Positions 1 to 64,000 of a stretch of 64,000 nt of DNA are shown here, one piece after another. The notes under the pieces were generated by a model. That model ran no database searches and was not told the DNA's origin. It saw only the letters and a list, made by a program, of their open reading frames with translations. Both the position numbers and the translations under genes were made by a program. Positions within the stretch are counted from its first letter, which is position 1. The number at the start of each line of letters is the position of its first letter. Source of the stretch: an uncultured Actinomycetota bacterium (lineage in GTDB: Bacteria > Actinomycetota > Actinomycetes > JAHEKZ01); assembly GCA_963743915.1 (NCBI GenBank), contig CAVURN010000001.1:320001-384000 (forward strand), in the 5' to 3' direction.

Positions 1-1199
<1,199 letters not shown>

Positions 1200-1213
1200 A
1201 GGGCTCGAGCTCC

Positions 1214-1660
1214 TCAGCCGATGTTCGGGTCGAAGGTGAAGATCACGAGGGTGCCGGTGAAGAGGATCAGCACCATCGATGCGTAGAGGGCGGCCTTGAG
1301 CCACATGCGGGTCATGTCGCGCTCGGCGTAGTCGTTGATGATGACGCGGAGCCCGTTGCCGCCGTGCAGCTGGGCGAGCCAGAGCATGAGGAGGTCCCAG
1401 ACCTGCCAGAAGGGCGAGGACCAGCGCCCGGCGACGAAGGCGAAGTTGATCCGCTGCACCCCTCCGTCGAGGACGTTCATGATGAACAGGTGCCCGAGGA
1501 CCAGGAAGACGAGCACAAGTCCCGACACCCGCATGAAGATCCACGAGTAGAGCTCGAAGTTGGAGCGTCCGCTGGAACCGAAGCTGCGCTGCGATCGCGG
1601 TGCCTTGATGTCCGGTACCGACGAGGGAGCTGGTGACGAGCTGGCGGCGGACATGCTCAC
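1214..1660 (-). CDS. sdhD: Succinate dehydrogenase hydrophobic membrane anchor subunit
   Basis: NFELYSWIFMRVSG...GHL...LHGGNGLRVIINDY; GTG at 1660 overlaps the sdhC stop (alternative ATG at 1654). Confidence 0.92.
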   Translation of the reverse strand: MSMSAASSSPAPSSVPDIKAPRSQRSFGSSGRSNFELYSWIFMRVSGLVLVFLVLGHLFIMNVLDGGVQRINFAFVAGRWSSPFWQVWDLLMLWLAQLHGGNGLRVIINDYAERDMTRMWLKAALYASMVLILFTGTLVIFTFDPNIG

Positions 1661-2049
1661 ACCTGCCCGAAGATGTCGGAGACGGTGTGCTCGAGCATGA
1701 AGTAGACGCCCGGCACCATCAGCAGCAGCCAGACCGCGACGATCGACCAGAGCATGGCCTGCTGGTAGCGCGGGCCCTTGCTCCAGAAGTCGATGGCGAT
1801 GACGCGCAGCCCGTTGAGCGCGTGGAAGAGCACGGCGCCGACGAGTCCGACCTCGAGCAGGTTGACCACCGGGTTCTTGTAGGTGGCGATCACGGTGTCG
1901 TACGCCTCGGGCGAGACGCGCACCAGTGCGGTGTCGAGGACGTGCGCGAAGAGGAAGAAGAAGGTGAGTGCCCCGGTGATCCGGTGCGCAACCCACGACC
2001 ACATGCCTTCGCGGCCGCGGTACAGCGTTCCAGCGGGTGCGGTGGGCAC
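1657..2049 (-). CDS. sdhC: Succinate dehydrogenase cytochrome b556 subunit
   Basis: GTLYRGREGMWSWVAHRITG...FHALNGLR; GGAGG RBS before GTG at 2049. Confidence 0.93.
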   Translation of the reverse strand: MPTAPAGTLYRGREGMWSWVAHRITGALTFFFLFAHVLDTALVRVSPEAYDTVIATYKNPVVNLLEVGLVGAVLFHALNGLRVIAIDFWSKGPRYQQAMLWSIVAVWLLLMVPGVYFMLEHTVSDIFGQV

Positions 2050-2186
2050 CTGACGCCTCCGTTGCGTGTTCTGGGCCGCGTTCGGGCAGGTCACGGCCGG
2101 TGTGCGAGCCCTGCGGTTCAGCAGAAGGTCTCGCCGCGTCGATGCTACCGGCGGCGCCGGAGGTCGCGCCTGTCGGCCTCCGGCGG

Positions 2187-2202
2187 TGAGAGACACCTCA
2201 CG
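2187..2202. promoter_or_regulatory. Putative CRP/GlxR-family binding site upstream of sdhC
   Basis: TGAGA-gacacc-TCACG is an 8/10 match to TGTGA-N6-TCACA; centred about 60 bp upstream of the start predicted from minus-strand -10 TAGCAT (2142-2147). Confidence 0.4.
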
Positions 2203-2264
2203 TCGCCCCGGCGATCGAGCTCGGGGGCACGACCGCGGGCATGTCGGTCCGATGCTCAAGATCG

Positions 2265-4304
2265 TCAGCGGCGGACGACGGCGTCCACCGCGACGGCGCC
2301 TGCGGCGGTCACGAAGACCGGGTTGAGCTCGATCAGACTCAGCCCCTCGTCGAGAAGGGCGCGCCCGACGGCCGCCGCCAAGGTGCAGAGTGCCTCGATG
2401 TCCACCGGAGGGCGTCCCCGGGCGCCGGTCAGCATCGGATGACCGAGCAGCTCGGGCAGCGCGGAGGCGACTCGATCGGCGTCCACGGGGAGCGGCAGCA
2501 CCACGACGTCGGAGAGGATCTCGGTGAAGATCCCGCCCGTCCCGACGACCAGCGACGGGACGACACCGTCACGCGTCGCCGACACCAGCATCTCGACCCC
2601 CGGCGTCGCCATCGCCTCGACGAGCACGGCGGCGCCCCGACGCAGGCCGAGCAGCTGCTCGGCGGCGACGGCGACCTGGTCTGCGTCGTCCAGGCCGAGC
2701 ACGACCCCGCCGATGTCGGTCTTGTGCTGCACCTCGGGATGGCTGACCTTCAGGGCGACGGGACCGGCGATCGCGGCAGCGGCCTGCACCGCCTCGCCCG
2801 GCGTCGCGGCCACCGCGCCGACGGGCACCGGAACACCGTGACGCGCAAGCAGCGCCTTGCCCTCGTGCTCGGCCAGCCAGTCCCCGGTACCGACTCCTGA
2901 GTGAGCCGCCGCCGCGATCCGGCGCAGGTGGTCGCCCGCCGCCGGTGGCACGGCGTGTGCCTTCAGTGCCGACAGCGCCGTGGCGATGCCGCCGAGCGCG
3001 GTGACGCCCGCAGCGGCCAGCTCGGTGGCGACTGCTTCGGGCATCAGCTCGGGCAGGCCGGCCGCCACGGCGCGTCCGGTGCCGGGGATGTCTGCCTCGA
3101 CCAGGCCGGCGCGGGTGGCGCGCCACTCGGCGGCGTCGGCGTCCGACAGGTCCGGTGGCGTGTCCTGCACGTAGAGGACCTGGTTGACACCCGGGTCGGC
3201 CGCGAGCGCCTCGACCAGGGCACGCACCTTGGGGGTGTCCGCCCAGAGCATGTTCGTGTGATCGAGCGGGTTGGTGACGACGACGCCGTCGGGCAGCAGT
3301 CCGGCGAGCCTCGTGCGCGTCTCGTGGGACAGATCCGCAAGAGGGACGCCGAGTCGATCGGCCTCGTCCGCGGTGATCACCGAGTCGCCGCCAGAGCAGG
3401 TGACGACCGCCAGCCCGCCCGCGTGCGTCGGTCGCGGTGTCGCGAGCAGCTTGGCCGTCTCGAGCAGCTCGTGCGGGTCGTGGCACCACGCGCCGGCGGC
3501 CTCCTTGACCAGTGCCGCGAAGATGCGGTGGTCTCCGGCGACGGCTGCGGTGTGGGCACCCCCCGCTACGGCCCCTGCCTCGCTGCGACCCGCCTTGAGC
3601 ACCGCGATCCGTACATCGTTGTCGGCGCAGGCCGCGAACGCCTCGGCCCACCCGGCACCGTCTCCGTCGCCTTCGAGGTAGAGCGCGACGGCGCGGACAC
3701 CGTCGGTCACGGCCAGCTGCTGCAGCGACTGCGCCGCGTCCACCACCGCGCTGTTGCCGACGCTGACGACGGTGTGCCACTCGATGCCGCGACGGCTGGC
3801 GAGCGCGATGACGCCGAGGTTGCCGCTCTGCGTGATCAGTGCGACCCCACCCGCGTCCCCGAGCCGCACGCCGTCCCCCCACATCGGTGCGCGAGCAGGC
3901 ACGGACACGATGCCGTTGGCGTTTGGTCCGACCACCGGCAGCCGGTGGCGTCCGGCCGCCTCGACGAGGAGCTCCTGCCGGTCGGTGCGCCCGGTCTCGG
4001 CGAAGTCTGCGGCGAAAACGACGGCTCCGCCGCACCCGAGCCGTCCCGCGGTGTCGAGGAGCCCGGGGACCGTGTCCGCTGGGGTGGCGATGACCACGGC
4101 GTCGACCGGGGCGTCGAGCTCGTCGAGCGACGGGATGCAGGCGACGCCATGGACCTCGGCGCGCGTGGGGTGGACGCCGACAAGACGACCGCCGAATCCG
4201 GCGGTCACGAGGTTGGAGACCGCGGCGTTGCCGTACGAGCCGGGACGGTCGGTGGCGCCCACCACCGCGATGGAGGTGGGGGAGAAGAGGCGCGAGAGGT
4301 CCAC
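2265..4304 (-). CDS. Acetate--CoA ligase family protein (single-chain ADP-forming acyl-CoA synthetase)
   Basis: LFSPTSIAVVGAT CoA-binding start, VVGPN, TQSG, AHTA phospho-His region, C-terminal ATP-grasp (HKTDIGGV, IELNP, AVDA); start trimmed from the 923-aa ORF. Confidence 0.88.
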   Translation of the reverse strand: MDLSRLFSPTSIAVVGATDRPGSYGNAAVSNLVTAGFGGRLVGVHPTRAEVHGVACIPSLDELDAPVDAVVIATPADTVPGLLDTAGRLGCGGAVVFAADFAETGRTDRQELLVEAAGRHRLPVVGPNANGIVSVPARAPMWGDGVRLGDAGGVALITQSGNLGVIALASRRGIEWHTVVSVGNSAVVDAAQSLQQLAVTDGVRAVALYLEGDGDGAGWAEAFAACADNDVRIAVLKAGRSEAGAVAGGAHTAAVAGDHRIFAALVKEAAGAWCHDPHELLETAKLLATPRPTHAGGLAVVTCSGGDSVITADEADRLGVPLADLSHETRTRLAGLLPDGVVVTNPLDHTNMLWADTPKVRALVEALAADPGVNQVLYVQDTPPDLSDADAAEWRATRAGLVEADIPGTGRAVAAGLPELMPEAVATELAAAGVTALGGIATALSALKAHAVPPAAGDHLRRIAAAAHSGVGTGDWLAEHEGKALLARHGVPVPVGAVAATPGEAVQAAAAIAGPVALKVSHPEVQHKTDIGGVVLGLDDADQVAVAAEQLLGLRRGAAVLVEAMATPGVEMLVSATRDGVVPSLVVGTGGIFTEILSDVVVLPLPVDADRVASALPELLGHPMLTGARGRPPVDIEALCTLAAAVGRALLDEGLSLIELNPVFVTAAGAVAVDAVVRR

Positions 4305-4327
4305 GACGCGGGCCTGGGTGAGCCGGC

Positions 4328-5506
4328 TCAGGTGAGCATCGCGTCGACGCCGCGACGCTCGAGGCTGCGCGCCACGATCAGCCGCTGGATCTCGCTGGTG
4401 CCCTCCCAGATGCGGTCGACGCGCAGCTCGCGCCAGAACCGCTCGGCGACGTTGGTGCGCATGTAGCCGCGTCCGCCGAAGATCTGCACGGCGCGGTCCG
4501 CGCAACGGTTGGCAGCCTCGGAGCAGAAGAGCTTGGCCATGGACGCCTTGCCGTGGACCAGCTTGGGGTCGGCTCCGGACTCCTTCAACCTCGCGATGTC
4601 GAAGACCATCAGGCGTCCGGCAGCGGCGTCGGCAGCTGAGTCGGCGAGGGGGAACGACACCCCTTGGTGGTCGATGAGTCGCGCCCCGCCCTGCTCGCGA
4701 TCGATGGCCCATGCGGTGGTCTCGGCGATCAGCCGCTGCATGGCGCCGATGCAGCGGGCGGCGATGCCGATGCGCTCCTCGGTGAACCACATGCGTTGCA
4801 GGTCGTCGCCCTGTCCGACCTCGCCGATGACGTCGTCGGCACCGACCTTGACGTCGGTGAACGACATGACCGGGTGCCCGTGGGGGTAGTGGTGGGTGAA
4901 CGGTGGGTCGTCGACGATCGCCACGCCCGGAGCGTCTGCGGGGACGGCGAACAGCGTGGGCAGCAGGGTGTCGCCGTCCACCACGTTCGCCATCAGGATG
5001 ATCACTGCGGCCACCGAGCCGTAGGTCACGAACCACTTCTCGCCGTTGATCACGTAGCCGCCACCCTCGGTGCGGTGCGCGACGGTGGCGATGCCCGACG
5101 GGTCGGACCCGGCTTCGGCCTCCGTCACCGCATAGGCGTCGTGCAGCTCACCGCGCAGGGCGGGCCGGAGCCACTTGTCGATCAGGCGCGGGCTTGCCGA
5201 CTTCCACACGTTGTAGGCGGTGGGCATGTACCAGCTGATGCCGTTGGTGTTGCGGCCGAACTGCTCCTCGACCAGCAGCCAGTCGGTGGTTCCCCAGCCC
5301 TGTCCGCCGTACTCGGGGGAGTAGAGGCCCCCCGACAGCCGGAACTCGTGGGCGGTCTCGCGGATACGCTGCACGTCGGAGTCGGGGAGCGGACCACCCG
5401 CCCGTTCGGCCTTCTCCTCGAGAGGAATGAGGATCTCGTCGACGTAGCGACGAGCTCGTTCCTGGAGCTCACGCTGCGAGTCGGACAGATCGGCGGCGTG
5501 GGTCAC
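4328..5506 (-). CDS. Acyl-CoA dehydrogenase
   Basis: AVTEAEAGSD, INGEKWFVT, QIFGGRGY, RIWEGTSEIQR motifs. Confidence 0.95.
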   Translation of the reverse strand: MTHAADLSDSQRELQERARRYVDEILIPLEEKAERAGGPLPDSDVQRIRETAHEFRLSGGLYSPEYGGQGWGTTDWLLVEEQFGRNTNGISWYMPTAYNVWKSASPRLIDKWLRPALRGELHDAYAVTEAEAGSDPSGIATVAHRTEGGGYVINGEKWFVTYGSVAAVIILMANVVDGDTLLPTLFAVPADAPGVAIVDDPPFTHHYPHGHPVMSFTDVKVGADDVIGEVGQGDDLQRMWFTEERIGIAARCIGAMQRLIAETTAWAIDREQGGARLIDHQGVSFPLADSAADAAAGRLMVFDIARLKESGADPKLVHGKASMAKLFCSEAANRCADRAVQIFGGRGYMRTNVAERFWRELRVDRIWEGTSEIQRLIVARSLERRGVDAMLT

Positions 5507-5553
5507 GACGCTCCTCGGGGTGTGTGGGGCGCCGGAGGGCGTCCGCGGAGTAT

Positions 5554-5571
5554 CCTGACTGAACAGTCAGG
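5554..5571. promoter_or_regulatory. Perfect 18-bp palindromic operator in a divergent promoter region
   Basis: CCTGACTG-AA-CAGTCAGG overlaps plus-strand -10 TATCCT (5551-5556) and a minus-strand TTGACC-N18-CAGGAT promoter. Confidence 0.7.
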
Positions 5572-5616
5572 CAATGGTCAACCGGTTCCTGTCATCGGAA
5601 CCCGAAAGAGGTCGTC

Positions 5617-7023
5617 ATGTCAGGTCCTGGTCAGCCGGTCGATCCAGCGGTCGTGCAGCAACAGGTGCGCGACCACCTGATGCTCAACTTCACGGACATG
5701 GGCAACTACGTGGACGCCGAGATCCCCATCTTCGTCGGCGGTGAGGGATGCGAGCTCATCGACGTCCACGGCCGACGGTTCATCGATGGTCTGTCCGGCC
5801 TCTACTGCGCCAACCTCGGCCACTCGTTCGGCGCCGAGGTGGGCGAGGTCGCCAGGCAGCAGATGACCGAGCTCGCGTACACGTCGACGTGGACGGTGGC
5901 GCACCCTCGAGCGGCAGAGCTCGCCGAGCGGATCGCGAACCTCGCACCGGACGGGCTCAACCGGGTCTTCTTCACCACGGGGGGCGGCGAGGCGAACGAG
6001 TCGATGTGGAAGATGGTGCGCAACTGGCACCAGGCGAACGGGCAGCCGCAGCGCACCAAGGCGATCGCCCGCCACACCGCGTACCACGGCACCAGCCTGG
6101 GAGCCTTGTCGTTCACCGGGATCGACTTCTGCCGTGACCCCTTCCTGCCCCTGCCCATCGACGTCACGCATGTGAGTGAGACGAACGCCTACCGGCACCC
6201 GAAGGGTGACGACCCGGTGGCCTTCACTCAGGCGCTCCTGGAAGAGATGGAGCAGGCGATCATCGATGCCGGACCGGACGAGGTCGCGCTGATCATCGCC
6301 GAGCCGGTGCAGAACGCGGGAGGCTGCTTCACGCCGCCGCCCGGCTACTGGGCCGGCCTGCGGGCCCTCGCCGACAAGTACGGAGCACTGCTCACCGCCG
6401 ACGAGGTCATCACCGGCTTCGGACGCGTCGGCGAGTGGTTCGGATCCATCCGCTACGACATCGCGCCCGACTTCATCATCTTCGCCAAGGGGTCGACGGC
6501 CGGCATGGCGCCGCTCGGCGGCTTCATCGTGCACGACCGGGTCGCAGAGCCGTTCGTCAGCGGCCAGGCGTTCTACAACCACGGCACCACCTACAGCGGA
6601 CACCCGGTGACGGCCGCGATCGGCGCCAAGGTCATCGACCTCTACGAGCGCGAGAACGTGCTGGCCAACGTGCGTGCCAACGAGCCGTTCCTGCAGGAAC
6701 GGCTGGGCGAGCTGCTGCGCGTCCCCTTGGTAGGTGACGTCCGCGGTGCCGGTCACTTCTTCGCCCTCGAGATGGTGAAGGACCGGGACACCAAGCAGAC
6801 CTTCGAGGGCGACGAGGCCGACTGGCTGCTCCGCCGTGTGCTCTCCGCCCGGCTCTTCGAGAACGGCCTGCTGTGCCGGCTCGACGACCGCGGTGACCCC
6901 GTGATCCAGATCTCGCCACCGCTCGTGGCCGACCAGAAGCTGCTCGGGCGGATCGTGGACATCCTCGGCGACGCCGTCGAGTACGCGTGGGGTGAGGTCC
7001 AGAAGGGCATGCCGAAGTCCTGA
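5617..7023 (+). CDS. Class III PLP-dependent aminotransferase (omega-amino acid/polyamine type)
   Basis: DGLSGLY, AYHGTS, AEPVQNAGG, ADEVITGFGRVG, FAKG (PLP lysine), HGTTYSGHP. Confidence 0.93.
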   Translation: MSGPGQPVDPAVVQQQVRDHLMLNFTDMGNYVDAEIPIFVGGEGCELIDVHGRRFIDGLSGLYCANLGHSFGAEVGEVARQQMTELAYTSTWTVAHPRAAELAERIANLAPDGLNRVFFTTGGGEANESMWKMVRNWHQANGQPQRTKAIARHTAYHGTSLGALSFTGIDFCRDPFLPLPIDVTHVSETNAYRHPKGDDPVAFTQALLEEMEQAIIDAGPDEVALIIAEPVQNAGGCFTPPPGYWAGLRALADKYGALLTADEVITGFGRVGEWFGSIRYDIAPDFIIFAKGSTAGMAPLGGFIVHDRVAEPFVSGQAFYNHGTTYSGHPVTAAIGAKVIDLYERENVLANVRANEPFLQERLGELLRVPLVGDVRGAGHFFALEMVKDRDTKQTFEGDEADWLLRRVLSARLFENGLLCRLDDRGDPVIQISPPLVADQKLLGRIVDILGDAVEYAWGEVQKGMPKS

Positions 7024-7042
7024 CCGGATGCGCGACTGACGC

Positions 7043-7681
7043 CTAGACGTCCGACAGATGTGTGGCGTCGTTGTAGCGCCCGAGCACCCAGGTCGGGTCG
7101 TCCAGCTCGTGAGTGCGGTGCCACTCGGTGATGGAGGTGTGCGTGCTGCGCAGGCTGGTGAGCGAGCTGCGGGGCGGCAGACCGAGAAAGGTGACGAACG
7201 AACGGCCGATGACACCCCCGTGGGTGAAGACCAGGCAGGTGCGGTCGGCCTGCTCGTCGGCGATCCGCAGCAGGGCGCGGTCGACCCGCGCCAGGAACTC
7301 GTTGTGCGTCTCGGCGCTCGGCGTGACGCGGAGGTCGTGGTCGTGACCGGCGAGGATCCGCTGCCAGCTGGCCAGGGCGTCGGCCAGCGCGAGCGTCTCG
7401 CGGTCGTCCCCGGGTCGCCACTCCTGGATGTCGTGGTCGACCAGCGGCTCGACGCCGAGGGCCTCGCACACGATCTCTGCGGTCTGCAACGCCCGCGGAA
7501 AGCTGCTGGTGATGACGGTGTCGGGGGTGAGCGCCTCACGGACCAGGCGGTCGCGGAGCAGCCCGGCTTGCTCGATGCCGCGTTCGGTCAACCCGTGCTC
7601 GTCGAACAGCGAGTAGCTGCCGTCGGCCGCGGGGCGGTTGACGTGGGCCTCGCCGTGCCGGATCAGCCAGAGGGTGGTCAC
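7043..7681 (-). CDS. Histidine phosphatase (phosphoglycerate mutase) family protein
   Basis: LIRHGE, RALQTA, FTHGG motifs. Confidence 0.9.
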   Translation of the reverse strand: MTTLWLIRHGEAHVNRPAADGSYSLFDEHGLTERGIEQAGLLRDRLVREALTPDTVITSSFPRALQTAEIVCEALGVEPLVDHDIQEWRPGDDRETLALADALASWQRILAGHDHDLRVTPSAETHNEFLARVDRALLRIADEQADRTCLVFTHGGVIGRSFVTFLGLPPRSSLTSLRSTHTSITEWHRTHELDDPTWVLGRYNDATHLSDV

Positions 7682-7786
7682 GTCGACCGAGGGTAGGGCG
7701 TCGGTCGGACAGCCCGAATCCGGAGCGGCCGCATGTCGAGGGGAGGGGCGGCCGCCCCGGAGTCGGAGAACGGGGTCAGAGGCGGG

Positions 7787-9010
7787 TCAGCTGCTGGGAG
7801 CCGCCTCGAGCGTGACGTCGACCTCGTTGCTGTCGCCGTCGCGGACGTAGGTGAGCGTCACGGTGGTGCCTGGCTCGGTGGACCGCACCGCGGCCACCAG
7901 GGCGTCGGAGGAGTCGATGCCCTGCTCACCGAATCCGGTCACGACGTCACCGGGCTCCAGCCCGATCTCGTCGGCCGCGGTGCCCGGCTCCACGCTCTCG
8001 ATCGTCGCGCCGCGGATCTCGCCGCTCGTCGGGCCGAGCGAGACGCCCAACCGGGCGTGCTCGACGCTTCCGGTCTCGATGAGCTGCTGCGAGATCCACT
8101 TCGCCTGGTCGATCGGGATGGCGAACCCGAGGCCGATGCTGCCCGACTGCGCCCCGGGGGCGCTGCCGAGCGTCGCGATCGCCGAGTTGATCCCGACCAG
8201 CTTGCCGTCGAGGTTCACCAGTGCACCGCCGGAGTTGCCGGGGTTGATGGCGGCATCGGTCTGGATCGCGTTCAGCACGGATTCGTCCGCGGCCGACTCA
8301 CCGGCGAGCACCGGGCGGTTCTTGGCGCTCACGATGCCGGTGGTGACGGTGCCGTTGAGCCCGAGGGGGGAGCCGACCGCGATCACCGTCTCGCCGACAC
8401 GCAGGCTGTCGGACGACCCCAGCGGGACGGCCACGAGGTTGTCGACGTTCTCGACACTGATGACGGCAAGGTCCGAGCTCGGGTCACGTCCCACGATCGT
8501 GGCCGGCGTGGAGGTGCCGTCCTGGAAGCTGACGGTCAGGGAACCACCGTCAGCAGCTGCCTCGACCACGTGGTTGTTGGTCAGGATCAGACCGGACTCG
8601 TCGATGACGACGCCTGAGCCCGAGCCACCGCCCTGCGGGCCGGAGAACTGGATCGAGACCACGCCGGGCAGCACCTGCGCGGCGACCTTGGAGATGCTGC
8701 CGTCCGGCAGGGAGGTCGCGGACACGTCGGCGCTGCCTGCGGCGTCTGCGGTGCTGGCCGGGGAGACGTCGTCGTTGGTGGCGATGACCGCACCGGCACC
8801 CAGACCGGCGCCCAGCGCACCGGCGAGCAGCCCGGTGGCGAGCACCATCCCCATCCCGGCGCGGCGCTGGGGCCGCTCGGGGCCCTGGGGCGGCGGCGGG
8901 GGGAACGAGTCGTAGGGCGGCGGAGGCACGGTGTAGGTGGTGGCGCCGGACGCGGTGGGTGCCGTGCTCGCGTCGTGCGGGAGGGGCTGGGTGGGGTGTG
9001 TGTCGCTCAT
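7787..9010 (-). CDS. htrA: HtrA/PepD-like membrane serine protease with PDZ domain
   Basis: TM helix, GSGV, TNNHVV, DLAV, IQTDAAINPGNSGG, C-terminal PDZ; downstream of mprAB. Confidence 0.93.
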   Translation of the reverse strand: MSDTHPTQPLPHDASTAPTASGATTYTVPPPPYDSFPPPPPQGPERPQRRAGMGMVLATGLLAGALGAGLGAGAVIATNDDVSPASTADAAGSADVSATSLPDGSISKVAAQVLPGVVSIQFSGPQGGGSGSGVVIDESGLILTNNHVVEAAADGGSLTVSFQDGTSTPATIVGRDPSSDLAVISVENVDNLVAVPLGSSDSLRVGETVIAVGSPLGLNGTVTTGIVSAKNRPVLAGESAADESVLNAIQTDAAINPGNSGGALVNLDGKLVGINSAIATLGSAPGAQSGSIGLGFAIPIDQAKWISQQLIETGSVEHARLGVSLGPTSGEIRGATIESVEPGTAADEIGLEPGDVVTGFGEQGIDSSDALVAAVRSTEPGTTVTLTYVRDGDSNEVDVTLEAAPSS

Positions 9011-9033
9011 GGTGACCATGGTGCGACGCTTCC

Positions 9034-9072
9034 CTGAGAGTCGCCTGAGAAGAGCCTGGGCACGTCCTGAGA
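9034..9072 (-). promoter_or_regulatory. Four phased MprA-type boxes upstream of htrA
   Basis: Plus-strand CTGAGA at 9034, 9045 and 9067 plus degenerate CTGGGC at 9056 (TCTCAG on the minus strand), exact 11-bp period. Confidence 0.75.
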
Positions 9073-9091
9073 GTTCCGCCGGGGCCCTCGC

Positions 9092-10429
9092 TCAGCAGGG
9101 GAGGCGGACCTCGAACCGAGCGCCCCCTGAGGGGCTGTCACCGACAGCGACGGTGCCGCCGTGCTGAGCCACGGCCTGCGCGACGATGGCCAGGCCGAGC
9201 CCGGAGCCGGGCGTGCCGCGGGCGCCCTCGGCGCGGTAGAAGCGTTCGAACACGTGCGGACGGTCAGCGGGGTCGATGCCAGGACCCTGGTCGTCGACGG
9301 TCAGCGTGCCGTCGGACAGGCGCACGGCGACTGTTCCTCCCGGTGGGCTCCAACGTGCGGCATTGTCGAGCAGGTTGGTCACGGCACGCTCGAGTGACTG
9401 AGGGTCTCCGACCATGGGCCACGAGCTGGTCTCCGCCGCGAACGTGAGGTCGTGGGCCCTGCGTCGGACACGGGTCAGGGCATCGTTCACCACGTCCCGT
9501 AGGTCGAGCTGAACGGTGCCGGGCCGTGACTCGGGTCCGCGTGACAGCTCGACGAGGTCGTCGACGAGGAGTGCCAGCTCCTGCACCTGCTCGCGCACGT
9601 CGGCGAGCAGCGCCGATCGGTCGACGGGCGTCAGGTCACGTCCGGTGGAGTCCGCCTGCGCCAGCAGGTCGAGATTGGTGCGCAACGAGGTGAGCGGGGT
9701 GCGCAGCTCGTGCCCGGCGTCGGCGACGAGCTGCCGTTCTCGTTCGCGCGCGGCGGCCAACGACGTCAGCATCGCGTTGAAGCTGCGCGCCAGTCGCCCG
9801 ATCTCGTCGTCGCCGCCCTCGGCGATGGGGGTGAGGTCGGTCGTGTCGGCGATGTGCTCGGCAGCCTCCGTGAGGCCGCGCAGGGGTGCGAGACCGGCGC
9901 GCGCGACGCCGTAGCCGGCCGTGGCCGCGGTCGCGACGCCGAGGAGCCCGATGATCAGCGAGACGAGCCCGACGTACGTCAGCGTCGCCTGCACGCTGTC
10001 CGTGGAGGCTGCGAGGACGAGTGCGGTGCCACCACCGGCCGGAACGGCGACGACGCGGAGGTCGTCGGTGACGCCGCGGACCGACTCGTCGGTGCGGCCC
10101 TGGGCAACTGCACGCTCGGCGTCGTCGATCGGGGGAGCCTCACCACCCCTCGGCAGGTAGAGCGAGCCGTCGGAGGTCAGCAGTCCGGCGCGGGCGTCAC
10201 CGAGTGCGTCGGCTGGGATGAACACGAGCTGCTCGGGGTTCGACAGGGAACCGCCGACCGCGGCGCGAGCGCGACCCAGCAGGTCGGCGTCGAGCTGGTC
10301 GTAGAGCTGGGCCCGCACCGTCAGGTAGATGCCGGCCGTGGTGGCGGCGACCGCCAGCGCCACTGCCAGAGCCGCCAGCAGCGAGATCCGCGCGCGGAGG
10401 GAGAGCGTCGCGTTCGGTCCCCGCCTCAC
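9092..10429 (-). CDS. mprB: MprB-like sensor histidine kinase
   Basis: Two TM segments, [21 protein letters not shown]-box, NLLDNA, DQGPGI, GSGLGL; context RR-HK-htrA. Confidence 0.85.
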
Positions 10430-11115
10430 GGGCTCGCCTCGCGCAGCACGTAGCCGACGCCCCGCACCGTGTGGATGAGGCGAGGCTCACCGCCGGCCTC
10501 GGTCTTGCGGCGCAGGTAGCCCACGTAGACCTCGAGCGAGTTGGCCGAGGTCGGGAAGTCGTAGCCCCAGACCTCGTCGAGGATGAGCTCGCGCGAGAGC
10601 ACGCGGCGTGGGTGCTGCATGAGGACGGCCAACAGCTCGAACTCGGTGCGGGTGAGCTGGACGTCTCGACCTCCACGACGTGCCGCGCGCGCATGCAGGT
10701 CGAGCTCGAGGTCGGTGAAGCGCAGGACGTGGTCGGTGGCGTCGTCCGACAGGGGACGCGAACGACGGAGCAGCGCCCTGATCCGGGCGAGCAGCTCCTC
10801 GAGCGCGAACGGTTTGGCGAGGTAGTCGTCGGCACCGACATCGAGGCCCAGGACACGGTCGCCGACCTCGACCCGGGCCGTGAGCATGAGCACGGGGAGG
10901 TCGTCGCCGGCAGCGCGGAGGCGCCGGCAGGTCTCGAGGCCGTCCAGGATCGGCATGTTGACGTCGAGCAGGAGCAGATCGGGGCGTGAGTCGCGCACCA
11001 GGTCAAGTGCCTCTTGCCCGTCCGACGCCGTGCTGACCTCGTAGCCGTTGAAGGCCAACGACCGCCGTAGTGAATCGCGCACGGCCGGGTCGTCGTCGGC
11101 CACCAGGATGCGCAC
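10426..11115 (-). CDS. mprA: MprA-like OmpR-family response regulator
   Basis: [27 protein letters not shown]...[23 protein letters not shown]. Confidence 0.88.
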
Positions 11116-11134
11116 GTCCCTAGTGTGCCCGCAG

Positions 11135-11978
11135 TCAGGGGGCGGTGAGACCGCGGGCGGCGAACAGCAGGTGCGTGCCGCCGTCGAGCGCGCCGGGTCG
11201 GGAACACGCCTGCTCCTCGCGCTCGAGGTAGCGCTGCCACCGGTCCGGGTCCTGCTCGACGGCTTCCAACAGCGCTTCGTGCTCCACCGCGGTCCACGAG
11301 CTGGCACTGAGCGACTCGAGGCTTCCGCCGGCGGACGCGACGAGCTCGCGGATCTCCTCGGAGGTGTACATCCGGCACACGTGCCCCTCAGGCTGCGTCC
11401 GGCGCAGGTCACCGGTGGCGAGGATGTGGTCGATCTCAGGTTCGGCGAACGCATCGAGGACGGCGGGGAAGAATGCCCGGTACGCCCCGAGCGTCGACAT
11501 CACGGACGCCACGACCGGACCGGAGGTCAGGCGGAACAGACCGCGCAGCGCGTCCGGGGCGTGGTCGAACACGTAGGAGAGCGGACCACCGAAGGCCAGG
11601 ACCGCGTCGAACTGCTGCTCCTCGTAGCGGCTGGTGTCCCTCACGTCGAGGGTCGACCAGCCACTCACAGAGCCGCCCCATCCCTCCTCGAGCGCACGTG
11701 AGCGGTTGGCGTCCAGCTGTGCGGCGGAGATGTCGGTGACCTCTACGCGGACGCCGCGCGCCGCGAGCTCGCGCGTGAAGCGGCCCGGCCCAGCACCGAC
11801 CTCCAGCACGTGCATGCCCGGGCTGACGAAACGGGCGAGGAACCGCCGGTGGATCTCGAAGGCCACGCGACCCTGTGCGGTCTGCTCGAGGCGCTGCCCA
11901 CTCCGACTCGACGTTCTCCTCGAAGTGCCGTCGGACACGGTCCACCGCCTCGTCGACGGATTCGTCTGCCGGTGCCAT
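11135..11978 (-). CDS. Class I SAM-dependent methyltransferase (frameshifted near 11897)
   Basis: N-terminus [27 protein letters not shown] in one frame continues as [10 protein letters not shown]...VLEVGAGPG in another. Confidence 0.8.
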
Positions 11979-12060
11979 CGCTGCATTCTGGCCCATGGGG
12001 GATCGCTACCCTGGCCACGGACGCACCCGTCGCGGGGCGGCACATGAATGGAGCGGGTAC

Positions 12061-13644
12061 GTGAGCAAGAGCGAGTCGGAGTCGGGATTCCCGATCGAGC
12101 CTGTCTACGGGCCCGAGGCGTTGGCCGGATGGGACCCTGCGCAGCAGCTCGGCGTCCCCGGCGAGTACCCGTTCACCCGCGGCGTGTACCCCTCGATGTA
12201 CACGGGCCGCCCGTGGACGATGCGTCAGTACGCCGGCTTCGGCACCGCGCAGGAGTCGAACCAGCGCTACCAGCAGCTGATGGCGGCCGGAACGACGGGA
12301 CTCTCCGTCGCCTTCGACCTGCCGACCCAGATGGGCTACGACTCCGACCACCCCGTGGCGTCCGGCGAGGTCGGCAAGGTGGGCGTCGCGATCGACTCGA
12401 TCGACGACATGCGCGTGCTGTTCGACGGCATCCCGCTCGACCAGGTCACCACGTCGATGACGATCAACGCTCCGGCGGCCGTGCTGCTGCTGCTCTACCA
12501 GCTGGTCGCCGAGGAGCAGGGCGTGGACGCCGGCAAGCTCGGGGGCACGATCCAGAACGACGTGCTCAAGGAGTACATCGCCCGCGGCACGTACATCTAC
12601 CCACCGGCAGCGTCGCTGAGACTGATCACCGACATCTTCCAGTACTGCCAGGCGGAGATCCCGCGGTGGAACACGATCTCGATCTCCGGCTACCACATGG
12701 CGGAGGCGGGGGCCACGCCCGCGCAGGAGATCGCGTTCACCCTGGCCAACGGAGTCGAGTACGTGCGCGCGGCCATCGCGAGCGGCCAGCACGTCGACGA
12801 CTTCGCACCCCGGTTGGCGTTCTTCTTCGTGTCGCGTACGACGATCCTCGAGGAGGTCGCGAAGTTCCGCGCGGCCCGACGGCTGTGGGCGCGGATCATG
12901 CGCGACGAGTTCGGTGCGCAGAACCCCAAGTCGATGATGCTGCGTTTCCACACACAGACGGCCGGAGTACAGCTCACAGCGCAGCAGCCGGAGGTGAACA
13001 TCGTGCGGGTCGCCGTCCAGGGGCTCGCTGCGGTGCTGGGGGGCACGCAGTCGTTGCACACCAACAGCTTCGACGAGGCGCTCGCCCTGCCGTCGGAGAA
13101 GGCAGCCCGACTGGCGCTGCGGACCCAGCAGGTGCTGGCGTACGAGACCGACGTGACCCGCACGGTCGACCCGTTTGCCGGTTCGTACGTGGTCGAGTCC
13201 ATGACGGATGCCGTCGAGGCGGCGGCGGTCGATCTCATGGAACGCGTGCAGGCGCTGGGCGGAGCCGTCGCTGCGATCGAGAAGGGCTTCCAGAAGGGCG
13301 AGATCGAACGGAGTGCGTACGACGTCGCGCGCGAGATCGATGACGGCCAACGGGTGGTCGTCGGGGTGAACCGCTTCACCATCGACGCCGAAGAGCCGTA
13401 CGAACCGCTCCGGGTCGATCCGACGATCGAGCAGGAGCAGCGCGTCCGCCTCGGCCGGCTGCGGGCCGAGCGTGACCAGCCCGAGGTCGACCGGTGGCTG
13501 GCCGAGCTCCGGGCGGCGGCGTCTGGCGACGCCAACGTGCTCTACCCGATGCGAGAGGCTCTCCGGGCTCGCGCCACGGTCGGCGAGGTCAGTGACGCCC
13601 TGCGTGCGGTCTGGGGTGTCTACCAGCCGGTCGACGCGTTCTGA
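12061..13644 (+). CDS. Methylmalonyl-CoA mutase, substrate-binding large subunit (no B12-binding domain)
   Basis: [45 protein letters not shown]; GTG start after GGAG. Confidence 0.92.
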
Positions 13645-13648
13645 CGCC

Positions 13649-14902
13649 ATGAGAGACGCCGGACCGTCTAGCCTCAGGGACGTGGACACCCCGGGACGTG
13701 ACCTGCTGCGGCTGGGTGACGACCTGGCCGGGCTGGTCGAGAAGGTCGCGGACGAGCTGGTGGCGATCAGGCGCGACATCCATGCCCATCCCGAGCTGGG
13801 TCGTGAGGAGACTCGCACCACGACGGTGATCCACGACCGCCTGGCGGCGGCTGGGCTCGCACCGATCGTGCTTCCTGGCGGCTCGGGCGTGGTCTGCGAC
13901 ATCGGCCACGGCCCGAGGACGGTGGCGCTCCGGGCGGACATCGACGCCCTGCCGATCGACGACGAGAAGGAGGGCGTCGCCTACCGGTCCACCGTTCCCG
14001 GTGTCTGCCACGCCTGCGGGCACGACGTCCACTCGGCGGTGCTGATCGGTGTCGGCGTCGTGCTGGCCGAGCTGGCGCACCGCGGCGACCTCGGCGGCCG
14101 GGTCCGACTCGTCTTCCAGCCCGCGGAGGAGTCGATGCCGGGCGGTGCGATCGACGTCATCGCTGCGGGTGCGCTGAACGGGGTCGACCGGATCGTCGCC
14201 CTGCACTGCGACCCGCGGCAGGACGTCGGCGAGGTCGGCGTCCGCGTCGGCCCCATCACGGGGAGCAGTGACCACGTGCGAGTGGTGCTCACCAGCGAGG
14301 GCGGCCACACCGCACGCCCGCACCTGACCGGCGACCTCGTGTACGCCCTGGCGAAGATCATCACCGACGTCCCGTCGATCCTGTCCCGCCGCGTCGACCC
14401 GAGGGCCGGTCTCTCCGTCGTCTGGGGGACGGTGCGGGCCGGGGGTGCCGCCAACGCGATCCCGCAGTACGGCGAGGTGGCCGGCACGGTCCGGTCGCTG
14501 GATGCGCGGGTGTGGGAGGACGCCGGCGACGTGGTGACACGAGCCGTCTCCGACGTCGCGCGTGCCTACGGCGTCGACGTCACCGTCGACTACACACGTG
14601 GGGTGCCGCCGGTCATCAACGACGACGCGTCGGTGCGCCTCATCGAGACGGCCGCTCGCGCCCTGCTGGGCGACGGCTGTGTCGAGACCGTGGAGCAGAG
14701 CCTTGGCGGCGAGGACTTCGCCTGGTACCTCGAGCACGTACCCGGTGCGCTGTTCCGCCTCGGCGTCCGGACGCCCGACGGGCACGACGGGGTCGACCTG
14801 CATCAGGGGACGTTCGACGTCGACGAGGACGCCATCGCGGTAGGCGTGAGACTGATGTCGGCCATCGCCCTGCTCGACCTCGCGCAGGCCGTGCACGGCT
14901 GA
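13649..14902 (+). CDS. M20 family amidohydrolase
   Basis: RRDIHAHPEL, LRADIDALP, HACGHD, FQPAEE, GGEDF, LHQ. Confidence 0.92.
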   Translation: MRDAGPSSLRDVDTPGRDLLRLGDDLAGLVEKVADELVAIRRDIHAHPELGREETRTTTVIHDRLAAAGLAPIVLPGGSGVVCDIGHGPRTVALRADIDALPIDDEKEGVAYRSTVPGVCHACGHDVHSAVLIGVGVVLAELAHRGDLGGRVRLVFQPAEESMPGGAIDVIAAGALNGVDRIVALHCDPRQDVGEVGVRVGPITGSSDHVRVVLTSEGGHTARPHLTGDLVYALAKIITDVPSILSRRVDPRAGLSVVWGTVRAGGAANAIPQYGEVAGTVRSLDARVWEDAGDVVTRAVSDVARAYGVDVTVDYTRGVPPVINDDASVRLIETAARALLGDGCVETVEQSLGGEDFAWYLEHVPGALFRLGVRTPDGHDGVDLHQGTFDVDEDAIAVGVRLMSAIALLDLAQAVHG

Positions 14903-14920
14903 AGGTCGGGGCCGATCACG

Positions 14921-15331
14921 GTGGATGCCGGTTCCGGTGGCGCGGCCGAGCTGCAGAGGGTGTGCGACGAGCTCGTCGCACTCGAGCCGCTCTTCCACCA
15001 CCCGGAGGTCACCGGACGGGAGCGGGCGGACCTCGAGGCGTTCGCCGCCCCGGACTTCTGGGAGGTGGGCGCGTCGGGTGCGGTCTACTCCCGGGAACGG
15101 GTCATGGACATCGTCGGAGAGCGCTACGCCGACGGCGGCGGCCAGGACGGGCAGACAATGCCGGTCGACGACGTGCGGTGCCGGGCGTTGGGGCCGGGGA
15201 CCTACCTGCTCACGTACCGGCTGCGGCAGGGCGAGAGGGTCACCCGACGCGTGACTGTCTGGGAACGCGCGGACTCACTGCTCGGCTGGAGGGTCGTCTA
15301 CCACCAGGGCACCGTCGCGAGCGACGGGTAA
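14921..15331 (+). CDS. NTF2-like (DUF4440-type) protein
   Basis: EPLFHHPE, DFWEVGASG, C-terminal WRVVYHQGT. Confidence 0.8.
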   Translation: MDAGSGGAAELQRVCDELVALEPLFHHPEVTGRERADLEAFAAPDFWEVGASGAVYSRERVMDIVGERYADGGGQDGQTMPVDDVRCRALGPGTYLLTYRLRQGERVTRRVTVWERADSLLGWRVVYHQGTVASDG

Positions 15332-15349
15332 CCAACGGGCCGAAGAGGG

Positions 15350-15781
15350 TCAGGCGGGAGGTGCGCCGACCATGCCCGACTTGAAGGGGTCGCGCCGCGG
15401 GGGGTCACCGAGCTCGGCACGCGGGCACGTGTCCAGCGTCAGCCCCGCCCAGGTGAGGGCGTCGTCGACGAGCGACTCGACGCTCCAGCTGCTCTCGAGC
15501 CCGTACGGGGTGACCGTCACCTTGTAGATGGTGATCTGGTGGCGGTTGGGCGCGTCGTACATGACGGCGATGGAGCCGAGCAGTCGCGCGTTGCCGCGGG
15601 TGCCACCCATGCCGTCCCAGGGGCTGTCATAGCGCTGCCACAGTGACGAGGTCGCGTTCCAGACACCCCCCGAGCTGATGTCGAGCCGCTTCAGCTCCTC
15701 GAGCACGCGGTTGGCGGCGCGCTCGTCAAGGATGGCTGCTGGCCTGATGATGCGGACATCGTCCCGCGGTGCTACGCCCAT
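15350..15781 (-). CDS. Hypothetical protein (143 aa)
   Basis: GC-rich third codon positions, globular-looking sequence; ATG 7 nt after a sigma28-type -10 element. Confidence 0.8.
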   Translation of the reverse strand: MGVAPRDDVRIIRPAAILDERAANRVLEELKRLDISSGGVWNATSSLWQRYDSPWDGMGGTRGNARLLGSIAVMYDAPNRHQITIYKVTVTPYGLESSWSVESLVDDALTWAGLTLDTCPRAELGDPPRRDPFKSGMVGAPPA

Positions 15782-15788
15782 GGAGTGC

Positions 15789-15816
15789 CTATCGGGCGAA
15801 ACCGCCCGGAGGTTGA
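15789..15816 (-). promoter_or_regulatory. Sigma28 (FliA/WhiG)-type promoter, apparently leaderless
   Basis: Minus strand TCAAC-N15-CCCGATAG-N7-ATG. Confidence 0.65.
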
Positions 15817-15911
15817 GCCCCTGACTTCGTCGGCCCCCGATTTCCTCGCCAGAGCGCCACGATGCCCCGTCCTGCGGCGTGACTGTGGCGGTCTGGCGTG
15901 ACGCTCGGGGG

Positions 15912-16361
15912 TCATGGGCCGATGTTCCGGCACGGTCGGGTCCGCAGGTCGCGGACGTAGTCGTCCGGTGCCCCGGCGGCCTCGGCGGCGTCGGCCATGA
16001 TCCCGAGATAGCGGGCCGAGGGAAGACCCCCCTCGAAGGCGTTGAGCACGTAGAGCCAGGCGAGCTTGTCACCGTCGAGGGTCTGGATCCGGACCCGAAT
16101 CTTGTCGTAGACGCCGAGGGCGCCCTCCCAGACGTCCAACGTGCGCTCGTCGAGCTCGGTGAGGTCGTACAGCACGGTGAAGACCTGCGACGGCGCGTCC
16201 TCGACGACGGTCGCGAGAGCTCCCTCCCAGCCGAGGTCGGCCCCCCCGAAGGTGAGGCGCCAGCCGTCGAGCCAGCCCGTCCCGGCCATCGGGGAGTGGG
16301 GTGCGCGTTCGGCCATCTGCCGCGGGTCCATGTTGCTGCCGTACGCGGCGTAGAGGGCCAT
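15912..16361 (-). CDS. Gamma-glutamylcyclotransferase family protein
   Basis: LYAAYGSNM, WRLTFGG, LDVWEG, PSARYL; divergent from lpdA as in other actinomycetes. Confidence 0.9.
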   Translation of the reverse strand: MALYAAYGSNMDPRQMAERAPHSPMAGTGWLDGWRLTFGGADLGWEGALATVVEDAPSQVFTVLYDLTELDERTLDVWEGALGVYDKIRVRIQTLDGDKLAWLYVLNAFEGGLPSARYLGIMADAAEAAGAPDDYVRDLRTRPCRNIGP

Positions 16362-16422
16362 GGCGACGAGCGTAGGGGCGGTGCGTGGGGGATCGGCTGA
16401 ACTGTGCGCCAGAATGTCCGCC

Positions 16423-17796
16423 GTGGCGCGAATGGTGATCGTCGGCGGCGGCCCCGGGGGGTACGAGGCCGCGCTGGTGGCGTCCCAGGTGGGGGCCGAG
16501 GTCACGCTCGTCGACCGCGACGGGCTCGGCGGCTCGGCGGTCCTGACCGACGTGGTCCCCAGCAAGGCGCTGATCACCGTGGCCGACGTCATGGACGAGG
16601 TCACCGACTCACGGGCCCTCGGCGTCCGGTTCTCCGGTGACGTCGGTGTCGACCTGGCGGTCGTCAACGAGCGCCTGCGGGGCCTGGCGACGGCGCAGTC
16701 CGCCGACGTCGAGGCCCACCTGGCGAAGGACGGCGTGCGCGTGCTGCGCGGCGTGGGACGGTTGCGGGGGCCTGACACGGTGGTGGCCGAGCTGACCGAC
16801 GGTGGGACGGAGGTGCTGGACGCCGACGCGGTGCTCGTCGCCACGGGGGCGCATCCGCGAGAGCTCGAGACGGCCCGGCCGGACGGCGAGCGCATCCTGT
16901 CGTGGACCCAGCTGTACGACCTCACCGAGCTGCCTGAGCGGCTCGTCGTCGTGGGCTCAGGTGTCACCGGCGCCGAGTTCGCAGGTGCGTACCAGGCACT
17001 CGGCGCCCAGGTGACGCTGGTGTCGTCGCGCGACCGGGTGCTGCCCGGTGAGGACGCTGACGCGGCCGCGGTGCTCGAAGAGGTCTTCGCCCGGCGCGGC
17101 ATGACCGTGCTGTCCCGCTCACGGGCCGTGGCGGTGGAGCGCACGGCGGACGGCGTACGGGTGGAGCTGCAGGACGGCGGGAGCGTCGAGGGGTCACACG
17201 CGCTGATGGCGGTCGGGTCGGTGCCCAACACCACCGGTCTCGGACTCGAGGAGGCCGGTGTGGCGCTCGACGACCGCGGGTTCGTGGTCGTCGACCGGGT
17301 CTCCCGGACGAGCGCGCGTGGTGTGTACGCCGCCGGCGACTGCACCGGCGTGCTCATGCTGGCCTCGGTCGCCGCCATGCAGGGACGGATCGCCATGAAG
17401 CACGCCCTGGGCGAGGCCGTCCAGCCGCTCGACCTCTCGGTGGTCGCGAGCAACGTCTTCACCGACCCGGAGATCGCCACGGTGGGCGTGACGCAGGCCC
17501 AAGCGGACTCGGGCGAGATCGCCGTGGCGCAGGTCAAGCTGCCGCTGGCGACGAACGCCCGGGCCAAGATGCAGGACTTCCACGACGGCTTCGTGAAGCT
17601 GTTCTGCCGGGTCGGCACCGGGATCGTCGTCGGAGGGGTGGTGGTGGCCCCGCGGGCGAGCGAGCTGATCCACCCGGTGTCGCTCGCGGTGCGCCACGGG
17701 CTCAACGTCGACCAGGTGGCCGACGCCTTCACGGTCTACCCGTCGCTGTCGGGGTCGGTCGCAGAGGCCGCGCGCCAGCTCCACCTGCACAGCTGA
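16423..17796 (+). CDS. lpdA: NAD(P)H-quinone dehydrogenase (LpdA-type flavoprotein disulfide reductase homolog)
   Basis: IVGGGPGGYEAAL, VPSK, GSGVTGAEF, YAAGDCTG, FTVYPSLSGS. Confidence 0.9.
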   Translation: MARMVIVGGGPGGYEAALVASQVGAEVTLVDRDGLGGSAVLTDVVPSKALITVADVMDEVTDSRALGVRFSGDVGVDLAVVNERLRGLATAQSADVEAHLAKDGVRVLRGVGRLRGPDTVVAELTDGGTEVLDADAVLVATGAHPRELETARPDGERILSWTQLYDLTELPERLVVVGSGVTGAEFAGAYQALGAQVTLVSSRDRVLPGEDADAAAVLEEVFARRGMTVLSRSRAVAVERTADGVRVELQDGGSVEGSHALMAVGSVPNTTGLGLEEAGVALDDRGFVVVDRVSRTSARGVYAAGDCTGVLMLASVAAMQGRIAMKHALGEAVQPLDLSVVASNVFTDPEIATVGVTQAQADSGEIAVAQVKLPLATNARAKMQDFHDGFVKLFCRVGTGIVVGGVVVAPRASELIHPVSLAVRHGLNVDQVADAFTVYPSLSGSVAEAARQLHLHS

Positions 17797-17803
17797 CCCA
17801 CCG

Positions 17804-19272
17804 TCAGACCGGGGGCACCAGTGCCCCTGCTTCCAGCAGGCCGACCTGCTGCTCCAGCGCGCGGGCAACCCGAAGGAGCGTCGCCTCGGTGTTGGCCCGT
17901 CCACTGACCGCGAGGCCCACCGGCAGACCGTGCACGAATCCCATGGGCACACTGAGGATCGGGTAGCCGGCAACAGAGGGTGCGCTGGTGGAGTCGCCGA
18001 CGATGGGAGCGTCGCCCAGGACCAGGTCGTTCTTGATGGCGGGAGGGAACGCAGGCGCCACGAGGACGTCGAGCGAGTGGGCCCCCATGACGGCGTCCAT
18101 CCCGTGTCGCGGGCGTCGACCAGGTTGCGGGCGCGTGCCGAGCGGTACTCCTCGGAGTCGAGGTCGCCGAGTGAGTCGGCCTTCTCGAAGAACTCCTGCC
18201 CGAACCAGCGCAGCTCCTCCTCGGCGTGCTCGCGGTTGAACGCGATCACGTCGGTGAGGGTGCGTGGACCGCCCTCGGGCCGCCTCGCGAGGTAGACGTT
18301 GAGGTCGTGCTTGAGCTCATAGAGCAGCACGGTGAGCTCATCACCCCCCTCGACGCCCCCGGAGGCGTCGTAGGTCGGGATCTCCGGGAAGTCGACCGGG
18401 TCGACGAGGGTGGCGCCCGCGGCGGCCAGTGCCGACAGCGCTGCCTCTGCCACGGCGTCCGTGCCCGCGTGGTGCCCGAAGTGCTTGCGCACGACGCCGA
18501 CCCTGAGCCCTTGGACTCCCGTGTCGCACGCGGCGAGGTAGGTGTCGGAGCCGGTCATCGCGTCCAGGAAGGCGGCGGTGACCCGGACGCTCACCGCCAT
18601 CGGCCCGGGGGAGTCCTGGCTGTGCGAGATCGGCACGATTCCGGCAGCGGCCAGCAGGCCGACCGTGGGCTTGAGGCCCACGACACCGTTGTAGCTGGCG
18701 GGGCAGATGATCGAGCCGTCCGTCTCGGTGCCGACTCCCAGGGGGGCGAGCCCGGCGGCCAGGGCGGCACCCGTCCCCGACGACGACCCGCCGGCACTGC
18801 GTGTGGGGTCCCACGGGTTGCGCGTGAGGCCCCCGCGTGCGCTCCAGCCACTCGTCGAGTGCGGTGAGCGGATGTTGGCCCACTCGCTGAGGTTGGTCTT
18901 TCCGAGGACCACCAGCCCGGCCTCGCGGAGCCGCGCGACGAGCGGCGCGTCCTGCAGCGGACGCGTCCCGGCGAGCGCGAGTGACCCCGCCGTCGTGAGC
19001 ATGCCGTCCGCGGTGTCGATGTTGTCCTTGACCGCGACCGCCAAGCCGTGCAACGCGCCCCGGACGCGGCCGTCACGCAGCTCGGCGTCCCGCTCCATGG
19101 CGATGGACATCGCGTCCGGGTTGAGCTCGATGAACGCGTTGAGCTCGGGGCCGTTCCCGTCCAGGGCTCCGCGTCGCGTCGTCAGGTGGTCGACCTGCTC
19201 GGCGCTCGACAGGTGCCGCTGGGGCAGCTCGGTGTCGCTGAAGAGGTTCGCGGACGGCAGGCGCTCGGTCAT
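17804..19272 (-). CDS. Amidase-signature family amidase (frameshifted near 18102)
   Basis: VKDNI, GGSSSG, ETDGSI; C-terminus (MDAVMGAHSLDVLVAP...AGYPILSVPMG) lies in another frame. Confidence 0.88.
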
Positions 19273-19329
19273 GACGCCACTCTGGCAGATCAGCCGCACA
19301 GGACATCGGGTCTGCGAGAGGGTGGCTCC

Positions 19330-20553
19330 ATGACGGTGGCAGTGGTGGGAGCCGGCTTTGCCGGACTGATGGCAGCGTGGACTCTCCAGCAGTCAGGGCG
19401 GGACGTCGTGGTGCTGGAGGCCCGCGACCGGGTCGGGGGGAGGGTGTGGTCGCAGGAGCTCGTCCACGGCGACCCCCGGACGGTGATCGAGCGCGGTGCC
19501 GAGTTCGTGCTCAGCGGCTACGACGTGATGCGCGCGATGCTCGACACCTGTGGTCTCGAGCTCGCCCCGATGGGGATGTCCTACTACGTGCGGGAGCCGC
19601 GCGGCGTCGACACCACCCACGAACGCGTGGCCGAGTGCGCGTCGATGGTCGCCCTGGCTGCCCGGGGTCGAGGGACCGATATCTCGCTGGCGCAGCTCCT
19701 CGACGAGGTCGCGCCCCAGGTGGACGCCGCGGCGCTGGCGGCGTTCCGGTCGCGGATCGAGGTGACGAACGCGGCCCCCGCCAAACGCCTCGCCGCAGCG
19801 GCGGCCGAGGACGTCACGATGGCCTTCGAGGCGAGGCCGTCGTACCGCGTCGCCGGGGGGAACCAGCGGCTCGCCCGCGAGATGGCGGCCCGGCTCGGGG
19901 GCGCGCTGCACCTCGGGGAGGCCGTCCGCAGCGTCGGGTGGGACAGCGCCGGCTGCCGGGTCGCGACCGACCGAGGTGAGGTCTCGGCCGATGCCGTGGT
20001 GCTGGCGACGCCGATGGCGGTCACCCGCGAGCTCACCTTCGACCCACCGCTGCCGGGCTGGAAGGTGGACGCCTGGCGGCGCGCAGGAACCGGACAGGCA
20101 GCCAAGCTGCACGTGCCGTTGCGCGAGGGGGCCGGTGCGGTCCCGTGGTCCGCCGTGCAGAGCGTCCCCGAACGGTTCTGGACCTGGACGGCCACCGACG
20201 AGTCGGGGCAGGTGCAGCCCACGCTGCACTGCTTCTCGGGGTCGACCCCGGCGCTCGAACGGCTGCGGGTCGCCGAGGGTTCGTCGACGTGGGCAGGGCG
20301 AGCGGCGTCGCTTCGACCTGATCTGGCGCTCGACGTCGACCGCGCCGTCGTCACGACCTGGGAGGACGATCCGTGGGCCGGAGAGGCCTACACGGCGCTC
20401 ACGGTGGGAACGGGCTCCGACGACGATGAGCTGTTGCGGCGGCCCGTCGGGCCCTTGTCCTTTGCGGGCGAGCACACCGCAGGGGACCTGGCCGGCTTGA
20501 TGGAGGGCGCCCTGCGCTCCGGCGAGCGTGCGGCCCGGGAGCTGCTCAGCTGA
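19330..20553 (+). CDS. Flavin monoamine oxidase family protein
   Basis: [31 protein letters not shown]. Confidence 0.9.
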
Positions 20554-22309
20554 TGTCGCAGATCGCGGCGCCGGAGGACAGCGTCTGACCCATCTCGACG
20601 GCCAGCCCGCTGATGGTGCCCGCCTTGTGCGCATTGAGCGGCTGCTCCATCTTCATCGCCTCGAGCACGACCACGAGGTCGCCGGCCTCGACCGGCTGAC
20701 CGTCCTCGACGGCGATCTTGACGATCGTTCCCTGCATGGGGCTGGTCAGGGTGTCCCCGGACGCGGCACCTGCACCGCTGCGCTTGGCCGAGCGGCGAGG
20801 GGCTGTCCGCCCGGTCGTGCCGCCGTTGGCCGACGTCGCCCCGGCGCCGAGTCCGGCCGGCAGCGTGACCTCCAGACGCTTTCCCCCGACCTCGACCGTC
20901 ACCCGTTCGCGCTCGGGTGCGTGCTCGGGCGTCGCGGTGGAGACGAAGGGCTCGAGGGTGTTGTCGAACTCGGTCTCCATCCACCGCGTGTGCACGCTGA
21001 ACGGCGTGGAGGGGTCAGCGGGGGCGAACGCGGGGTCGTCGACGACGGCACGGTGGAAGGGCAGGGCGGTCGCGAGGCCGTCCACCTCGAACTCGGCCAG
21101 GGCGCGTCGGGCGCGCTCCAGCGCCTGCTGACGACTGGATCCGGTGACGATCAGCTTGGCCAGCAGCGAGTCGAAGCTCTGACCGATGACCGAGCCCTGC
21201 TCGACGCCCGCGTCGAGCCGGACACCGGGCCCCGCCGGCGGACGCCATGTGGTCACCGGTCCGGGTGCGGGCAGGAAGTTGCGGCCGGGGTCCTCGCCGT
21301 TGATCCGGAACTCGATCGAGTGGCCCCGCAGAGGGGGGTCGTCGTAGCCGAGCTCCTCACCCGCCGCGATGCGGAACATCTCGCGCACGAGGTCGATGCC
21401 GCTGACCTCCTCGGTCACCGGGTGCTCGACCTGCAGCCGGGTGTTGACCTCGAGGAAGGAGATGGTGCCGTCCTGGCCGACCAGGAACTCGCAGGTTCCG
21501 GCGCCGGTGTAGCCGGCTTCCCTGAGGATCGCCTTCGAGGCCCGGTACAGCTCGGCGTTCTGTTCCTCCGAGAGGAAGGGCGCAGGCGCCTCCTCGACCA
21601 GTTTCTGATGGCGGCGCTGCAACGAGCAGTCGCGGGTGGAGACGACCACGACGTTGCCGTGCTGGTCGGCCAAGCACTGGGTCTCGACGTGGCGTGGACG
21701 GTCGAGGTACTTCTCGACGAAGCACTCCCCGCGTCCGAAGGCGGTGACCGCCTCGCGGACTGCCGAGTCGTACAGCTCCGGGATCTCCTCGAGGGTGCGG
21801 GCGACCTTGAGCCCACGCCCGCCGCCGCCGAAGGCCGCCTTGATGGCGATCGGCAGCCCCTGCTCCTTCGCGAAGGCGACCACCTCGTCCGCCCCGGCGA
21901 CCGGGTCAGCCGTGCCCGCGACCTGCGGGGCGTCCACGGCCTGAGCGATGTGACGGGCCCTCACCTTGTCGCCGAGCGCGCGGATGGCATCCGGAGGCGG
22001 GCCGATCCAGGTGAATCCTGCGTCGATCACGGCCTGCGCGAAGTCGGCGTTCTCGGACAGGAACCCGTACCCCGGGTGGATCGCGTCGGCCCCGCTGCGG
22101 GCAGCGATGCCGAGCACCTTGCCCATGTCGAGGTAGCTGGTCGCGGGGGTGTCGCCGTCGAGCGCGTAGGCCTCGTCCGCGGTCCTGGCGTGCGGGGCGT
22201 CGCGGTCGGAGTCGGCATAGATGGCGACCGAGACGAGTCCGGCGTCGCGGCACGCCCGGGCCACCCGGACGGCGATCTCGCCGCGGTTGGCGATCAGTAC
22301 CTTGCGCAC
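20546..22309 (-). CDS. bccA: Acetyl/propionyl-CoA carboxylase alpha subunit (biotin carboxylase + BCCP)
   Basis: [36 protein letters not shown] biotinylation motif. Confidence 0.95.
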
Positions 22310-22367
22310 GTCGACTCCTCGGGACGGACTCGCCCACGGGCGCCTCGCCGGCGGGCTCCGGCGCAGT

Positions 22368-23036
22368 CTATTGAGCGACGGTCCCCGGTGGGGCCCCGAC
22401 CTCGGGGCTCCAGAGGTGGGGGACTTCCACGTCGAGGTCGCGGAGCAGGGCGCGTAGCAGCGGCAGCGACAGCCCGAGGACCGTGCCGGGGTCGCCTTCG
22501 ATGCCGTCGACGAACCAGCCGCCGAGCCGGTCCAGGGTGAAGGCACCCGCCACCCGCAGCGGCTCACCGGTCGCGACGTAGGCCTCGATCTCGGCGTCCG
22601 TCGGACGCCCGAAGTGCACCGTCGCCGACGCCAGGCGACTGAGGCTCCGGTGCTCCGCCCGGCGGGCGTGGTCCCCCCGCAGCTCCACCAGGCAGTGCCC
22701 GGTGTGCAGGACGCCCGTGCGGCCGCGCATCTCCCGCCACCGCTGGACTGCCTCGGTGGTGTCGGCGGGCTTGCCGAAGGCGACGCCGTCGAGCTCGAGG
22801 ACGGAGTCGCAGCCGAGGACCAGGGTCTGCTGCAGGGCAGGGGCGGCGGCGAGGGCGAGCCGGTCGGCCACCGCCCGCGCCTTGTGCTCGGCGAGCAGCA
22901 GCGCGAGCTCGTCGGGTGGACCGGTGACCGCCTCCTCGTCGACCCCGCTGACCTCGACCTCCGGCTCGACGCCTGCAGCGCGCAGCAGACCGAGTCGTGC
23001 GGGCGAGGCCGATGCCAGGACGAAGCGCAGTGACAT
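22368..23036 (-). CDS. maf: Maf family nucleoside triphosphate pyrophosphatase
   Basis: [26 protein letters not shown]. Confidence 0.92.
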
Positions 23037-23052
23037 CAGAAGTGCCGTGCCA

Positions 23053-23270
23053 TCACCGTGGCAGGGTCGAGAGCCGCCAGGCGTCCGGACCTGGGCGGAG
23101 TGACGGCCGAACCTGTCGCGACCGCGACGCCCACGCCGAACGGCGTGACGCCGCAACCCCGTCCGCGGACCGGCTTCGCGTGGTGAGGACGGCGACGAGC
23201 GCGGCGACCTCGTCCGGAGCGGGATCCCCGCGCACCACACGGAGCAGCGGGGCGGCAGGCTCGGCTGCGC

Positions 23271-23274
<4 letters not shown>
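23053..23274 (-). CDS. Acyl-CoA carboxylase epsilon subunit
   Basis: [18 protein letters not shown]...W...PGPDAWR; directly after the beta subunit. Confidence 0.88.
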
Positions 23275-24896
<1,622 letters not shown>

Positions 24897-24941
24897 GGCG
24901 GTCAGCGTAGCGACGTGGGGCGGAGGCACACCGCCGGCCCG

Positions 24942-24969
24942 TCAAGTCGAGGTCTCGCCGAGTCGATCA
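24942..24969 (+). promoter_or_regulatory. Sigma28-type promoter of DGC 1
   Basis: TCAAG-N15-GTCGATCA. Confidence 0.6.
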
Positions 24970-24989
24970 TTACCACGGAGAATGCGGTG

Positions 24990-26651
24990 ATGACCCAGGC
25001 ACCGAGGCCGGACCGGCCCCGGACAGATCCGCGCGCCGACCGCGCGCGCGGTGAGGCACGCCTCCGCGCCCTCAGCGACGTCGGCCGAGCGGGCGTCGGC
25101 TTCCCCAAGCCCGAGGCCACCCAGCGGATCATCCTCGCCGCCATGCGTGCGGCCGAGGCCGACGCCGCGTCCCTCGGCGTGTGGGACCCACGCCGTCAGG
25201 TGCTGCGCGCCGTCCTGAACGTCGGCGACCTGGCCGAGTGGGAGGAGGAGTGGCCGGAGGACGAGGTGTACGAGGCGGACCAGAGCACCTGGCTCGCCGG
25301 CATGAGCGAGGGGCGGCTCGGCGCGGTGCTCTGCCTCGACGATCCCGATCTCGCGCCGGACGACCGCGAGTACCTGCTGTCGCTCGGCAAGCACAGCTCG
25401 ATCAGTGTCCCGCTGCTGTACGCCGGCCAGTGGTGGGGCGAGCTCTTCGTGTCGCGTGCCGATCCCGCGAGGCCGTTCACCGTGGACGACCTCGACTGGG
25501 TGTCGGCGGTCGCGGCCCAGGTGAGCGCGGCACTCGAGGGCGTCGACCACGTGGCGCGGGTCGAGCAGCTGGCCCAGACCGACTCCATGACCGGCCTCGC
25601 GAACCGGCGTGCCCTTGACCAGTGGCTCGACTCCGCGATGGTCGCGCTCCGTGCCGAAGGGAGGCCCATCGGTCTGTGCGTGGTCGACCTCAACGGGCTC
25701 AAGCGCATCAACGACGACCAGGGTCACGACGCCGGAGACCGAGTGCTGCAGCAGCTCGGGGACATCCTGCTCGACGCCTCCGCCGAGTTCGAGCACACCA
25801 TCGTCGCCCGACTCGGAGGTGACGAGTTCTGCATCGCGGTGAGCGGTCCCGACGCCGCCAGGATCGTCGAGGCCGCCCACGAGGTCTGTCGGCACGGCTG
25901 GGCGGCACTGCCGCACGGGATCGCCGCCGGCGTGGTGTCGACCACGGACGCGATCGGCGCCGTGGACGCGTCGGCGCGGCTGCTCCGGCTCGCTGACGCG
26001 GCGCAGTACCGCGCGAAGCGGCTGCATTCCCGAGCGCCGGTCGTCGCCGGTCGCCCCCTGCCCCCGGAGCTGGCGTCGACCGTGACCGTCGACCAGGACG
26101 ACGCTGCGCCCGACCGAAGGCTGCTCCGAGGCCGCGAGGAGTCGACGCTCGGCCACCTGACCGACGCCGCCCTTCGAGCTCTCGACCAGGCGCGGCACGA
26201 GCCGGTGCGCACCCGTCTGGCGATGGTGGCCGACCTGGTCACCCATCACGTCGACGCCATCGGTTGGTGGCTGTCGCTGGTCCCGGCGGGAGCCGAGGCG
26301 CTCAACACGGTCGACTTCGCCCTCTATCGACGTCCTCCTGACATCGACCCCGAGGAGCTGCGCCGCGAGCTTTCGGGAGTCTTCGCCCTGGTGACCTACC
26401 CGCAGACCCACCTGGCGCTGGCCGGAACCTCGTACACCGTGACCACGACCGACGTCGCCGCTGACCCCGCCGAGCTGGCCATCCTCGACGGACTCGGAGC
26501 CTCCGGGGTCGTGGCGGCGGGTGGCCGGGACGCCGAGGGTGACGGCTGGCTGGTCGAGGTCTTCCTCGACGAGCTGAGCGGCGCCGGTCAGGAGATGGCC
26601 GGCGTGCTGCGGCTGTTCGTGCTGGCCGCCCTGCATCCGCTCCCGCTCTAG
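24990..26651 (+). CDS. Diguanylate cyclase 1 (GAF-GGDEF-GAF-like)
   Basis: GAF (VPLLYAGQWWGEL), TDSMTGLANRR, DLNGLKRINDDQGHDAGD, ARLGGDEF, ADAAQYRAK, C-terminal extension of about 170 aa. Confidence 0.92.
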   Translation: MTQAPRPDRPRTDPRADRARGEARLRALSDVGRAGVGFPKPEATQRIILAAMRAAEADAASLGVWDPRRQVLRAVLNVGDLAEWEEEWPEDEVYEADQSTWLAGMSEGRLGAVLCLDDPDLAPDDREYLLSLGKHSSISVPLLYAGQWWGELFVSRADPARPFTVDDLDWVSAVAAQVSAALEGVDHVARVEQLAQTDSMTGLANRRALDQWLDSAMVALRAEGRPIGLCVVDLNGLKRINDDQGHDAGDRVLQQLGDILLDASAEFEHTIVARLGGDEFCIAVSGPDAARIVEAAHEVCRHGWAALPHGIAAGVVSTTDAIGAVDASARLLRLADAAQYRAKRLHSRAPVVAGRPLPPELASTVTVDQDDAAPDRRLLRGREESTLGHLTDAALRALDQARHEPVRTRLAMVADLVTHHVDAIGWWLSLVPAGAEALNTVDFALYRRPPDIDPEELRRELSGVFALVTYPQTHLALAGTSYTVTTTDVAADPAELAILDGLGASGVVAAGGRDAEGDGWLVEVFLDELSGAGQEMAGVLRLFVLAALHPLPL

Positions 26652-26681
26652 CCGGAGCTGCCTGCGGCACTGTCCGACCGG

Positions 26682-26709
26682 TCAAGCCACCCCCTCGCGC
26701 CCCCGATAC
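26682..26709 (+). promoter_or_regulatory. Sigma28-type promoter of DGC 2
   Basis: TCAAG-N15-CCCGATAC. Confidence 0.68.
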
Positions 26710-26747
26710 AGAACGGGAGAGGGGGCACGACCATCGACTCTGTCGGC

Positions 26748-28382
26748 ATGGCTCCGGCACCGGAGCTGGCCGTCCCATGGGACGAGCCGGCGGTTGCCGC
26801 GCGCTTTCGCGGCCTTGCAGACGTCGCCCGCGTGGCGACGGCCACCTCCGGCACCGATCTGCTCCGCCGGGTGTCACTCGCGGCGATGCACGCACTGGGC
26901 GGCGCATCGGTGTCGCTGAGCGTGTCTGAGCCCGAGAGGGCAGGGTTGCGGTGCGTCCTCAACGACGGCGAGCTCGGCCCGGGCGAGGTGCCGGAGCCGG
27001 TGGACGAGTTCTACAGCCTCGCGGACTACGGTCCCGCCCTGCAGATCCTCGAGAGCCAGCGCGCGTTCCACGTCTCGTGTGCGGACCAGGGCGCCTACGC
27101 CGACCTGCTGCGGCGGCTCGGCAAGGGCAGCTGCATCGTGGCGCCGATCCCCTTGGACGGTCGGGTGTGGGGCGAGCTGTTCATCACCAGGCGGGTGGAC
27201 CAGACGACGTTCGGTCCTTCTGACACCGACTTCGCGGTGGCCGTTGCCGCCCAGGTGGGGGCGGCGATCGCCACCTCCGAGCACCTCGGCCGCGCGGAGG
27301 CCCTCGCGCACACCGACCCGCTGACCGGTCTGGCCAACCGGTTGGCCGTGGAGAGGTGGTTCGACGCGGCCATGGCCGACCACCGTGAGAACGGCACGAC
27401 GGTGGCCCTGCTCGTGTGCGACGTGAACGGACTCAAGCTCGTCAACGACCGCCATGGCCACGAGGCAGGCGACCGGCTGCTGCGTGACGTGGCCGGAATC
27501 CTGAGGGAGACCAGTTCGCGCATGCTCGCAGGCGCGCTCCTCGCCCGGCTCGGGGGCGACGAGTTCGCGGTCGTGGTGGCGGGTCGTGCCCCGGACGACG
27601 TGGTCACCTTTGCCGAGGAGCTCAGCCTGCAGGCCTGGCGACGGCTGCCGCACGGCGTCGCAGTGGGGGTGGCGAGCACCGGCGACGCGGTCGGCGCCAT
27701 CGACAACGGGGAGCGCCTCTTCCGGCTGGCCGACGCGGCGCAGTACCGGGCCAAGCGCACCAGCTCCCGGTTCCCCGTGGTGGCGGGCCGTGCAGTTCCG
27801 GTCGAAGCCGCGTCCTCCCTGGCCGCCGAACCGACGCGGCACAGTGAGGACCGACGGCTGCGACGGGGGGACCAGCACTCCGCGCCCCTGCAGCTGCTCG
27901 ACGCCGCCCTCAGAGCCCTGGACGAGGAGCACGGCCAGTCCCCGCAGCTGCGTCTGGGTCTGGTCGCGGACCTGGTCAGTCATCACCTGGACGCCGTCGG
28001 ATGGTGGCTGTCGCGCGTGGGAGCCGGCGAGACGGAGGTCACGACGGTCGACTTCGCGGTCTACCGGGCCCTGCCCGGGCTGACGCCCGAGGAGCTCGCG
28101 ACCGAGATCGGGGCAAGCTTCCCGGTGGACCGGTACCCCTCGACCGCCCAGGCGCTACGGGGAGGCGCCTTCGCGATCAGGGCCGACGATCCGGAGGCTG
28201 ACGTCGCGGAGCTGGCGATCCTCGACGACCTGTCCGCCGCCGCGGTCGTCGGCGCAGGAGGGCAGGACGAGGACGGGCAGGGCTGGTTGGTCGAGGTCTA
28301 CACCGATGCACTGAGCGGGTCCGAGCGCGACCTCGCCATCTTGCTGCGGGTGCTCGTGGCCATCGCCCTGAGTCGACCCTGA
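26748..28382 (+). CDS. Diguanylate cyclase 2 (GAF-GGDEF-GAF-like)
   Basis: APIPLDGRVWGEL, TDPLTGLANR, DVNGLKLVNDRHGHEAGD, ARLGGDEF, ADAAQYRAK. Confidence 0.92.
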   Translation: MAPAPELAVPWDEPAVAARFRGLADVARVATATSGTDLLRRVSLAAMHALGGASVSLSVSEPERAGLRCVLNDGELGPGEVPEPVDEFYSLADYGPALQILESQRAFHVSCADQGAYADLLRRLGKGSCIVAPIPLDGRVWGELFITRRVDQTTFGPSDTDFAVAVAAQVGAAIATSEHLGRAEALAHTDPLTGLANRLAVERWFDAAMADHRENGTTVALLVCDVNGLKLVNDRHGHEAGDRLLRDVAGILRETSSRMLAGALLARLGGDEFAVVVAGRAPDDVVTFAEELSLQAWRRLPHGVAVGVASTGDAVGAIDNGERLFRLADAAQYRAKRTSSRFPVVAGRAVPVEAASSLAAEPTRHSEDRRLRRGDQHSAPLQLLDAALRALDEEHGQSPQLRLGLVADLVSHHLDAVGWWLSRVGAGETEVTTVDFAVYRALPGLTPEELATEIGASFPVDRYPSTAQALRGGAFAIRADDPEADVAELAILDDLSAAAVVGAGGQDEDGQGWLVEVYTDALSGSERDLAILLRVLVAIALSRP

Positions 28383-28427
28383 CCCCTGGATCGGCCGTCA
28401 GCGGGCGATCGCGGGGGCCTTCCACGC

Positions 28428-28456
28428 TCAAGCACCCGCCCCACGCACGCCGATAG
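28428..28456 (+). promoter_or_regulatory. Sigma28-type promoter of DGC 3
   Basis: TCAAG-N16-GCCGATAG. Confidence 0.72.
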
Positions 28457-28477
28457 TCAGGTGTCGGGAGGGATCGG

Positions 28478-30157
28478 ATGCCGGTAGGCCATGACGCGCG
28501 CCCAGAGTCTGGGCGTCGCGAGCACGTCGCCACGCGCCTGGGCGCGCTGGCTGACATCGCGCGCGCTGCGTGGGCAGGCAGCCAGGTCGAGCTGCTGCGG
28601 CAGGCGGGGGAGTCGGCGCTGCAGGCGCTCGATGCGGCGTCGGCCTCGATCTCCCGCTGGGACCCCGATCTCGGGCAGGTACGCACCCTCCTCAACCTGG
28701 GGCAGCTCGGACCCGAGGAGCAGCCGGAGCCGGCGGACGAGGTCTACCGGGCCGACAGCTACGTCCACCTGCAGACGATGGTCCAGGACCTCACGGGATG
28801 GTCCACGAACGTCGATGTCGGAAGCCCCTCGGACGCCGACGTGCAGCTGCTGCGCGCCCTGGACAAGCACTGCAGCGTGGGAGCCCCCATCCCCCTCGAG
28901 GGACGGATCTGGGGCGAGCTGTTCCTCAGCCGGCGTGCCGACCAGCCATGCTTCGACGACACCGACGTGGATCTCGCACTCGTGGTGGCCGCGCAGATCG
29001 GTGCCGCACTGGCCACGGCGGACCACCTCGACACCGTCGACCGGATGGCGCGCACCGACCCGCTCACCGGGCTCGGCAACCGTCGCGCGGTCGACGAGGC
29101 GCTCGACGCCGCGATGGCGCGCCACCGCACCGAGCAGGTCGATGTGGCCCTGGTGGTCTGCGACCTCAACGGGCTCAAGCGGATCAACGACGAGCAGGGC
29201 CATGACGCCGGCGACCGCGCACTCGTCCGGTTCGCGGGCATGCTCTCGAACGTGGCCGCGGGCCTGGAGGGCGCGCTGGCAGCCCGGCTCGGTGGTGACG
29301 AGTTCTGCATCGTGGTCTCCGACATCGACGCCGACACGGTGGTCGAGGCAGCCGAGACGCTGTGCCGACGCGTGCTCCGGTCACCCTTGGAGGGGGTGTC
29401 CTGCGGCGTCGCCTGCACCGCGGACGACGTCGGCGACGTGGACTCGACCGGACGGCTCTTCCGCCTCGCCGACGCCGCGCAGTACCGGGCCAAGCGGAGC
29501 CGCGCCACCGTTCCCGTCGTGGCCGGACGTGGGCTGCCTCCCGGCGTCACCGGCTACGAGTCGACCAACGCCCCCAGTGCCGCAGGGGAGCGCCGGCTGT
29601 TCCGTGGTCGGGACCTGTCCGAGACCGCCCGACTCCTGCGCGCAGGGCTGGACCTGCTGGACGACTCGCGCGACCGCACCGTCGAGGACCGGTTGGTGCA
29701 GGTGGCCGAGCTGGTCTCCGAGCAGGTCCACCCACTGGCGTGGTGGCTGTCCGGGGTCGACCACGAGGCGGGCCTCGTGACCACCCTCCGCCACGCGATC
29801 CACCGGACCCCCTCCCGTCCCGGTGAGGAGCTCTCGTCCGGGATCGGCAACCAGTACCGCCTCGTGGACTACCCGCTCACCGCCCACGCGGTGCAGGGCC
29901 ACGCGGTGGCCCTGCACTCCGGCGACCCCGACGTCGACCCGGCCGAGCTGGCCATGCTCGACGGCATGGGGGCCATGAGCCTGCTGATGGCAGGGGTGCG
30001 CGACCCCTCCGGAGCCGGCTGGCTGCTCGAGATCGTGGGGGACGCCATGAGCTCGCCCAGCGCCGACCTCGGCATGCCGTTGCGGGCGCTGATGACGGCC
30101 GCCGCACTCGAGGCAGCAGGTGCGCGGTCCGATGCCGGACGACTCGCCGCCCGCTAG
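28478..30157 (+). CDS. Diguanylate cyclase 3 (GAF-GGDEF-GAF-like)
   Basis: APIPLEGRIWGEL, TDPLTGLGNRR, DLNGLKRINDEQGHDAGD, ARLGGDEF, ADAAQYRAK. Confidence 0.92.
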   Translation: MPVGHDARPESGRREHVATRLGALADIARAAWAGSQVELLRQAGESALQALDAASASISRWDPDLGQVRTLLNLGQLGPEEQPEPADEVYRADSYVHLQTMVQDLTGWSTNVDVGSPSDADVQLLRALDKHCSVGAPIPLEGRIWGELFLSRRADQPCFDDTDVDLALVVAAQIGAALATADHLDTVDRMARTDPLTGLGNRRAVDEALDAAMARHRTEQVDVALVVCDLNGLKRINDEQGHDAGDRALVRFAGMLSNVAAGLEGALAARLGGDEFCIVVSDIDADTVVEAAETLCRRVLRSPLEGVSCGVACTADDVGDVDSTGRLFRLADAAQYRAKRSRATVPVVAGRGLPPGVTGYESTNAPSAAGERRLFRGRDLSETARLLRAGLDLLDDSRDRTVEDRLVQVAELVSEQVHPLAWWLSGVDHEAGLVTTLRHAIHRTPSRPGEELSSGIGNQYRLVDYPLTAHAVQGHAVALHSGDPDVDPAELAMLDGMGAMSLLMAGVRDPSGAGWLLEIVGDAMSSPSADLGMPLRALMTAAALEAAGARSDAGRLAAR

Positions 30158-30166
30158 CCTGGCGCG

Positions 30167-30974
30167 GTGCCCGACGTCGCCGACCTCCGGCGCCCGCTGT
30201 TGCCCGAGGCCCCTCACCCCGACGACCTCTGGACCAGCATCGAGGTGCTCACCTCGACTCCCTCGAGCAACGCCGAGCTGGTCCGGCGGGCGCGCGCCGG
30301 AGCACGTCACGGCGCGGTCCTCGTGGCCGAGGAGCAGACGGCCGGGCGCGGGCGGCGCGACCGTGGCTGGAGCGCTCCCGCTCACTCGTCGCTGATGGTG
30401 AGCGCCCTCGTGCGTCCGCGGGTGGATCCGAGCCAGTGGGGGTGGCTTCCGCTCCTCACCGCGGTGGCGGTTGCCGAGGTGGTCGCGTTCGCCGGTGTCG
30501 CGCGCCCCGAGGTCAAGTGGCCCAACGACGTCCTCGTCGGCGGACGCAAGATCGCCGGCGTGCTGTGCGAGGTCGTCCCCGAGGAGGGAACGGCCGTCAC
30601 GGAACCGGCCGGGAGCCGCCGTCGTGGCCGGATTCGGTCTGAACGTCAGTCAGTCGGCTGCCGAGCTGCCGCACGCCGCGGCCACCTCGCTGCTGCTCGA
30701 GGGTGCGCGGACCGACCGCGCTGCCCTGCTGCGCCACGTCCTGCACCGGTTGTCGCACTGGTACCGCAGCTGGGAGAGCGGTGACCGCGCCAGCGTGCAC
30801 GTGGCCTACCAGTCCTGCTCGTCGACCCTCGGGACCCGCGTCCGCGCGACGCTGCCTGGGGGGCGGACTCTGGAGGGCACCGCAGTGGCGCTGGCGGAAG
30901 GAGGCGGGCTCGTGGTGCGCGTCGGTGCCGACGAGATCGTGGTGGCTGCCGCGGACGTCGTGCACCTCCGATGA
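30167..30974 (+). CDS. birA: Biotin--[acetyl-CoA carboxylase] ligase (frameshifted in 30575-30613)
   Basis: AEEQTAGRGR, KWPNDV, KIAGVL in one frame; GFGLNV...AADVVHLR in the next. Confidence 0.9.
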
Positions 30975-30993
30975 GTTCTGCCACCATGAGCCC

Positions 30994-31500
30994 ATGGCCT
31001 ATCCCGAGAAGCTGCTGACAGAGGGCGAGCAGATCGTCTACGACATGCGTCCCCACTGGCGGATCCTGTTCTTCCCGGCGGTCGTTCTTGTCCTGCTCGT
31101 GTTCGGCACGGTCCTGCTGCTCTCGTGGGTGCCGGCCGACTGGGGGTGGGCGACGTGGGCCGTGCTCGGACTGGCCGCCGTCGCGTTCGTCGCGTGGGTG
31201 CTGGTGCCCGTCGTGCGCTGGGCCACGTCGCAGTACGTCATCACCAACCGACGGGTGATCGTGCGCTCGGGGATCGTCGCGCGACAGGGGCGCGACATGC
31301 CACTGGCACGCGTCAACGACGTGCATTTCCGCTACGGCGTCATCGACCGGATCCTCGGCTGTGGCGACCTGATCGTCGAGTCTGCGGGGGAGACCGGACA
31401 GCTCCGCATCGGGGCAGTGCCGGACGTGGAGCTCATCCAGCGGGAGATCTTCCGGCTCCACGAGGAGGACGACCGGCGTCGGCGGAGTGAGGGTGACTGA
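30994..31500 (+). CDS. Membrane protein with bacterial PH domain
   Basis: MAYPEKLL...RPHW, two TM segments, YVITNRRV, DRILGCGDL.VESAG. Confidence 0.85.
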   Translation: MAYPEKLLTEGEQIVYDMRPHWRILFFPAVVLVLLVFGTVLLLSWVPADWGWATWAVLGLAAVAFVAWVLVPVVRWATSQYVITNRRVIVRSGIVARQGRDMPLARVNDVHFRYGVIDRILGCGDLIVESAGETGQLRIGAVPDVELIQREIFRLHEEDDRRRRSEGD

Positions 31501-31530
31501 CCCCTTACCGAGCGCGCCTACGATCAGAGC

Positions 31531-32199
31531 GTGACACTCGTGCTGCTTGCTGAGGACGATGCAGCGATCAGCGAGCCACTCGCCCGCGCACTGCGCCGGC
31601 AGGGCTACGACGTCCATGTGGCCGACACGGGCGTGGCTGCCCTGCAGTCGGCGCGCGGGAGCGACCTGGTCGTGCTCGATCTCGGACTGCCCGGGATGGA
31701 CGGCCTGGAGGTGTGCCGCACGCTTCGCGCTCAGGGGCTGTCCGTGCCGGTTCTCGTCCTGACCGCCCGCTCCGCGGAGATCGACACCGTGGTGGGCCTG
31801 GACGCCGGCGCCGACGACTACGTCAGCAAGCCGTTCCGCACCGCCGAGCTCATGGCGCGCATCCGGGCGCTGCTGCGCCGCGGGGCCAGCCAGCCCGAGA
31901 CGCTCGACGGTCAGGACCTGCACATCGACCTGGTCGCGCGTCAGGTCTGGCAGGGCGAGCACGAGGTCGTGCTGTCCCAGCGCCAGTTCGACCTCCTCTC
32001 GTTCCTGGTGCGTCGTGCGGGAGCCGTGGTCACCCGCGAGGAGCTGATGCGGCAGGTCTGGCAGACGAGCTGGATCGGGTCTACCAAGACCGTGGACATG
32101 CATGTGTCGTGGCTGCGACGCGCCCTCGGCGACAACGTCGCGGCGCCTCGCTACATCAGCACCGTGCGCGGCGTCGGCTTCCGGTTCGAGGAGGGCTGA
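31531..32199 (+). CDS. OmpR-family response regulator (DraR-like)
   Basis: LLAEDDAAISEPLARAL, LDLGLPGMDG, TKTVDMHVSWLRR; lies near gtrA/purK like Streptomyces draRK. Confidence 0.9.
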   Translation: MTLVLLAEDDAAISEPLARALRRQGYDVHVADTGVAALQSARGSDLVVLDLGLPGMDGLEVCRTLRAQGLSVPVLVLTARSAEIDTVVGLDAGADDYVSKPFRTAELMARIRALLRRGASQPETLDGQDLHIDLVARQVWQGEHEVVLSQRQFDLLSFLVRRAGAVVTREELMRQVWQTSWIGSTKTVDMHVSWLRRALGDNVAAPRYISTVRGVGFRFEEG

Positions 32200-32200
32200 G

Positions 32201-33514
32201 GTGCGGCGGCGCCTTCTGCGCACGACGCTCGGCTCGACCCTTGCGCTGATCGCACTCATGACCGGGCTGATGCTGTGGGGGGACTGGATCGGCAACGACA
32301 CGCGCTTCCAGCGGCAGATCGACGCGGAGCTGGACCGTGTGGTGTCGCAGCTCCACGAGGACTTCCATGACAGTGGGCAGGCCCTGACCGAGGAGCAGGT
32401 GGATCGCGTGCTGCCTGCAGGGCGGCGGGTCGAGATCGCCCTGGTGGCCGGCGGGCAGCTGGTCGCCGGAAAGACCCATGTCACCGGGCCATCGGCGGAA
32501 CTCGTCGTCGAGGATCTCGGGACGATCCGGCTCATCGACACCTCGGGCGCCCTGGGCCGGACCCACCTGCTCGCGTCCACGGTGATCGTCGGCATCGGGC
32601 TCCTGTTCGCAGGCCTGGCGGCTTTGGTCCTGATCCGGATGTCCCGCCGGTTGACCCAGCCCTTCGAGGACCTGGTCGCACATGCCGAGCGCCTGCAGAG
32701 CGGCGACCTACGGCTGCTCGACCGGCACTACGGCATCGAGGAGTTCGACCGGCTGGTCGCGGCGATGAACGCGTCCGTGAGTCGCGTCCTGGCGCTCCTG
32801 GCCGAGGAGAGAAAGCTGACCATCGATGCCAGCCATCAGCTGAAGACACCTCTGACTGCACTGTCGCTGCGGCTCGAGGAGCTGAGTGAGCTGCGCGTGG
32901 AGCAGCACGAGCGCGCGGAGGTGCTCCTGGCCCTCGAGCAGGTCGAGCGGCTGTCCGCGGTCGTCGACGACCTTCTCGTGGAGCGACGGTCGGCCGATGC
33001 CCACCGCGGGCAGGTGCCACTCGAGGCCGTGGTCGACCAGCAGCAGTCCGAGTGGCAGCACGTCTTCGCGGTACGGGGTCGGGCGCTGCATGTGGACGGC
33101 ACGTTGCGCGAGGCCTGCCCGGTGGATCCCGGCCCGGTGGGGCAGGTGATCGCCACCCTGCTCGAGAACAGCCTGCAGCACGGGGCAGGCGCCACCACCA
33201 TCGCGCTGCGTGACCCGAACGGAACCGCGTGGGTCGAGGTGTCGGACGAAGGCCCGGGCGTGCCCGATGACATTGCTGCCACGGTGTTCGAGCGTGAGGT
33301 GAGTGGTGGGGGCGGCACGGGGCTCGGGCTGGCGGCAGCCCAGGACGCGGCGGTGTCAGTGGGTGGTCGCCTCGCTCTCGTGAGCCGACGTCCCGCTCGG
33401 TTCCGCCTGTTCCTGGACCTTCGGGAAGACCCAGCGGCGGTAGGACCAGAACCGGAACAAGGTGCCCAGAGCGAGCCCGATGAGGTTCGCCGAGATGTTG
33501 TCGGCGATCGCTGA
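32201..33514 (+). CDS. Sensor histidine kinase (DraK-like)
   Basis: Two TM segments, DASHQLKTPLTALSLRLEE, LLENSLQHG, DEGPG, GTGLGL. Confidence 0.88.
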   Translation: MRRRLLRTTLGSTLALIALMTGLMLWGDWIGNDTRFQRQIDAELDRVVSQLHEDFHDSGQALTEEQVDRVLPAGRRVEIALVAGGQLVAGKTHVTGPSAELVVEDLGTIRLIDTSGALGRTHLLASTVIVGIGLLFAGLAALVLIRMSRRLTQPFEDLVAHAERLQSGDLRLLDRHYGIEEFDRLVAAMNASVSRVLALLAEERKLTIDASHQLKTPLTALSLRLEELSELRVEQHERAEVLLALEQVERLSAVVDDLLVERRSADAHRGQVPLEAVVDQQQSEWQHVFAVRGRALHVDGTLREACPVDPGPVGQVIATLLENSLQHGAGATTIALRDPNGTAWVEVSDEGPGVPDDIAATVFEREVSGGGGTGLGLAAAQDAAVSVGGRLALVSRRPARFRLFLDLREDPAAVGPEPEQGAQSEPDEVRRDVVGDR

Positions 33515-33883
33515 GTCGAGGCCGAGCACGTAGCGCGACACGGCGAGCGGGAAGAGGGTCAGCGCCAACCCGATGCCGTTCAGGACGAAGTAGAGGGAGT
33601 ACTCACGCCAGAATCCGCGACGCTGCCGCGACTTCCAGGTCCACTCGCGATTCACCTGGTACGCGAAGACTGTGGCCACGACGACCGAGAGGGTCTTGGC
33701 GGTGAGCGGTTTGTCCTCCAGGACTCCAGGATCGCCGACGTGGACCAGCAGGTTGAAGATGACGACGTCGATGACGAAGGCGCCGAGGCCCACCACGGAG
33801 AACCGGAGGAGCTCGCCGATCCCGCGCCGCAGCCGGGCGAGGAACGACTCGCGGGGCGCTTGCGCACGGGACACCATCATCAA
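33356..33883 (-). CDS. GtrA family membrane protein
   Basis: ELLRFSVVG, four TM segments, FRFWSYRRWVF. Confidence 0.88.
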   Translation of the reverse strand: MMMVSRAQAPRESFLARLRRGIGELLRFSVVGLGAFVIDVVIFNLLVHVGDPGVLEDKPLTAKTLSVVVATVFAYQVNREWTWKSRQRRGFWREYSLYFVLNGIGLALTLFPLAVSRYVLGLDSAIADNISANLIGLALGTLFRFWSYRRWVFPKVQEQAEPSGTSAHESEATTH

Positions 33884-33905
33884 CCGAGGCTACCTGCGCG
33901 TGTCG

Positions 33906-34694
33906 TCAACGGTCGCTCACCGCGCGCGCGTCGGGAGGGCGCAGCACGGCGAACTGGTCGGTGACCTGGATCTCGCGGAGCCGGAAGCGGTACAGGGCCG
34001 CCGGACGGCCGCCGTGCGTTCCGGGAGGTGACACCTCTCCGGTCGCGACGATCTGCTCGCGCCTGAGCAGGATCCGTTTGAGATTCGTCGCGGAGACGTC
34101 GTGACCCAGCGCGGCGCGGTAGAGGGACTGCAGCTCTGACGCCGTGAACTCCTCAGGTGCGAGAGCGAACCCGAGATTGGTGTAGCTGAGCTTGGCTCTG
34201 AGCCGTGCGACCCCGCTGAGCGTGATCGAGTGGTGGTCGAAGGCCATGGGGGGCAGGTCCTCGACCGGATGCCAGGCGGTGTCCGGTGGCAGGTCGCGGT
34301 CGGCGTGCTCGGGATCGGTCGACGCCGGCACGAGCCCGAGGTAGGCGGTGGCCAGGACCCGGCGCCGCGGGTCGCGGTCCGGGTCGCTCCGCGTCTCCAG
34401 CTGCTCGAGGTGTGCGAGGTGCTGGACGTCCACCTTCGCCGCCAGGTGGTGCGCGACCGACTGCCCGAGCGTGCCGCCGTCGGGGTGCCCGGAGAGCAGA
34501 GGGCCTCCCGGGAGCGCCCACGCGCCCCGCGCGGGACCGCGCCCGTGCTGCCACAGCAGCACGTGCAAGGCCGCACGACGGACCTGCAGGACGACGGCGA
34601 GGACCTCGTGCTGGGGGAGCGCGGTGGCGGGTGGTGGTCGAGGCTGGACCGGCCACTGGGGCACCTCCGGAGCGCGTGGTAGCGTGGATTTCAC
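33906..34694 (-). CDS. nrtR: Nudix-related transcriptional regulator
   Basis: WALPGG, degenerate Nudix box HHLAAKVDV, LEQLET.S.PDRDP, RLRAKLSYTN, wHTH GGRPAALYRF; divergent from nadABC. Confidence 0.9.
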   Translation of the reverse strand: MKSTLPRAPEVPQWPVQPRPPPATALPQHEVLAVVLQVRRAALHVLLWQHGRGPARGAWALPGGPLLSGHPDGGTLGQSVAHHLAAKVDVQHLAHLEQLETRSDPDRDPRRRVLATAYLGLVPASTDPEHADRDLPPDTAWHPVEDLPPMAFDHHSITLSGVARLRAKLSYTNLGFALAPEEFTASELQSLYRAALGHDVSATNLKRILLRREQIVATGEVSPPGTHGGRPAALYRFRLREIQVTDQFAVLRPPDARAVSDR

Positions 34695-34696
34695 CC

Positions 34697-34721
34697 GGTT
34701 ATTGACTGCCAGGCAATAACC
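34697..34721. promoter_or_regulatory. Putative NrtR operator
   Basis: GGTTATTG-a-CTG-c-CAG-g-CAATAACC inverted repeat between nrtR and nadA. Confidence 0.75.
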
Positions 34722-34777
34722 ACGTTAGCAGGGCCCTCGACGTCTCGCCGGCCCCGCGCACGACGGAGGTGGTGGCG

Positions 34778-35762
34778 GTGGCCACCGAGCAGTTCGTGGT
34801 GGACCCGGCGTACGCCGAGGAGGTGCGACGCCTCGCCGCCGAGCGCGATGCCCTGATCCTCGCGCACAACTACCAGGTGCCCGAGATCCAAGAGGTCGCG
34901 CACCACGTGGGGGACTCGCTGCAGCTGGCCCGCCTCGCCGCCGCCAGTGACGCCTCCACGATCGTGCTCTGTGGCGTCCACTTCATGGCCGAGTCCGCCA
35001 AGCTGCTGGCACCGGACCGCACCGTCCTGATCCCCGACCCCGGCGCCGGCTGCTCGCTCGCCGACACCATCACTGCCGACCAGCTCCGCGAGTGGAAGGC
35101 GGAGCACCCGGGGGCGGTGGTCGTCTCGTACGTCAACACCTCCGCAGCGGTGAAGGCCGAGACCGACATCTGCTGCACGTCGTCCAACGCGGTCGACGTG
35201 GTGAACTCCATCCCTGCCGACCGGGAGATCCTCTTCCTGCCCGACCAGTTCCTCGGCGCCCACGTGCAGCGCGTCACGGGTCGCGCCAACATGCACATCT
35301 GGGCGGGCGAGTGCCACGTCCACGCCGCGATCAGCGGGGACCAGCTCGTCCAGCGCGTCCGCGAGGAGCCCGATGCCGAGCTGCTCATCCACCCCGAGTG
35401 CGGCTGCGCGACGTCCGCCCTCTACCTCGCGGGTGAGGGGATCGTCCCGGAGGACCACACGCACATCCTCTCCACCGGCGGCATGCTGACCATGGCCAAG
35501 CGCCTGGGCGACGCGCGCGTGCTGGTCGCGACCGAGACCGGCATGCTGCACCAGCTGCGCAAGGCGAACCCGGCAGGCGGACTTCCAGCCGGTCAACCCC
35601 AAGGCCGACTGCCGGTACATGAAGATGATCACTCCCGAGAAGCTGCTGCGCTCCCTGCGTGAGAACGTCTTCGAGGTCACCGTCGACCCGGAGATCGCTG
35701 CGCGCGCACGCCGGGCCGTCGAGCGGATGGTCGAGCTCGGCGGCGCCCCCGTCCCGGCGTGA
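34778..35762 (+). CDS. nadA: Quinolinate synthase (frameshifted near 35576)
   Basis: [31 protein letters not shown]; the third Cys ([11 protein letters not shown]) is in a shifted frame. Confidence 0.93.
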
Positions 35763-37448
35763 GCGCACACGTGGAGGTGCCGGCGCGGGCCGACACCGCC
35801 CCAGCCGATGGCCGGCGTGCCGATCCGCTGCCGCGTCTGCCCGGAGTTCCGGGACGCGAGGAGACCGCCGAGGTCGTCGTGGTCGGCTCGGGTGCCGCCG
35901 GTGCCACCGCCGCCCTCGGGGCCGCGCGCGCAGGACGTGACGTGCTCGTGATCACCAAGTCGGTCCTCGGTGCGGGGTCCACGACGTGGGCGCAAGGTGG
36001 TCTCGCGGCGGTTCTCGACGCGACTGACGACTCCTGGGCCGAACACGTCGCCGACACCGAGGCGGCCGGAGCCGGCCTCTCGGACCGCGCGGTGGTCGAG
36101 CAGCTCGTCCGGCGTGCGCCCGAGGCGGTGCAGGCCCTCATCGACCTGGGTGCGGAGTTCGACCGCGACCTGGCCGGGCGGCTCGCCCTCGCGCGGGAAG
36201 GCGGTCACCACCGTCGGCGCATCGTCCACGCAGGCGGGGACGCCACCGGAGCCGAGGTGCAGCGGACCCTCGACGGGGCACTGCGCGAAGCAGGGGTCGT
36301 CGTGCGGGAACGCTGCACCGCCCTCGACGTCGTGCTCGACGGCGCCGGACGGGTTGCCGGGGCCGTCGTGGCGCACATCGACGAGTCCGGCCGCCTCGAG
36401 GACGTCGCGCTCGTCCGCACGACGGCGGTCGTGGTCGCGACCGGAGGAATGGGCCAGGCGTACGCCGTGACCACCAACCCTGCGCAGTCCACCGGTGACG
36501 GGCTCGCGCTCGCGTGGCGAGCCGGTGCGCAGGTGGCCGACGTCGAGTTCGTGCAGTTCCACCCCACGGCGTTCTGGCAACCCCATGCGGTCGGGCAGCA
36601 GCTGCTCGTCTCCGAGGCGGTCCGCGGCGAGGGGGCCACGCTGGTGGACGCGACCGGGCGGTCGGTGATGGCCGGGGTCCACCCCCTCGGAGACCTCGCA
36701 CCGCGCGACGTCGTGGCGACCGCCATCGCCATGCGCCTGCGCCAGGCACCCGGCGGCGTCGACGACCACGTCTTCCTCGACGCGACCGGCATCGGTCCCT
36801 CGCTCGTCGACAGGTTCCCCACCATCGTCGAGCGGTGCCGGGCTGCGGGGATCGACCCGCTCCGCGAACCGATCCCGGTGGCACCTGCCGCGCACTTCGC
36901 CTGCGGCGGGATCCGGGCCGACGCTCGAGGGGACCACCACGGTCCCGGGACTCTTCGCCGTCGGTGAGGTGGCAGACACCGGCGTCCACGGTGCCAACCG
37001 ACTGGCGTCGAACGGGGTGACGGAAGGGCTGGTCGCCGGGAGAGCCGTGGCCGAGCGGCTGAGCGAGGAGCTCCCGGTCAGCGGGGAGCCGCTGCCGGGC
37101 GAGGACGTGCTTCCCGCCGTCGCCGCCTCCGCGCGAGAGCCGCTCACGCGCGCGATGAGCCGGTGGGTGGGTCCGTTGCGCGACGCCGACGGTCTGCGCG
37201 ACGCTGAGGGCGCGTGCGCGGAGGTCCCGCCGGTGGATGTGCTGGCCACGCTTGCGGACGTCGAGGCCACCAACCTGACAACGGTCTCGCGGCTCGTGGT
37301 GCGGGCGGCGGGGATCCGGGAGGAGAGCCGAGGCAGCCACCGACGGCTGGACCACCCGGAGACGTCCGACGCCTGGCGCGGGCGGATCGTGCAGCAGTGG
37401 GACGGGGCGGTGCACCGCCACTGGCTGGAGAGGGTGGACGCGACGTGA
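35759..37448 (+). CDS. nadB: L-aspartate oxidase (frameshifted near 36930)
   Basis: [31 protein letters not shown]; [12 protein letters not shown] and REESRGSH are in the next frame. Confidence 0.93.
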
Positions 37449-38389
37449 GTGGCGCAACCGAGGGGCACGAGCTGTCGGCGGCGACGCGTGAGATGGTCGA
37501 GAGCGCCGGGCTCGCGCCCGACCTGGTGGTGTCACGCGTCCAGCTGGCCCTCGACGAGGACCTCGCCTACGGTCCGGACGTCACCACCGCTGCGACCGTC
37601 CCCCCCGGTCAGTGGGTGGCGGCCACCATCGGTTCGCGCGCTGCCGGCGTCGTGGCCGGTATCCCGCTGGTGCTCGTCACCTTCGACCTGGTGATCGGCC
37701 CGACGAGCTGGCGGCTGCTCGCCCACCAGCCCGACGGCTCCGTGGTCTCACCCGGTGACGTCGTCGTCGCGCTCGAGGCTCCGACGGCTGCGCTGCTGAC
37801 CGCCGAGCGGACGGCCCTGAACTTCCTGGGCCACCTGTCGGGGGTGGCGACGCTGACCCGACGCTGGGCCGATGCCCTGGGCCCGACGACGCGGGTGCGC
37901 GACACCCGAAAGACCATCCCTGGGCTGCGCGAGCTGGACAAGTACGCCGTCCGGTGCGGGGGCGGTCTGAACCACCGCATGGGCCTGGGCGACGCCGCGC
38001 TGGTCAAGGACAACCACGTGGTGGCCGCCGGCGGCGTCACGGAGGCAGTGACGCAGGTTCGCGCCGAGGCGCCCGACGTGCCGCTGGAGGTCGAGTGCGA
38101 CTCCGCGGAACAGGTGACGGCGGCGGTGGACGCCGGCGTCGACCTGATCCTGCTCGACAACATGGGCGTCGACCAGATGCGCCGCTGCGTGGAGATCGGT
38201 CGGGCGTCCGGGCGCACCGTCGCGTTCGAGGCCAGCGGCGGCCTCCACCTGGCCGATGCGGCTGAGGTCGCGGCGACGGGGGTCGACTTCGCGGCGGTGG
38301 GTGCGTTGACGCACTCGGCGCCGGTCCTCGACCTCGGACTCGACGTGCTGGGCGTGGTGACCCCGTCGCTAGGCTCGCGCAATGACTGA
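37445..38389 (+). CDS. nadC: Nicotinate-nucleotide diphosphorylase (quinolinate phosphoribosyltransferase)
   Basis: [41 protein letters not shown]. Confidence 0.95.
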
Positions 38390-39551
38390 CAGCCGTGCGT
38401 CAGGCCCCGACGACTTCCCGGTGGTCGGAGTCGTGGGCGGGGGGCAGCTCGCCCGCATGATGCAGCAGCCCGCGATCGCCCTCGGGGTGCGCCTGCGGCT
38501 GTTGTCCGACACCCCGGCCGACAGCGCCGCTCAGGTGATCCCCGACACCGTGGTCGGCGACTACCGAGACCTCGAGACACTGCGGTCCTTCGTGCGCGGC
38601 TGTGACGTCGTCACCTTCGACCACGAACATGTGCCGACCGACCACTTGCGCACCCTGGAGCGGGACGGTGTCGCCGTCCGGCCAGGAGCCGAGGCGTTGG
38701 TGTTCGCACAGGACAAAGGGCTGATGCGGGAGCGGCTGGCCGAGCTCGCGGCACCCCTCCCCAGATGGCGTCGGGTCAGCGCGACCTCCGACGTCGCGAC
38801 CTTCGTCACCGAGGTCACGGACTTCCCGGTGGTGCTCAAGGCCACCCGTGGCGGCTACGACGGCAAGGGCGTGTGGGTCGTCCACGACCTTGCGGCGGCC
38901 GACGAGATCCTGGCCCACGACCAGGTGCCGGGTTTCATCGTCGAGGAGATGGTTCCCTTCACCCGCGAGCTGTCGGCGATGGTGGCGCGCAGTCCCAGCG
39001 GTCAGGCGGTCGCCTACCCGGTGGTGCAGACGGTGCAGCGCGACGGCATCTGCCACGAGGTCTATGCGCCTGCACCGGGCATCGACCCCGAGCACGCCGT
39101 GGCGGCGCAGCAGGTCGCGTTGCGCATCGCGGGAGAGCTCGGCGTCGTCGGGATGCTCGCCGTCGAGATGTTCGACACGCCGGCCGGGGTGCTGGTCAAC
39201 GAGCTGGCGATGCGGCCGCACAACTCCGGGCACTGGGGGATCGACGGCGCCGTCACGAGCCAGTTCGAGAACCACCTGCGGGCGGTCCTCGACCTTCCCC
39301 TCGGCGATCCCTCCGCGACGGCTCCGCTCACCGTCATGGTCAACCTGCTCGGGGGTGACCTGACCGACCTGTACCCGGCGTACCTGCACTGCATGGCGCG
39401 CGACCCCGCACTGAAGCTCCACCTGTACGGCAAGGTGGTCAAGCCCGGACGCAAGGTGGGGCACGTCACGGCCTGTGGCAGCACCCTCGACGAGCTGTTG
39501 GAGCGCACCCGCCATGCTGTGGCCTACCTGAGAGGGGACATCGATGAGTGA
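38382..39551 (+). CDS. purK: 5-(carboxyamino)imidazole ribonucleotide synthase
   Basis: [38 protein letters not shown]. Confidence 0.96.
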
Positions 39552-40077
39552 CGCGGGGGCGGAGCGTCCGCAGGTCAGCGTCGTCATGGGCAGCGACTCG
39601 GACTGGCCGGTGATGGAGGCCGCAGCCGACGCCCTCGACGAGTTCGGCGTCCCCTACGAGGTCGACGTCGTCTCCGCGCACCGCACTCCGCGGGCGATGC
39701 TCGACTTCGGCGCCGGGGCGGCTGACCGCGGGATCAAGGTCGTCATCGCCGGTGCCGGAGGTGCGGCCCACCTGCCGGGCATGCTCGCCTCGGTGACTCC
39801 GTTGCCGGTCATCGGGGTTCCGGTGCCGCTCAGCCGGCTCGACGGCCTCGACTCGCTGCTGTCCATCGTGCAGATGCCGGCGGGCGTGCCCGTGGCCACG
39901 GTGGCGATCGGCAACGCACGCAATGCCGGCCTGCTCGCGGTGCGCATCCTGGCGACGGGTGACGCCGCCCTCCAGCAGGCGATGCACGAGTACCAGGAGC
40001 GGATCGCCGAGGAGTCGGCGGCCAAGGGCGAGACGCTGCGGCGGCGCCGCGAGGGCGGCGTCGGCTTCACGGGCTGA
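39544..40077 (+). CDS. purE: 5-(carboxyamino)imidazole ribonucleotide mutase
   Basis: [33 protein letters not shown]. Confidence 0.97.
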
Positions 40078-40115
40078 CCGGCCCGAGCCGCACCCCGCCC
40101 CTCAGACGGTCCCGG

Positions 40116-40853
40116 TCAGACGACGAGCAAGGTCACGACCAGCACGAGCACCGACCCCACGATCTCGACCGCGCCGATCCGCGCGGGACGCCACCCGTGC
40201 TGGGGTACCGCGACCGCGCGGCCCAGCAGGAAGCCGAAGGGGACCAGCAGCCACGGGTCGAGGGCGCCGGCGACCAGCACGGCAGCGGCGTGAAACGCGA
40301 TCGAAGCCTTGCGGTAGCGAGGGTCGTCCCGCTCCCGGATCGTCGACTTGACGTGCAGCACCGCGCCGCAGAACGCGAGCCAGCACACGATGAAGAGCAC
40401 GGCAGCGACGGAGGCCTGATCCCCTTCTGCCACGCGGTAGGCCAGTGGTGCCATGAGGCTGGCCGCCGTGGCTGAGGCGAGACCGGCGACCCATGAGCGT
40501 TCGTCGCCGCGCAGTGCGTACCAGGCAGAGACCAGCTCGAACGGGACGAAGAGCCACACCGCGGCGAGCACCCACGGCTGGTTCCAGGCGACGATCGCGC
40601 CGGCGACCGCCAGCAGCGCGCCGTACGTCAAGGCGGGTGCGCGGAAGCGTCGTCCGCGATGGCGCAGACGTCGGGTTCGGTACCAGCGCAGCGCGAAGTA
40701 GGTGGCACCGTAGGCCGACAGCCAGGCAACCAGGAGGGCCGCTGACAGCCAGCCCGGCTCGGCTGCGAACGTCCCGAGCAGGAACGGCACGAGCAGCATC
40801 GCCCACGCGCCGTGCTCGGGCGGCACGAAGGTGCCCAGCCTGCGGTGCGCCAC
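40116..40853 (-). CDS. YwiC-like family membrane protein
   Basis: VPPEHGAWAML, HVKSTIRER, IGAVE; multiple TM segments. Confidence 0.85.
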   Translation of the reverse strand: MAHRRLGTFVPPEHGAWAMLLVPFLLGTFAAEPGWLSAALLVAWLSAYGATYFALRWYRTRRLRHRGRRFRAPALTYGALLAVAGAIVAWNQPWVLAAVWLFVPFELVSAWYALRGDERSWVAGLASATAASLMAPLAYRVAEGDQASVAAVLFIVCWLAFCGAVLHVKSTIRERDDPRYRKASIAFHAAAVLVAGALDPWLLVPFGFLLGRAVAVPQHGWRPARIGAVEIVGSVLVLVVTLLVV

Positions 40854-40856
40854 CGG

Positions 40857-40916
40857 TCAGGGCCGCCCCGTGGCACCGAGGTACCCGGTCCCCAGCACGG
40901 TCGGTCGTGGCGCCAC
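40857..40916 (-). pseudogene. 5' vestige of a UDP-glucose/GDP-mannose dehydrogenase gene
   Basis: GAAGGAG RBS, GTG, 19 codons VAPRPTVLGTGYLGATGRP*, resembling the TVIGTGYLGATH Rossmann start of actinobacterial Ugd. Confidence 0.6.
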
Positions 40917-40985
40917 GGGACTCCTTCGGCATCGTCGGTCGACCCCCTGGTCGTCTCCCCGGCAGGCTAGCGAACGCATGCTTGG

Positions 40986-41492
40986 ATGACCGCCATGGAT
41001 CCGGTCCCGGTGAGCGCGGCGCGCACCACCTTGAGTCAGATCATGACCTCGCTCGACGTCAACCTGCTCGGCACCGTGCATGGGGGTGTGGTGATGCGCC
41101 TGGTCGACTCGGTGGCGGGTGCCTCAGCCGGGCGGCACAGCCGGGGCCCTGCGGTCACGGTCTCCATGGACGAGATGGTCTTCCTGCAGCCGGTGCGCGT
41201 CGGGGATCTCATCCATGCCCACGCTCAGGTCAACTGGGCAGGGCGGACGTCGATGGAGGTCGGGGTCCGGGTGACGGCCGAGCGCTGGAACGAGACCGAT
41301 CCCCCCATGCATGTGGCCTCGGCCTACCTCGTGTTCGTCGCCGTCGACGACGAGGGGCGTCCACGCGACGTCCCTGCCGTGCTCCCCGAGAGCGACGAGG
41401 ACCGCCGGAGGTTCGCCGAGGCGCAGATCCGTCGGCAGCACCGTCTGGCGCGAAGGGACGAGATCGAACGGCTTCGCTCGGGAGAGGGCTGA
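40986..41492 (+). CDS. Acyl-CoA thioesterase (hotdog fold)
   Basis: NLLGTVHGG, VNWAGRTSMEVGV, AYLVFVAVD. Confidence 0.92.
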   Translation: MTAMDPVPVSAARTTLSQIMTSLDVNLLGTVHGGVVMRLVDSVAGASAGRHSRGPAVTVSMDEMVFLQPVRVGDLIHAHAQVNWAGRTSMEVGVRVTAERWNETDPPMHVASAYLVFVAVDDEGRPRDVPAVLPESDEDRRRFAEAQIRRQHRLARRDEIERLRSGEG

Positions 41493-41496
41493 GCGG

Positions 41497-42963
41497 TCAG
41501 CCGCAGACGTCGTCAGCGGCGGTACGGGACCCCAGCTCGCTGTCGGCCTTGGCGACCCTCACCGCCTGCGGCTCGGTGTACTCGGTTCCGACGATGACCT
41601 GGAAGGTGCCGCCGAGGCCGGCCACCTCTTCGAGCTCAGCACCGGGGAAGGCAGTCTCGAGCGTCTTGACGGAGGTGTTCCACTCAGGGTCGTAGCGGAT
41701 CACGGTCGTGGTGACGTCGTCCCGCTCGTCGTTCCCCGGAGCGGCCGCGATGGTGTAGCCGGCGCGGTCCAGGTCATCGCTGGCATTCGTGGCCAGACCC
41801 TCGATGCTGCTCCCGTTGAGTACCTGCACGTCGATGTCGGCGGGCGCGACCTGGACGGTGGGACCCTTCTTCTGCTTGACCAGTGGTTGGTCGGCGGTGA
41901 TGGCGTCGAAGACCTCCTGCGCCTTTTCGCGGTCCCACTCGACGGCGCTGCCCACCGGCGTCTGCAGGTTGACGTTCGACAGCGGCACCGTCAGGAACCG
42001 GATGTCCTTCGGGGACAGGGACTGCATCTCGCCGGCGAGGTCGAGGAGGGCGTCGCGTGACATGCCCTCGTCCATCTTCACGGAGGAGAGCGTGGCGTCC
42101 AGGAAGCTGTTGAGGGTGACGGGATTGAGCAGGACGCCGGCGCTGGTGGCCTCCTGGAACATCGAACCGAGGAAGCGCTGCTGCCGCTCCATGCGGCCGA
42201 TGTCGGCGGTGGGGTCGATGTAGCGCGCTCGCACGTAGGCGAGCCCCATGATGCCGTCGACGTGAGACTTGCCGGCCGGCAGCTTCAGCCCACTGCGCCG
42301 GTCCTCGACCGCGGTGGGGACGCAGACATCCACGCCCCCCAAGGCGTCGACCATGTTGACCACGCCCCCGAACCCGACCTCGACGTAGTGGTCGATCGGG
42401 ACGCCGGTCTCCTCGGTCACGGTCTCGATCAGAAGGGGTGCACCACCCAACGAGTAGGCCGCGTTGAGCTTGTTCTTCTGCGCGGGGTGCTTGTCACCGG
42501 AGTCATCGGTGTACGCGGGGATCGTGACGTAGGAGTCGCGGGGCAGGCTGACCACCGTGGCGCTCTTGCGGTCGCCTGCGACGTGCACCAGCATCATCGT
42601 GTCCGACCGCTGGCCCGAGGCGTTGGCAGCGGTCCCGGTGCTCAGCTGGTGCGCCTCGGCGGCGCTCAGACCCTCGCGACTGTCCGAGCCCACCACGAGG
42701 AACGTCAACGGACCGGAGCTGTCACCCGACAGCAGGCCGGACAGACCGAGGATGCGCCCGATCTTGGCGTCGTAGTACGTCGCCAGCACCCAGCTTCCGG
42801 TGCTGGTGATGAGCACCGCGGCGGCGACCACCGTGGTCAGCCAGGAGAGCCATCGACGGGCCCCGGTCCTGGGGGCCGCGCCGGCCGAGGACGCGCCGGA
42901 CGTTCCACGGGGGGAGAGCTCCGGGGGAAGGGCGGCGCTCATCGGGGGAGGACCTCCGGTCAC
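41497..42963 (-). CDS. LCP family glycopolymer transferase with LytR C-terminal domain
   Basis: TM, LVVGSDSR, RSDTMML, SLPRD, KLNAAY, YVRAR, DIGRMERQQ, VQVLNGS. Confidence 0.93.
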   Translation of the reverse strand: MTGGPPPMSAALPPELSPRGTSGASSAGAAPRTGARRWLSWLTTVVAAAVLITSTGSWVLATYYDAKIGRILGLSGLLSGDSSGPLTFLVVGSDSREGLSAAEAHQLSTGTAANASGQRSDTMMLVHVAGDRKSATVVSLPRDSYVTIPAYTDDSGDKHPAQKNKLNAAYSLGGAPLLIETVTEETGVPIDHYVEVGFGGVVNMVDALGGVDVCVPTAVEDRRSGLKLPAGKSHVDGIMGLAYVRARYIDPTADIGRMERQQRFLGSMFQEATSAGVLLNPVTLNSFLDATLSSVKMDEGMSRDALLDLAGEMQSLSPKDIRFLTVPLSNVNLQTPVGSAVEWDREKAQEVFDAITADQPLVKQKKGPTVQVAPADIDVQVLNGSSIEGLATNASDDLDRAGYTIAAAPGNDERDDVTTTVIRYDPEWNTSVKTLETAFPGAELEEVAGLGGTFQVIVGTEYTEPQAVRVAKADSELGSRTAADDVCG

Positions 42964-43112
42964 GGGGGTGGGCGGGTGGGACGGGCCTGGCGGCTCTCGA
43001 GGTTCGACGGGTGCGCCGGCGCGCCGGTTCCGTCGCCGACCGCTCCGAGGGTAGGCGAGGCCGACCGTCTGCTCCGAATCGGCACGCCGCGCAGTACGCT
43101 CGTCAGTCAGTC

Positions 43113-44042
43113 ATGTCTGAATCCTCACCCGCCGCGGTCGCGCCCGTCGCGCCGGCCCACCAGCCCTCCGTGCGGCATCGCGTGCGGGCGGTCTGGAGGA
43201 GCCGGCGGATCCTGGGGATCTTGATCATCCGCGACCTCAAGGTGCGGTACAGCGGCACGGTGCTGGGGTTCCTCTGGACGCTGCTCGACCCGCTGCTGCT
43301 GACCCTCGTGTACTGGTTCGTCTTCGGCGTGATCGTGAGTCGCGGGGCACCCGACGAGCAGCCCTACCTGCTGTGGCTGCTCACCGGGATCCTCCCGTTC
43401 CAGTGGACCGCGCACGTGCTGACCGACTCCGGCCGGTTGCTGGGCAACGACGCCAAGCTGGTCACGGCGTCGAGCCTGCCGCGTGAGATCTGGGTGCTGC
43501 GGTCGGTCAGCTCGCGCTTCGTGGAGTTCCTGTTCACCCTGCCGATCACCGCGCTCGCGATGGTGCTGTTCGCCACGATCGGCGGCTACGACGTCTGGCC
43601 CTCCGCGTGGATCCTGCTGCTCCCGGTGGTCTTCCTCGTGCAGTTCGCGTTCAACGTCGGACTGGCCATGACGCTCGCCCCCATGTGCATGCTCTATCCG
43701 GACGTCCACCGCGTCGTCCGGGTCTTCGCGACGCTCTACCGGTACCTCTCACCGGTCATCTACGGGTTGGCCTTCCTGGAGCAGTCGCTGTCCACCTCTG
43801 AGATCGCATGGCCGTCGTGGATGCTCTTCGGTGACGAGACCTGGCCCAGCTGGCTCGTGACCGTGTACTCGCTCAACCCGATGGCCGGCATCCTGAACGC
43901 GTACCATGCGATCTTCTTCCCGGACACCGTCGACGACGTCATCCTGTGGCTCTCGGTGGCAGCGGTGTTCTCTCTGCTCACGCTGTGGATCGGCTGGCGG
44001 ACGTTCCGGCGGCTCGAGGCACGGGTGCTGAAGGAGCTGTGA
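43113..44042 (+). CDS. ABC-2 polysaccharide/teichoic acid export permease (Wzm/TagG type)
   Basis: RDLKVRY.GTVLGFLW.LLDP, YLSPVIY, LNPMAG. Confidence 0.9.
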   Translation: MSESSPAAVAPVAPAHQPSVRHRVRAVWRSRRILGILIIRDLKVRYSGTVLGFLWTLLDPLLLTLVYWFVFGVIVSRGAPDEQPYLLWLLTGILPFQWTAHVLTDSGRLLGNDAKLVTASSLPREIWVLRSVSSRFVEFLFTLPITALAMVLFATIGGYDVWPSAWILLLPVVFLVQFAFNVGLAMTLAPMCMLYPDVHRVVRVFATLYRYLSPVIYGLAFLEQSLSTSEIAWPSWMLFGDETWPSWLVTVYSLNPMAGILNAYHAIFFPDTVDDVILWLSVAAVFSLLTLWIGWRTFRRLEARVLKEL

Positions 44043-44965
44043 TGTCCGACACGGAGCAGCTCCCCATTGCGATCGAGGCGCAGGGGCTCGGGATCCGGTT
44101 CCGCCGCAACCGCCTGCGGAACCGGCGGCTCGCCGACCTCATCCATCCGCAGCGTGGACGTGCGCGCAGTGAGTTCTGGGCGCTGCGCAACGTGTCGTTC
44201 AAGATCAGGCAGGGCGAGTCGGTGGGCATCGTGGGTGCCAACGGGCAGGGCAAGAGCACGCTGCTCAAGCTCGTGTCGGGCACGCTCATCCCGGACGAAG
44301 GCTGGGTCCGGCTGAACGGCGGCGTGGCGCCGCTGGTGAACATCTCCGGAGGGTTCAAGAGCGACCTCACGGTGCGGGACAACATCTCGATCGTCGCCGG
44401 CCTCCATGGCATGCTCCGCAAGGAGATCGACGAGAAGTTCGATGACGTCATCGAGTTCGCCGAGGTCGGCGACTTCGTCGACACACCGTTCCGTCACCTG
44501 TCGAGCGGCATGAAGACCCGGGTCGCGTTCTCTCTCATCACCTCCCTCGACCAGCCGACCGTCGTCATCGACGAGACTCTCTCGGTCGGTGACGGGTCCT
44601 TCAAACGCAAGGCGTACGAGCGCATCGACCAGATGCTCGTCGGGGGCAAGACGCTCTTCCTCGTCTCGCACAGCGAGCGGCAGCTGCAGCGCCTCTGCAC
44701 CCGTGGCATCTACCTGCGGCGGGGTCGGGTCGTGGCCGACGGACCGATCGACGAGGTGCTGCAGAAGTACGCCGCCGACCGCGAGCTCGAGGGGCACCCG
44801 GGATGGCGCGGGGAGCGGAAGAAGGCCAGGCGTGAGCGACGGCAGCGGAGGCGGGAGACACGGCGTCTGGTGGCGGCGGGGCAGGCGCCCGACCCGGACG
44901 TCGACCTCGACGACGAGGACGGCCACGACCTGCCACCGCGACCGAGCCCGACGGGCACGCCCTGA
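44042..44965 (+). CDS. ABC transporter ATP-binding protein (Wzt/TagH type)
   Basis: FWALRNVSF, GANGQGKST, LSSGMKTR, IDETLSVGD, VSH. Confidence 0.92.
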   Translation: MSDTEQLPIAIEAQGLGIRFRRNRLRNRRLADLIHPQRGRARSEFWALRNVSFKIRQGESVGIVGANGQGKSTLLKLVSGTLIPDEGWVRLNGGVAPLVNISGGFKSDLTVRDNISIVAGLHGMLRKEIDEKFDDVIEFAEVGDFVDTPFRHLSSGMKTRVAFSLITSLDQPTVVIDETLSVGDGSFKRKAYERIDQMLVGGKTLFLVSHSERQLQRLCTRGIYLRRGRVVADGPIDEVLQKYAADRELEGHPGWRGERKKARRERRQRRRETRRLVAAGQAPDPDVDLDDEDGHDLPPRPSPTGTP

Positions 44966-44981
44966 CCTTGGGGAGGGCTCG

Positions 44982-46439
44982 TCAGCCGGGGATGTCGCAG
45001 ATGTCGTCGGTCGCCTGACGGACACCCTCGGTGTCCCGGGGCTCCTTGACCACGACCGGCGTGACGCCGGGCCAGTCGTCACCCACCACCACCTCGACCA
45101 CCGTGCCGAGGCCCGCCCGCTTCACGCGGGTCGCTCCGGGTAGCGACGCGGCGACCGTCCGGGCTGCCTCCTGGCCGCTGACGTCGTAGCGGACGACGGA
45201 GGAGAGGAAGTCCTGCGACTCGGCGTCGCCGATCCCGACGACGACGTACCCCTGGGCCTCGAGCTCGGCGGCCGCCGAGGTGGCCACGCCGTCGACCCCC
45301 GTGCCGTTGAGGACCCGGACCGAGATCGACTCGGGGGCAGCGGTCAGCGGTTCTCCGTCGATCTCGGTGGGCTTCGGGGGATCGGGCGGGTAGGGATCGT
45401 CCTGGATGATCGCGTCCCACAGCGGGTCGGTCTTCTCGGTGTTCCACACCACCGTGTTGGGGTCGTTCGGGTTCACCACCCACGGGGTCGTCATGAAGGT
45501 GATGTCCTTGGGCGGGATGCCGCGTACCTCCTGCGCGAGCTCCCGGAGGCGGTTGAGGTTGGCCAGCTCCGGGTCCGTCGTCAGGGACTTGGTCGCGGCC
45601 TCGAGGAAGCGCACGAGCTTGATCGGGTTGAGCAGCGTGCCCGAGCTCCGTGCCTTCGTGATCAGGGACGAGATGAACGCCTGCTGGCGGTCGATCCGGT
45701 CGATGTCGCTTCCGGTGCCGATGGCCCGGACGCGGACGAAGGCCAGGGCCTGGTCGCCCGTGACGGTGCTGATGCCGGCCGGCAGGTTGAGGCCGCTCTT
45801 CGGCTCGACGACGTCGTACGGCAGGCAGACGTCGACCCCGCCGAGGGCGTCGACGATGTCGTTGAAGCCGGAGAAGTCGACGATCACGAAGTGGTCGATG
45901 AACACGCCGGTGTTCTGCTCGACGGTCTTGATCGTGCACCCTGGTCCGCCGGTGGAGAAGGCGGAGTTGAAGCGGTCGGTGTAGGGCGACGACATGCCGG
46001 TGTCGGTCTTGCAGGACGGGACGTCGACGATGGTGTCGCGAGGGATGCTGACGACCAGCGCGCTCTGCCGGTCGGCGGGCAGGTGCACCAGCAGCGTGGT
46101 GTCCGAGCGGGCCCCGATGTCCTGTCCGTACCCGCCACCCTGTCCGGTCCGGGTGTCCGAGCCCATCACCAGGATGTTGAGCGGCTCCTTCTCCTCCGGT
46201 TCGTGCGACGCCTGCTTGCTCGGACGGTCGGTTCCGAGGACGTCACTGGTCAACAGGTCCTTCTTGCCGATGTTCCCCTCGAACCGCTGGTAGAGGTAGA
46301 AGCCGGTGGCGGCACCCGCGACCAGCAGCAGGACGACGGTGACGGCGAGCCACTTGACGGTGCGCCGGATCCTCGGGTGGCCGTGCGGCGCCGGGTCGCT
46401 GGCGTCGGAGCCGCCCTCGGAGGGCGAGCGGTGGGACAT
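44982..46439 (-). CDS. LCP family glycopolymer transferase with LytR C-terminal domain
   Basis: NILVMGSDTR, RSDT, SIPRD, FVRVR, SDIDRIDRQQ, VRVLNGT. Confidence 0.93.
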   Translation of the reverse strand: MSHRSPSEGGSDASDPAPHGHPRIRRTVKWLAVTVVLLLVAGAATGFYLYQRFEGNIGKKDLLTSDVLGTDRPSKQASHEPEEKEPLNILVMGSDTRTGQGGGYGQDIGARSDTTLLVHLPADRQSALVVSIPRDTIVDVPSCKTDTGMSSPYTDRFNSAFSTGGPGCTIKTVEQNTGVFIDHFVIVDFSGFNDIVDALGGVDVCLPYDVVEPKSGLNLPAGISTVTGDQALAFVRVRAIGTGSDIDRIDRQQAFISSLITKARSSGTLLNPIKLVRFLEAATKSLTTDPELANLNRLRELAQEVRGIPPKDITFMTTPWVVNPNDPNTVVWNTEKTDPLWDAIIQDDPYPPDPPKPTEIDGEPLTAAPESISVRVLNGTGVDGVATSAAAELEAQGYVVVGIGDAESQDFLSSVVRYDVSGQEAARTVAASLPGATRVKRAGLGTVVEVVVGDDWPGVTPVVVKEPRDTEGVRQATDDICDIPG

Positions 46440-46481
46440 CGAGTTCCTTGGGGTGCGGAGAGCCGTCAGGATACGGACAGG

Positions 46482-47216
46482 TCAGGTCAGGGTCCGAACC
46501 GCCTCGGGGACGGGCACCCCGTCGGGGACGGGAGCTGTGACAGCCGTCACGTGCTCGGCATTCCAGTGTTCGACGCAGCGGAGGGCATCGGGGTTCCGCA
46601 CCCACACGACGCTGGCACCGACGGCGAGCGGTGCCAACCACTCGCGGACGACGGCGTCCAGGTCGGGGTCCGGCCCGAGTGCGGCGACCCGGTCGGTCGG
46701 TACCAGCCCGAGGGCGGACGCCTGCTGCTCGGCACGGCCCCCCCAGCCGCTCGACGGAACCTGCGGCCCGACCACCTGGTCGGGCATGGAGCGCGCCTCG
46801 ACCGTGAAGTCGTGGACGAGCACCGGCAGGGGGTCCAGGAACGGCGCTGCCATGGGGGCGAGGGAGCAGGCGATGACCTCGTCGGCATCCGGGAGCGCTG
46901 CGAGCCCGTCCGGACCCACGACCGCCACGTCGGACGACCCGCCGGACCGCCCGTCGACGATCTCCGCGCCCACCGCGTCCGCGGCGAGCACCCAGACGGC
47001 GAGCAGCCAGTGACGAGGCAGGTGGAGGGACACACGGGCACGCGGCCCCACTCCGCAGGTCTGGGTGAGGACGTTCACCGTCTTGGCCACCCAGTTGACG
47101 AGTGTGGTCGTGGAGAGCTCGACCCGCTCGCCCGTGGCGTCGTCGTAGAAGGTCAGACGCGGGCTCGCAGGATCGTCGGACAACGCGCGGCGCAGATGCT
47201 CTTGGCACGAGGTCAC
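46482..47216 (-). CDS. TIGR03089 family protein
   Basis: PRLTFYDDATGERVELS..TLVNWVAKT, LPRHW; adjacent to an LCP gene. Confidence 0.88.
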   Translation of the reverse strand: MTSCQEHLRRALSDDPASPRLTFYDDATGERVELSTTTLVNWVAKTVNVLTQTCGVGPRARVSLHLPRHWLLAVWVLAADAVGAEIVDGRSGGSSDVAVVGPDGLAALPDADEVIACSLAPMAAPFLDPLPVLVHDFTVEARSMPDQVVGPQVPSSGWGGRAEQQASALGLVPTDRVAALGPDPDLDAVVREWLAPLAVGASVVWVRNPDALRCVEHWNAEHVTAVTAPVPDGVPVPEAVRTLT

Positions 47217-47239
47217 GGCGTCTAGGGTAGGGACTCGTC

Positions 47240-47267
47240 TCCAGTCGGGCCCACGCCCGGCCGATGG
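47240..47267 (+). promoter_or_regulatory. Sigma28-type promoter of the amidase gene
   Basis: TCCAG-N15-GCCGATGG. Confidence 0.55.
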
Positions 47268-47342
47268 TGTGCGGGGGAGCACGTCCGGCGTGGGCGGGCT
47301 CCCTCACACGCTCACCGACTTCCCCCGGAGAGGTTCGTCGTC

Positions 47343-49988
47343 GTGTCCTTCCCGCGCTTCACCCGACCAACCGGTGCTCTTCTGGCCGTCGTCCTCGTCG
47401 TGCCCACGGCGGTGCTGGCCCCCACGGTGGTGGTGAGTCGGCCGACGCCGCACCCGGTCTCCCCCGACGTGCAGCAGCTGCGCCTGCGTGGCGTGGACGG
47501 GTCGGTCGCCGAGGCCAGGTCCTCGGCGCCGGCGGTCCTGACGCGAGCCTGGAAGTCGCTGCCAGGCGAGTCGGCGGCCACGGCTCGGCGCGCCGCCGAA
47601 CGCCCCCCCGTGGTCCTCAGCGAGCCGATGGCCACCGACGGGTACCGGATGCTCGGCGTCACGTGGCGTGGCGCCGCCCCCACCGCCACCGGTGCGGTCG
47701 TGGTGTCGGCACGGACCCGCACCGAGGGGCACTGGACCGACTGGTTCGCGCTGGACCCGATGGTGGACGCCGGTACCGAGGCGTCGCCGAACGGGCGCTT
47801 CGGCACCGTTCCCTACTGGGCCGGTGACTCCGACGGCATCCAGGTGCGGGTCGACGGGGTCGGCGACGCCCGACCGCGCGGGGTGCGCGTCGACCTCATC
47901 GAGCCCGGCACCTCCGACGCCGACGCCCTCGTCACCGACCCGTGGTCCGGGTCTGCGGCCATGGCGTCCACCAACCGCCCGCCGATCGTGACGCGCGCGG
48001 AGTGGGGGGCCAACGAGTCGCTCCGCGACAAGCGCCTGGAGAACAGCCCCACGGTCGAGGTGATGTTCGTGCACCACACCGCCGGCAGCAACAGCTACAC
48101 CAGGAGCGAGAGCCCGGCCGTGGTGCGAGGGCTGTACAGCTACTACGTGAACACGCTGGACTACGCCGACCTCGGCTACAACTTCCTGGTCGACAAGTAC
48201 GGGACGATCTACGAGGGGCGTGCCGGCAGCATCAGCAAGCCGGTGCGCTCGGCCGCGACCGGCGGCTTCAACACCAACACCATGGCGGTCGTGGCCATGG
48301 GCAACTTCATGACCGCCCCGGCGTCCGACGAGATGGTGCGCGCGATCGCGAAGATCCTGGCCTACCGGCTCTCGTCGTTCCACCGCGATCCGTTCGACCG
48401 GAAGGTGCTGCGGGCCGAGATCGGGTCGTCGCGGTACGACGCAGGCGAGCGCGCGAGGTTCCGGGTGGTCTCCGGTCATCGCGACGCCGGTTTCACCGCC
48501 TGCCCGGGGAACAACCTCTACCAGCAGCTGCCGACCATCAGGCGCCTCACCGCCAAGTACATGGGGTCGAGCCTGGTGGAGCCCTCCATCTCGGACCGCA
48601 ACGTTCCGCTCGGCTCCTCGGTCGACGTCCGTGCGCAGGTCATGCAGGAGCAGGGGTGGGCCCTGACGGTCCGCGACCTGTGCAGCGGTGAGGTGGTGCG
48701 CAGGGTCAAGGGTCGGGCGTCGCCGACGAGCCCCATCCGGGCCACCTGGGACGGGTCGACCGATGCGGGGTCCAAGGCTCCACCGGGGCGCTACCGACTC
48801 ACGCTCACGAGCAGCGGCGACGGCACCTCGGCCTGGCCCTGGGGGACGACCGTCCTCGTCGGTGCCGGTGGTCAGGCCGACCCACCGACCGTCGGCTCGC
48901 TGCCCAGCCCCGTGGGCGGGACCTACGTGCCGCTCCGTCCGCGCCCCCTGCTCTCCAGCACCGAAGGCGTCGGCATCCGGCGCCCCCTGCTGCTCGGCCC
49001 AGACCGCAGGCTCGACGTCCAGGTGCTCGGGCGGGCCGGGGTCCCGGCATCGGACGTCTCGGCCGTGGCGCTGTCGGTGCAGGCCAACTGTGCGAGCAGG
49101 GCGACGAGCATCTCGGTCGGCCCCGACTCGGTGCGGGGGACCGGCGCTCGCGTGCTCTCGCTGAAGCCGCACCGCGCGGTCCGGGGATTCACCCTGGTCC
49201 GGGTCGGTCCCTCCGGTGAGGTGACTTTCCGCAACCGGTCCGGCGCGGTCGCACTCGAGGCCGAGGTCGTCGGCTACGTCAGCACGTCAGGTGCGGGGGG
49301 TGCGCTCACTCCGCTTCGCCGTCAGGTTCTCGCCGCCGCAAGTCCGGTGTCGGTCAGTCCCACACCGGTCACTCTCGACGTCGCAGGGCAGGCGGGTGTT
49401 CCCGCCGACGCCCGCGCCGTGGTGCTCTCCGTGCGGCGCGGCGGCGCCTCCCCCGTCGAGGCGGTGTGGGCCTGGCCGAGCGGGTCGGACCGACCCGTCG
49501 CGCCGAGCTGGCGGCGAGCCAGCGGGTCCGGCTCGGTCGCGCAGGTGGTGGTGCCTCTCGGCGCCGACGGCAGGATGCGCGTCGCTGCCGACAGCGCCGG
49601 CGCCGTCTCCCTCGACGTCGCGGGGTACGTGGCAGCAGGCGACGACCGGGCCTTCCACCCGCTCGTCCCGCAGCGGCTCACCAAGGACGGCCTGCGGCTC
49701 GACCGGCGCGGGGCCACGACGGTGAGCGTCGCAGGCCGGGCTGGGGTGCCGAGATCCGCCACCTCGGTGGTCGTGGCGCTCTCCGGCTCCCGCAGCACCG
49801 GTCCGGCTCGGGTGCAGCTGTGGCCGCGGGGGGCGACGGCACCGAGCACGCCAGATCTCGTGGTTCCGCGCAAGGACTCGCGCGAGACGGTCTCGGTCGT
49901 GCGGCTGGGCAGGGGCGGCGACCTGCTGCTCAAGGCCCGGGACGCGCGGGTGCGCGCCGAGCTGCAGGTGCTCGGCTGGATCGGCTAG
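47343..49988 (+). CDS. Secreted N-acetylmuramoyl-L-alanine amidase (PGRP/Amidase_2) with FlgD-Ig-like domain and three C-terminal repeats
   Basis: Signal peptide; IVTRAEWGA, VHHTAG, DLGYNFLVD, IYEGR, SGHRD, TACPG; ATWDG...PPGRY; repeated V.G(R/Q)AGVP. Confidence 0.9.
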   Translation: MSFPRFTRPTGALLAVVLVVPTAVLAPTVVVSRPTPHPVSPDVQQLRLRGVDGSVAEARSSAPAVLTRAWKSLPGESAATARRAAERPPVVLSEPMATDGYRMLGVTWRGAAPTATGAVVVSARTRTEGHWTDWFALDPMVDAGTEASPNGRFGTVPYWAGDSDGIQVRVDGVGDARPRGVRVDLIEPGTSDADALVTDPWSGSAAMASTNRPPIVTRAEWGANESLRDKRLENSPTVEVMFVHHTAGSNSYTRSESPAVVRGLYSYYVNTLDYADLGYNFLVDKYGTIYEGRAGSISKPVRSAATGGFNTNTMAVVAMGNFMTAPASDEMVRAIAKILAYRLSSFHRDPFDRKVLRAEIGSSRYDAGERARFRVVSGHRDAGFTACPGNNLYQQLPTIRRLTAKYMGSSLVEPSISDRNVPLGSSVDVRAQVMQEQGWALTVRDLCSGEVVRRVKGRASPTSPIRATWDGSTDAGSKAPPGRYRLTLTSSGDGTSAWPWGTTVLVGAGGQADPPTVGSLPSPVGGTYVPLRPRPLLSSTEGVGIRRPLLLGPDRRLDVQVLGRAGVPASDVSAVALSVQANCASRATSISVGPDSVRGTGARVLSLKPHRAVRGFTLVRVGPSGEVTFRNRSGAVALEAEVVGYVSTSGAGGALTPLRRQVLAAASPVSVSPTPVTLDVAGQAGVPADARAVVLSVRRGGASPVEAVWAWPSGSDRPVAPSWRRASGSGSVAQVVVPLGADGRMRVAADSAGAVSLDVAGYVAAGDDRAFHPLVPQRLTKDGLRLDRRGATTVSVAGRAGVPRSATSVVVALSGSRSTGPARVQLWPRGATAPSTPDLVVPRKDSRETVSVVRLGRGGDLLLKARDARVRAELQVLGWIG

Positions 49989-50036
49989 CGCGAATCCGCC
50001 CGCGCAGCCGCAAACCCCCAGGTCAGGGGTGAGCGC

Positions 50037-50065
50037 CTAAGGTGCTCCCGGTCCGCTGCCGAGAC
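50037..50065 (+). promoter_or_regulatory. Sigma28-type promoter of the SpoIID gene, apparently leaderless
   Basis: CTAAG-N16-GCCGAGAC-N7-GTG. Confidence 0.55.
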
Positions 50066-50072
50066 CCCCTGT

Positions 50073-51656
50073 GTGACGGGTGTGACGCAGGGGACGCCGG
50101 GTGCCAGGACGCGCCGCGTCGCCCCGACCCTGATGACCGTGCTGGTGCTGGCGGCGCTGGTCGCCGGCCTGGTGGGCCTGGTGGTGCCCCAGCCGGCACG
50201 GGCCACGTCCGCCGCCGAGGTCTACCCGGTGCCCGGGAGCGGCACCTACGAGCTGTCCGGACTGGGATTCGGGCACGGCATCGGGATGTCCCAGTTCGGC
50301 GCCGAAGGCATGGGTCGGCTCGGCAAGTCGTACCGCCAGATCCTGAAGTTCTACTACCCGGGCACCCGGTTCGCCGAGGTGGACCGTTCCCGGAAGATCA
50401 GGGTGGGGCTGTCCGGCCTCATGCACAGCACACCGCAGGGAACGGCCGTCGTCGTGCAGCCGCGGGAGGGGCTCCGTGCCAGCCACGCCGGCGAGGAGAT
50501 CCTCCTGCCCGGCAAGGTCGGTGGCGAGAAGGTCAGGAGCTACCGGGTCGTGCGCCACGGCGACGACCTCGCCGTCTGGGCAGTGTCGTCGGCTGACCGC
50601 GTCAAGGTCGAAGGTCGCCTGGGCCGGACGGTGACCTGGAACACCGACCCCGCTCCCGGCCGGAGCCGCTTCACGGTGTCCCCGGCCTCGGGCGCCGACC
50701 GGACCTACCGGGGAGAGCTCGACGTCACGCTCGGCGCGTCGTCGGTCCTTGCCGTCAACCGGCTGCTCCTGCAGGACTACCTCCGGTCCGTGGTCTCCTC
50801 GGAGGTGCCCTCGTCCTGGACCGACGCGGCGCTGCGCGCACAGTCGGTGGCTGCGCGGAGCTATGCGCTGCTGGCGCAGGAGAACGCGCGCGCGGCGAAT
50901 CGCGCGTACGACATCTGCGACACGACCTACTGCCAGGTGTACTCGCCCGTCGCCGGTGAGACGTCACCCGAGGTGGCCGCGGTGAAGGCGACGGCCGGGA
51001 TCTACCTCAAGAGCGCAGGACAGCCGGTCTTCGCCATGTTCAGCTCGGCGAACGGCGGCTACTCCGTCTCGGGCAGTCGTGGCTACCTCGTCGCCCAACC
51101 GGATCCGTACGACGGGGTGGTCACCGGCTCCGCGAACTGGGGGCACAGCTGGACGACGTCGGTCACCGCCGGCGCGATCGAGCGCGCCTGGCCACAGATC
51201 GGCACGCTGCAGAAGCTGAAGGTGCTGGAGCGCGACGGCAACGGTGCCTGGGGTGGTCGGGTCGTCTCCGTCGGACTCGTCGGGAGCCGCAGCACCGTCT
51301 CGGTCTCCGCCGACAGCTTCCGGTGGGCGACCGGTCTGAAGAGCACCTGGTGGACGGTGACCAACGCTGACGGCTCCGCCGCGGCACCGGTGACGAACGT
51401 CCGCGTCAAGCCCGGGGACCGGTCCGCGCAGGTGCGCTGGCGCGCGCCGGCCACCGAGCGAAAAGTCCGTGGCTACCGGGTCACGGTGTCGGGCACCGGC
51501 GACTCGTACCGCGTCGACCGTGACACCCGTCGTGTCCGCGTCCGCGGGTTGACCAACGGCGAGGAGTACCGGGCTCGGGTTGCTCCCCTCTACCGCTCCG
51601 GTCCTGGCCCCAAGACCTCCTCGTCGGCGTTCGTCCCGACTTCGGACTACTCCTAG
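50073..51656 (+). CDS. SpoIID/LytB domain peptidoglycan hydrolase with fibronectin type III domain
   Basis: GFGHGIGMSQFGA, ILKFYYPGT, YLRSVVSSEVP, AQSVAARSY, CDTTYCQVY; C-terminal W.AP...GY.V...GLTNG.EY. Confidence 0.9.
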   Translation: MTGVTQGTPGARTRRVAPTLMTVLVLAALVAGLVGLVVPQPARATSAAEVYPVPGSGTYELSGLGFGHGIGMSQFGAEGMGRLGKSYRQILKFYYPGTRFAEVDRSRKIRVGLSGLMHSTPQGTAVVVQPREGLRASHAGEEILLPGKVGGEKVRSYRVVRHGDDLAVWAVSSADRVKVEGRLGRTVTWNTDPAPGRSRFTVSPASGADRTYRGELDVTLGASSVLAVNRLLLQDYLRSVVSSEVPSSWTDAALRAQSVAARSYALLAQENARAANRAYDICDTTYCQVYSPVAGETSPEVAAVKATAGIYLKSAGQPVFAMFSSANGGYSVSGSRGYLVAQPDPYDGVVTGSANWGHSWTTSVTAGAIERAWPQIGTLQKLKVLERDGNGAWGGRVVSVGLVGSRSTVSVSADSFRWATGLKSTWWTVTNADGSAAAPVTNVRVKPGDRSAQVRWRAPATERKVRGYRVTVSGTGDSYRVDRDTRRVRVRGLTNGEEYRARVAPLYRSGPGPKTSSSAFVPTSDYS

Positions 51657-51733
51657 TCCGCTTCTCGTGCCGCTGAGCTGCCTCGGCGACCCGGCTCAGC
51701 ATCACCGTCGGCGCCCTCACCTACGCTGACGTC

Positions 51734-52771
51734 GTGACCGACCGTGCGACCCTCGAGGCCATCCTGCTGGTCGGAGGCGAGGGCACGCGGCTGCGTCCGC
51801 TGACCCTCACCACCCCCAAGCCCTTGCTACCGGTCGCCGGTGTGCCGTTCCTGCTGCATCAGATCGCTGCGCTGCGCCGTGCCGGCGTGACGCACGTGGT
51901 GCTGGCCACGTCCTACCGCGCAGAGGTGTTCCACGGGACCCTCGGCGACGGCTCGTCCCTCGGCCTGTCGATCACGTACGTGCACGAGGACCACCCACTC
52001 GGCACCGGTGGAGCGATCCGCAACGCGTCGGTCGGCCTGCGGGGTGGTAGCGACGGTGCCGTCGTGGTGCTGAACGGCGACGTCCTGTCGGGTCACGACC
52101 TCGCGGGTCAGGTTGCCTTCCACCGACGAGTCGACGCCGACCTGACGCTGCATCTGGTCGAGGTCGACGACGCGCGGGCGTACGGATGCGTGCCCACCGA
52201 TGCGGACGGTCGGGTGACCGCCTTCCTGGAGAAGATGCCGGAGCCCGTGACGCGATGGATCAACGCCGGCGCCTACGTCTTCCGCCGCTCGGTGATCGAC
52301 GCGATTCCCGTCGACCAGGTGGTGTCGGTGGAGCGGGAGACCTTCCCGCAGCTCCTCGCCGAAGACCGTGACGTCCGTGCCTGGAAGCAGACGGCGTACT
52401 GGTGCGACGTGGGAACGCCCGAGGCCCTGATTCGCTGTTCGGCCGACGTCGTCGAGGGCGTCGCCCCGGGTGCCGTGCCGCCGTCCGTGCCTGCGCGGGT
52501 CGCCCCCGACGCCATTGTCGCGTCAGATGCGGTGATCGATGGCGGGTCGTCGGTCGCGTCCGGCGCGACTGTCGGTGCGAAGTGCGTCGTTCGACGCTCC
52601 ATCGTCATGCCGGACGCCCTCATCGGCGCCGGTGCCCGGGTCGAGGCCAGCGTCGTCGGCGCGCGTGCGGAGGTGGGGGCGGGGGCGGTGCTCGTCGACG
52701 TGGTGCTCGCCGACGGTGCCACGGTGACGCCCGACGCCCGACCCGCGCCCGGGTCGCGGCTGAGCGGGTGA
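51734..52771 (+). CDS. Mannose-1-phosphate guanylyltransferase / NDP-sugar synthase
   Basis: LVGGEGTRLRPLT..PKPLLP, PLGTGGA, LNGDV, FLEK, SVERETFP; hexapeptide-repeat tail. Confidence 0.88.
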   Translation: MTDRATLEAILLVGGEGTRLRPLTLTTPKPLLPVAGVPFLLHQIAALRRAGVTHVVLATSYRAEVFHGTLGDGSSLGLSITYVHEDHPLGTGGAIRNASVGLRGGSDGAVVVLNGDVLSGHDLAGQVAFHRRVDADLTLHLVEVDDARAYGCVPTDADGRVTAFLEKMPEPVTRWINAGAYVFRRSVIDAIPVDQVVSVERETFPQLLAEDRDVRAWKQTAYWCDVGTPEALIRCSADVVEGVAPGAVPPSVPARVAPDAIVASDAVIDGGSSVASGATVGAKCVVRRSIVMPDALIGAGARVEASVVGARAEVGAGAVLVDVVLADGATVTPDARPAPGSRLSG

Positions 52772-52775
52772 AGGC

Positions 52776-53747
52776 GTGGCCGTGACGTCGTCGAACTCCG
52801 GCGCTCCGCTGGTGACGAAGCGCGCCTCGGCCGAGCGTGAGTGGCGCAGCCCTCGTCCGGTCGACCTGCGCTCGGTCATGGCGCCCTTGCGACGCGGCGG
52901 ACGCGACCCCGCCCTTCGCATCACGACGGACGGCGTCTGGTGGGCCACCTCGACCCCCGACGGCCCCGGGACGCTGCTGCTGCGCACCAGGGCCGTCGAC
53001 GGCGCCGTGCGGGCGAGTGCCTGGGGATCGGGTGCGCGGTGGCTGCTCGACGGCCTCCCGATCCTGCTGGGGGAAGGGGACGACCAGGCGGGCTTCGTTC
53101 CGACGCATCCCGTGGTGGCCAAGGCGTGGGCCCGGTTCAAGGGATGGCGCCTGCTGCGGACACGACGCCCCTTCGACGCCGCCGTCGCCGCGGTCATCGA
53201 GCAGAAGGTGACCGGTCTCGAGGCCCGCACCGCCTGGCGCGTCCTGCTCCGGCGTTTCGGCGAGCCGGCCCCGGGCACCGCAGACGGTGCAGACGTCCCG
53301 CCCGATATCCGGGTTCCGCCGTCGCCGGCGGTCTGGCGCGAGATCCCCGACTGGGAGCTTCGCGCCGCGGGAGTGACACCGCAGCGCATCCGCACCCTCC
53401 GCGTCGTCGCGGCGGCGTCCGCTGCCATCGAACGCACCGCGGACGCGTCCGGCGCCAGTGCTGACTCCGTGCTTCGGGCCCTGCCCGGCGTCGGGGCCTG
53501 GACCTCTGCCGAGGTGCGGCAACGCGCGCACGGCGACGCCGACGCGGTCTCCTTCGGCGACTTCCATGTCGCCCGGGACGTCTGCTGGTGGCTGACCGGA
53601 ACGCTCGGTGACGACGAGCAGATGCGCAGCCTTCTGCAGCCCTATGCCGGACACCGCTACCGGGTGCAGCGACTGATGGAGCTGTCCGGTGCCGGCGCTC
53701 CGCGCCGTGGACCTCGGTTCGCACCGCCGCAGCATCGACGCTGGTGA
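52776..53747 (+). CDS. DNA-3-methyladenine glycosylase II (AlkA/HhH-GPD) family protein
   Basis: IEQKVTG.EA, LPGVGAWT (HhH), GDADAVSFGDFH. Confidence 0.85.
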   Translation: MAVTSSNSGAPLVTKRASAEREWRSPRPVDLRSVMAPLRRGGRDPALRITTDGVWWATSTPDGPGTLLLRTRAVDGAVRASAWGSGARWLLDGLPILLGEGDDQAGFVPTHPVVAKAWARFKGWRLLRTRRPFDAAVAAVIEQKVTGLEARTAWRVLLRRFGEPAPGTADGADVPPDIRVPPSPAVWREIPDWELRAAGVTPQRIRTLRVVAAASAAIERTADASGASADSVLRALPGVGAWTSAEVRQRAHGDADAVSFGDFHVARDVCWWLTGTLGDDEQMRSLLQPYAGHRYRVQRLMELSGAGAPRRGPRFAPPQHRRW

Positions 53748-53767
53748 CGTCGTCGCGCCGACAGCTG

Positions 53768-55045
53768 TCAGGGGGGTGCCAGGGGCCAGTGCGGCGTTGC
53801 CGGCCCCGTGGTCCCGAGCTCCCCTTGGGGCGAACGAAAGGTCACCGCGCCGTCGGCACCGGATGGGCCGACCGTGATCTGCCACGCATCGTCATGAGCT
53901 GCTCGGTGGTGAAAGCCGCAGAGCAGGAGTCCGTTGGCAAGGTCGGTGTGGCCGCCCGCATGCCAGGGATGGATGTGGTGCGCATGGGTCCAGGGAGCTC
54001 GGCATCCAGGAAAGCGACATCCGCGATCTCGGGCCCAGAGCGCTTTCCGCTGAGTGGGTGTGAACAGCCGCTGGGTGCGTCCCACGTCCAGAACGCGGCC
54101 GCTGCGTTCCTGGACGACGGTCACGACGGCTGAGTCGCAGAGGATGCGCGTGAAGGCAGGGTCCGGCAGGGGTGTGCCGTCGGGCAGCAGCGCAGGACGC
54201 CACGACGACACTGCGTCGGGACCGGACTGGGGGGCGTCGTGAATCGGCACGAACGACTCGGGAGTGCAGCTGACGAGGATCTGGGGTCGCAGGCCGCCGG
54301 AGACAGGCAGTCCCGGCTGCTGTGCCGACCGTTGCACTGCATCGATCAGCGCGTCGTAGCGTCGCTGTGCCGGCGTACGTGAGTCGTCCGAGGACACGGG
54401 CCCGCCGGTGGCGTCGAGAACGGCCTGCAGCAGCGCCCCGCCTTCCGCCTCGGCGAGGACCTCGAGCCGGTACATGCCATCGAGCAGGGGAGTGAGCGAT
54501 GCTCGCCGGGCGGTGAGCTGGCGTTCGAAGTCACCGCGGCCGCGGTCGGGGTCGAGCACGTAGCGAAGGTGCCGGGCGGCTTGCCGCAGTCTGCGGGCAT
54601 CCACCTGAGGAGCGAGGTCGAGCAGGAGCTCGACAGCCTGCTCGTGCAGGTGAGCCGGGATGTCACGCAGACTCGCGCTGATGATGCGGACCTGGTCGTA
54701 GCCGATGGATCCATTGGCAGCGGCCTCGGCCACCGGCTGCAGCGGCGCGTCGGCGTGGTACGTGGCGCGTGCTGTCCCGACGTGCCCGCCGGCGTCTGCT
54801 CCCGTCATGTTCAGCAGGTGACGGAGCCAGGCTGTCGTCGATCGAGCACCGTCGAGGACCTGTGCGTCTCCGCACGCGTCCGAAGCGGCCACCGTCGCGT
54901 CGAAAGCGACCTCGAGTGCGGTGACCGCCTGGCGAAGTGAGCGGAGACGGTCACGACGCTCGGCGGCGCTGAGCGATCGGGGATCGACCGCCCGCACACC
55001 CGAGACGGCGGCGTCGAGCGCCGAGATGTCGGGGGTGGGCTGCAC
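53768..55045 (-). CDS. DUF222 (REP13E12-like) protein with C-terminal HNH endonuclease
   Basis: DSRTPAQRRYDAL, LDVGRTQRLFT, RDRGCRFPGC...HHIHPW..GGHTDLANGLLLCGFHH; GGAGG RBS. Confidence 0.9.
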   Translation of the reverse strand: MQPTPDISALDAAVSGVRAVDPRSLSAAERRDRLRSLRQAVTALEVAFDATVAASDACGDAQVLDGARSTTAWLRHLLNMTGADAGGHVGTARATYHADAPLQPVAEAAANGSIGYDQVRIISASLRDIPAHLHEQAVELLLDLAPQVDARRLRQAARHLRYVLDPDRGRGDFERQLTARRASLTPLLDGMYRLEVLAEAEGGALLQAVLDATGGPVSSDDSRTPAQRRYDALIDAVQRSAQQPGLPVSGGLRPQILVSCTPESFVPIHDAPQSGPDAVSSWRPALLPDGTPLPDPAFTRILCDSAVVTVVQERSGRVLDVGRTQRLFTPTQRKALWARDRGCRFPGCRAPWTHAHHIHPWHAGGHTDLANGLLLCGFHHRAAHDDAWQITVGPSGADGAVTFRSPQGELGTTGPATPHWPLAPP

Positions 55046-55156
55046 GGAGACCTCCGTCAGAGCGGGCTTGCACTGGGCTGCCCCTGACTGGGGTTTTCGC
55101 CGTGTCGCCCTTGCTCCGTCTGTGCGGTCGGAGCTCGTTTCATCGATCTGGGCCCC

Positions 55157-55178
55157 ACGATAGGTGGGGGGTCTGACA
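55157..55178 (-). promoter_or_regulatory. PafBC-type (RecA-independent DNA-damage) promoter
   Basis: Minus strand TGTCAG-N10-TATCGT, matching TGTCGG-N10-TA-N3-T with one substitution. Confidence 0.7.
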
Positions 55179-55238
55179 GGCTGGTGGGGTCAAATCCGTG
55201 CGTCTCACCCGTCCGTCATACTCGCCCCTGGAGGCACT

Positions 55239-55904
55239 GTGAAACTCCTTCTCACCTCCGGTGGTGTCACGAACCCGAGCATCCGTGCTGCGCTGGTCGA
55301 GCTGCTGGGCAAGCCGATCGCTGAGAGCAACGCTCTGTGCATCCCGACGGCTCAGTGGGGCCATCCCATGTGCGGTCCGACGTCGGTTCGCGACTTCGTG
55401 GCCGGCGATCCGCCCTCGTTCATGACGGGCCTGGGGTGGCTTTCCACCGGCGTCCTGGAGCTCACCGCACTGCCTAGCCTCACCGAGGAGCGCTGGGTGC
55501 CGTGGGTGCAGGAGGCCGACGTGCTGCTGGTGGACGGCGGTGACGCGATGTTCCTGTCGCACTGGATGCGGCAGTCCGGGCTGGCGAACCTGCTGCCGTC
55601 GCTGTCCGACACGGTCTGGGTGGGCGTCAGCGCGGGGAGCATGGTGATGACGCCTCGCATCGGCAAGGACTTCGTGGAATGGCAGCCTTCATCGGGCGAC
55701 CGCACCCTTGGCCTCGTTGACTTCTCGATCTTCCCGCACGTGGGTCACGAGCTGATGCCGGAGAACACCATGGCCGAGGCAGAGCGATGGGCCGCCGACA
55801 TCGAAGGCCCTGCCTACGCCGTGGACGACCAGACAGCGATCGTGGTGGTCGACGACCGGGTCGAGGTCGTCTCCGAAGGACAATGGAAGTTCTTCGCTGA
55901 GTAG
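55239..55904 (+). CDS. Peptidase E / type 1 glutamine amidotransferase-like (S51) protein
   Basis: KLLLTSGG, CIPTA, DGGD, GVSAGS nucleophile elbow, FPH, YAVDDQTA. Confidence 0.88.
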   Translation: MKLLLTSGGVTNPSIRAALVELLGKPIAESNALCIPTAQWGHPMCGPTSVRDFVAGDPPSFMTGLGWLSTGVLELTALPSLTEERWVPWVQEADVLLVDGGDAMFLSHWMRQSGLANLLPSLSDTVWVGVSAGSMVMTPRIGKDFVEWQPSSGDRTLGLVDFSIFPHVGHELMPENTMAEAERWAADIEGPAYAVDDQTAIVVVDDRVEVVSEGQWKFFAE

Positions 55905-55914
55905 GTGCCGGCGG

Positions 55915-57198
55915 CTACATCTCGCGTATCAGCGCATCGATGTCGCGCGGTGCCCGCTCCGACGGTGCCTGCGCAGGCTCCCCCACGGCGACCGCACCCA
56001 TCGGCTGCCAGTCCTCAGGCAGATCCAGCTCGGTCCGGACGACATCCGGGCAGAACAGGGTCGACGAGATCCACGCCGACCCCAGTCCGCGCGTGGAGAG
56101 CGCGACGAGGAAGTTCTCGATGCCGGCGCCCATCGACAGCAGGAACATCGCGTGCTCGGCCTCAGACCGCCGTCGATCCGGGTAGTCGTGCCGACCGGTC
56201 TCGACCAGGCACGGAACCACGACGAGGGGCGCGCGCCGCAGGACGTCGCCGCGCCGCACCCGACGTTCGACCGAGGCGGGGTCGAGTCCGTCGGCGGCAA
56301 GGTCCGCTCGCCACTGCTCCGCCATCGCGTCGAGCAGCGCGGTTCTTCGCCCAGCGTCGGAGAGCACCACGAAGCGCCATGGCGTGGTGTGGTGCGGAGC
56401 GGGTGCGGTGACCGCGTCCTGCACAGCCGCCCGGACGAGCGCGCCGTCGACCGGAGCGTCCGCGAACTCCCGCACGGTGCGGCGGGACCGCAGAACCTCG
56501 AAGGTGCCGAGCGGGAACAGGTCCTCACCCCGTGGCCGGACGAGAGAGGTCGCCCCCGGACCGTCGTCGTCGGTGACCAGGTGTGAGAGCCCACGCACGA
56601 CGGCGACGGGCGTTCCCGCTGCCTTGCCCATCACGAGCTGCGCGGCCCCGGCGATCTCATCGGCCACGGCGGGGAGCGTCGCACTGAGCCGGTGGCCGTT
56701 CCGGTCGAACGTGCCGCGCAGGTCGACGACAGCCTGGAGGCCGGCGGCCCCGATCGCGATGTCCGTCTGCCCGACCCTCCAGGGTCGGCCGGCGGTGTCG
56801 GTCACGAGGACGCCGACCGAGCAGCCGAGCCGCTTCCGCAACGCCCCCCGGAGCCGGACGGCCGACGCGTCGGGGTCGTCGGGGAGCAGGACGACGTTGC
56901 CGTCCTCGACGTTGCTGGCGTCGACGCCTGCGGCAGCGAGCACCAGCCCGTGCCTGGTCTCGACGATCGCCAGGTCGTCACGGCGCGCGACCACGCGGAC
57001 GGTCTCGTCCTCGATCACCGACGCGCGCGACCCACTGGTGACGACCCGACCCTCGGCCTTGCTCACCGCCTTGCTGGACACCACCACGACGTCGCCGTCC
57101 TGCAGCCCTTCGTACGCCACCGCGATCAGCGTCGCGAGGTCGTCGCCGGGGCGGATCTCGCCGATGCCCTCCAGGGCGGTGACGTGGAAGCTGCCCAC
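55915..57198 (-). CDS. fbiB: Coenzyme F420-0:L-glutamate ligase with C-terminal nitroreductase domain
   Basis: [33 protein letters not shown]; [17 protein letters not shown]. Confidence 0.94.
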
Positions 57199-57202
57199 AG
57201 GA

Positions 57203-58186
57203 TCAGCGCCGGACGTCGACGGCAAGGTCGAGGGCTGCGCCGGCGATCGCGGCGGCATCCTCGAGGGTCGTCATCAGCAGCGGACGCGACCGCTGCGCGA
57301 CGCCGACCGGTGCCGGTGCGTGGGCGTCCTGCTCGGCGACCAGCCACCCGTCGAGCAGGCCGCCACCGATCCGGGCGCCGTAGTGGGCGGCCACGGCTGC
57401 CGCGCTCGTCTCGACACCGATGGCCGAGAGGCACGCGTCCGCCATGCCTCGTACGGGTGCGCCGCCGACGATGGGGGAGACGCCGACCACGGGGGCGGCG
57501 GTCATCCGCAGAGTCTCGGCGATCCCAGTGACCTGGAGCACGGCGCCGATGCTCACCACCGGGTTGGAGGGCGGCAGGAGCACCGCGTCGGCGTCGCGGA
57601 TGGCCTCGATCACCCCGGGGGCGGGTTTGGCCTCGGGGGCGCCGAGGAAGACGAACTCCTGGGCCGCGCGAGCCGCGTGCTCGCGGACCCACCACTCCTG
57701 GAAGTGGAGGGCCTGGCGCGCGCCGTTCTCGTCGAGCACCACGACGTGGGTCTCGACCGGGTCGTCGCTCATGGGCAGGAGCCGCACCCCGGGCTGCCAG
57801 CGGGCGCACAACGCAGCCGTGACGTGGGACAGCGACCACCCGGCCCGGAGCATCTGGGTGCGGACGACGTGGGTGGCGAAGTCCCGGTCGCCGAGGGTGA
57901 ACCACTCCGGCGGCACCTCGTAGGCGGCAAGCTCCTCGCGCAGGGTGAAGGTCTCGTCCGCGCGCCCCCAGCCCTGCTCCTCGTCGATCCCTCCGCCCAA
58001 CGTGTACATGACCGTGTCGAGGTCGGGACAGACCCGGAGGCCGAACAGGGTGATGTCGTCCGCGGTGTTGCCGACCACCGTGACCTCGGCGTCCGCCCAC
58101 TCGTCGGTGCGGGACGGGAGGTGGTGGAGCAGTCCGCGCAGGAACCGGGCCGCGCCGATACCCCCTGCCAGTGCGGTGATCTGCAT
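57203..58186 (-). CDS. fbiA: 2-phospho-L-lactate transferase (CofD)
   Basis: [39 protein letters not shown]. Confidence 0.95.
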
Positions 58187-58228
58187 GGCAGCATCCTGTC
58201 AGTGAGCACCTCTCGAGATCTGTCGGCC

Positions 58229-59059
58229 ATGGCGACCCGTTGGCGCGAGCACCTGGAGGCCTGGGCGATCCCGCCGGACATCCTGGCGGCGGCGCCGGCC
58301 GACCCCTGGGCGCATCCGGTCAGCCGCTTCGCGGGTCGCGCGGACCGCGCCGTCGCGGAGGCCGACGGGATCTCGTTCGAACGGGCCGCGGAGGTGCTGC
58401 GCCCGTCACCGGGTTCGGTGCTCGACGTCGGTGCCGGTGCGGGTGCCGCCTCACTGCCGCTCCACCCTTGGGCGACCGCGGTGACGGCGGTGGACACCTC
58501 ACCGGACATGCTCGCCGCGTTCCGTGAGCGGGCCGACGGGCTCGGTCTCGAGCACCGCGAGATCGAGGGGCGGTGGCCGGACGCCGCACCGGACACCGGC
58601 GTGCACGACGTCGTGGTCGCGCACCACGTCGTCTTCAACGTGCCCGACCTCGTGCCGTTCCTGCAGGGGCTCGACGCCCACGCCGCGCGTCGGGTCGTGC
58701 TGGAGCTTCCTCCCCACCACCCGCTGTCGTGGATGAACTTCCTGTGGGAGCAGTTCCACGACTTGGCTCGCCCCTCCGGCCCGACGGCGGGGGACGTGGT
58801 CGAGATCCTGAGCGAGCTCGGCTACCCCGACCTGCAGGCGGAGTACTGGATCCGTCACGACCCGTCCGCGGCTGGCGGCGGCGTCGACGAGACGCTCGAG
58901 GAGCGCGCCGCCCAGGTCACCCAGCGCCTGTGTCTGCCACCCGAGCGGGCGCCCGAGGTGGCTGCGGCGATCAAGGACGTCGACGCGGGGTACCACCGGG
59001 ACGTCGTGACGATCAGCTGGACGCCGGGATCAGCACCTCGAAGCGACACCCTCCGCTGA
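58229..59059 (+). CDS. Class I SAM-dependent methyltransferase
   Basis: WAIPPDIL, VLDVGAGAG, AVDTS, DVVVAHHVVFNV; start could be GTG at 58202. Confidence 0.85.
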   Translation: MATRWREHLEAWAIPPDILAAAPADPWAHPVSRFAGRADRAVAEADGISFERAAEVLRPSPGSVLDVGAGAGAASLPLHPWATAVTAVDTSPDMLAAFRERADGLGLEHREIEGRWPDAAPDTGVHDVVVAHHVVFNVPDLVPFLQGLDAHAARRVVLELPPHHPLSWMNFLWEQFHDLARPSGPTAGDVVEILSELGYPDLQAEYWIRHDPSAAGGGVDETLEERAAQVTQRLCLPPERAPEVAAAIKDVDAGYHRDVVTISWTPGSAPRSDTLR

Positions 59060-60026
59060 CGTTCGCGACACGTACCTCACCGTCGTGGGCGACGACGATG
59101 CCGCGGACGATTGCCAGACCAAGGCCGGCTCCACTCTCGCCCGGGGTTCGCGCCTGGTCGCCGCGGTACCCGGCTTCGAAGACGCGCGCGAGCTCAGCGT
59201 CCGGGATCCCGCCGCACGCGTCGGTCACCGTCACCGTCGCCGTGCCGTCCACGACGGACGCGGTGACCTGCACCGTGCCGTCGTCGGGCGTGTGCCGGAT
59301 GGCGTTGCCGATCAGGTTGGCGATGGCGCGACGCAGCTCGCGCTCGTCCGCGGCAATGGTGTCGCCGGTTCCTGGCTCGGCTTCCGCCGCCAGACGCACC
59401 CCCCGGGCGGCGGCCAGGGGCGCAGCCGCGGCGACGACGTCGCCCACGACGTCGGTGAGCGAGATCTGCTCGCGGACAAGCCGCAGCGCACCGGCGTTGA
59501 TCCGGGAGAGCTCGAAGAGGTCGTCCACCATCCCGGTGAGCCGGTCGACCTCGGTCCGCAGCTGGCGGTGGTACCGCTCAGGATCAGGTGCCACCCCGTC
59601 CTCGAGCGCCTCGGTCATCGCCCGCATCCCGGCCAGGGGCGTCCGAAGGTCGTGGGAGATCCAGGCCACCAGCTCACGGCGGGTCCGCTCGGCCTCGTCG
59701 GCGCGCGCCCGATCTTCGGCGAGCTCACGCGAGTGCCGCTCGAGCTGGTCTACGCGCCGGGCGAGCACCAGCCCGGTCACCACCGCGACGACGCCGGCCG
59801 CAGCGCAGATGACGAGCACCACGCCGAGGTCGTGTGAGGAGAGGAACATCCGCTGGGCCGTGGCGACCACACCGACCACGACCGCGACGACCGCGGTGAC
59901 AGGTGCGAGCCACGCGAGCGTGCGTGCCGACCGTCGGCCCAGCAGATGCAGCACACCCAGCCCGATGGCCCCGACGACGGCGCTGCTCACCACGGCGGTC
60001 AGAGCCACGGCGAGCCAGGGGTTCAC
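59013..60026 (-). CDS. Sensor histidine kinase (intramembrane-sensing type)
   Basis: Three TM segments, WISHDLRTPL, NLIGNAIRH, DACGGI, GAGLGL. Confidence 0.9.
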   Translation of the reverse strand: MNPWLAVALTAVVSSAVVGAIGLGVLHLLGRRSARTLAWLAPVTAVVAVVVGVVATAQRMFLSSHDLGVVLVICAAAGVVAVVTGLVLARRVDQLERHSRELAEDRARADEAERTRRELVAWISHDLRTPLAGMRAMTEALEDGVAPDPERYHRQLRTEVDRLTGMVDDLFELSRINAGALRLVREQISLTDVVGDVVAAAAPLAAARGVRLAAEAEPGTGDTIAADERELRRAIANLIGNAIRHTPDDGTVQVTASVVDGTATVTVTDACGGIPDAELARVFEAGYRGDQARTPGESGAGLGLAIVRGIVVAHDGEVRVANVSGGCRFEVLIPASS

Positions 60027-60787
60027 GTCGTCACCTCGCTCGGGTCCCACCGGTAGCCGACACCCCAGACCGTCATGAGCCGGCACGGGGCAGTGGTGTC
60101 GGGCTCGACCTTCTCGCGCAGTCGTCGGACGTGCACGGTGACCGTTGACTGGTCGCCGAACGACCAGCCCCAGACCTGCTCCATCAGCTCAGCGCGGGTG
60201 AACGCGCGACCGGTGTTGGCCAGCAGGAATGCGAGCAGGTCGAACTCCCTGCTGGTCAGGGGGAGCGGTTCCCCTGCGCGCATGGCGGTGTGCGCCGCGG
60301 TGTCGAGGACGAGGTCTCCGTCGCGGAGGACTCGGTGGTGAGGTGTCGCCGCAGGCGCAGCGGAGTCACGGGCAGCGCGGCGCAGAACCGACTGCACGCG
60401 CAGCACGAGCTCGCGCGGGCTGAACGGCTTGGTGACGTAGTCGTCGGCGCCGACCTCGAGCCCCAGGACGCGGTCGACCTCGTCGCCGAGGGCGGTCAGC
60501 ATGATGACCGGCACATCGGACGTGGCTCGGAGGCGGCGGCACACCTCGAGCCCGTCCAGGTCCGGCAGCATCAGGTCGAGCACGACGAGGTCGGGGGCGG
60601 CCGCGGCGAAAGCGGACAGCGCCGACGACCCGTCCCCGGCGTGGACGGCGTGCAGACCCGCCCGTTCGAGGTAGGTGACCACCACCTCGGCCACCGTCGG
60701 GTCGTCGTCCACCACGAGAACCGTCGTCGTTCGCCCGACCTCGGTGCCTGCCTGGCCCGCGAGGTCGTCCTGCGGTGGCCTGCTCAC
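60023..60787 (-). CDS. OmpR-family response regulator
   Basis: VLVVDDD, LDLMLP, KPFSPREL, TVTVHVRRLREK; exact start uncertain. Confidence 0.9.
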   Translation of the reverse strand: MSRPPQDDLAGQAGTEVGRTTTVLVVDDDPTVAEVVVTYLERAGLHAVHAGDGSSALSAFAAAAPDLVVLDLMLPDLDGLEVCRRLRATSDVPVIMLTALGDEVDRVLGLEVGADDYVTKPFSPRELVLRVQSVLRRAARDSAAPAATPHHRVLRDGDLVLDTAAHTAMRAGEPLPLTSREFDLLAFLLANTGRAFTRAELMEQVWGWSFGDQSTVTVHVRRLREKVEPDTTAPCRLMTVWGVGYRWDPSEVTT

Positions 60788-60833
60788 GGCGTCAGGGTAC
60801 GTCCGGGGCGCCGCGAGCAGGCCGGTCCGAAGG

Positions 60834-61259
60834 TCAGCCACCGGCCACCGGGCAGACGAAGTCAGCCGACGGAACGCGGGTGATGGTGATGTGTCCGGCG
60901 GCCTGCGCCGCCAGGACCGCCTCGTCCGAGGTGAGCAGGTACGGCGCTCTGTTCCACGTGACCAAGTGCACGGCCCATCGGCCACCGTGGTAGTTGTCCC
61001 CGGGGGCTACTGCGGTCACTGACAGCTGTCCGGGCACGCCACCGACGACGGGGTAGATGTCATCGACACCCCTGCCCGGCATGCTCGTCGGCGTCGCGAC
61101 CGTGCGCACCGTCGTCCCGTCGTAGAAGAGCCGACCGAAGTTGGCTCCGGAAGGCGTGGTGCTGTCCGCGACGGCCGGAGTGGCACTGACGGCGAGTGGA
61201 GTGACGACGAATGCCGCGGTCATCAGTACCGCGGCGATGGGTCGAGCAGGGAATCTCAT
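60834..61259 (-). CDS. Secreted hypothetical protein (141 aa)
   Basis: Signal peptide ending AVA, GAAGGAG RBS; C-terminal YHGGRW.V..V.W...LLTS...CPV. Confidence 0.82.
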   Translation of the reverse strand: MRFPARPIAAVLMTAAFVVTPLAVSATPAVADSTTPSGANFGRLFYDGTTVRTVATPTSMPGRGVDDIYPVVGGVPGQLSVTAVAPGDNYHGGRWAVHLVTWNRAPYLLTSDEAVLAAQAAGHITITRVPSADFVCPVAGG

Positions 61260-61346
61260 GGGAAGGCTCCTTCTGTTGACGCCGATTCGGACGAGATGAG
61301 CGCTACTGACGCTAGAAAGGCGCCGGCCGGGATCCGAGTGCAGTCC

Positions 61347-61375
61347 GATGACGGAGTCCTTACCGGTCGATGAAC
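61347..61375 (-). promoter_or_regulatory. Possible OmpR-type direct repeats upstream of the secreted protein
   Basis: Minus strand TTCATC / GTAAGG / GTCATC at an 11-bp period. Confidence 0.3.
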
Positions 61376-61399
61376 GTCGTCTTGTCCTAGGCTCGGCGC

Positions 61400-64000
61400 G
61401 TGTCCGACCCCTCCGGCGCCGGTTGGTCCCCGACCGGGGCCGAGATCTCCCGAGCCCTGCGTCGGGCGGCGCGCGGACAGACGCTCGACCTCGACGAGGC
61501 CGGTGCTCTCCTCGCGGCGCGCGGTGCGGCCCTCGACGATCTGCTGCACCTCGCGTCCGAGCTGCGCGACCGTGGCCTGGCCGACGCCGGACGCCCGGGC
61601 GTCATCACCTACTCGCGCAAGGTCTTCATCCCGCTCACCCGGCTCTGCCGCGACCGTTGCCACTACTGCACGTTCGTGGCGGCACCGGGTGACGTCCCGT
61701 CGCCGTACCTGTCACCCGACGAGGTGCTCAGCATCGCCCGGGACGGCGCCGCCCTCGCGTGCAAGGAGGCGCTGTTCACGCTGGGGGACCGGCCGGAGGA
61801 CCGGTGGCCGCAGGCCCGTGACTGGCTCGCCTCGCACGGGTACGACAGCACGGTCGGCTACCTGCGGGCCATGGCGGTGCTCGTGCTCGAGGAGACCGGG
61901 CTGCTTCCCCACCTGAACCCTGGTGTGCTGTCGTGGGACGAGCTCCTGACGCTGAAGGCTGTGGCTCCGTCCATGGGCCTGATGCTCGAGACGACCAGCG
62001 TGCGCCTGTGGTCCGAGCCGGGGCAGCCCCATTTCGGCTCGCCGGACAAGGAGCCCGCCGTGCGGCTCCGCACGCTTGCCGACGCCGGCAGGCTCACCAT
62101 CCCCTTCACCACCGGTCTCCTGGTCGGCATCGGCGAGACGGCCGCTGAGCGGGTGGAGACGCTGTGGGCGATCCGTGCGTCGCACCGGGCGCACCGGCAC
62201 GTCCAGGAGGTGATCGTCCAGAACTTCCGCGCCAAGCCTCGCACGGCGATGGCGACGGCACCGGACGCCGACCCGGACGACTACCTCGCCACCGTCGCGG
62301 TCGCACGGGTGGTGCTCGGGCCAGGGATGCGACTGCAGGCGCCACCGAACCTGTCCGACCCCGAGTCGCTGCCCCGCCTCGTCGCAGCCGGCATCGACGA
62401 CTGGGGCGGCGTCAGCCCACTGACGCCGGACCACATCAACCCGGAGCGTCCCTGGCCCCACCTGACGTCGCTCGCCGAGGCCACGGCGCGGGCGGGCTTC
62501 ACCCTGCGCGAGCGCCTGACCGTGCATCCCTCGTATGTGCGGGCCGGTGAGCCGTGGGTCGAGCCCCGTGTGATCGGACACGTCGAGGCACTGCGTGAGC
62601 CGAGCGGGCTCGCCCGCGAGGGCGTCCGGCCCGCGCCCCGGCCGTGGCAGGAGCCGGACGAGGTGTGGAGCACGGGGCGGGTGGACCTGCACGCGGCCAT
62701 CGACCGGGAGGGGCGTCGCTCGGCCGCCCGCAGCGACCTCCAGGAGGCGTTCGGCGACTGGGACGCGGTCCGGGCCGACGCGATCCGGATCGCTGCGCCG
62801 GTCGCGCGCGGGCGGAGCGCACCGGAACGACTGAGCCCCGAGGTCACGGAGGCCCTGCGGCTCTGCGAGCGCAGCCCCTCGCTCCTGCTCGACCCGGCAC
62901 ACGACGGCTCCGCGCTGGCGGTGCTCGGCGCCCGCGGCCGCGACCTGCAGGCCGTGGTCGCAGTGGCGGACGCGGTCCGTCGCGACACCGTGGGGGAGAC
63001 CGTCACGTACGTGGTCAACCGCAACATCAACTTCACCAACATCTGCTACACGGGGTGCCGGTTCTGCGCCTTCGCGCAGCGCCGCTCGGACCCCGACGCG
63101 TACGCGCTGTCGGTCGAGGATGTCGTCGTCCGCGCCACGGAGGCGTGGGAGGTCGGGGCCACGGAGGTCTGCCTGCAGGGCGGCATCGACCCGCAGCTGC
63201 CCGCCACCCACTACCTCGACCTGGTCCGTGCACTGAAGGCAGCGCTGCCCGAGCTGCACGTCCACGCGTTCAGCCCGATGGAGGTGGCGACCGGGGCGGC
63301 GCGGCTCGGCGTGCCCGTGGCCGAGATGGTGGCCCTGCTCGCGGACGCCGGTCTCGACTCCCTGCCGGGAACCGCCGCCGAGATCCTCGACGACGATGTG
63401 CGATGGGTGCTGACGAAGGGCAAGCTGCCGACGAGCACCTGGGTCGACGTCGTGGAGGCCGCGCACCGCGCGGGACTCCGCACCAGCAGCACGATGATGT
63501 TCGGCCACGTCGATCGGCCCGACCACTGGCTGACCCACCTGCGGGTGCTGGCGCAGGTGCAGGACCGCACCGGCGGGTTCACCGAGTTCGTGCCGCTGCC
63601 GTTCGTCCACCGCTCGGCGCCGCTGTACCTGGCCGGCGTCGGTCGCCCCGGTCCGACCCGCGAGGAGACCCAGGCGGTGCACGCCGCGGCGCGGCTGCTG
63701 CTCCACGGGCGGATCGACCACGTGCAGACCTCCTGGGTCAAGCTCGGGGAGGCCGGGGTGGTGGCGATGCTCGGCTCGGGAGCCGACGACCTCGGCGGCA
63801 CGCTGATGGAGGAGACGATCAGCCGGATGGCCGGCAGCGAGCACGGATCGGCCGCCGGGGTGAAGACCCTCGAGAGGTGGGCGGCGTCCGCCGGACGGCC
63901 GGTCCGGCAGCGGAGCACGACCTACGGCGAGGTGCCGGAAGAGCGTCGGGCGGCCGCCCGGCGGCACGACGGCCTGCTCTCCGCCTCCCTCGCCCTGTGA
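61400..64000 (+). CDS. fbiC: Bifunctional FO synthase (CofG-CofH fusion)
   Basis: Two radical SAM motifs, CRDRCHYC and CYTGCRFC; [12 protein letters not shown]; [14 protein letters not shown]. Confidence 0.95.

Follow-up and report, generated by a model that had tools for sequence, protein, structure and literature searches.

The window considered here, a stretch of 64,000 nt from the 2.9 Mb genome of an uncultured actinomycete (assembly about 90% complete), carries a similar pair of short boxes before six genes: three tandem cyclase genes (DGC1 to DGC3), an amidase gene, a SpoIID gene and the gene of a 143-aa protein. This raises the question of whether the six sites are promoters of a single sigma factor and, if so, what such a regulon would connect. 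A preliminary description had proposed a sigma-28 regulon, and a read-out of the sequence returned all six box pairs with the coordinates and orientation given there (Table 1). The tests that we ran support this proposal, although three of the sites (those of DGC1, the amidase and SpoIID) are weak and are backed mainly by conservation. We consider it quite probable, judging from sequence, that the six sites are part of the regulon of the genome's only sigma-28-family factor, WhiG, and that they belong to a feedback circuit gated by RsiG and c-di-GMP.

Table 1. Genes and predicted promoter sites in the window (plain positions) and elsewhere in the genome (positions prefixed C1 to C5); scores are those of the matrix described in the text.
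Feature	Position	Strand	Description
143-aa protein gene (P0001)	15350..15781	-	conserved protein; ATG at 15781
WhiG-type promoter of 143-aa gene, strong	15816-15789	-	(GC)TCAAC-N15-CCCGATAG; score 19.9
DGC1 promoter candidate, weak	24942-24969	+	TCAAG-N15-GTCGATCA; 20 nt before ATG; score 4.7
DGC1, GAF-GGDEF	24990..26651	+	Pfam GGDEF 89.7 bits, GAF 40.2 bits
DGC2 predicted promoter, strong	26682-26709	+	TCAAG-N15-CCCGATAC; score 22.3
DGC2, GAF-GGDEF paralogue	26748..28382	+	46% identity to DGC1
DGC3 predicted promoter, strongest site of the window	28428-28456	+	(GC)TCAAG-N16-GCCGATAG; score 26.1
DGC3, GAF-GGDEF paralogue	28478..30157	+	42% identity to DGC1
Amidase promoter candidate, weak	47240-47267	+	TCCAG-N15-GCCGATGG; 75 nt before GTG; score 10.1
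Conserved 5' leader of amidase gene	47268..47342	+	hairpin, then CCACCGACTTCCCCC...GGAGAGG before start codon
N-acetylmuramoyl-L-alanine amidase, 881 aa (Amidase_2/PGRP)	47343..49988	+	PF01510 50.4 bits
SpoIID promoter candidate, weak	50037-50065	+	C-TAAG-N16-GCCGAGAC; GTG 7 nt after octamer; score 9.5
SpoIID/LytB-domain protein, 527 aa	50073..51656	+	Pfam SpoIID 81.1 bits; TIGR02669 170.3 bits (cut-off 83.3)
whiG	C1:725323-726000		NF004935 432.5 bits (cut-off 343)
rsiG	C3:34002-34577		191 aa; PF22802 48.7 bits (cut-off 27)
PilB site	C2:106372
PilT-like ATPase site	C2:108180
Site inside pilin block	C2:112559
PilM site	C2:117159
Second secretion-type ATPase site	C1:518099		T2SSE
cheW site	C5:235869
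Chemoreceptor sites	C5:294958 and C3:236642
GGDEF-EAL gene site	C3:283130
Double-GGDEF gene site	C1:872661
YkuD site	C3:551247		L,D-transpeptidase
SLT site	C2:205464		lytic transglycosylase
138-aa gene site	C3:358687		138-aa gene, then NlpC/P60

Form and frequency of the two-box motif

Within the window the pattern TCAAG-N15/16-SYCGAT occurs three times where 0.07 occurrences are expected, and none of 100 shuffles reaches three. The same signal emerges genome-wide when only the distance between the boxes is considered: TCAA lies at -22 to -20 of CCGATA in 12 of 86 non-coding sites, compared with 10 occurrences for the other 97 offsets together and with 1/92 in coding DNA, and for TCAAG the non-coding count at a distance of 20-22 nt ahead of CCGAT is 19, as against 0-4 at any other offset. 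When patterns taken from the literature were counted in 1653 non-coding segments and in 100 dinucleotide shuffles of these, T[AC]AA-N15-17-GCCGATA was found seven times (shuffle mean 0.12) and T[AC]AA-N15-17-NCCGAT 35 times (shuffle mean 6.2), numbers that no shuffle equalled, so that by offset counts and shuffles alike the motif is far above chance.

Sites were also scored with a matrix built from 12 CCGATA sites of the same genome, and its scores are partly circular because it was trained on the genome's own sites, a circularity from which the CCGATA/CCGAT offset test and the literature-pattern shuffle test are free. Twelve of the 14 best matches (score of at least 20) are non-coding, with non-coding DNA making up 18.6% of the genome according to the gene calls used; since these come from our own GC3-based caller, which covers about 81% of the genome, "non-coding" and the distances to genes are approximate. 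In control windows a score of at least 10 was reached in 2/314 cases.

The motif corresponds to the published WhiG2 consensus, T(A/C)AA-N16-GCCGATAA (bioRxiv 10.64898/2026.01.14.699351). The sites of DGC2, DGC3 and the 143-aa gene match it with CGA intact, and that of DGC1 (T(A/C)AA, N16, CGA intact) does so with one -10 mismatch, which fits the rule as worded in that preprint. The amidase and SpoIID sites match only loosely, having a mismatch in the -35 box that the same rule forbids, and in the -10 box of SpoIID a G takes the place of T. By stricter published rules all three low-scoring sites, that of DGC1 included, are rejected. At two of the six sites, before the ATG of the 143-aa protein at 15781 and the GTG of SpoIID at 50073, the octamer does end exactly 7 nt ahead of the start codon, as had been described, and this distance recurs at ten non-coding sites genome-wide, SpoIID included; the mRNA of the 143-aa protein is probably leaderless, because its ATG begins there. 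As far as can be told from these comparisons, the two-box signal is a genuine promoter type, one that is most likely read by WhiG.

Conservation of the sites and the 143-aa protein family

When the corresponding loci of relatives were compared, the motif recurred upstream of orthologues of the cyclases, the amidase, SpoIID and the 143-aa protein. Kin genomes are not independent and some conservation within a genus is expected without selection, but the varying spacers and the cross-family cases speak against kinship as the explanation. For DGC3 the scores of the 10 genus orthologues all fall at 19.0-25.1 and their spacers are divergent, for DGC2 all five have CTCAAG together with CCGAT or CCGAC (scores 13.2-16.5), and for DGC1 all eight same-genus orthologues among the matches listed show, by eye, T[TC][CT]AG-N15-G[CT]CGA in the same position. 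The proteins themselves have Pfam GGDEF scores of 89.7, 90.3 and 103.8 bits, and the active-site motif is intact and invariant in all three paralogues. None has an inhibitory RxxD site five residues upstream of GGDEF, and the three cyclases are presumably active; in DGC1 the C-terminal part, some 200 aa that are conserved, has no Pfam match. In total, 12 GGDEF genes were found in the genome, five of them with boxes.

The amidase, which also has a FlgD-type Ig domain (PF13860, 30.4 bits), has TCTCCAG...GGCCGATGG before its gene in 8/8 genus orthologues (scores 10.9-11.6), while in other genera the site reads CTCCAG, TCAGG or TCAAG followed by GCCGAT, with scores of 14.2 (G014), 11.7 (G018), 12.6 (G019), 17.6 (G017) and 10.6 (G035); it is weak in G016 (6.0) and none was seen in G015. 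The leader that follows was recognised by comparing the upstream sequences of nine genus members by eye, and searches against Rfam gave no family for it, either at the gathering score or at E ≤ 1. In family relatives the genes of the amidase and of SpoIID are neighbours on one contig. Upstream of SpoIID, whose protein ends in a fibronectin type III domain (Pfam fn3, 40.6 bits), CT[CT]AGGT and GCCGA[GAC]A stand at the same spacing in 9/11 genus orthologues, the other two (G011 and G012) having TTACAGT or TTTCAGT; scores over these 11 range from 6.1 to 13.5, and in the other genera of the family the site is weak or unclear.

The 143-aa gene has no neighbour on its strand and converges with a gene at 14921-15331. 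In 16/16 same-family relatives examined the boxes of its promoter are kept and the spacer is variable, and a box pair with a start codon 6-8 nt further on was found at 75 of 79 orthologous loci, compared with none of 310 control windows. The protein shows 94-98% identity in 11 of the 13 genomes from the same genus, while the other regulon proteins of the genus are 59-81% identical, and an alignment of 33 sequences has 45 invariant columns. All 180 homologues are unnamed or "hypothetical", and searches returned no Pfam match at E ≤ 1 and no NCBIfam match at E ≤ 0.01. An AlphaFold2 model (mean pLDDT 74.7) gave no convincing fold match, the best being at a Foldseek E-value of 0.064 and a VIA-align Z of 5.5.

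WhiG, RsiG and the predicted circuit

A regulon of this kind presupposes its sigma factor, and the genome does have one sigma-28-family gene, a WhiG equivalog (Table 1; TIGR02479 284.5 bits, cut-off 189.6, next matches at most 112.9 bits) that aligns to Streptomyces venezuelae WhiG (6pfj_A) with 398 bits. It also has an RsiG homologue, whose four top matches among solved structures are the RsiG chains 7lq4, 6pfj, 7lq3 and 7lq2 (E-values 2.5e-4 to 9.2e-3), residues 25-174 aligning to residues 7-166 of the S. venezuelae chain. The RsiG motif that binds c-di-GMP, E(X)3S(X)2R(X)3Q(X)3D, occurs twice on antiparallel helices, or once in homodimeric forms (PMC8325347). Here the first copy is exact, and is kept in 9/9 aligned sequences, one of them with H for Q. 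The second reads E..S..R...H...A, with E and R in 9/9 and S in 8/9 (T in one); its final acidic residue, present in 4/9, is not conserved in the lineage, and its H for Q is a change that is tolerated in motif 1 (PMC8325347). RsiG may bind c-di-GMP here as well. Among 41 genomes searched WhiG was found in 36 and RsiG in 34; in the 21 that belong to other families the numbers are 17 for WhiG, 14 for RsiG and 12 for the 143-aa protein, and all 12 genomes with the latter also have both RsiG and WhiG.

Target genes outside the window were assigned by Pfam and genome-wide site lists. The pilus sites fall in a type IV pilus set at C2:106-119 kb (T2SSE+MshEN, T2SSE, T2SSF, N_methyl pilins, Peptidase_A24, PilM_2, PilN). 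Of the motility systems that the preliminary description had considered, type IV pilus genes are thus present and carry the motif, whereas flagellin (PF00669) and FlhA (PF00771) were not found in a profile search of the genome, "not found" being the proper wording for an assembly that is about 90% complete. Conserved sites also precede rsiG (21 of 23 relatives score at least 9.5), the SLT gene (17/17, scores 8.2-18.4) and the 138-aa gene (19/19, scores 8.1-19.5).

For the weaker sites of the window one may also consider an alternative explanation, namely that only the strong sites (those of DGC2, DGC3, the 143-aa gene and strong ones elsewhere) are WhiG promoters, and that the boxes of DGC1, the amidase and SpoIID serve another sigma factor or are kept as leader structure or operator; the link between the wall hydrolases of the window and WhiG would then not be real. 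The low matrix scores of the three sites fit this view, and so does the deviation of two -35 boxes (TCCAG, CTAAG) and one -10 box (GCCGAGAC) from the published consensus, yet the spacing of the box pairs is kept while the spacers diverge, and the amidase site comes nearer to the consensus in other genera, as in G017 with its higher score or in G035 with TCAAG...GCCGATCC. Compared by eye, genus relatives have in the downstream leader a CCATCGG that is the complement of their amidase -10 box, CCGATGG, but that complement is missing in the genome studied, where the box is kept nonetheless. SpoIID begins 85 nt past the amidase gene and might be reached by read-through, against which its octamer stands 7 nt from the start codon, as it does at nine other non-coding sites; moreover, two other wall-enzyme loci elsewhere in the genome, the SLT gene and the NlpC/P60 operon, are preceded by better sites that are conserved. 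We therefore regard this restricted reading as unlikely.

Far less probable still is that the motif is a transcription-factor site, or serves a different sigma factor from WhiG, its likeness to sigma-28 promoters being a coincidence. The tie between WhiG and the sites is drawn from sequence, and the genome has other sigma-70-family genes (six matches in the sigma search), but a promoter accounts better than an operator for the boxes, the way they are spaced and their constant distance from the start codon, and every genome in which the 143-aa gene was found has WhiG as well. The motif matches the consensus that ChIP-seq and mapped transcription starts gave for WhiG of other actinobacteria, and the target classes (pili, chemoreceptors, DGC/PDE genes) are those described for published WhiG regulons. 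As for a chance product of G+C-rich sequence, to which we assign practically no probability, the loose form CTCA-N17-18-NNCGA[TGC] is indeed no commoner than in shuffles (182 observed, shuffle mean 191.6), and matches with a 14-nt spacer often lie inside genes; for the specific motif, however, the window count, the offset test and the shuffle test all reject chance, which is refuted as well by the loci of the 143-aa gene and their controls.

If WhiG reads the sites, the elements bound by its RNA polymerase would be (G)CTCAA(G/C) at -35 and (G/C)CCGATA(G/C) at -10, with a gap of 16 ± 1 nt between TCAA and octamer, and transcription would begin about 7 nt past the octamer; at least ten mRNAs would then be leaderless, because the predicted start position coincides with the start codon. 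By homology with Streptomyces and Rubrobacter, RsiG would hold WhiG inactive when, and only when, it carries c-di-GMP. The predicted members comprise signalling genes (the three tandem GAF-GGDEF cyclases, two more GGDEF genes and rsiG), surface genes (the type IV pilus cluster, the second secretion-type ATPase, cheW and the chemoreceptor genes), wall-remodelling genes (the amidase, SpoIID, the lytic transglycosylase, the NlpC/P60 operon and the L,D-transpeptidase) and small conserved proteins, the 143-aa protein foremost. Free WhiG would thus lead to pili being built and to the wall being opened, be it for pili or to let cells separate, and also to a simultaneous rise of c-di-GMP and RsiG, which would shut WhiG off again in a negative feedback or pulse. 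The net sign of this feedback could go either way, since the cyclases have GAF domains, which may respond to a ligand, and the GGDEF-EAL member could lower c-di-GMP.

More tentatively, and with more doubt than confidence, we suggest that the 143-aa family is a near-obligate part of the WhiG/RsiG circuit in a broad clade of uncultured actinomycetes, possibly as an effector or regulator between c-di-GMP and pilus or wall, and that WhiG, by driving rsiG and three cyclases, forms a double negative loop giving a self-limiting pulse of pilus and wall-hydrolase expression. This compact, extremely conserved and probably leaderless gene is the most useful lead from the locus; its promoter could serve as a marker of WhiG activity, which can be tested in a cultivable relative.

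Comparison with known systems

The preliminary description allowed that such wiring might be undescribed, which is not the case: control of pili and c-di-GMP enzymes by WhiG, with feedback, has already been published (PMC8325347; bioRxiv 10.64898/2026.01.14.699351). In Rubrobacter radiotolerans, where WhiG is switched by a (RsiG)2-(c-di-GMP)2-WhiG complex, three of 12 mapped WhiG promoters precede type IV pilus operons and five of 12 DGC/PDE genes, and the authors noted that synthesis and breakdown of the signal to which the switch responds may themselves be under its control, through the enzymes concerned (Schumacher et al. 2021, PMC8325347). As in that non-flagellated, non-sporulating species, a sigma-28-type consensus stands here before pilus and DGC/PDE genes. 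The differences are that RsiG here is a long twin-helix protein rather than a small homodimeric one, that the -35 box is mostly TCAA rather than TAAA, and that start sites are mapped in Rubrobacter, whereas here the promoters are predictions. Additional predicted targets here are rsiG, cheW and chemoreceptor genes, five enzymes that remodel the wall, and the 143-aa family, none of which was found in the text passages or the one supplement of PMC8325347 that we compared.

Predicted WhiG2 regulons were surveyed across Actinomycetota, in genera with named representatives, by Denis et al. 2026 (bioRxiv 10.64898/2026.01.14.699351). According to that preprint no class of targets is more widespread than the DGC/PDE genes, of which 307 were counted in eight families and for which feedback loops were inferred; several families also have chemotaxis and type IV pilus genes among the targets, and WhiG2 co-occurs with RsiG. 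Those regulons share the consensus seen here, while the present lineage is known only from metagenome-assembled genomes. The words "peptidoglycan", "cell wall" and "amidase" are absent from the main text of the preprint, whose tables S4-S6 may list wall enzymes, rsiG or the 143-aa family.

Joint control of motility and wall enzymes has its parallel in Bacillus subtilis, where the sigma-28 factor SigD co-expresses the motility apparatus, chemoreceptors and vegetative autolysins (PMC3865298, PMC5200910), so that in both cases a single sigma-28 factor would serve all three. SigD, however, serves flagella and is checked by FlgM, while here there are a type IV pilus and an anti-sigma factor armed by c-di-GMP, and flagellar genes were not found. 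Enteric FliA transcribes the gene of its own anti-sigma factor, FlgM, which the cell disposes of by exporting it through the flagellar hook-basal body. The proposed control of rsiG by WhiG resembles this, with the difference that RsiG would answer to c-di-GMP and FlgM answers to secretion. The WhiG found here is an orthologue of the sigma factor in the WhiG-RsiG system of S. venezuelae (Gallagher et al. 2020, PMC7005675), but the Streptomyces regulon is described as three targets (whiH, whiI and vnz_15005) devoted to sporulation and as almost never including DGC/PDE genes (bioRxiv 10.64898/2026.01.14.699351).

Thus, the circuit as such will not surprise specialists: it would extend a published design, in which a c-di-GMP-gated sigma-28 factor controls pili, chemosensing and the enzymes of its own signal, to a lineage known only from metagenomes. 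Relative to the compared parts of PMC8325347 and bioRxiv 10.64898/2026.01.14.699351, the new candidate components are rsiG, the peptidoglycan-remodelling enzymes and the two small conserved proteins.

Promoter boxes in the window and across the genome

All six WhiG-type box pairs (a -35 box close to CTCAA(G/C), a spacer and a -10 octamer close to CCGATA) that the preliminary description had placed in the window, as a candidate sigma28 (WhiG/FliA) regulon joining c-di-GMP synthesis, wall hydrolysis and one unknown protein, were found at their coordinates and oriented toward the named genes, whose identities agree with Pfam and NCBIfam. Their scores on a matrix made from 12 non-coding sites of the genome spread widely (see table), so that three sites count as strong (DGC3, DGC2 and the 143-aa gene) and three as weak (amidase, SpoIID and DGC1). 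The three cyclases DGC1, DGC2 and DGC3 are paralogues with identities of 42-46%, all keep GGDEF, and all are without an RxxD inhibitory site ahead of it. They also share, at the C-terminus, a conserved stretch of some 200 residues without Pfam match, in which (window 24990-30157, plus strand) the stretches GWWLS, ELA.LD and GWL.E are invariant.

Genes and clusters discussed here, with their box sites
Feature	Position	Strand	Box site (matrix score in the window)
DGC1, tandem GAF-GGDEF	window 24990-26651	+	4.7
DGC2, tandem GAF-GGDEF	window 26748-28382	+	22.3
DGC3, tandem GAF-GGDEF	window 28478-30157	+	26.1
Amidase, 881-aa Amidase_2 protein	window 47343-49988	+	10.1
SpoIID/LytB protein	window 50073-51656	+	9.5
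143-aa protein without family	window 15350-15781	minus	19.9
Paralogue of the 143-aa protein	C2:424970-425338	+	
Sigma-28-family gene	C1:725323-726000		
rsiG (stretch L227)	C3:34002-34577		present
Type IV pilus cluster	C2:106-119 kb		four: ahead of pilB, of a pilT-like gene, of the pilin block and of pilM
Additional T2SSE ATPase	C1:518099		present
cheW, heading the chemosensory cluster	cluster at C5:223-236 kb		present
Two chemoreceptor genes outside the cluster	C5:294958, C3:236642		present
GGDEF-EAL gene	C3:283130		present
Double-GGDEF gene	C1:872661		present
GAF protein	C5:451894		present
Lytic transglycosylase (SLT)	C2:205464		present
L,D-transpeptidase (YkuD)	C3:551247		present
138-aa gene, then NlpC/P60 gene	C3:358687/357550		present

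Could such boxes arise by chance in GC-rich DNA? Within the window there are three occurrences of the strict pattern, with 0.07 expected. For the whole genome we relied on rough gene calls from codon-position G+C, by which about 81% of the genome is called and 18.6% is non-coding, and on an offset test that is independent of any trained matrix. A TCAA starts 20-22 nt upstream of 12 of the 86 non-coding CCGATA hexamers, against 10 in total at the remaining 97 offsets (-60 to +39), and at 1 among 92 CCGATA in coding DNA; likewise, TCAAG precedes CCGAT by 20-22 nt in 19 non-coding cases, against 0-4 at every other offset, and coding DNA is without a peak. The literature consensus, entered independently of this genome, was compared with 100 dinucleotide shuffles of 1653 non-coding segments: T[AC]AA-N15-17-GCCGATA was observed 7 times (0.12 in shuffles), T[AC]AA-N15-17-NCCGAT 35 times (6.2) and T[AC]AA-N16-GCCGA 23 times (4.1), and none of the 100 shuffles reached any of these counts. 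A very loose form, CTCA-N17-18-NNCGA[TGC], was not enriched (182 observed, 191.6 in shuffles). Of the 14 genome matches that reach at least 20 on the matrix, itself made from non-coding sites, 12 lie in non-coding DNA. Thus, the specific motif stands above a shuffled background.

The genes listed outside the window were assigned by Pfam annotation of what lies behind the best non-coding sites, and they include the type IV pilus genes for which the preliminary description had suggested a search. With the GGDEF-EAL and double-GGDEF genes added to DGC1-DGC3, boxes stand before 5 of the 12 GGDEF genes of the genome. In the chemosensory cluster, chemoreceptor genes stand three in tandem, accompanied by genes for an MCP-CheA-CheW-receiver fusion and for a receiver-GAF protein. 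Flagellin and FlhA were not found in the assembly (2.92 Mb, 70% G+C, five contigs, the window being C1:320001-384000), which is estimated to be 90% complete, and since flagellar genes were not found the cluster probably serves pili or c-di-GMP output. In the stretch around it (L310, G000:C5:220600-239000) we also noted a 336-aa protein without family, a length of 1315 aa for the fusion (MCP-Hpt-kinase-CheW-receiver), and identical Pfam scores for the signalling domains of the three chemoreceptor paralogues. Elsewhere (L282, G000:C3:357190-360603), the 138-aa gene, of a second small family without annotation, comes first in an operon that also encodes an NlpC/P60 hydrolase.

Several candidates were set aside. 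A 27-nt match with five copies in C5:226-234 kb is a gene repeat, antisense of the tandem chemoreceptor paralogues, and not a set of promoters, and the high-scoring sites at C3:311938, C2:494484, C5:36048, C2:705737 and C2:707067, behind which no plausible gene was called, are off the regulon list. Two further sites are uncertain as promoters of their neighbours, C1:7689, lying 286 nt ahead of a Rieske oxygenase gene, and C1:280094, lying 275 nt ahead of a NUDIX gene. At ten non-coding sites of the genome the start codon of a long coding frame lies exactly 7 nt past the octamer, including those of the 143-aa gene, SpoIID, SLT, YkuD, the GGDEF-EAL gene and cheW, a geometry that leaderless mRNAs would show if they begin at the distance typical of sigma-28. 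Among the runs listed in the run search, none with the locus was recorded as RNA; two sediment runs contain 6-7% of the locus's sampled words and one unlabelled run 26%, all as contigs.

Conservation of the boxes in relatives

With these proteins as queries we searched 40 relatives, of which 13 belong to the same genus, another 6 to the same family and 21 to other families, and read the DNA upstream of the matches; in 150-nt control windows the matrix reached 10 in 2 of 314 and 12 in 1 of 314. Kin genomes are not independent and the best site per window was picked; the argument rests on the cross-family cases and on variable spacers. For the 143-aa gene, 16/16 same-family relatives examined have kept (G/A/C)CTCAAC and, beyond a variable spacer, an octamer that contains CGAT ([CT][CA]CGAT...) and lies 4-5 nt ahead of the ATG by block count, and in public genomes, where 79 of 80 loci could be examined, 75 of the 79 carry CT[CA]AA[CGT]-N13-15-NNCGANNN with a start codon 6-8 nt on (exactly 7 nt in 68 of those 75), a pattern seen in 0/310 control windows. 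The motif recurs upstream of orthologues, a check that the preliminary description had suggested.

Among genus orthologues the strong cyclase sites hold well, with scores of 19.0-25.1 for DGC3 (10/10) and 13.2-16.5 for DGC2 (5/5). DGC1 orthologues score low (0.4-12.2); by eye, T[TC][CT]AG-N15-G[CT]CGA lies at the same position in 8/8. The amidase keeps TCTCCAG...GGCCGATGG in 8/8 genus orthologues (scores 10.9-11.6) and a related pair in 5/7 more distant ones, with scores up to 17.6 in G017 and TCAAG...GCCGATCC in G035; the pair is weak in G016 and missing in G015. For SpoIID, CT[CT]AGGT...GCCGA[GAC]A at fixed spacing was found in 9/11 genus orthologues, G011 and G012 have -35 variants (TTACAGT and TTTCAGT), scores run from 6.1 to 13.5, and in other genera of the family the boxes are weak or not clearly recognisable. 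Boxes are present before SLT in 17/17 relatives and before the 138-aa gene in 19/19.

Between its boxes and its start codon the amidase has a leader of 75 nt (window 47268-47342, plus strand) that is kept within the genus, with a hairpin, then CCACCGACTTCCCCC and GGAGAGG; the hairpin does not have the same sequence here as in the relatives. No known RNA family was found in the whole window at the Rfam gathering score, nor in 47150-47400 at E <= 1. The element could be a regulatory leader.

WhiG, RsiG and the 143-aa family

The genome has a single sigma-28-family gene (284.5 bits on TIGR02479, next sigma genes at most 113 bits). Its product lies, at 432.5 bits, above the cut-off of 343 for NCBI's equivalog model of WhiG; against the solved S. 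venezuelae WhiG it reaches 398 bits, compared with 171.5 bits against the best FliA. RsiG was sought in all frames with a regex for the exact motif, followed by Pfam and PDB. Three ORFs matched, two of them antisense to real genes, and only C3:34002 was upheld, with 48.7 bits on PF22802 and RsiG chains as its four best solved relatives. Motif 1 for binding c-di-GMP in this protein is an exact match to the motif as worded in the text of PMC8325347; motif 2 (residues about 146-162) reads E..S..R...H, with H for Q, and, like that of several relatives, has lost the final acidic residue (which is present in 4/9 aligned sequences of the lineage). Upstream of rsiG stands CTCAAG-N15-GACGATGC (spacer then GACGAT), with GTG 5 nt past the octamer, and boxes scoring at least 9.5 were found in 21/23 relatives from several families; WhiG would therefore transcribe its own anti-sigma. 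Autoregulation of whiG is not supported, the best score upstream of it being 5.5.

In the circuit that we consider most likely, WhiG would be released by RsiG at low c-di-GMP, as homology suggests, and the WhiG holoenzyme, judging from the motif, would transcribe the genes for pili, chemosensing and wall remodelling as well as the three cyclases and rsiG, until rising c-di-GMP and RsiG recapture WhiG. The GAF domains on the cyclases imply an additional input, and the GGDEF-EAL member could work in the opposite direction. The wall enzymes may serve to breach the thick peptidoglycan so that pili can be assembled, or to separate cells.

The 143-aa protein has 180 homologues, every one unnamed or "hypothetical" and coming from metagenomes or MAGs, and an alignment of 33 sequences (identity 63-93%) has 45 invariant columns. 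It gave no Pfam hit at E <= 1 and no NCBIfam hit. Structure prediction gave an alpha/beta fold (mean pLDDT 74.7); solved neighbours were not convincing, with nothing in the PDB by Foldseek at E <= 0.001 and a best Z of 5.5 in a wide VIA-align search, in the range the tool calls common. The best feature scores in the protein atlas (0.76 and 0.75) are leads only. PilZ domains carry the motif pair RxxxR and DxSxxG. A pair of this kind can be read here at residues 6-10 and 34-39; since neither R6 nor S36 is conserved in the family alignment and Pfam PilZ does not match, we rejected this reading.

Within the genus, 11 of the 13 genomes have the 143-aa protein at 94-98% identity (the remaining two have paralogue-level matches only); in the same genomes the figure is 59-66% for the amidase and 61-65% for SLT (both full-length matches), 66-69% for SpoIID, 69-72% for DGC1 and 73-81% for RsiG. 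Judged from these sequences, its constraint within the genus is unusually strong for a small protein without a family. Of the 21 genomes of other families, 17 gave a WhiG and 14 an RsiG; the 143-aa protein was found in 12, at a cut-off of E <= 1e-5 that may admit paralogues, and all 12 also have RsiG and WhiG. These tallies include the unpublished genomes G025 and G033, both with WhiG and neither with RsiG or the 143-aa protein found; leaving these two out gives 15, 14 and 12 of 19. One paralogue (33% identity) is present in this genome and in most relatives, and no TCAA box was seen before it at C2:424970. Our best guess, held with low confidence, is that the 143-aa protein acts in the cytoplasm, as a regulator or an effector in the pilus/c-di-GMP circuit. 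Next to its gene, gene calls conflict in window 15912-17796, where a 606-aa minus-strand ORF, with AIG2/GGACT Pfam matches confined to its last ~150 residues (about 15912-16400), competes with a plus-strand ORF at 16414-17796 that has the better coding score; a short AIG2-like gene probably adjoins the promoter of the 143-aa gene.

Comparison with known WhiG systems

The feature is real, well conserved and of an already known type. Twelve WhiG promoters were mapped in Rubrobacter radiotolerans, of which three belong to the pilus cluster and five precede DGC/PDE genes, and the text of that study raises the possibility that the switch controls the enzymes making and degrading its own signal (PMC8325347, Schumacher et al. 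2021). A recent preprint gives T(A/C)AA-N16-GCCGATAA as the WhiG2 consensus, describes DGC/PDE genes as the most widespread predicted WhiG2 targets, with feedback loops inferred, and names, for several families, targets that belong to chemotaxis and to type IV pili (Denis et al. 2026, bioRxiv 10.64898/2026.01.14.699351). Given these findings, the central proposal of the preliminary description, a sigma28 that would drive cyclases and so shut itself off, is probably right but already in print; its observation is confirmed and its interpretation supported. In the text consulted from both papers, the preprint's target tables aside, wall hydrolases, rsiG and the 143-aa and 138-aa families are not among the WhiG targets, and wall hydrolases are not reported as such in the literature searched, the preprint text or the PNAS supplement. 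What remains novel is the additional targets and the 143-aa family. For the wall enzymes, the role proposed here parallels that of the SigD-controlled autolysins of Bacillus (PMC3865298, PMC5200910).
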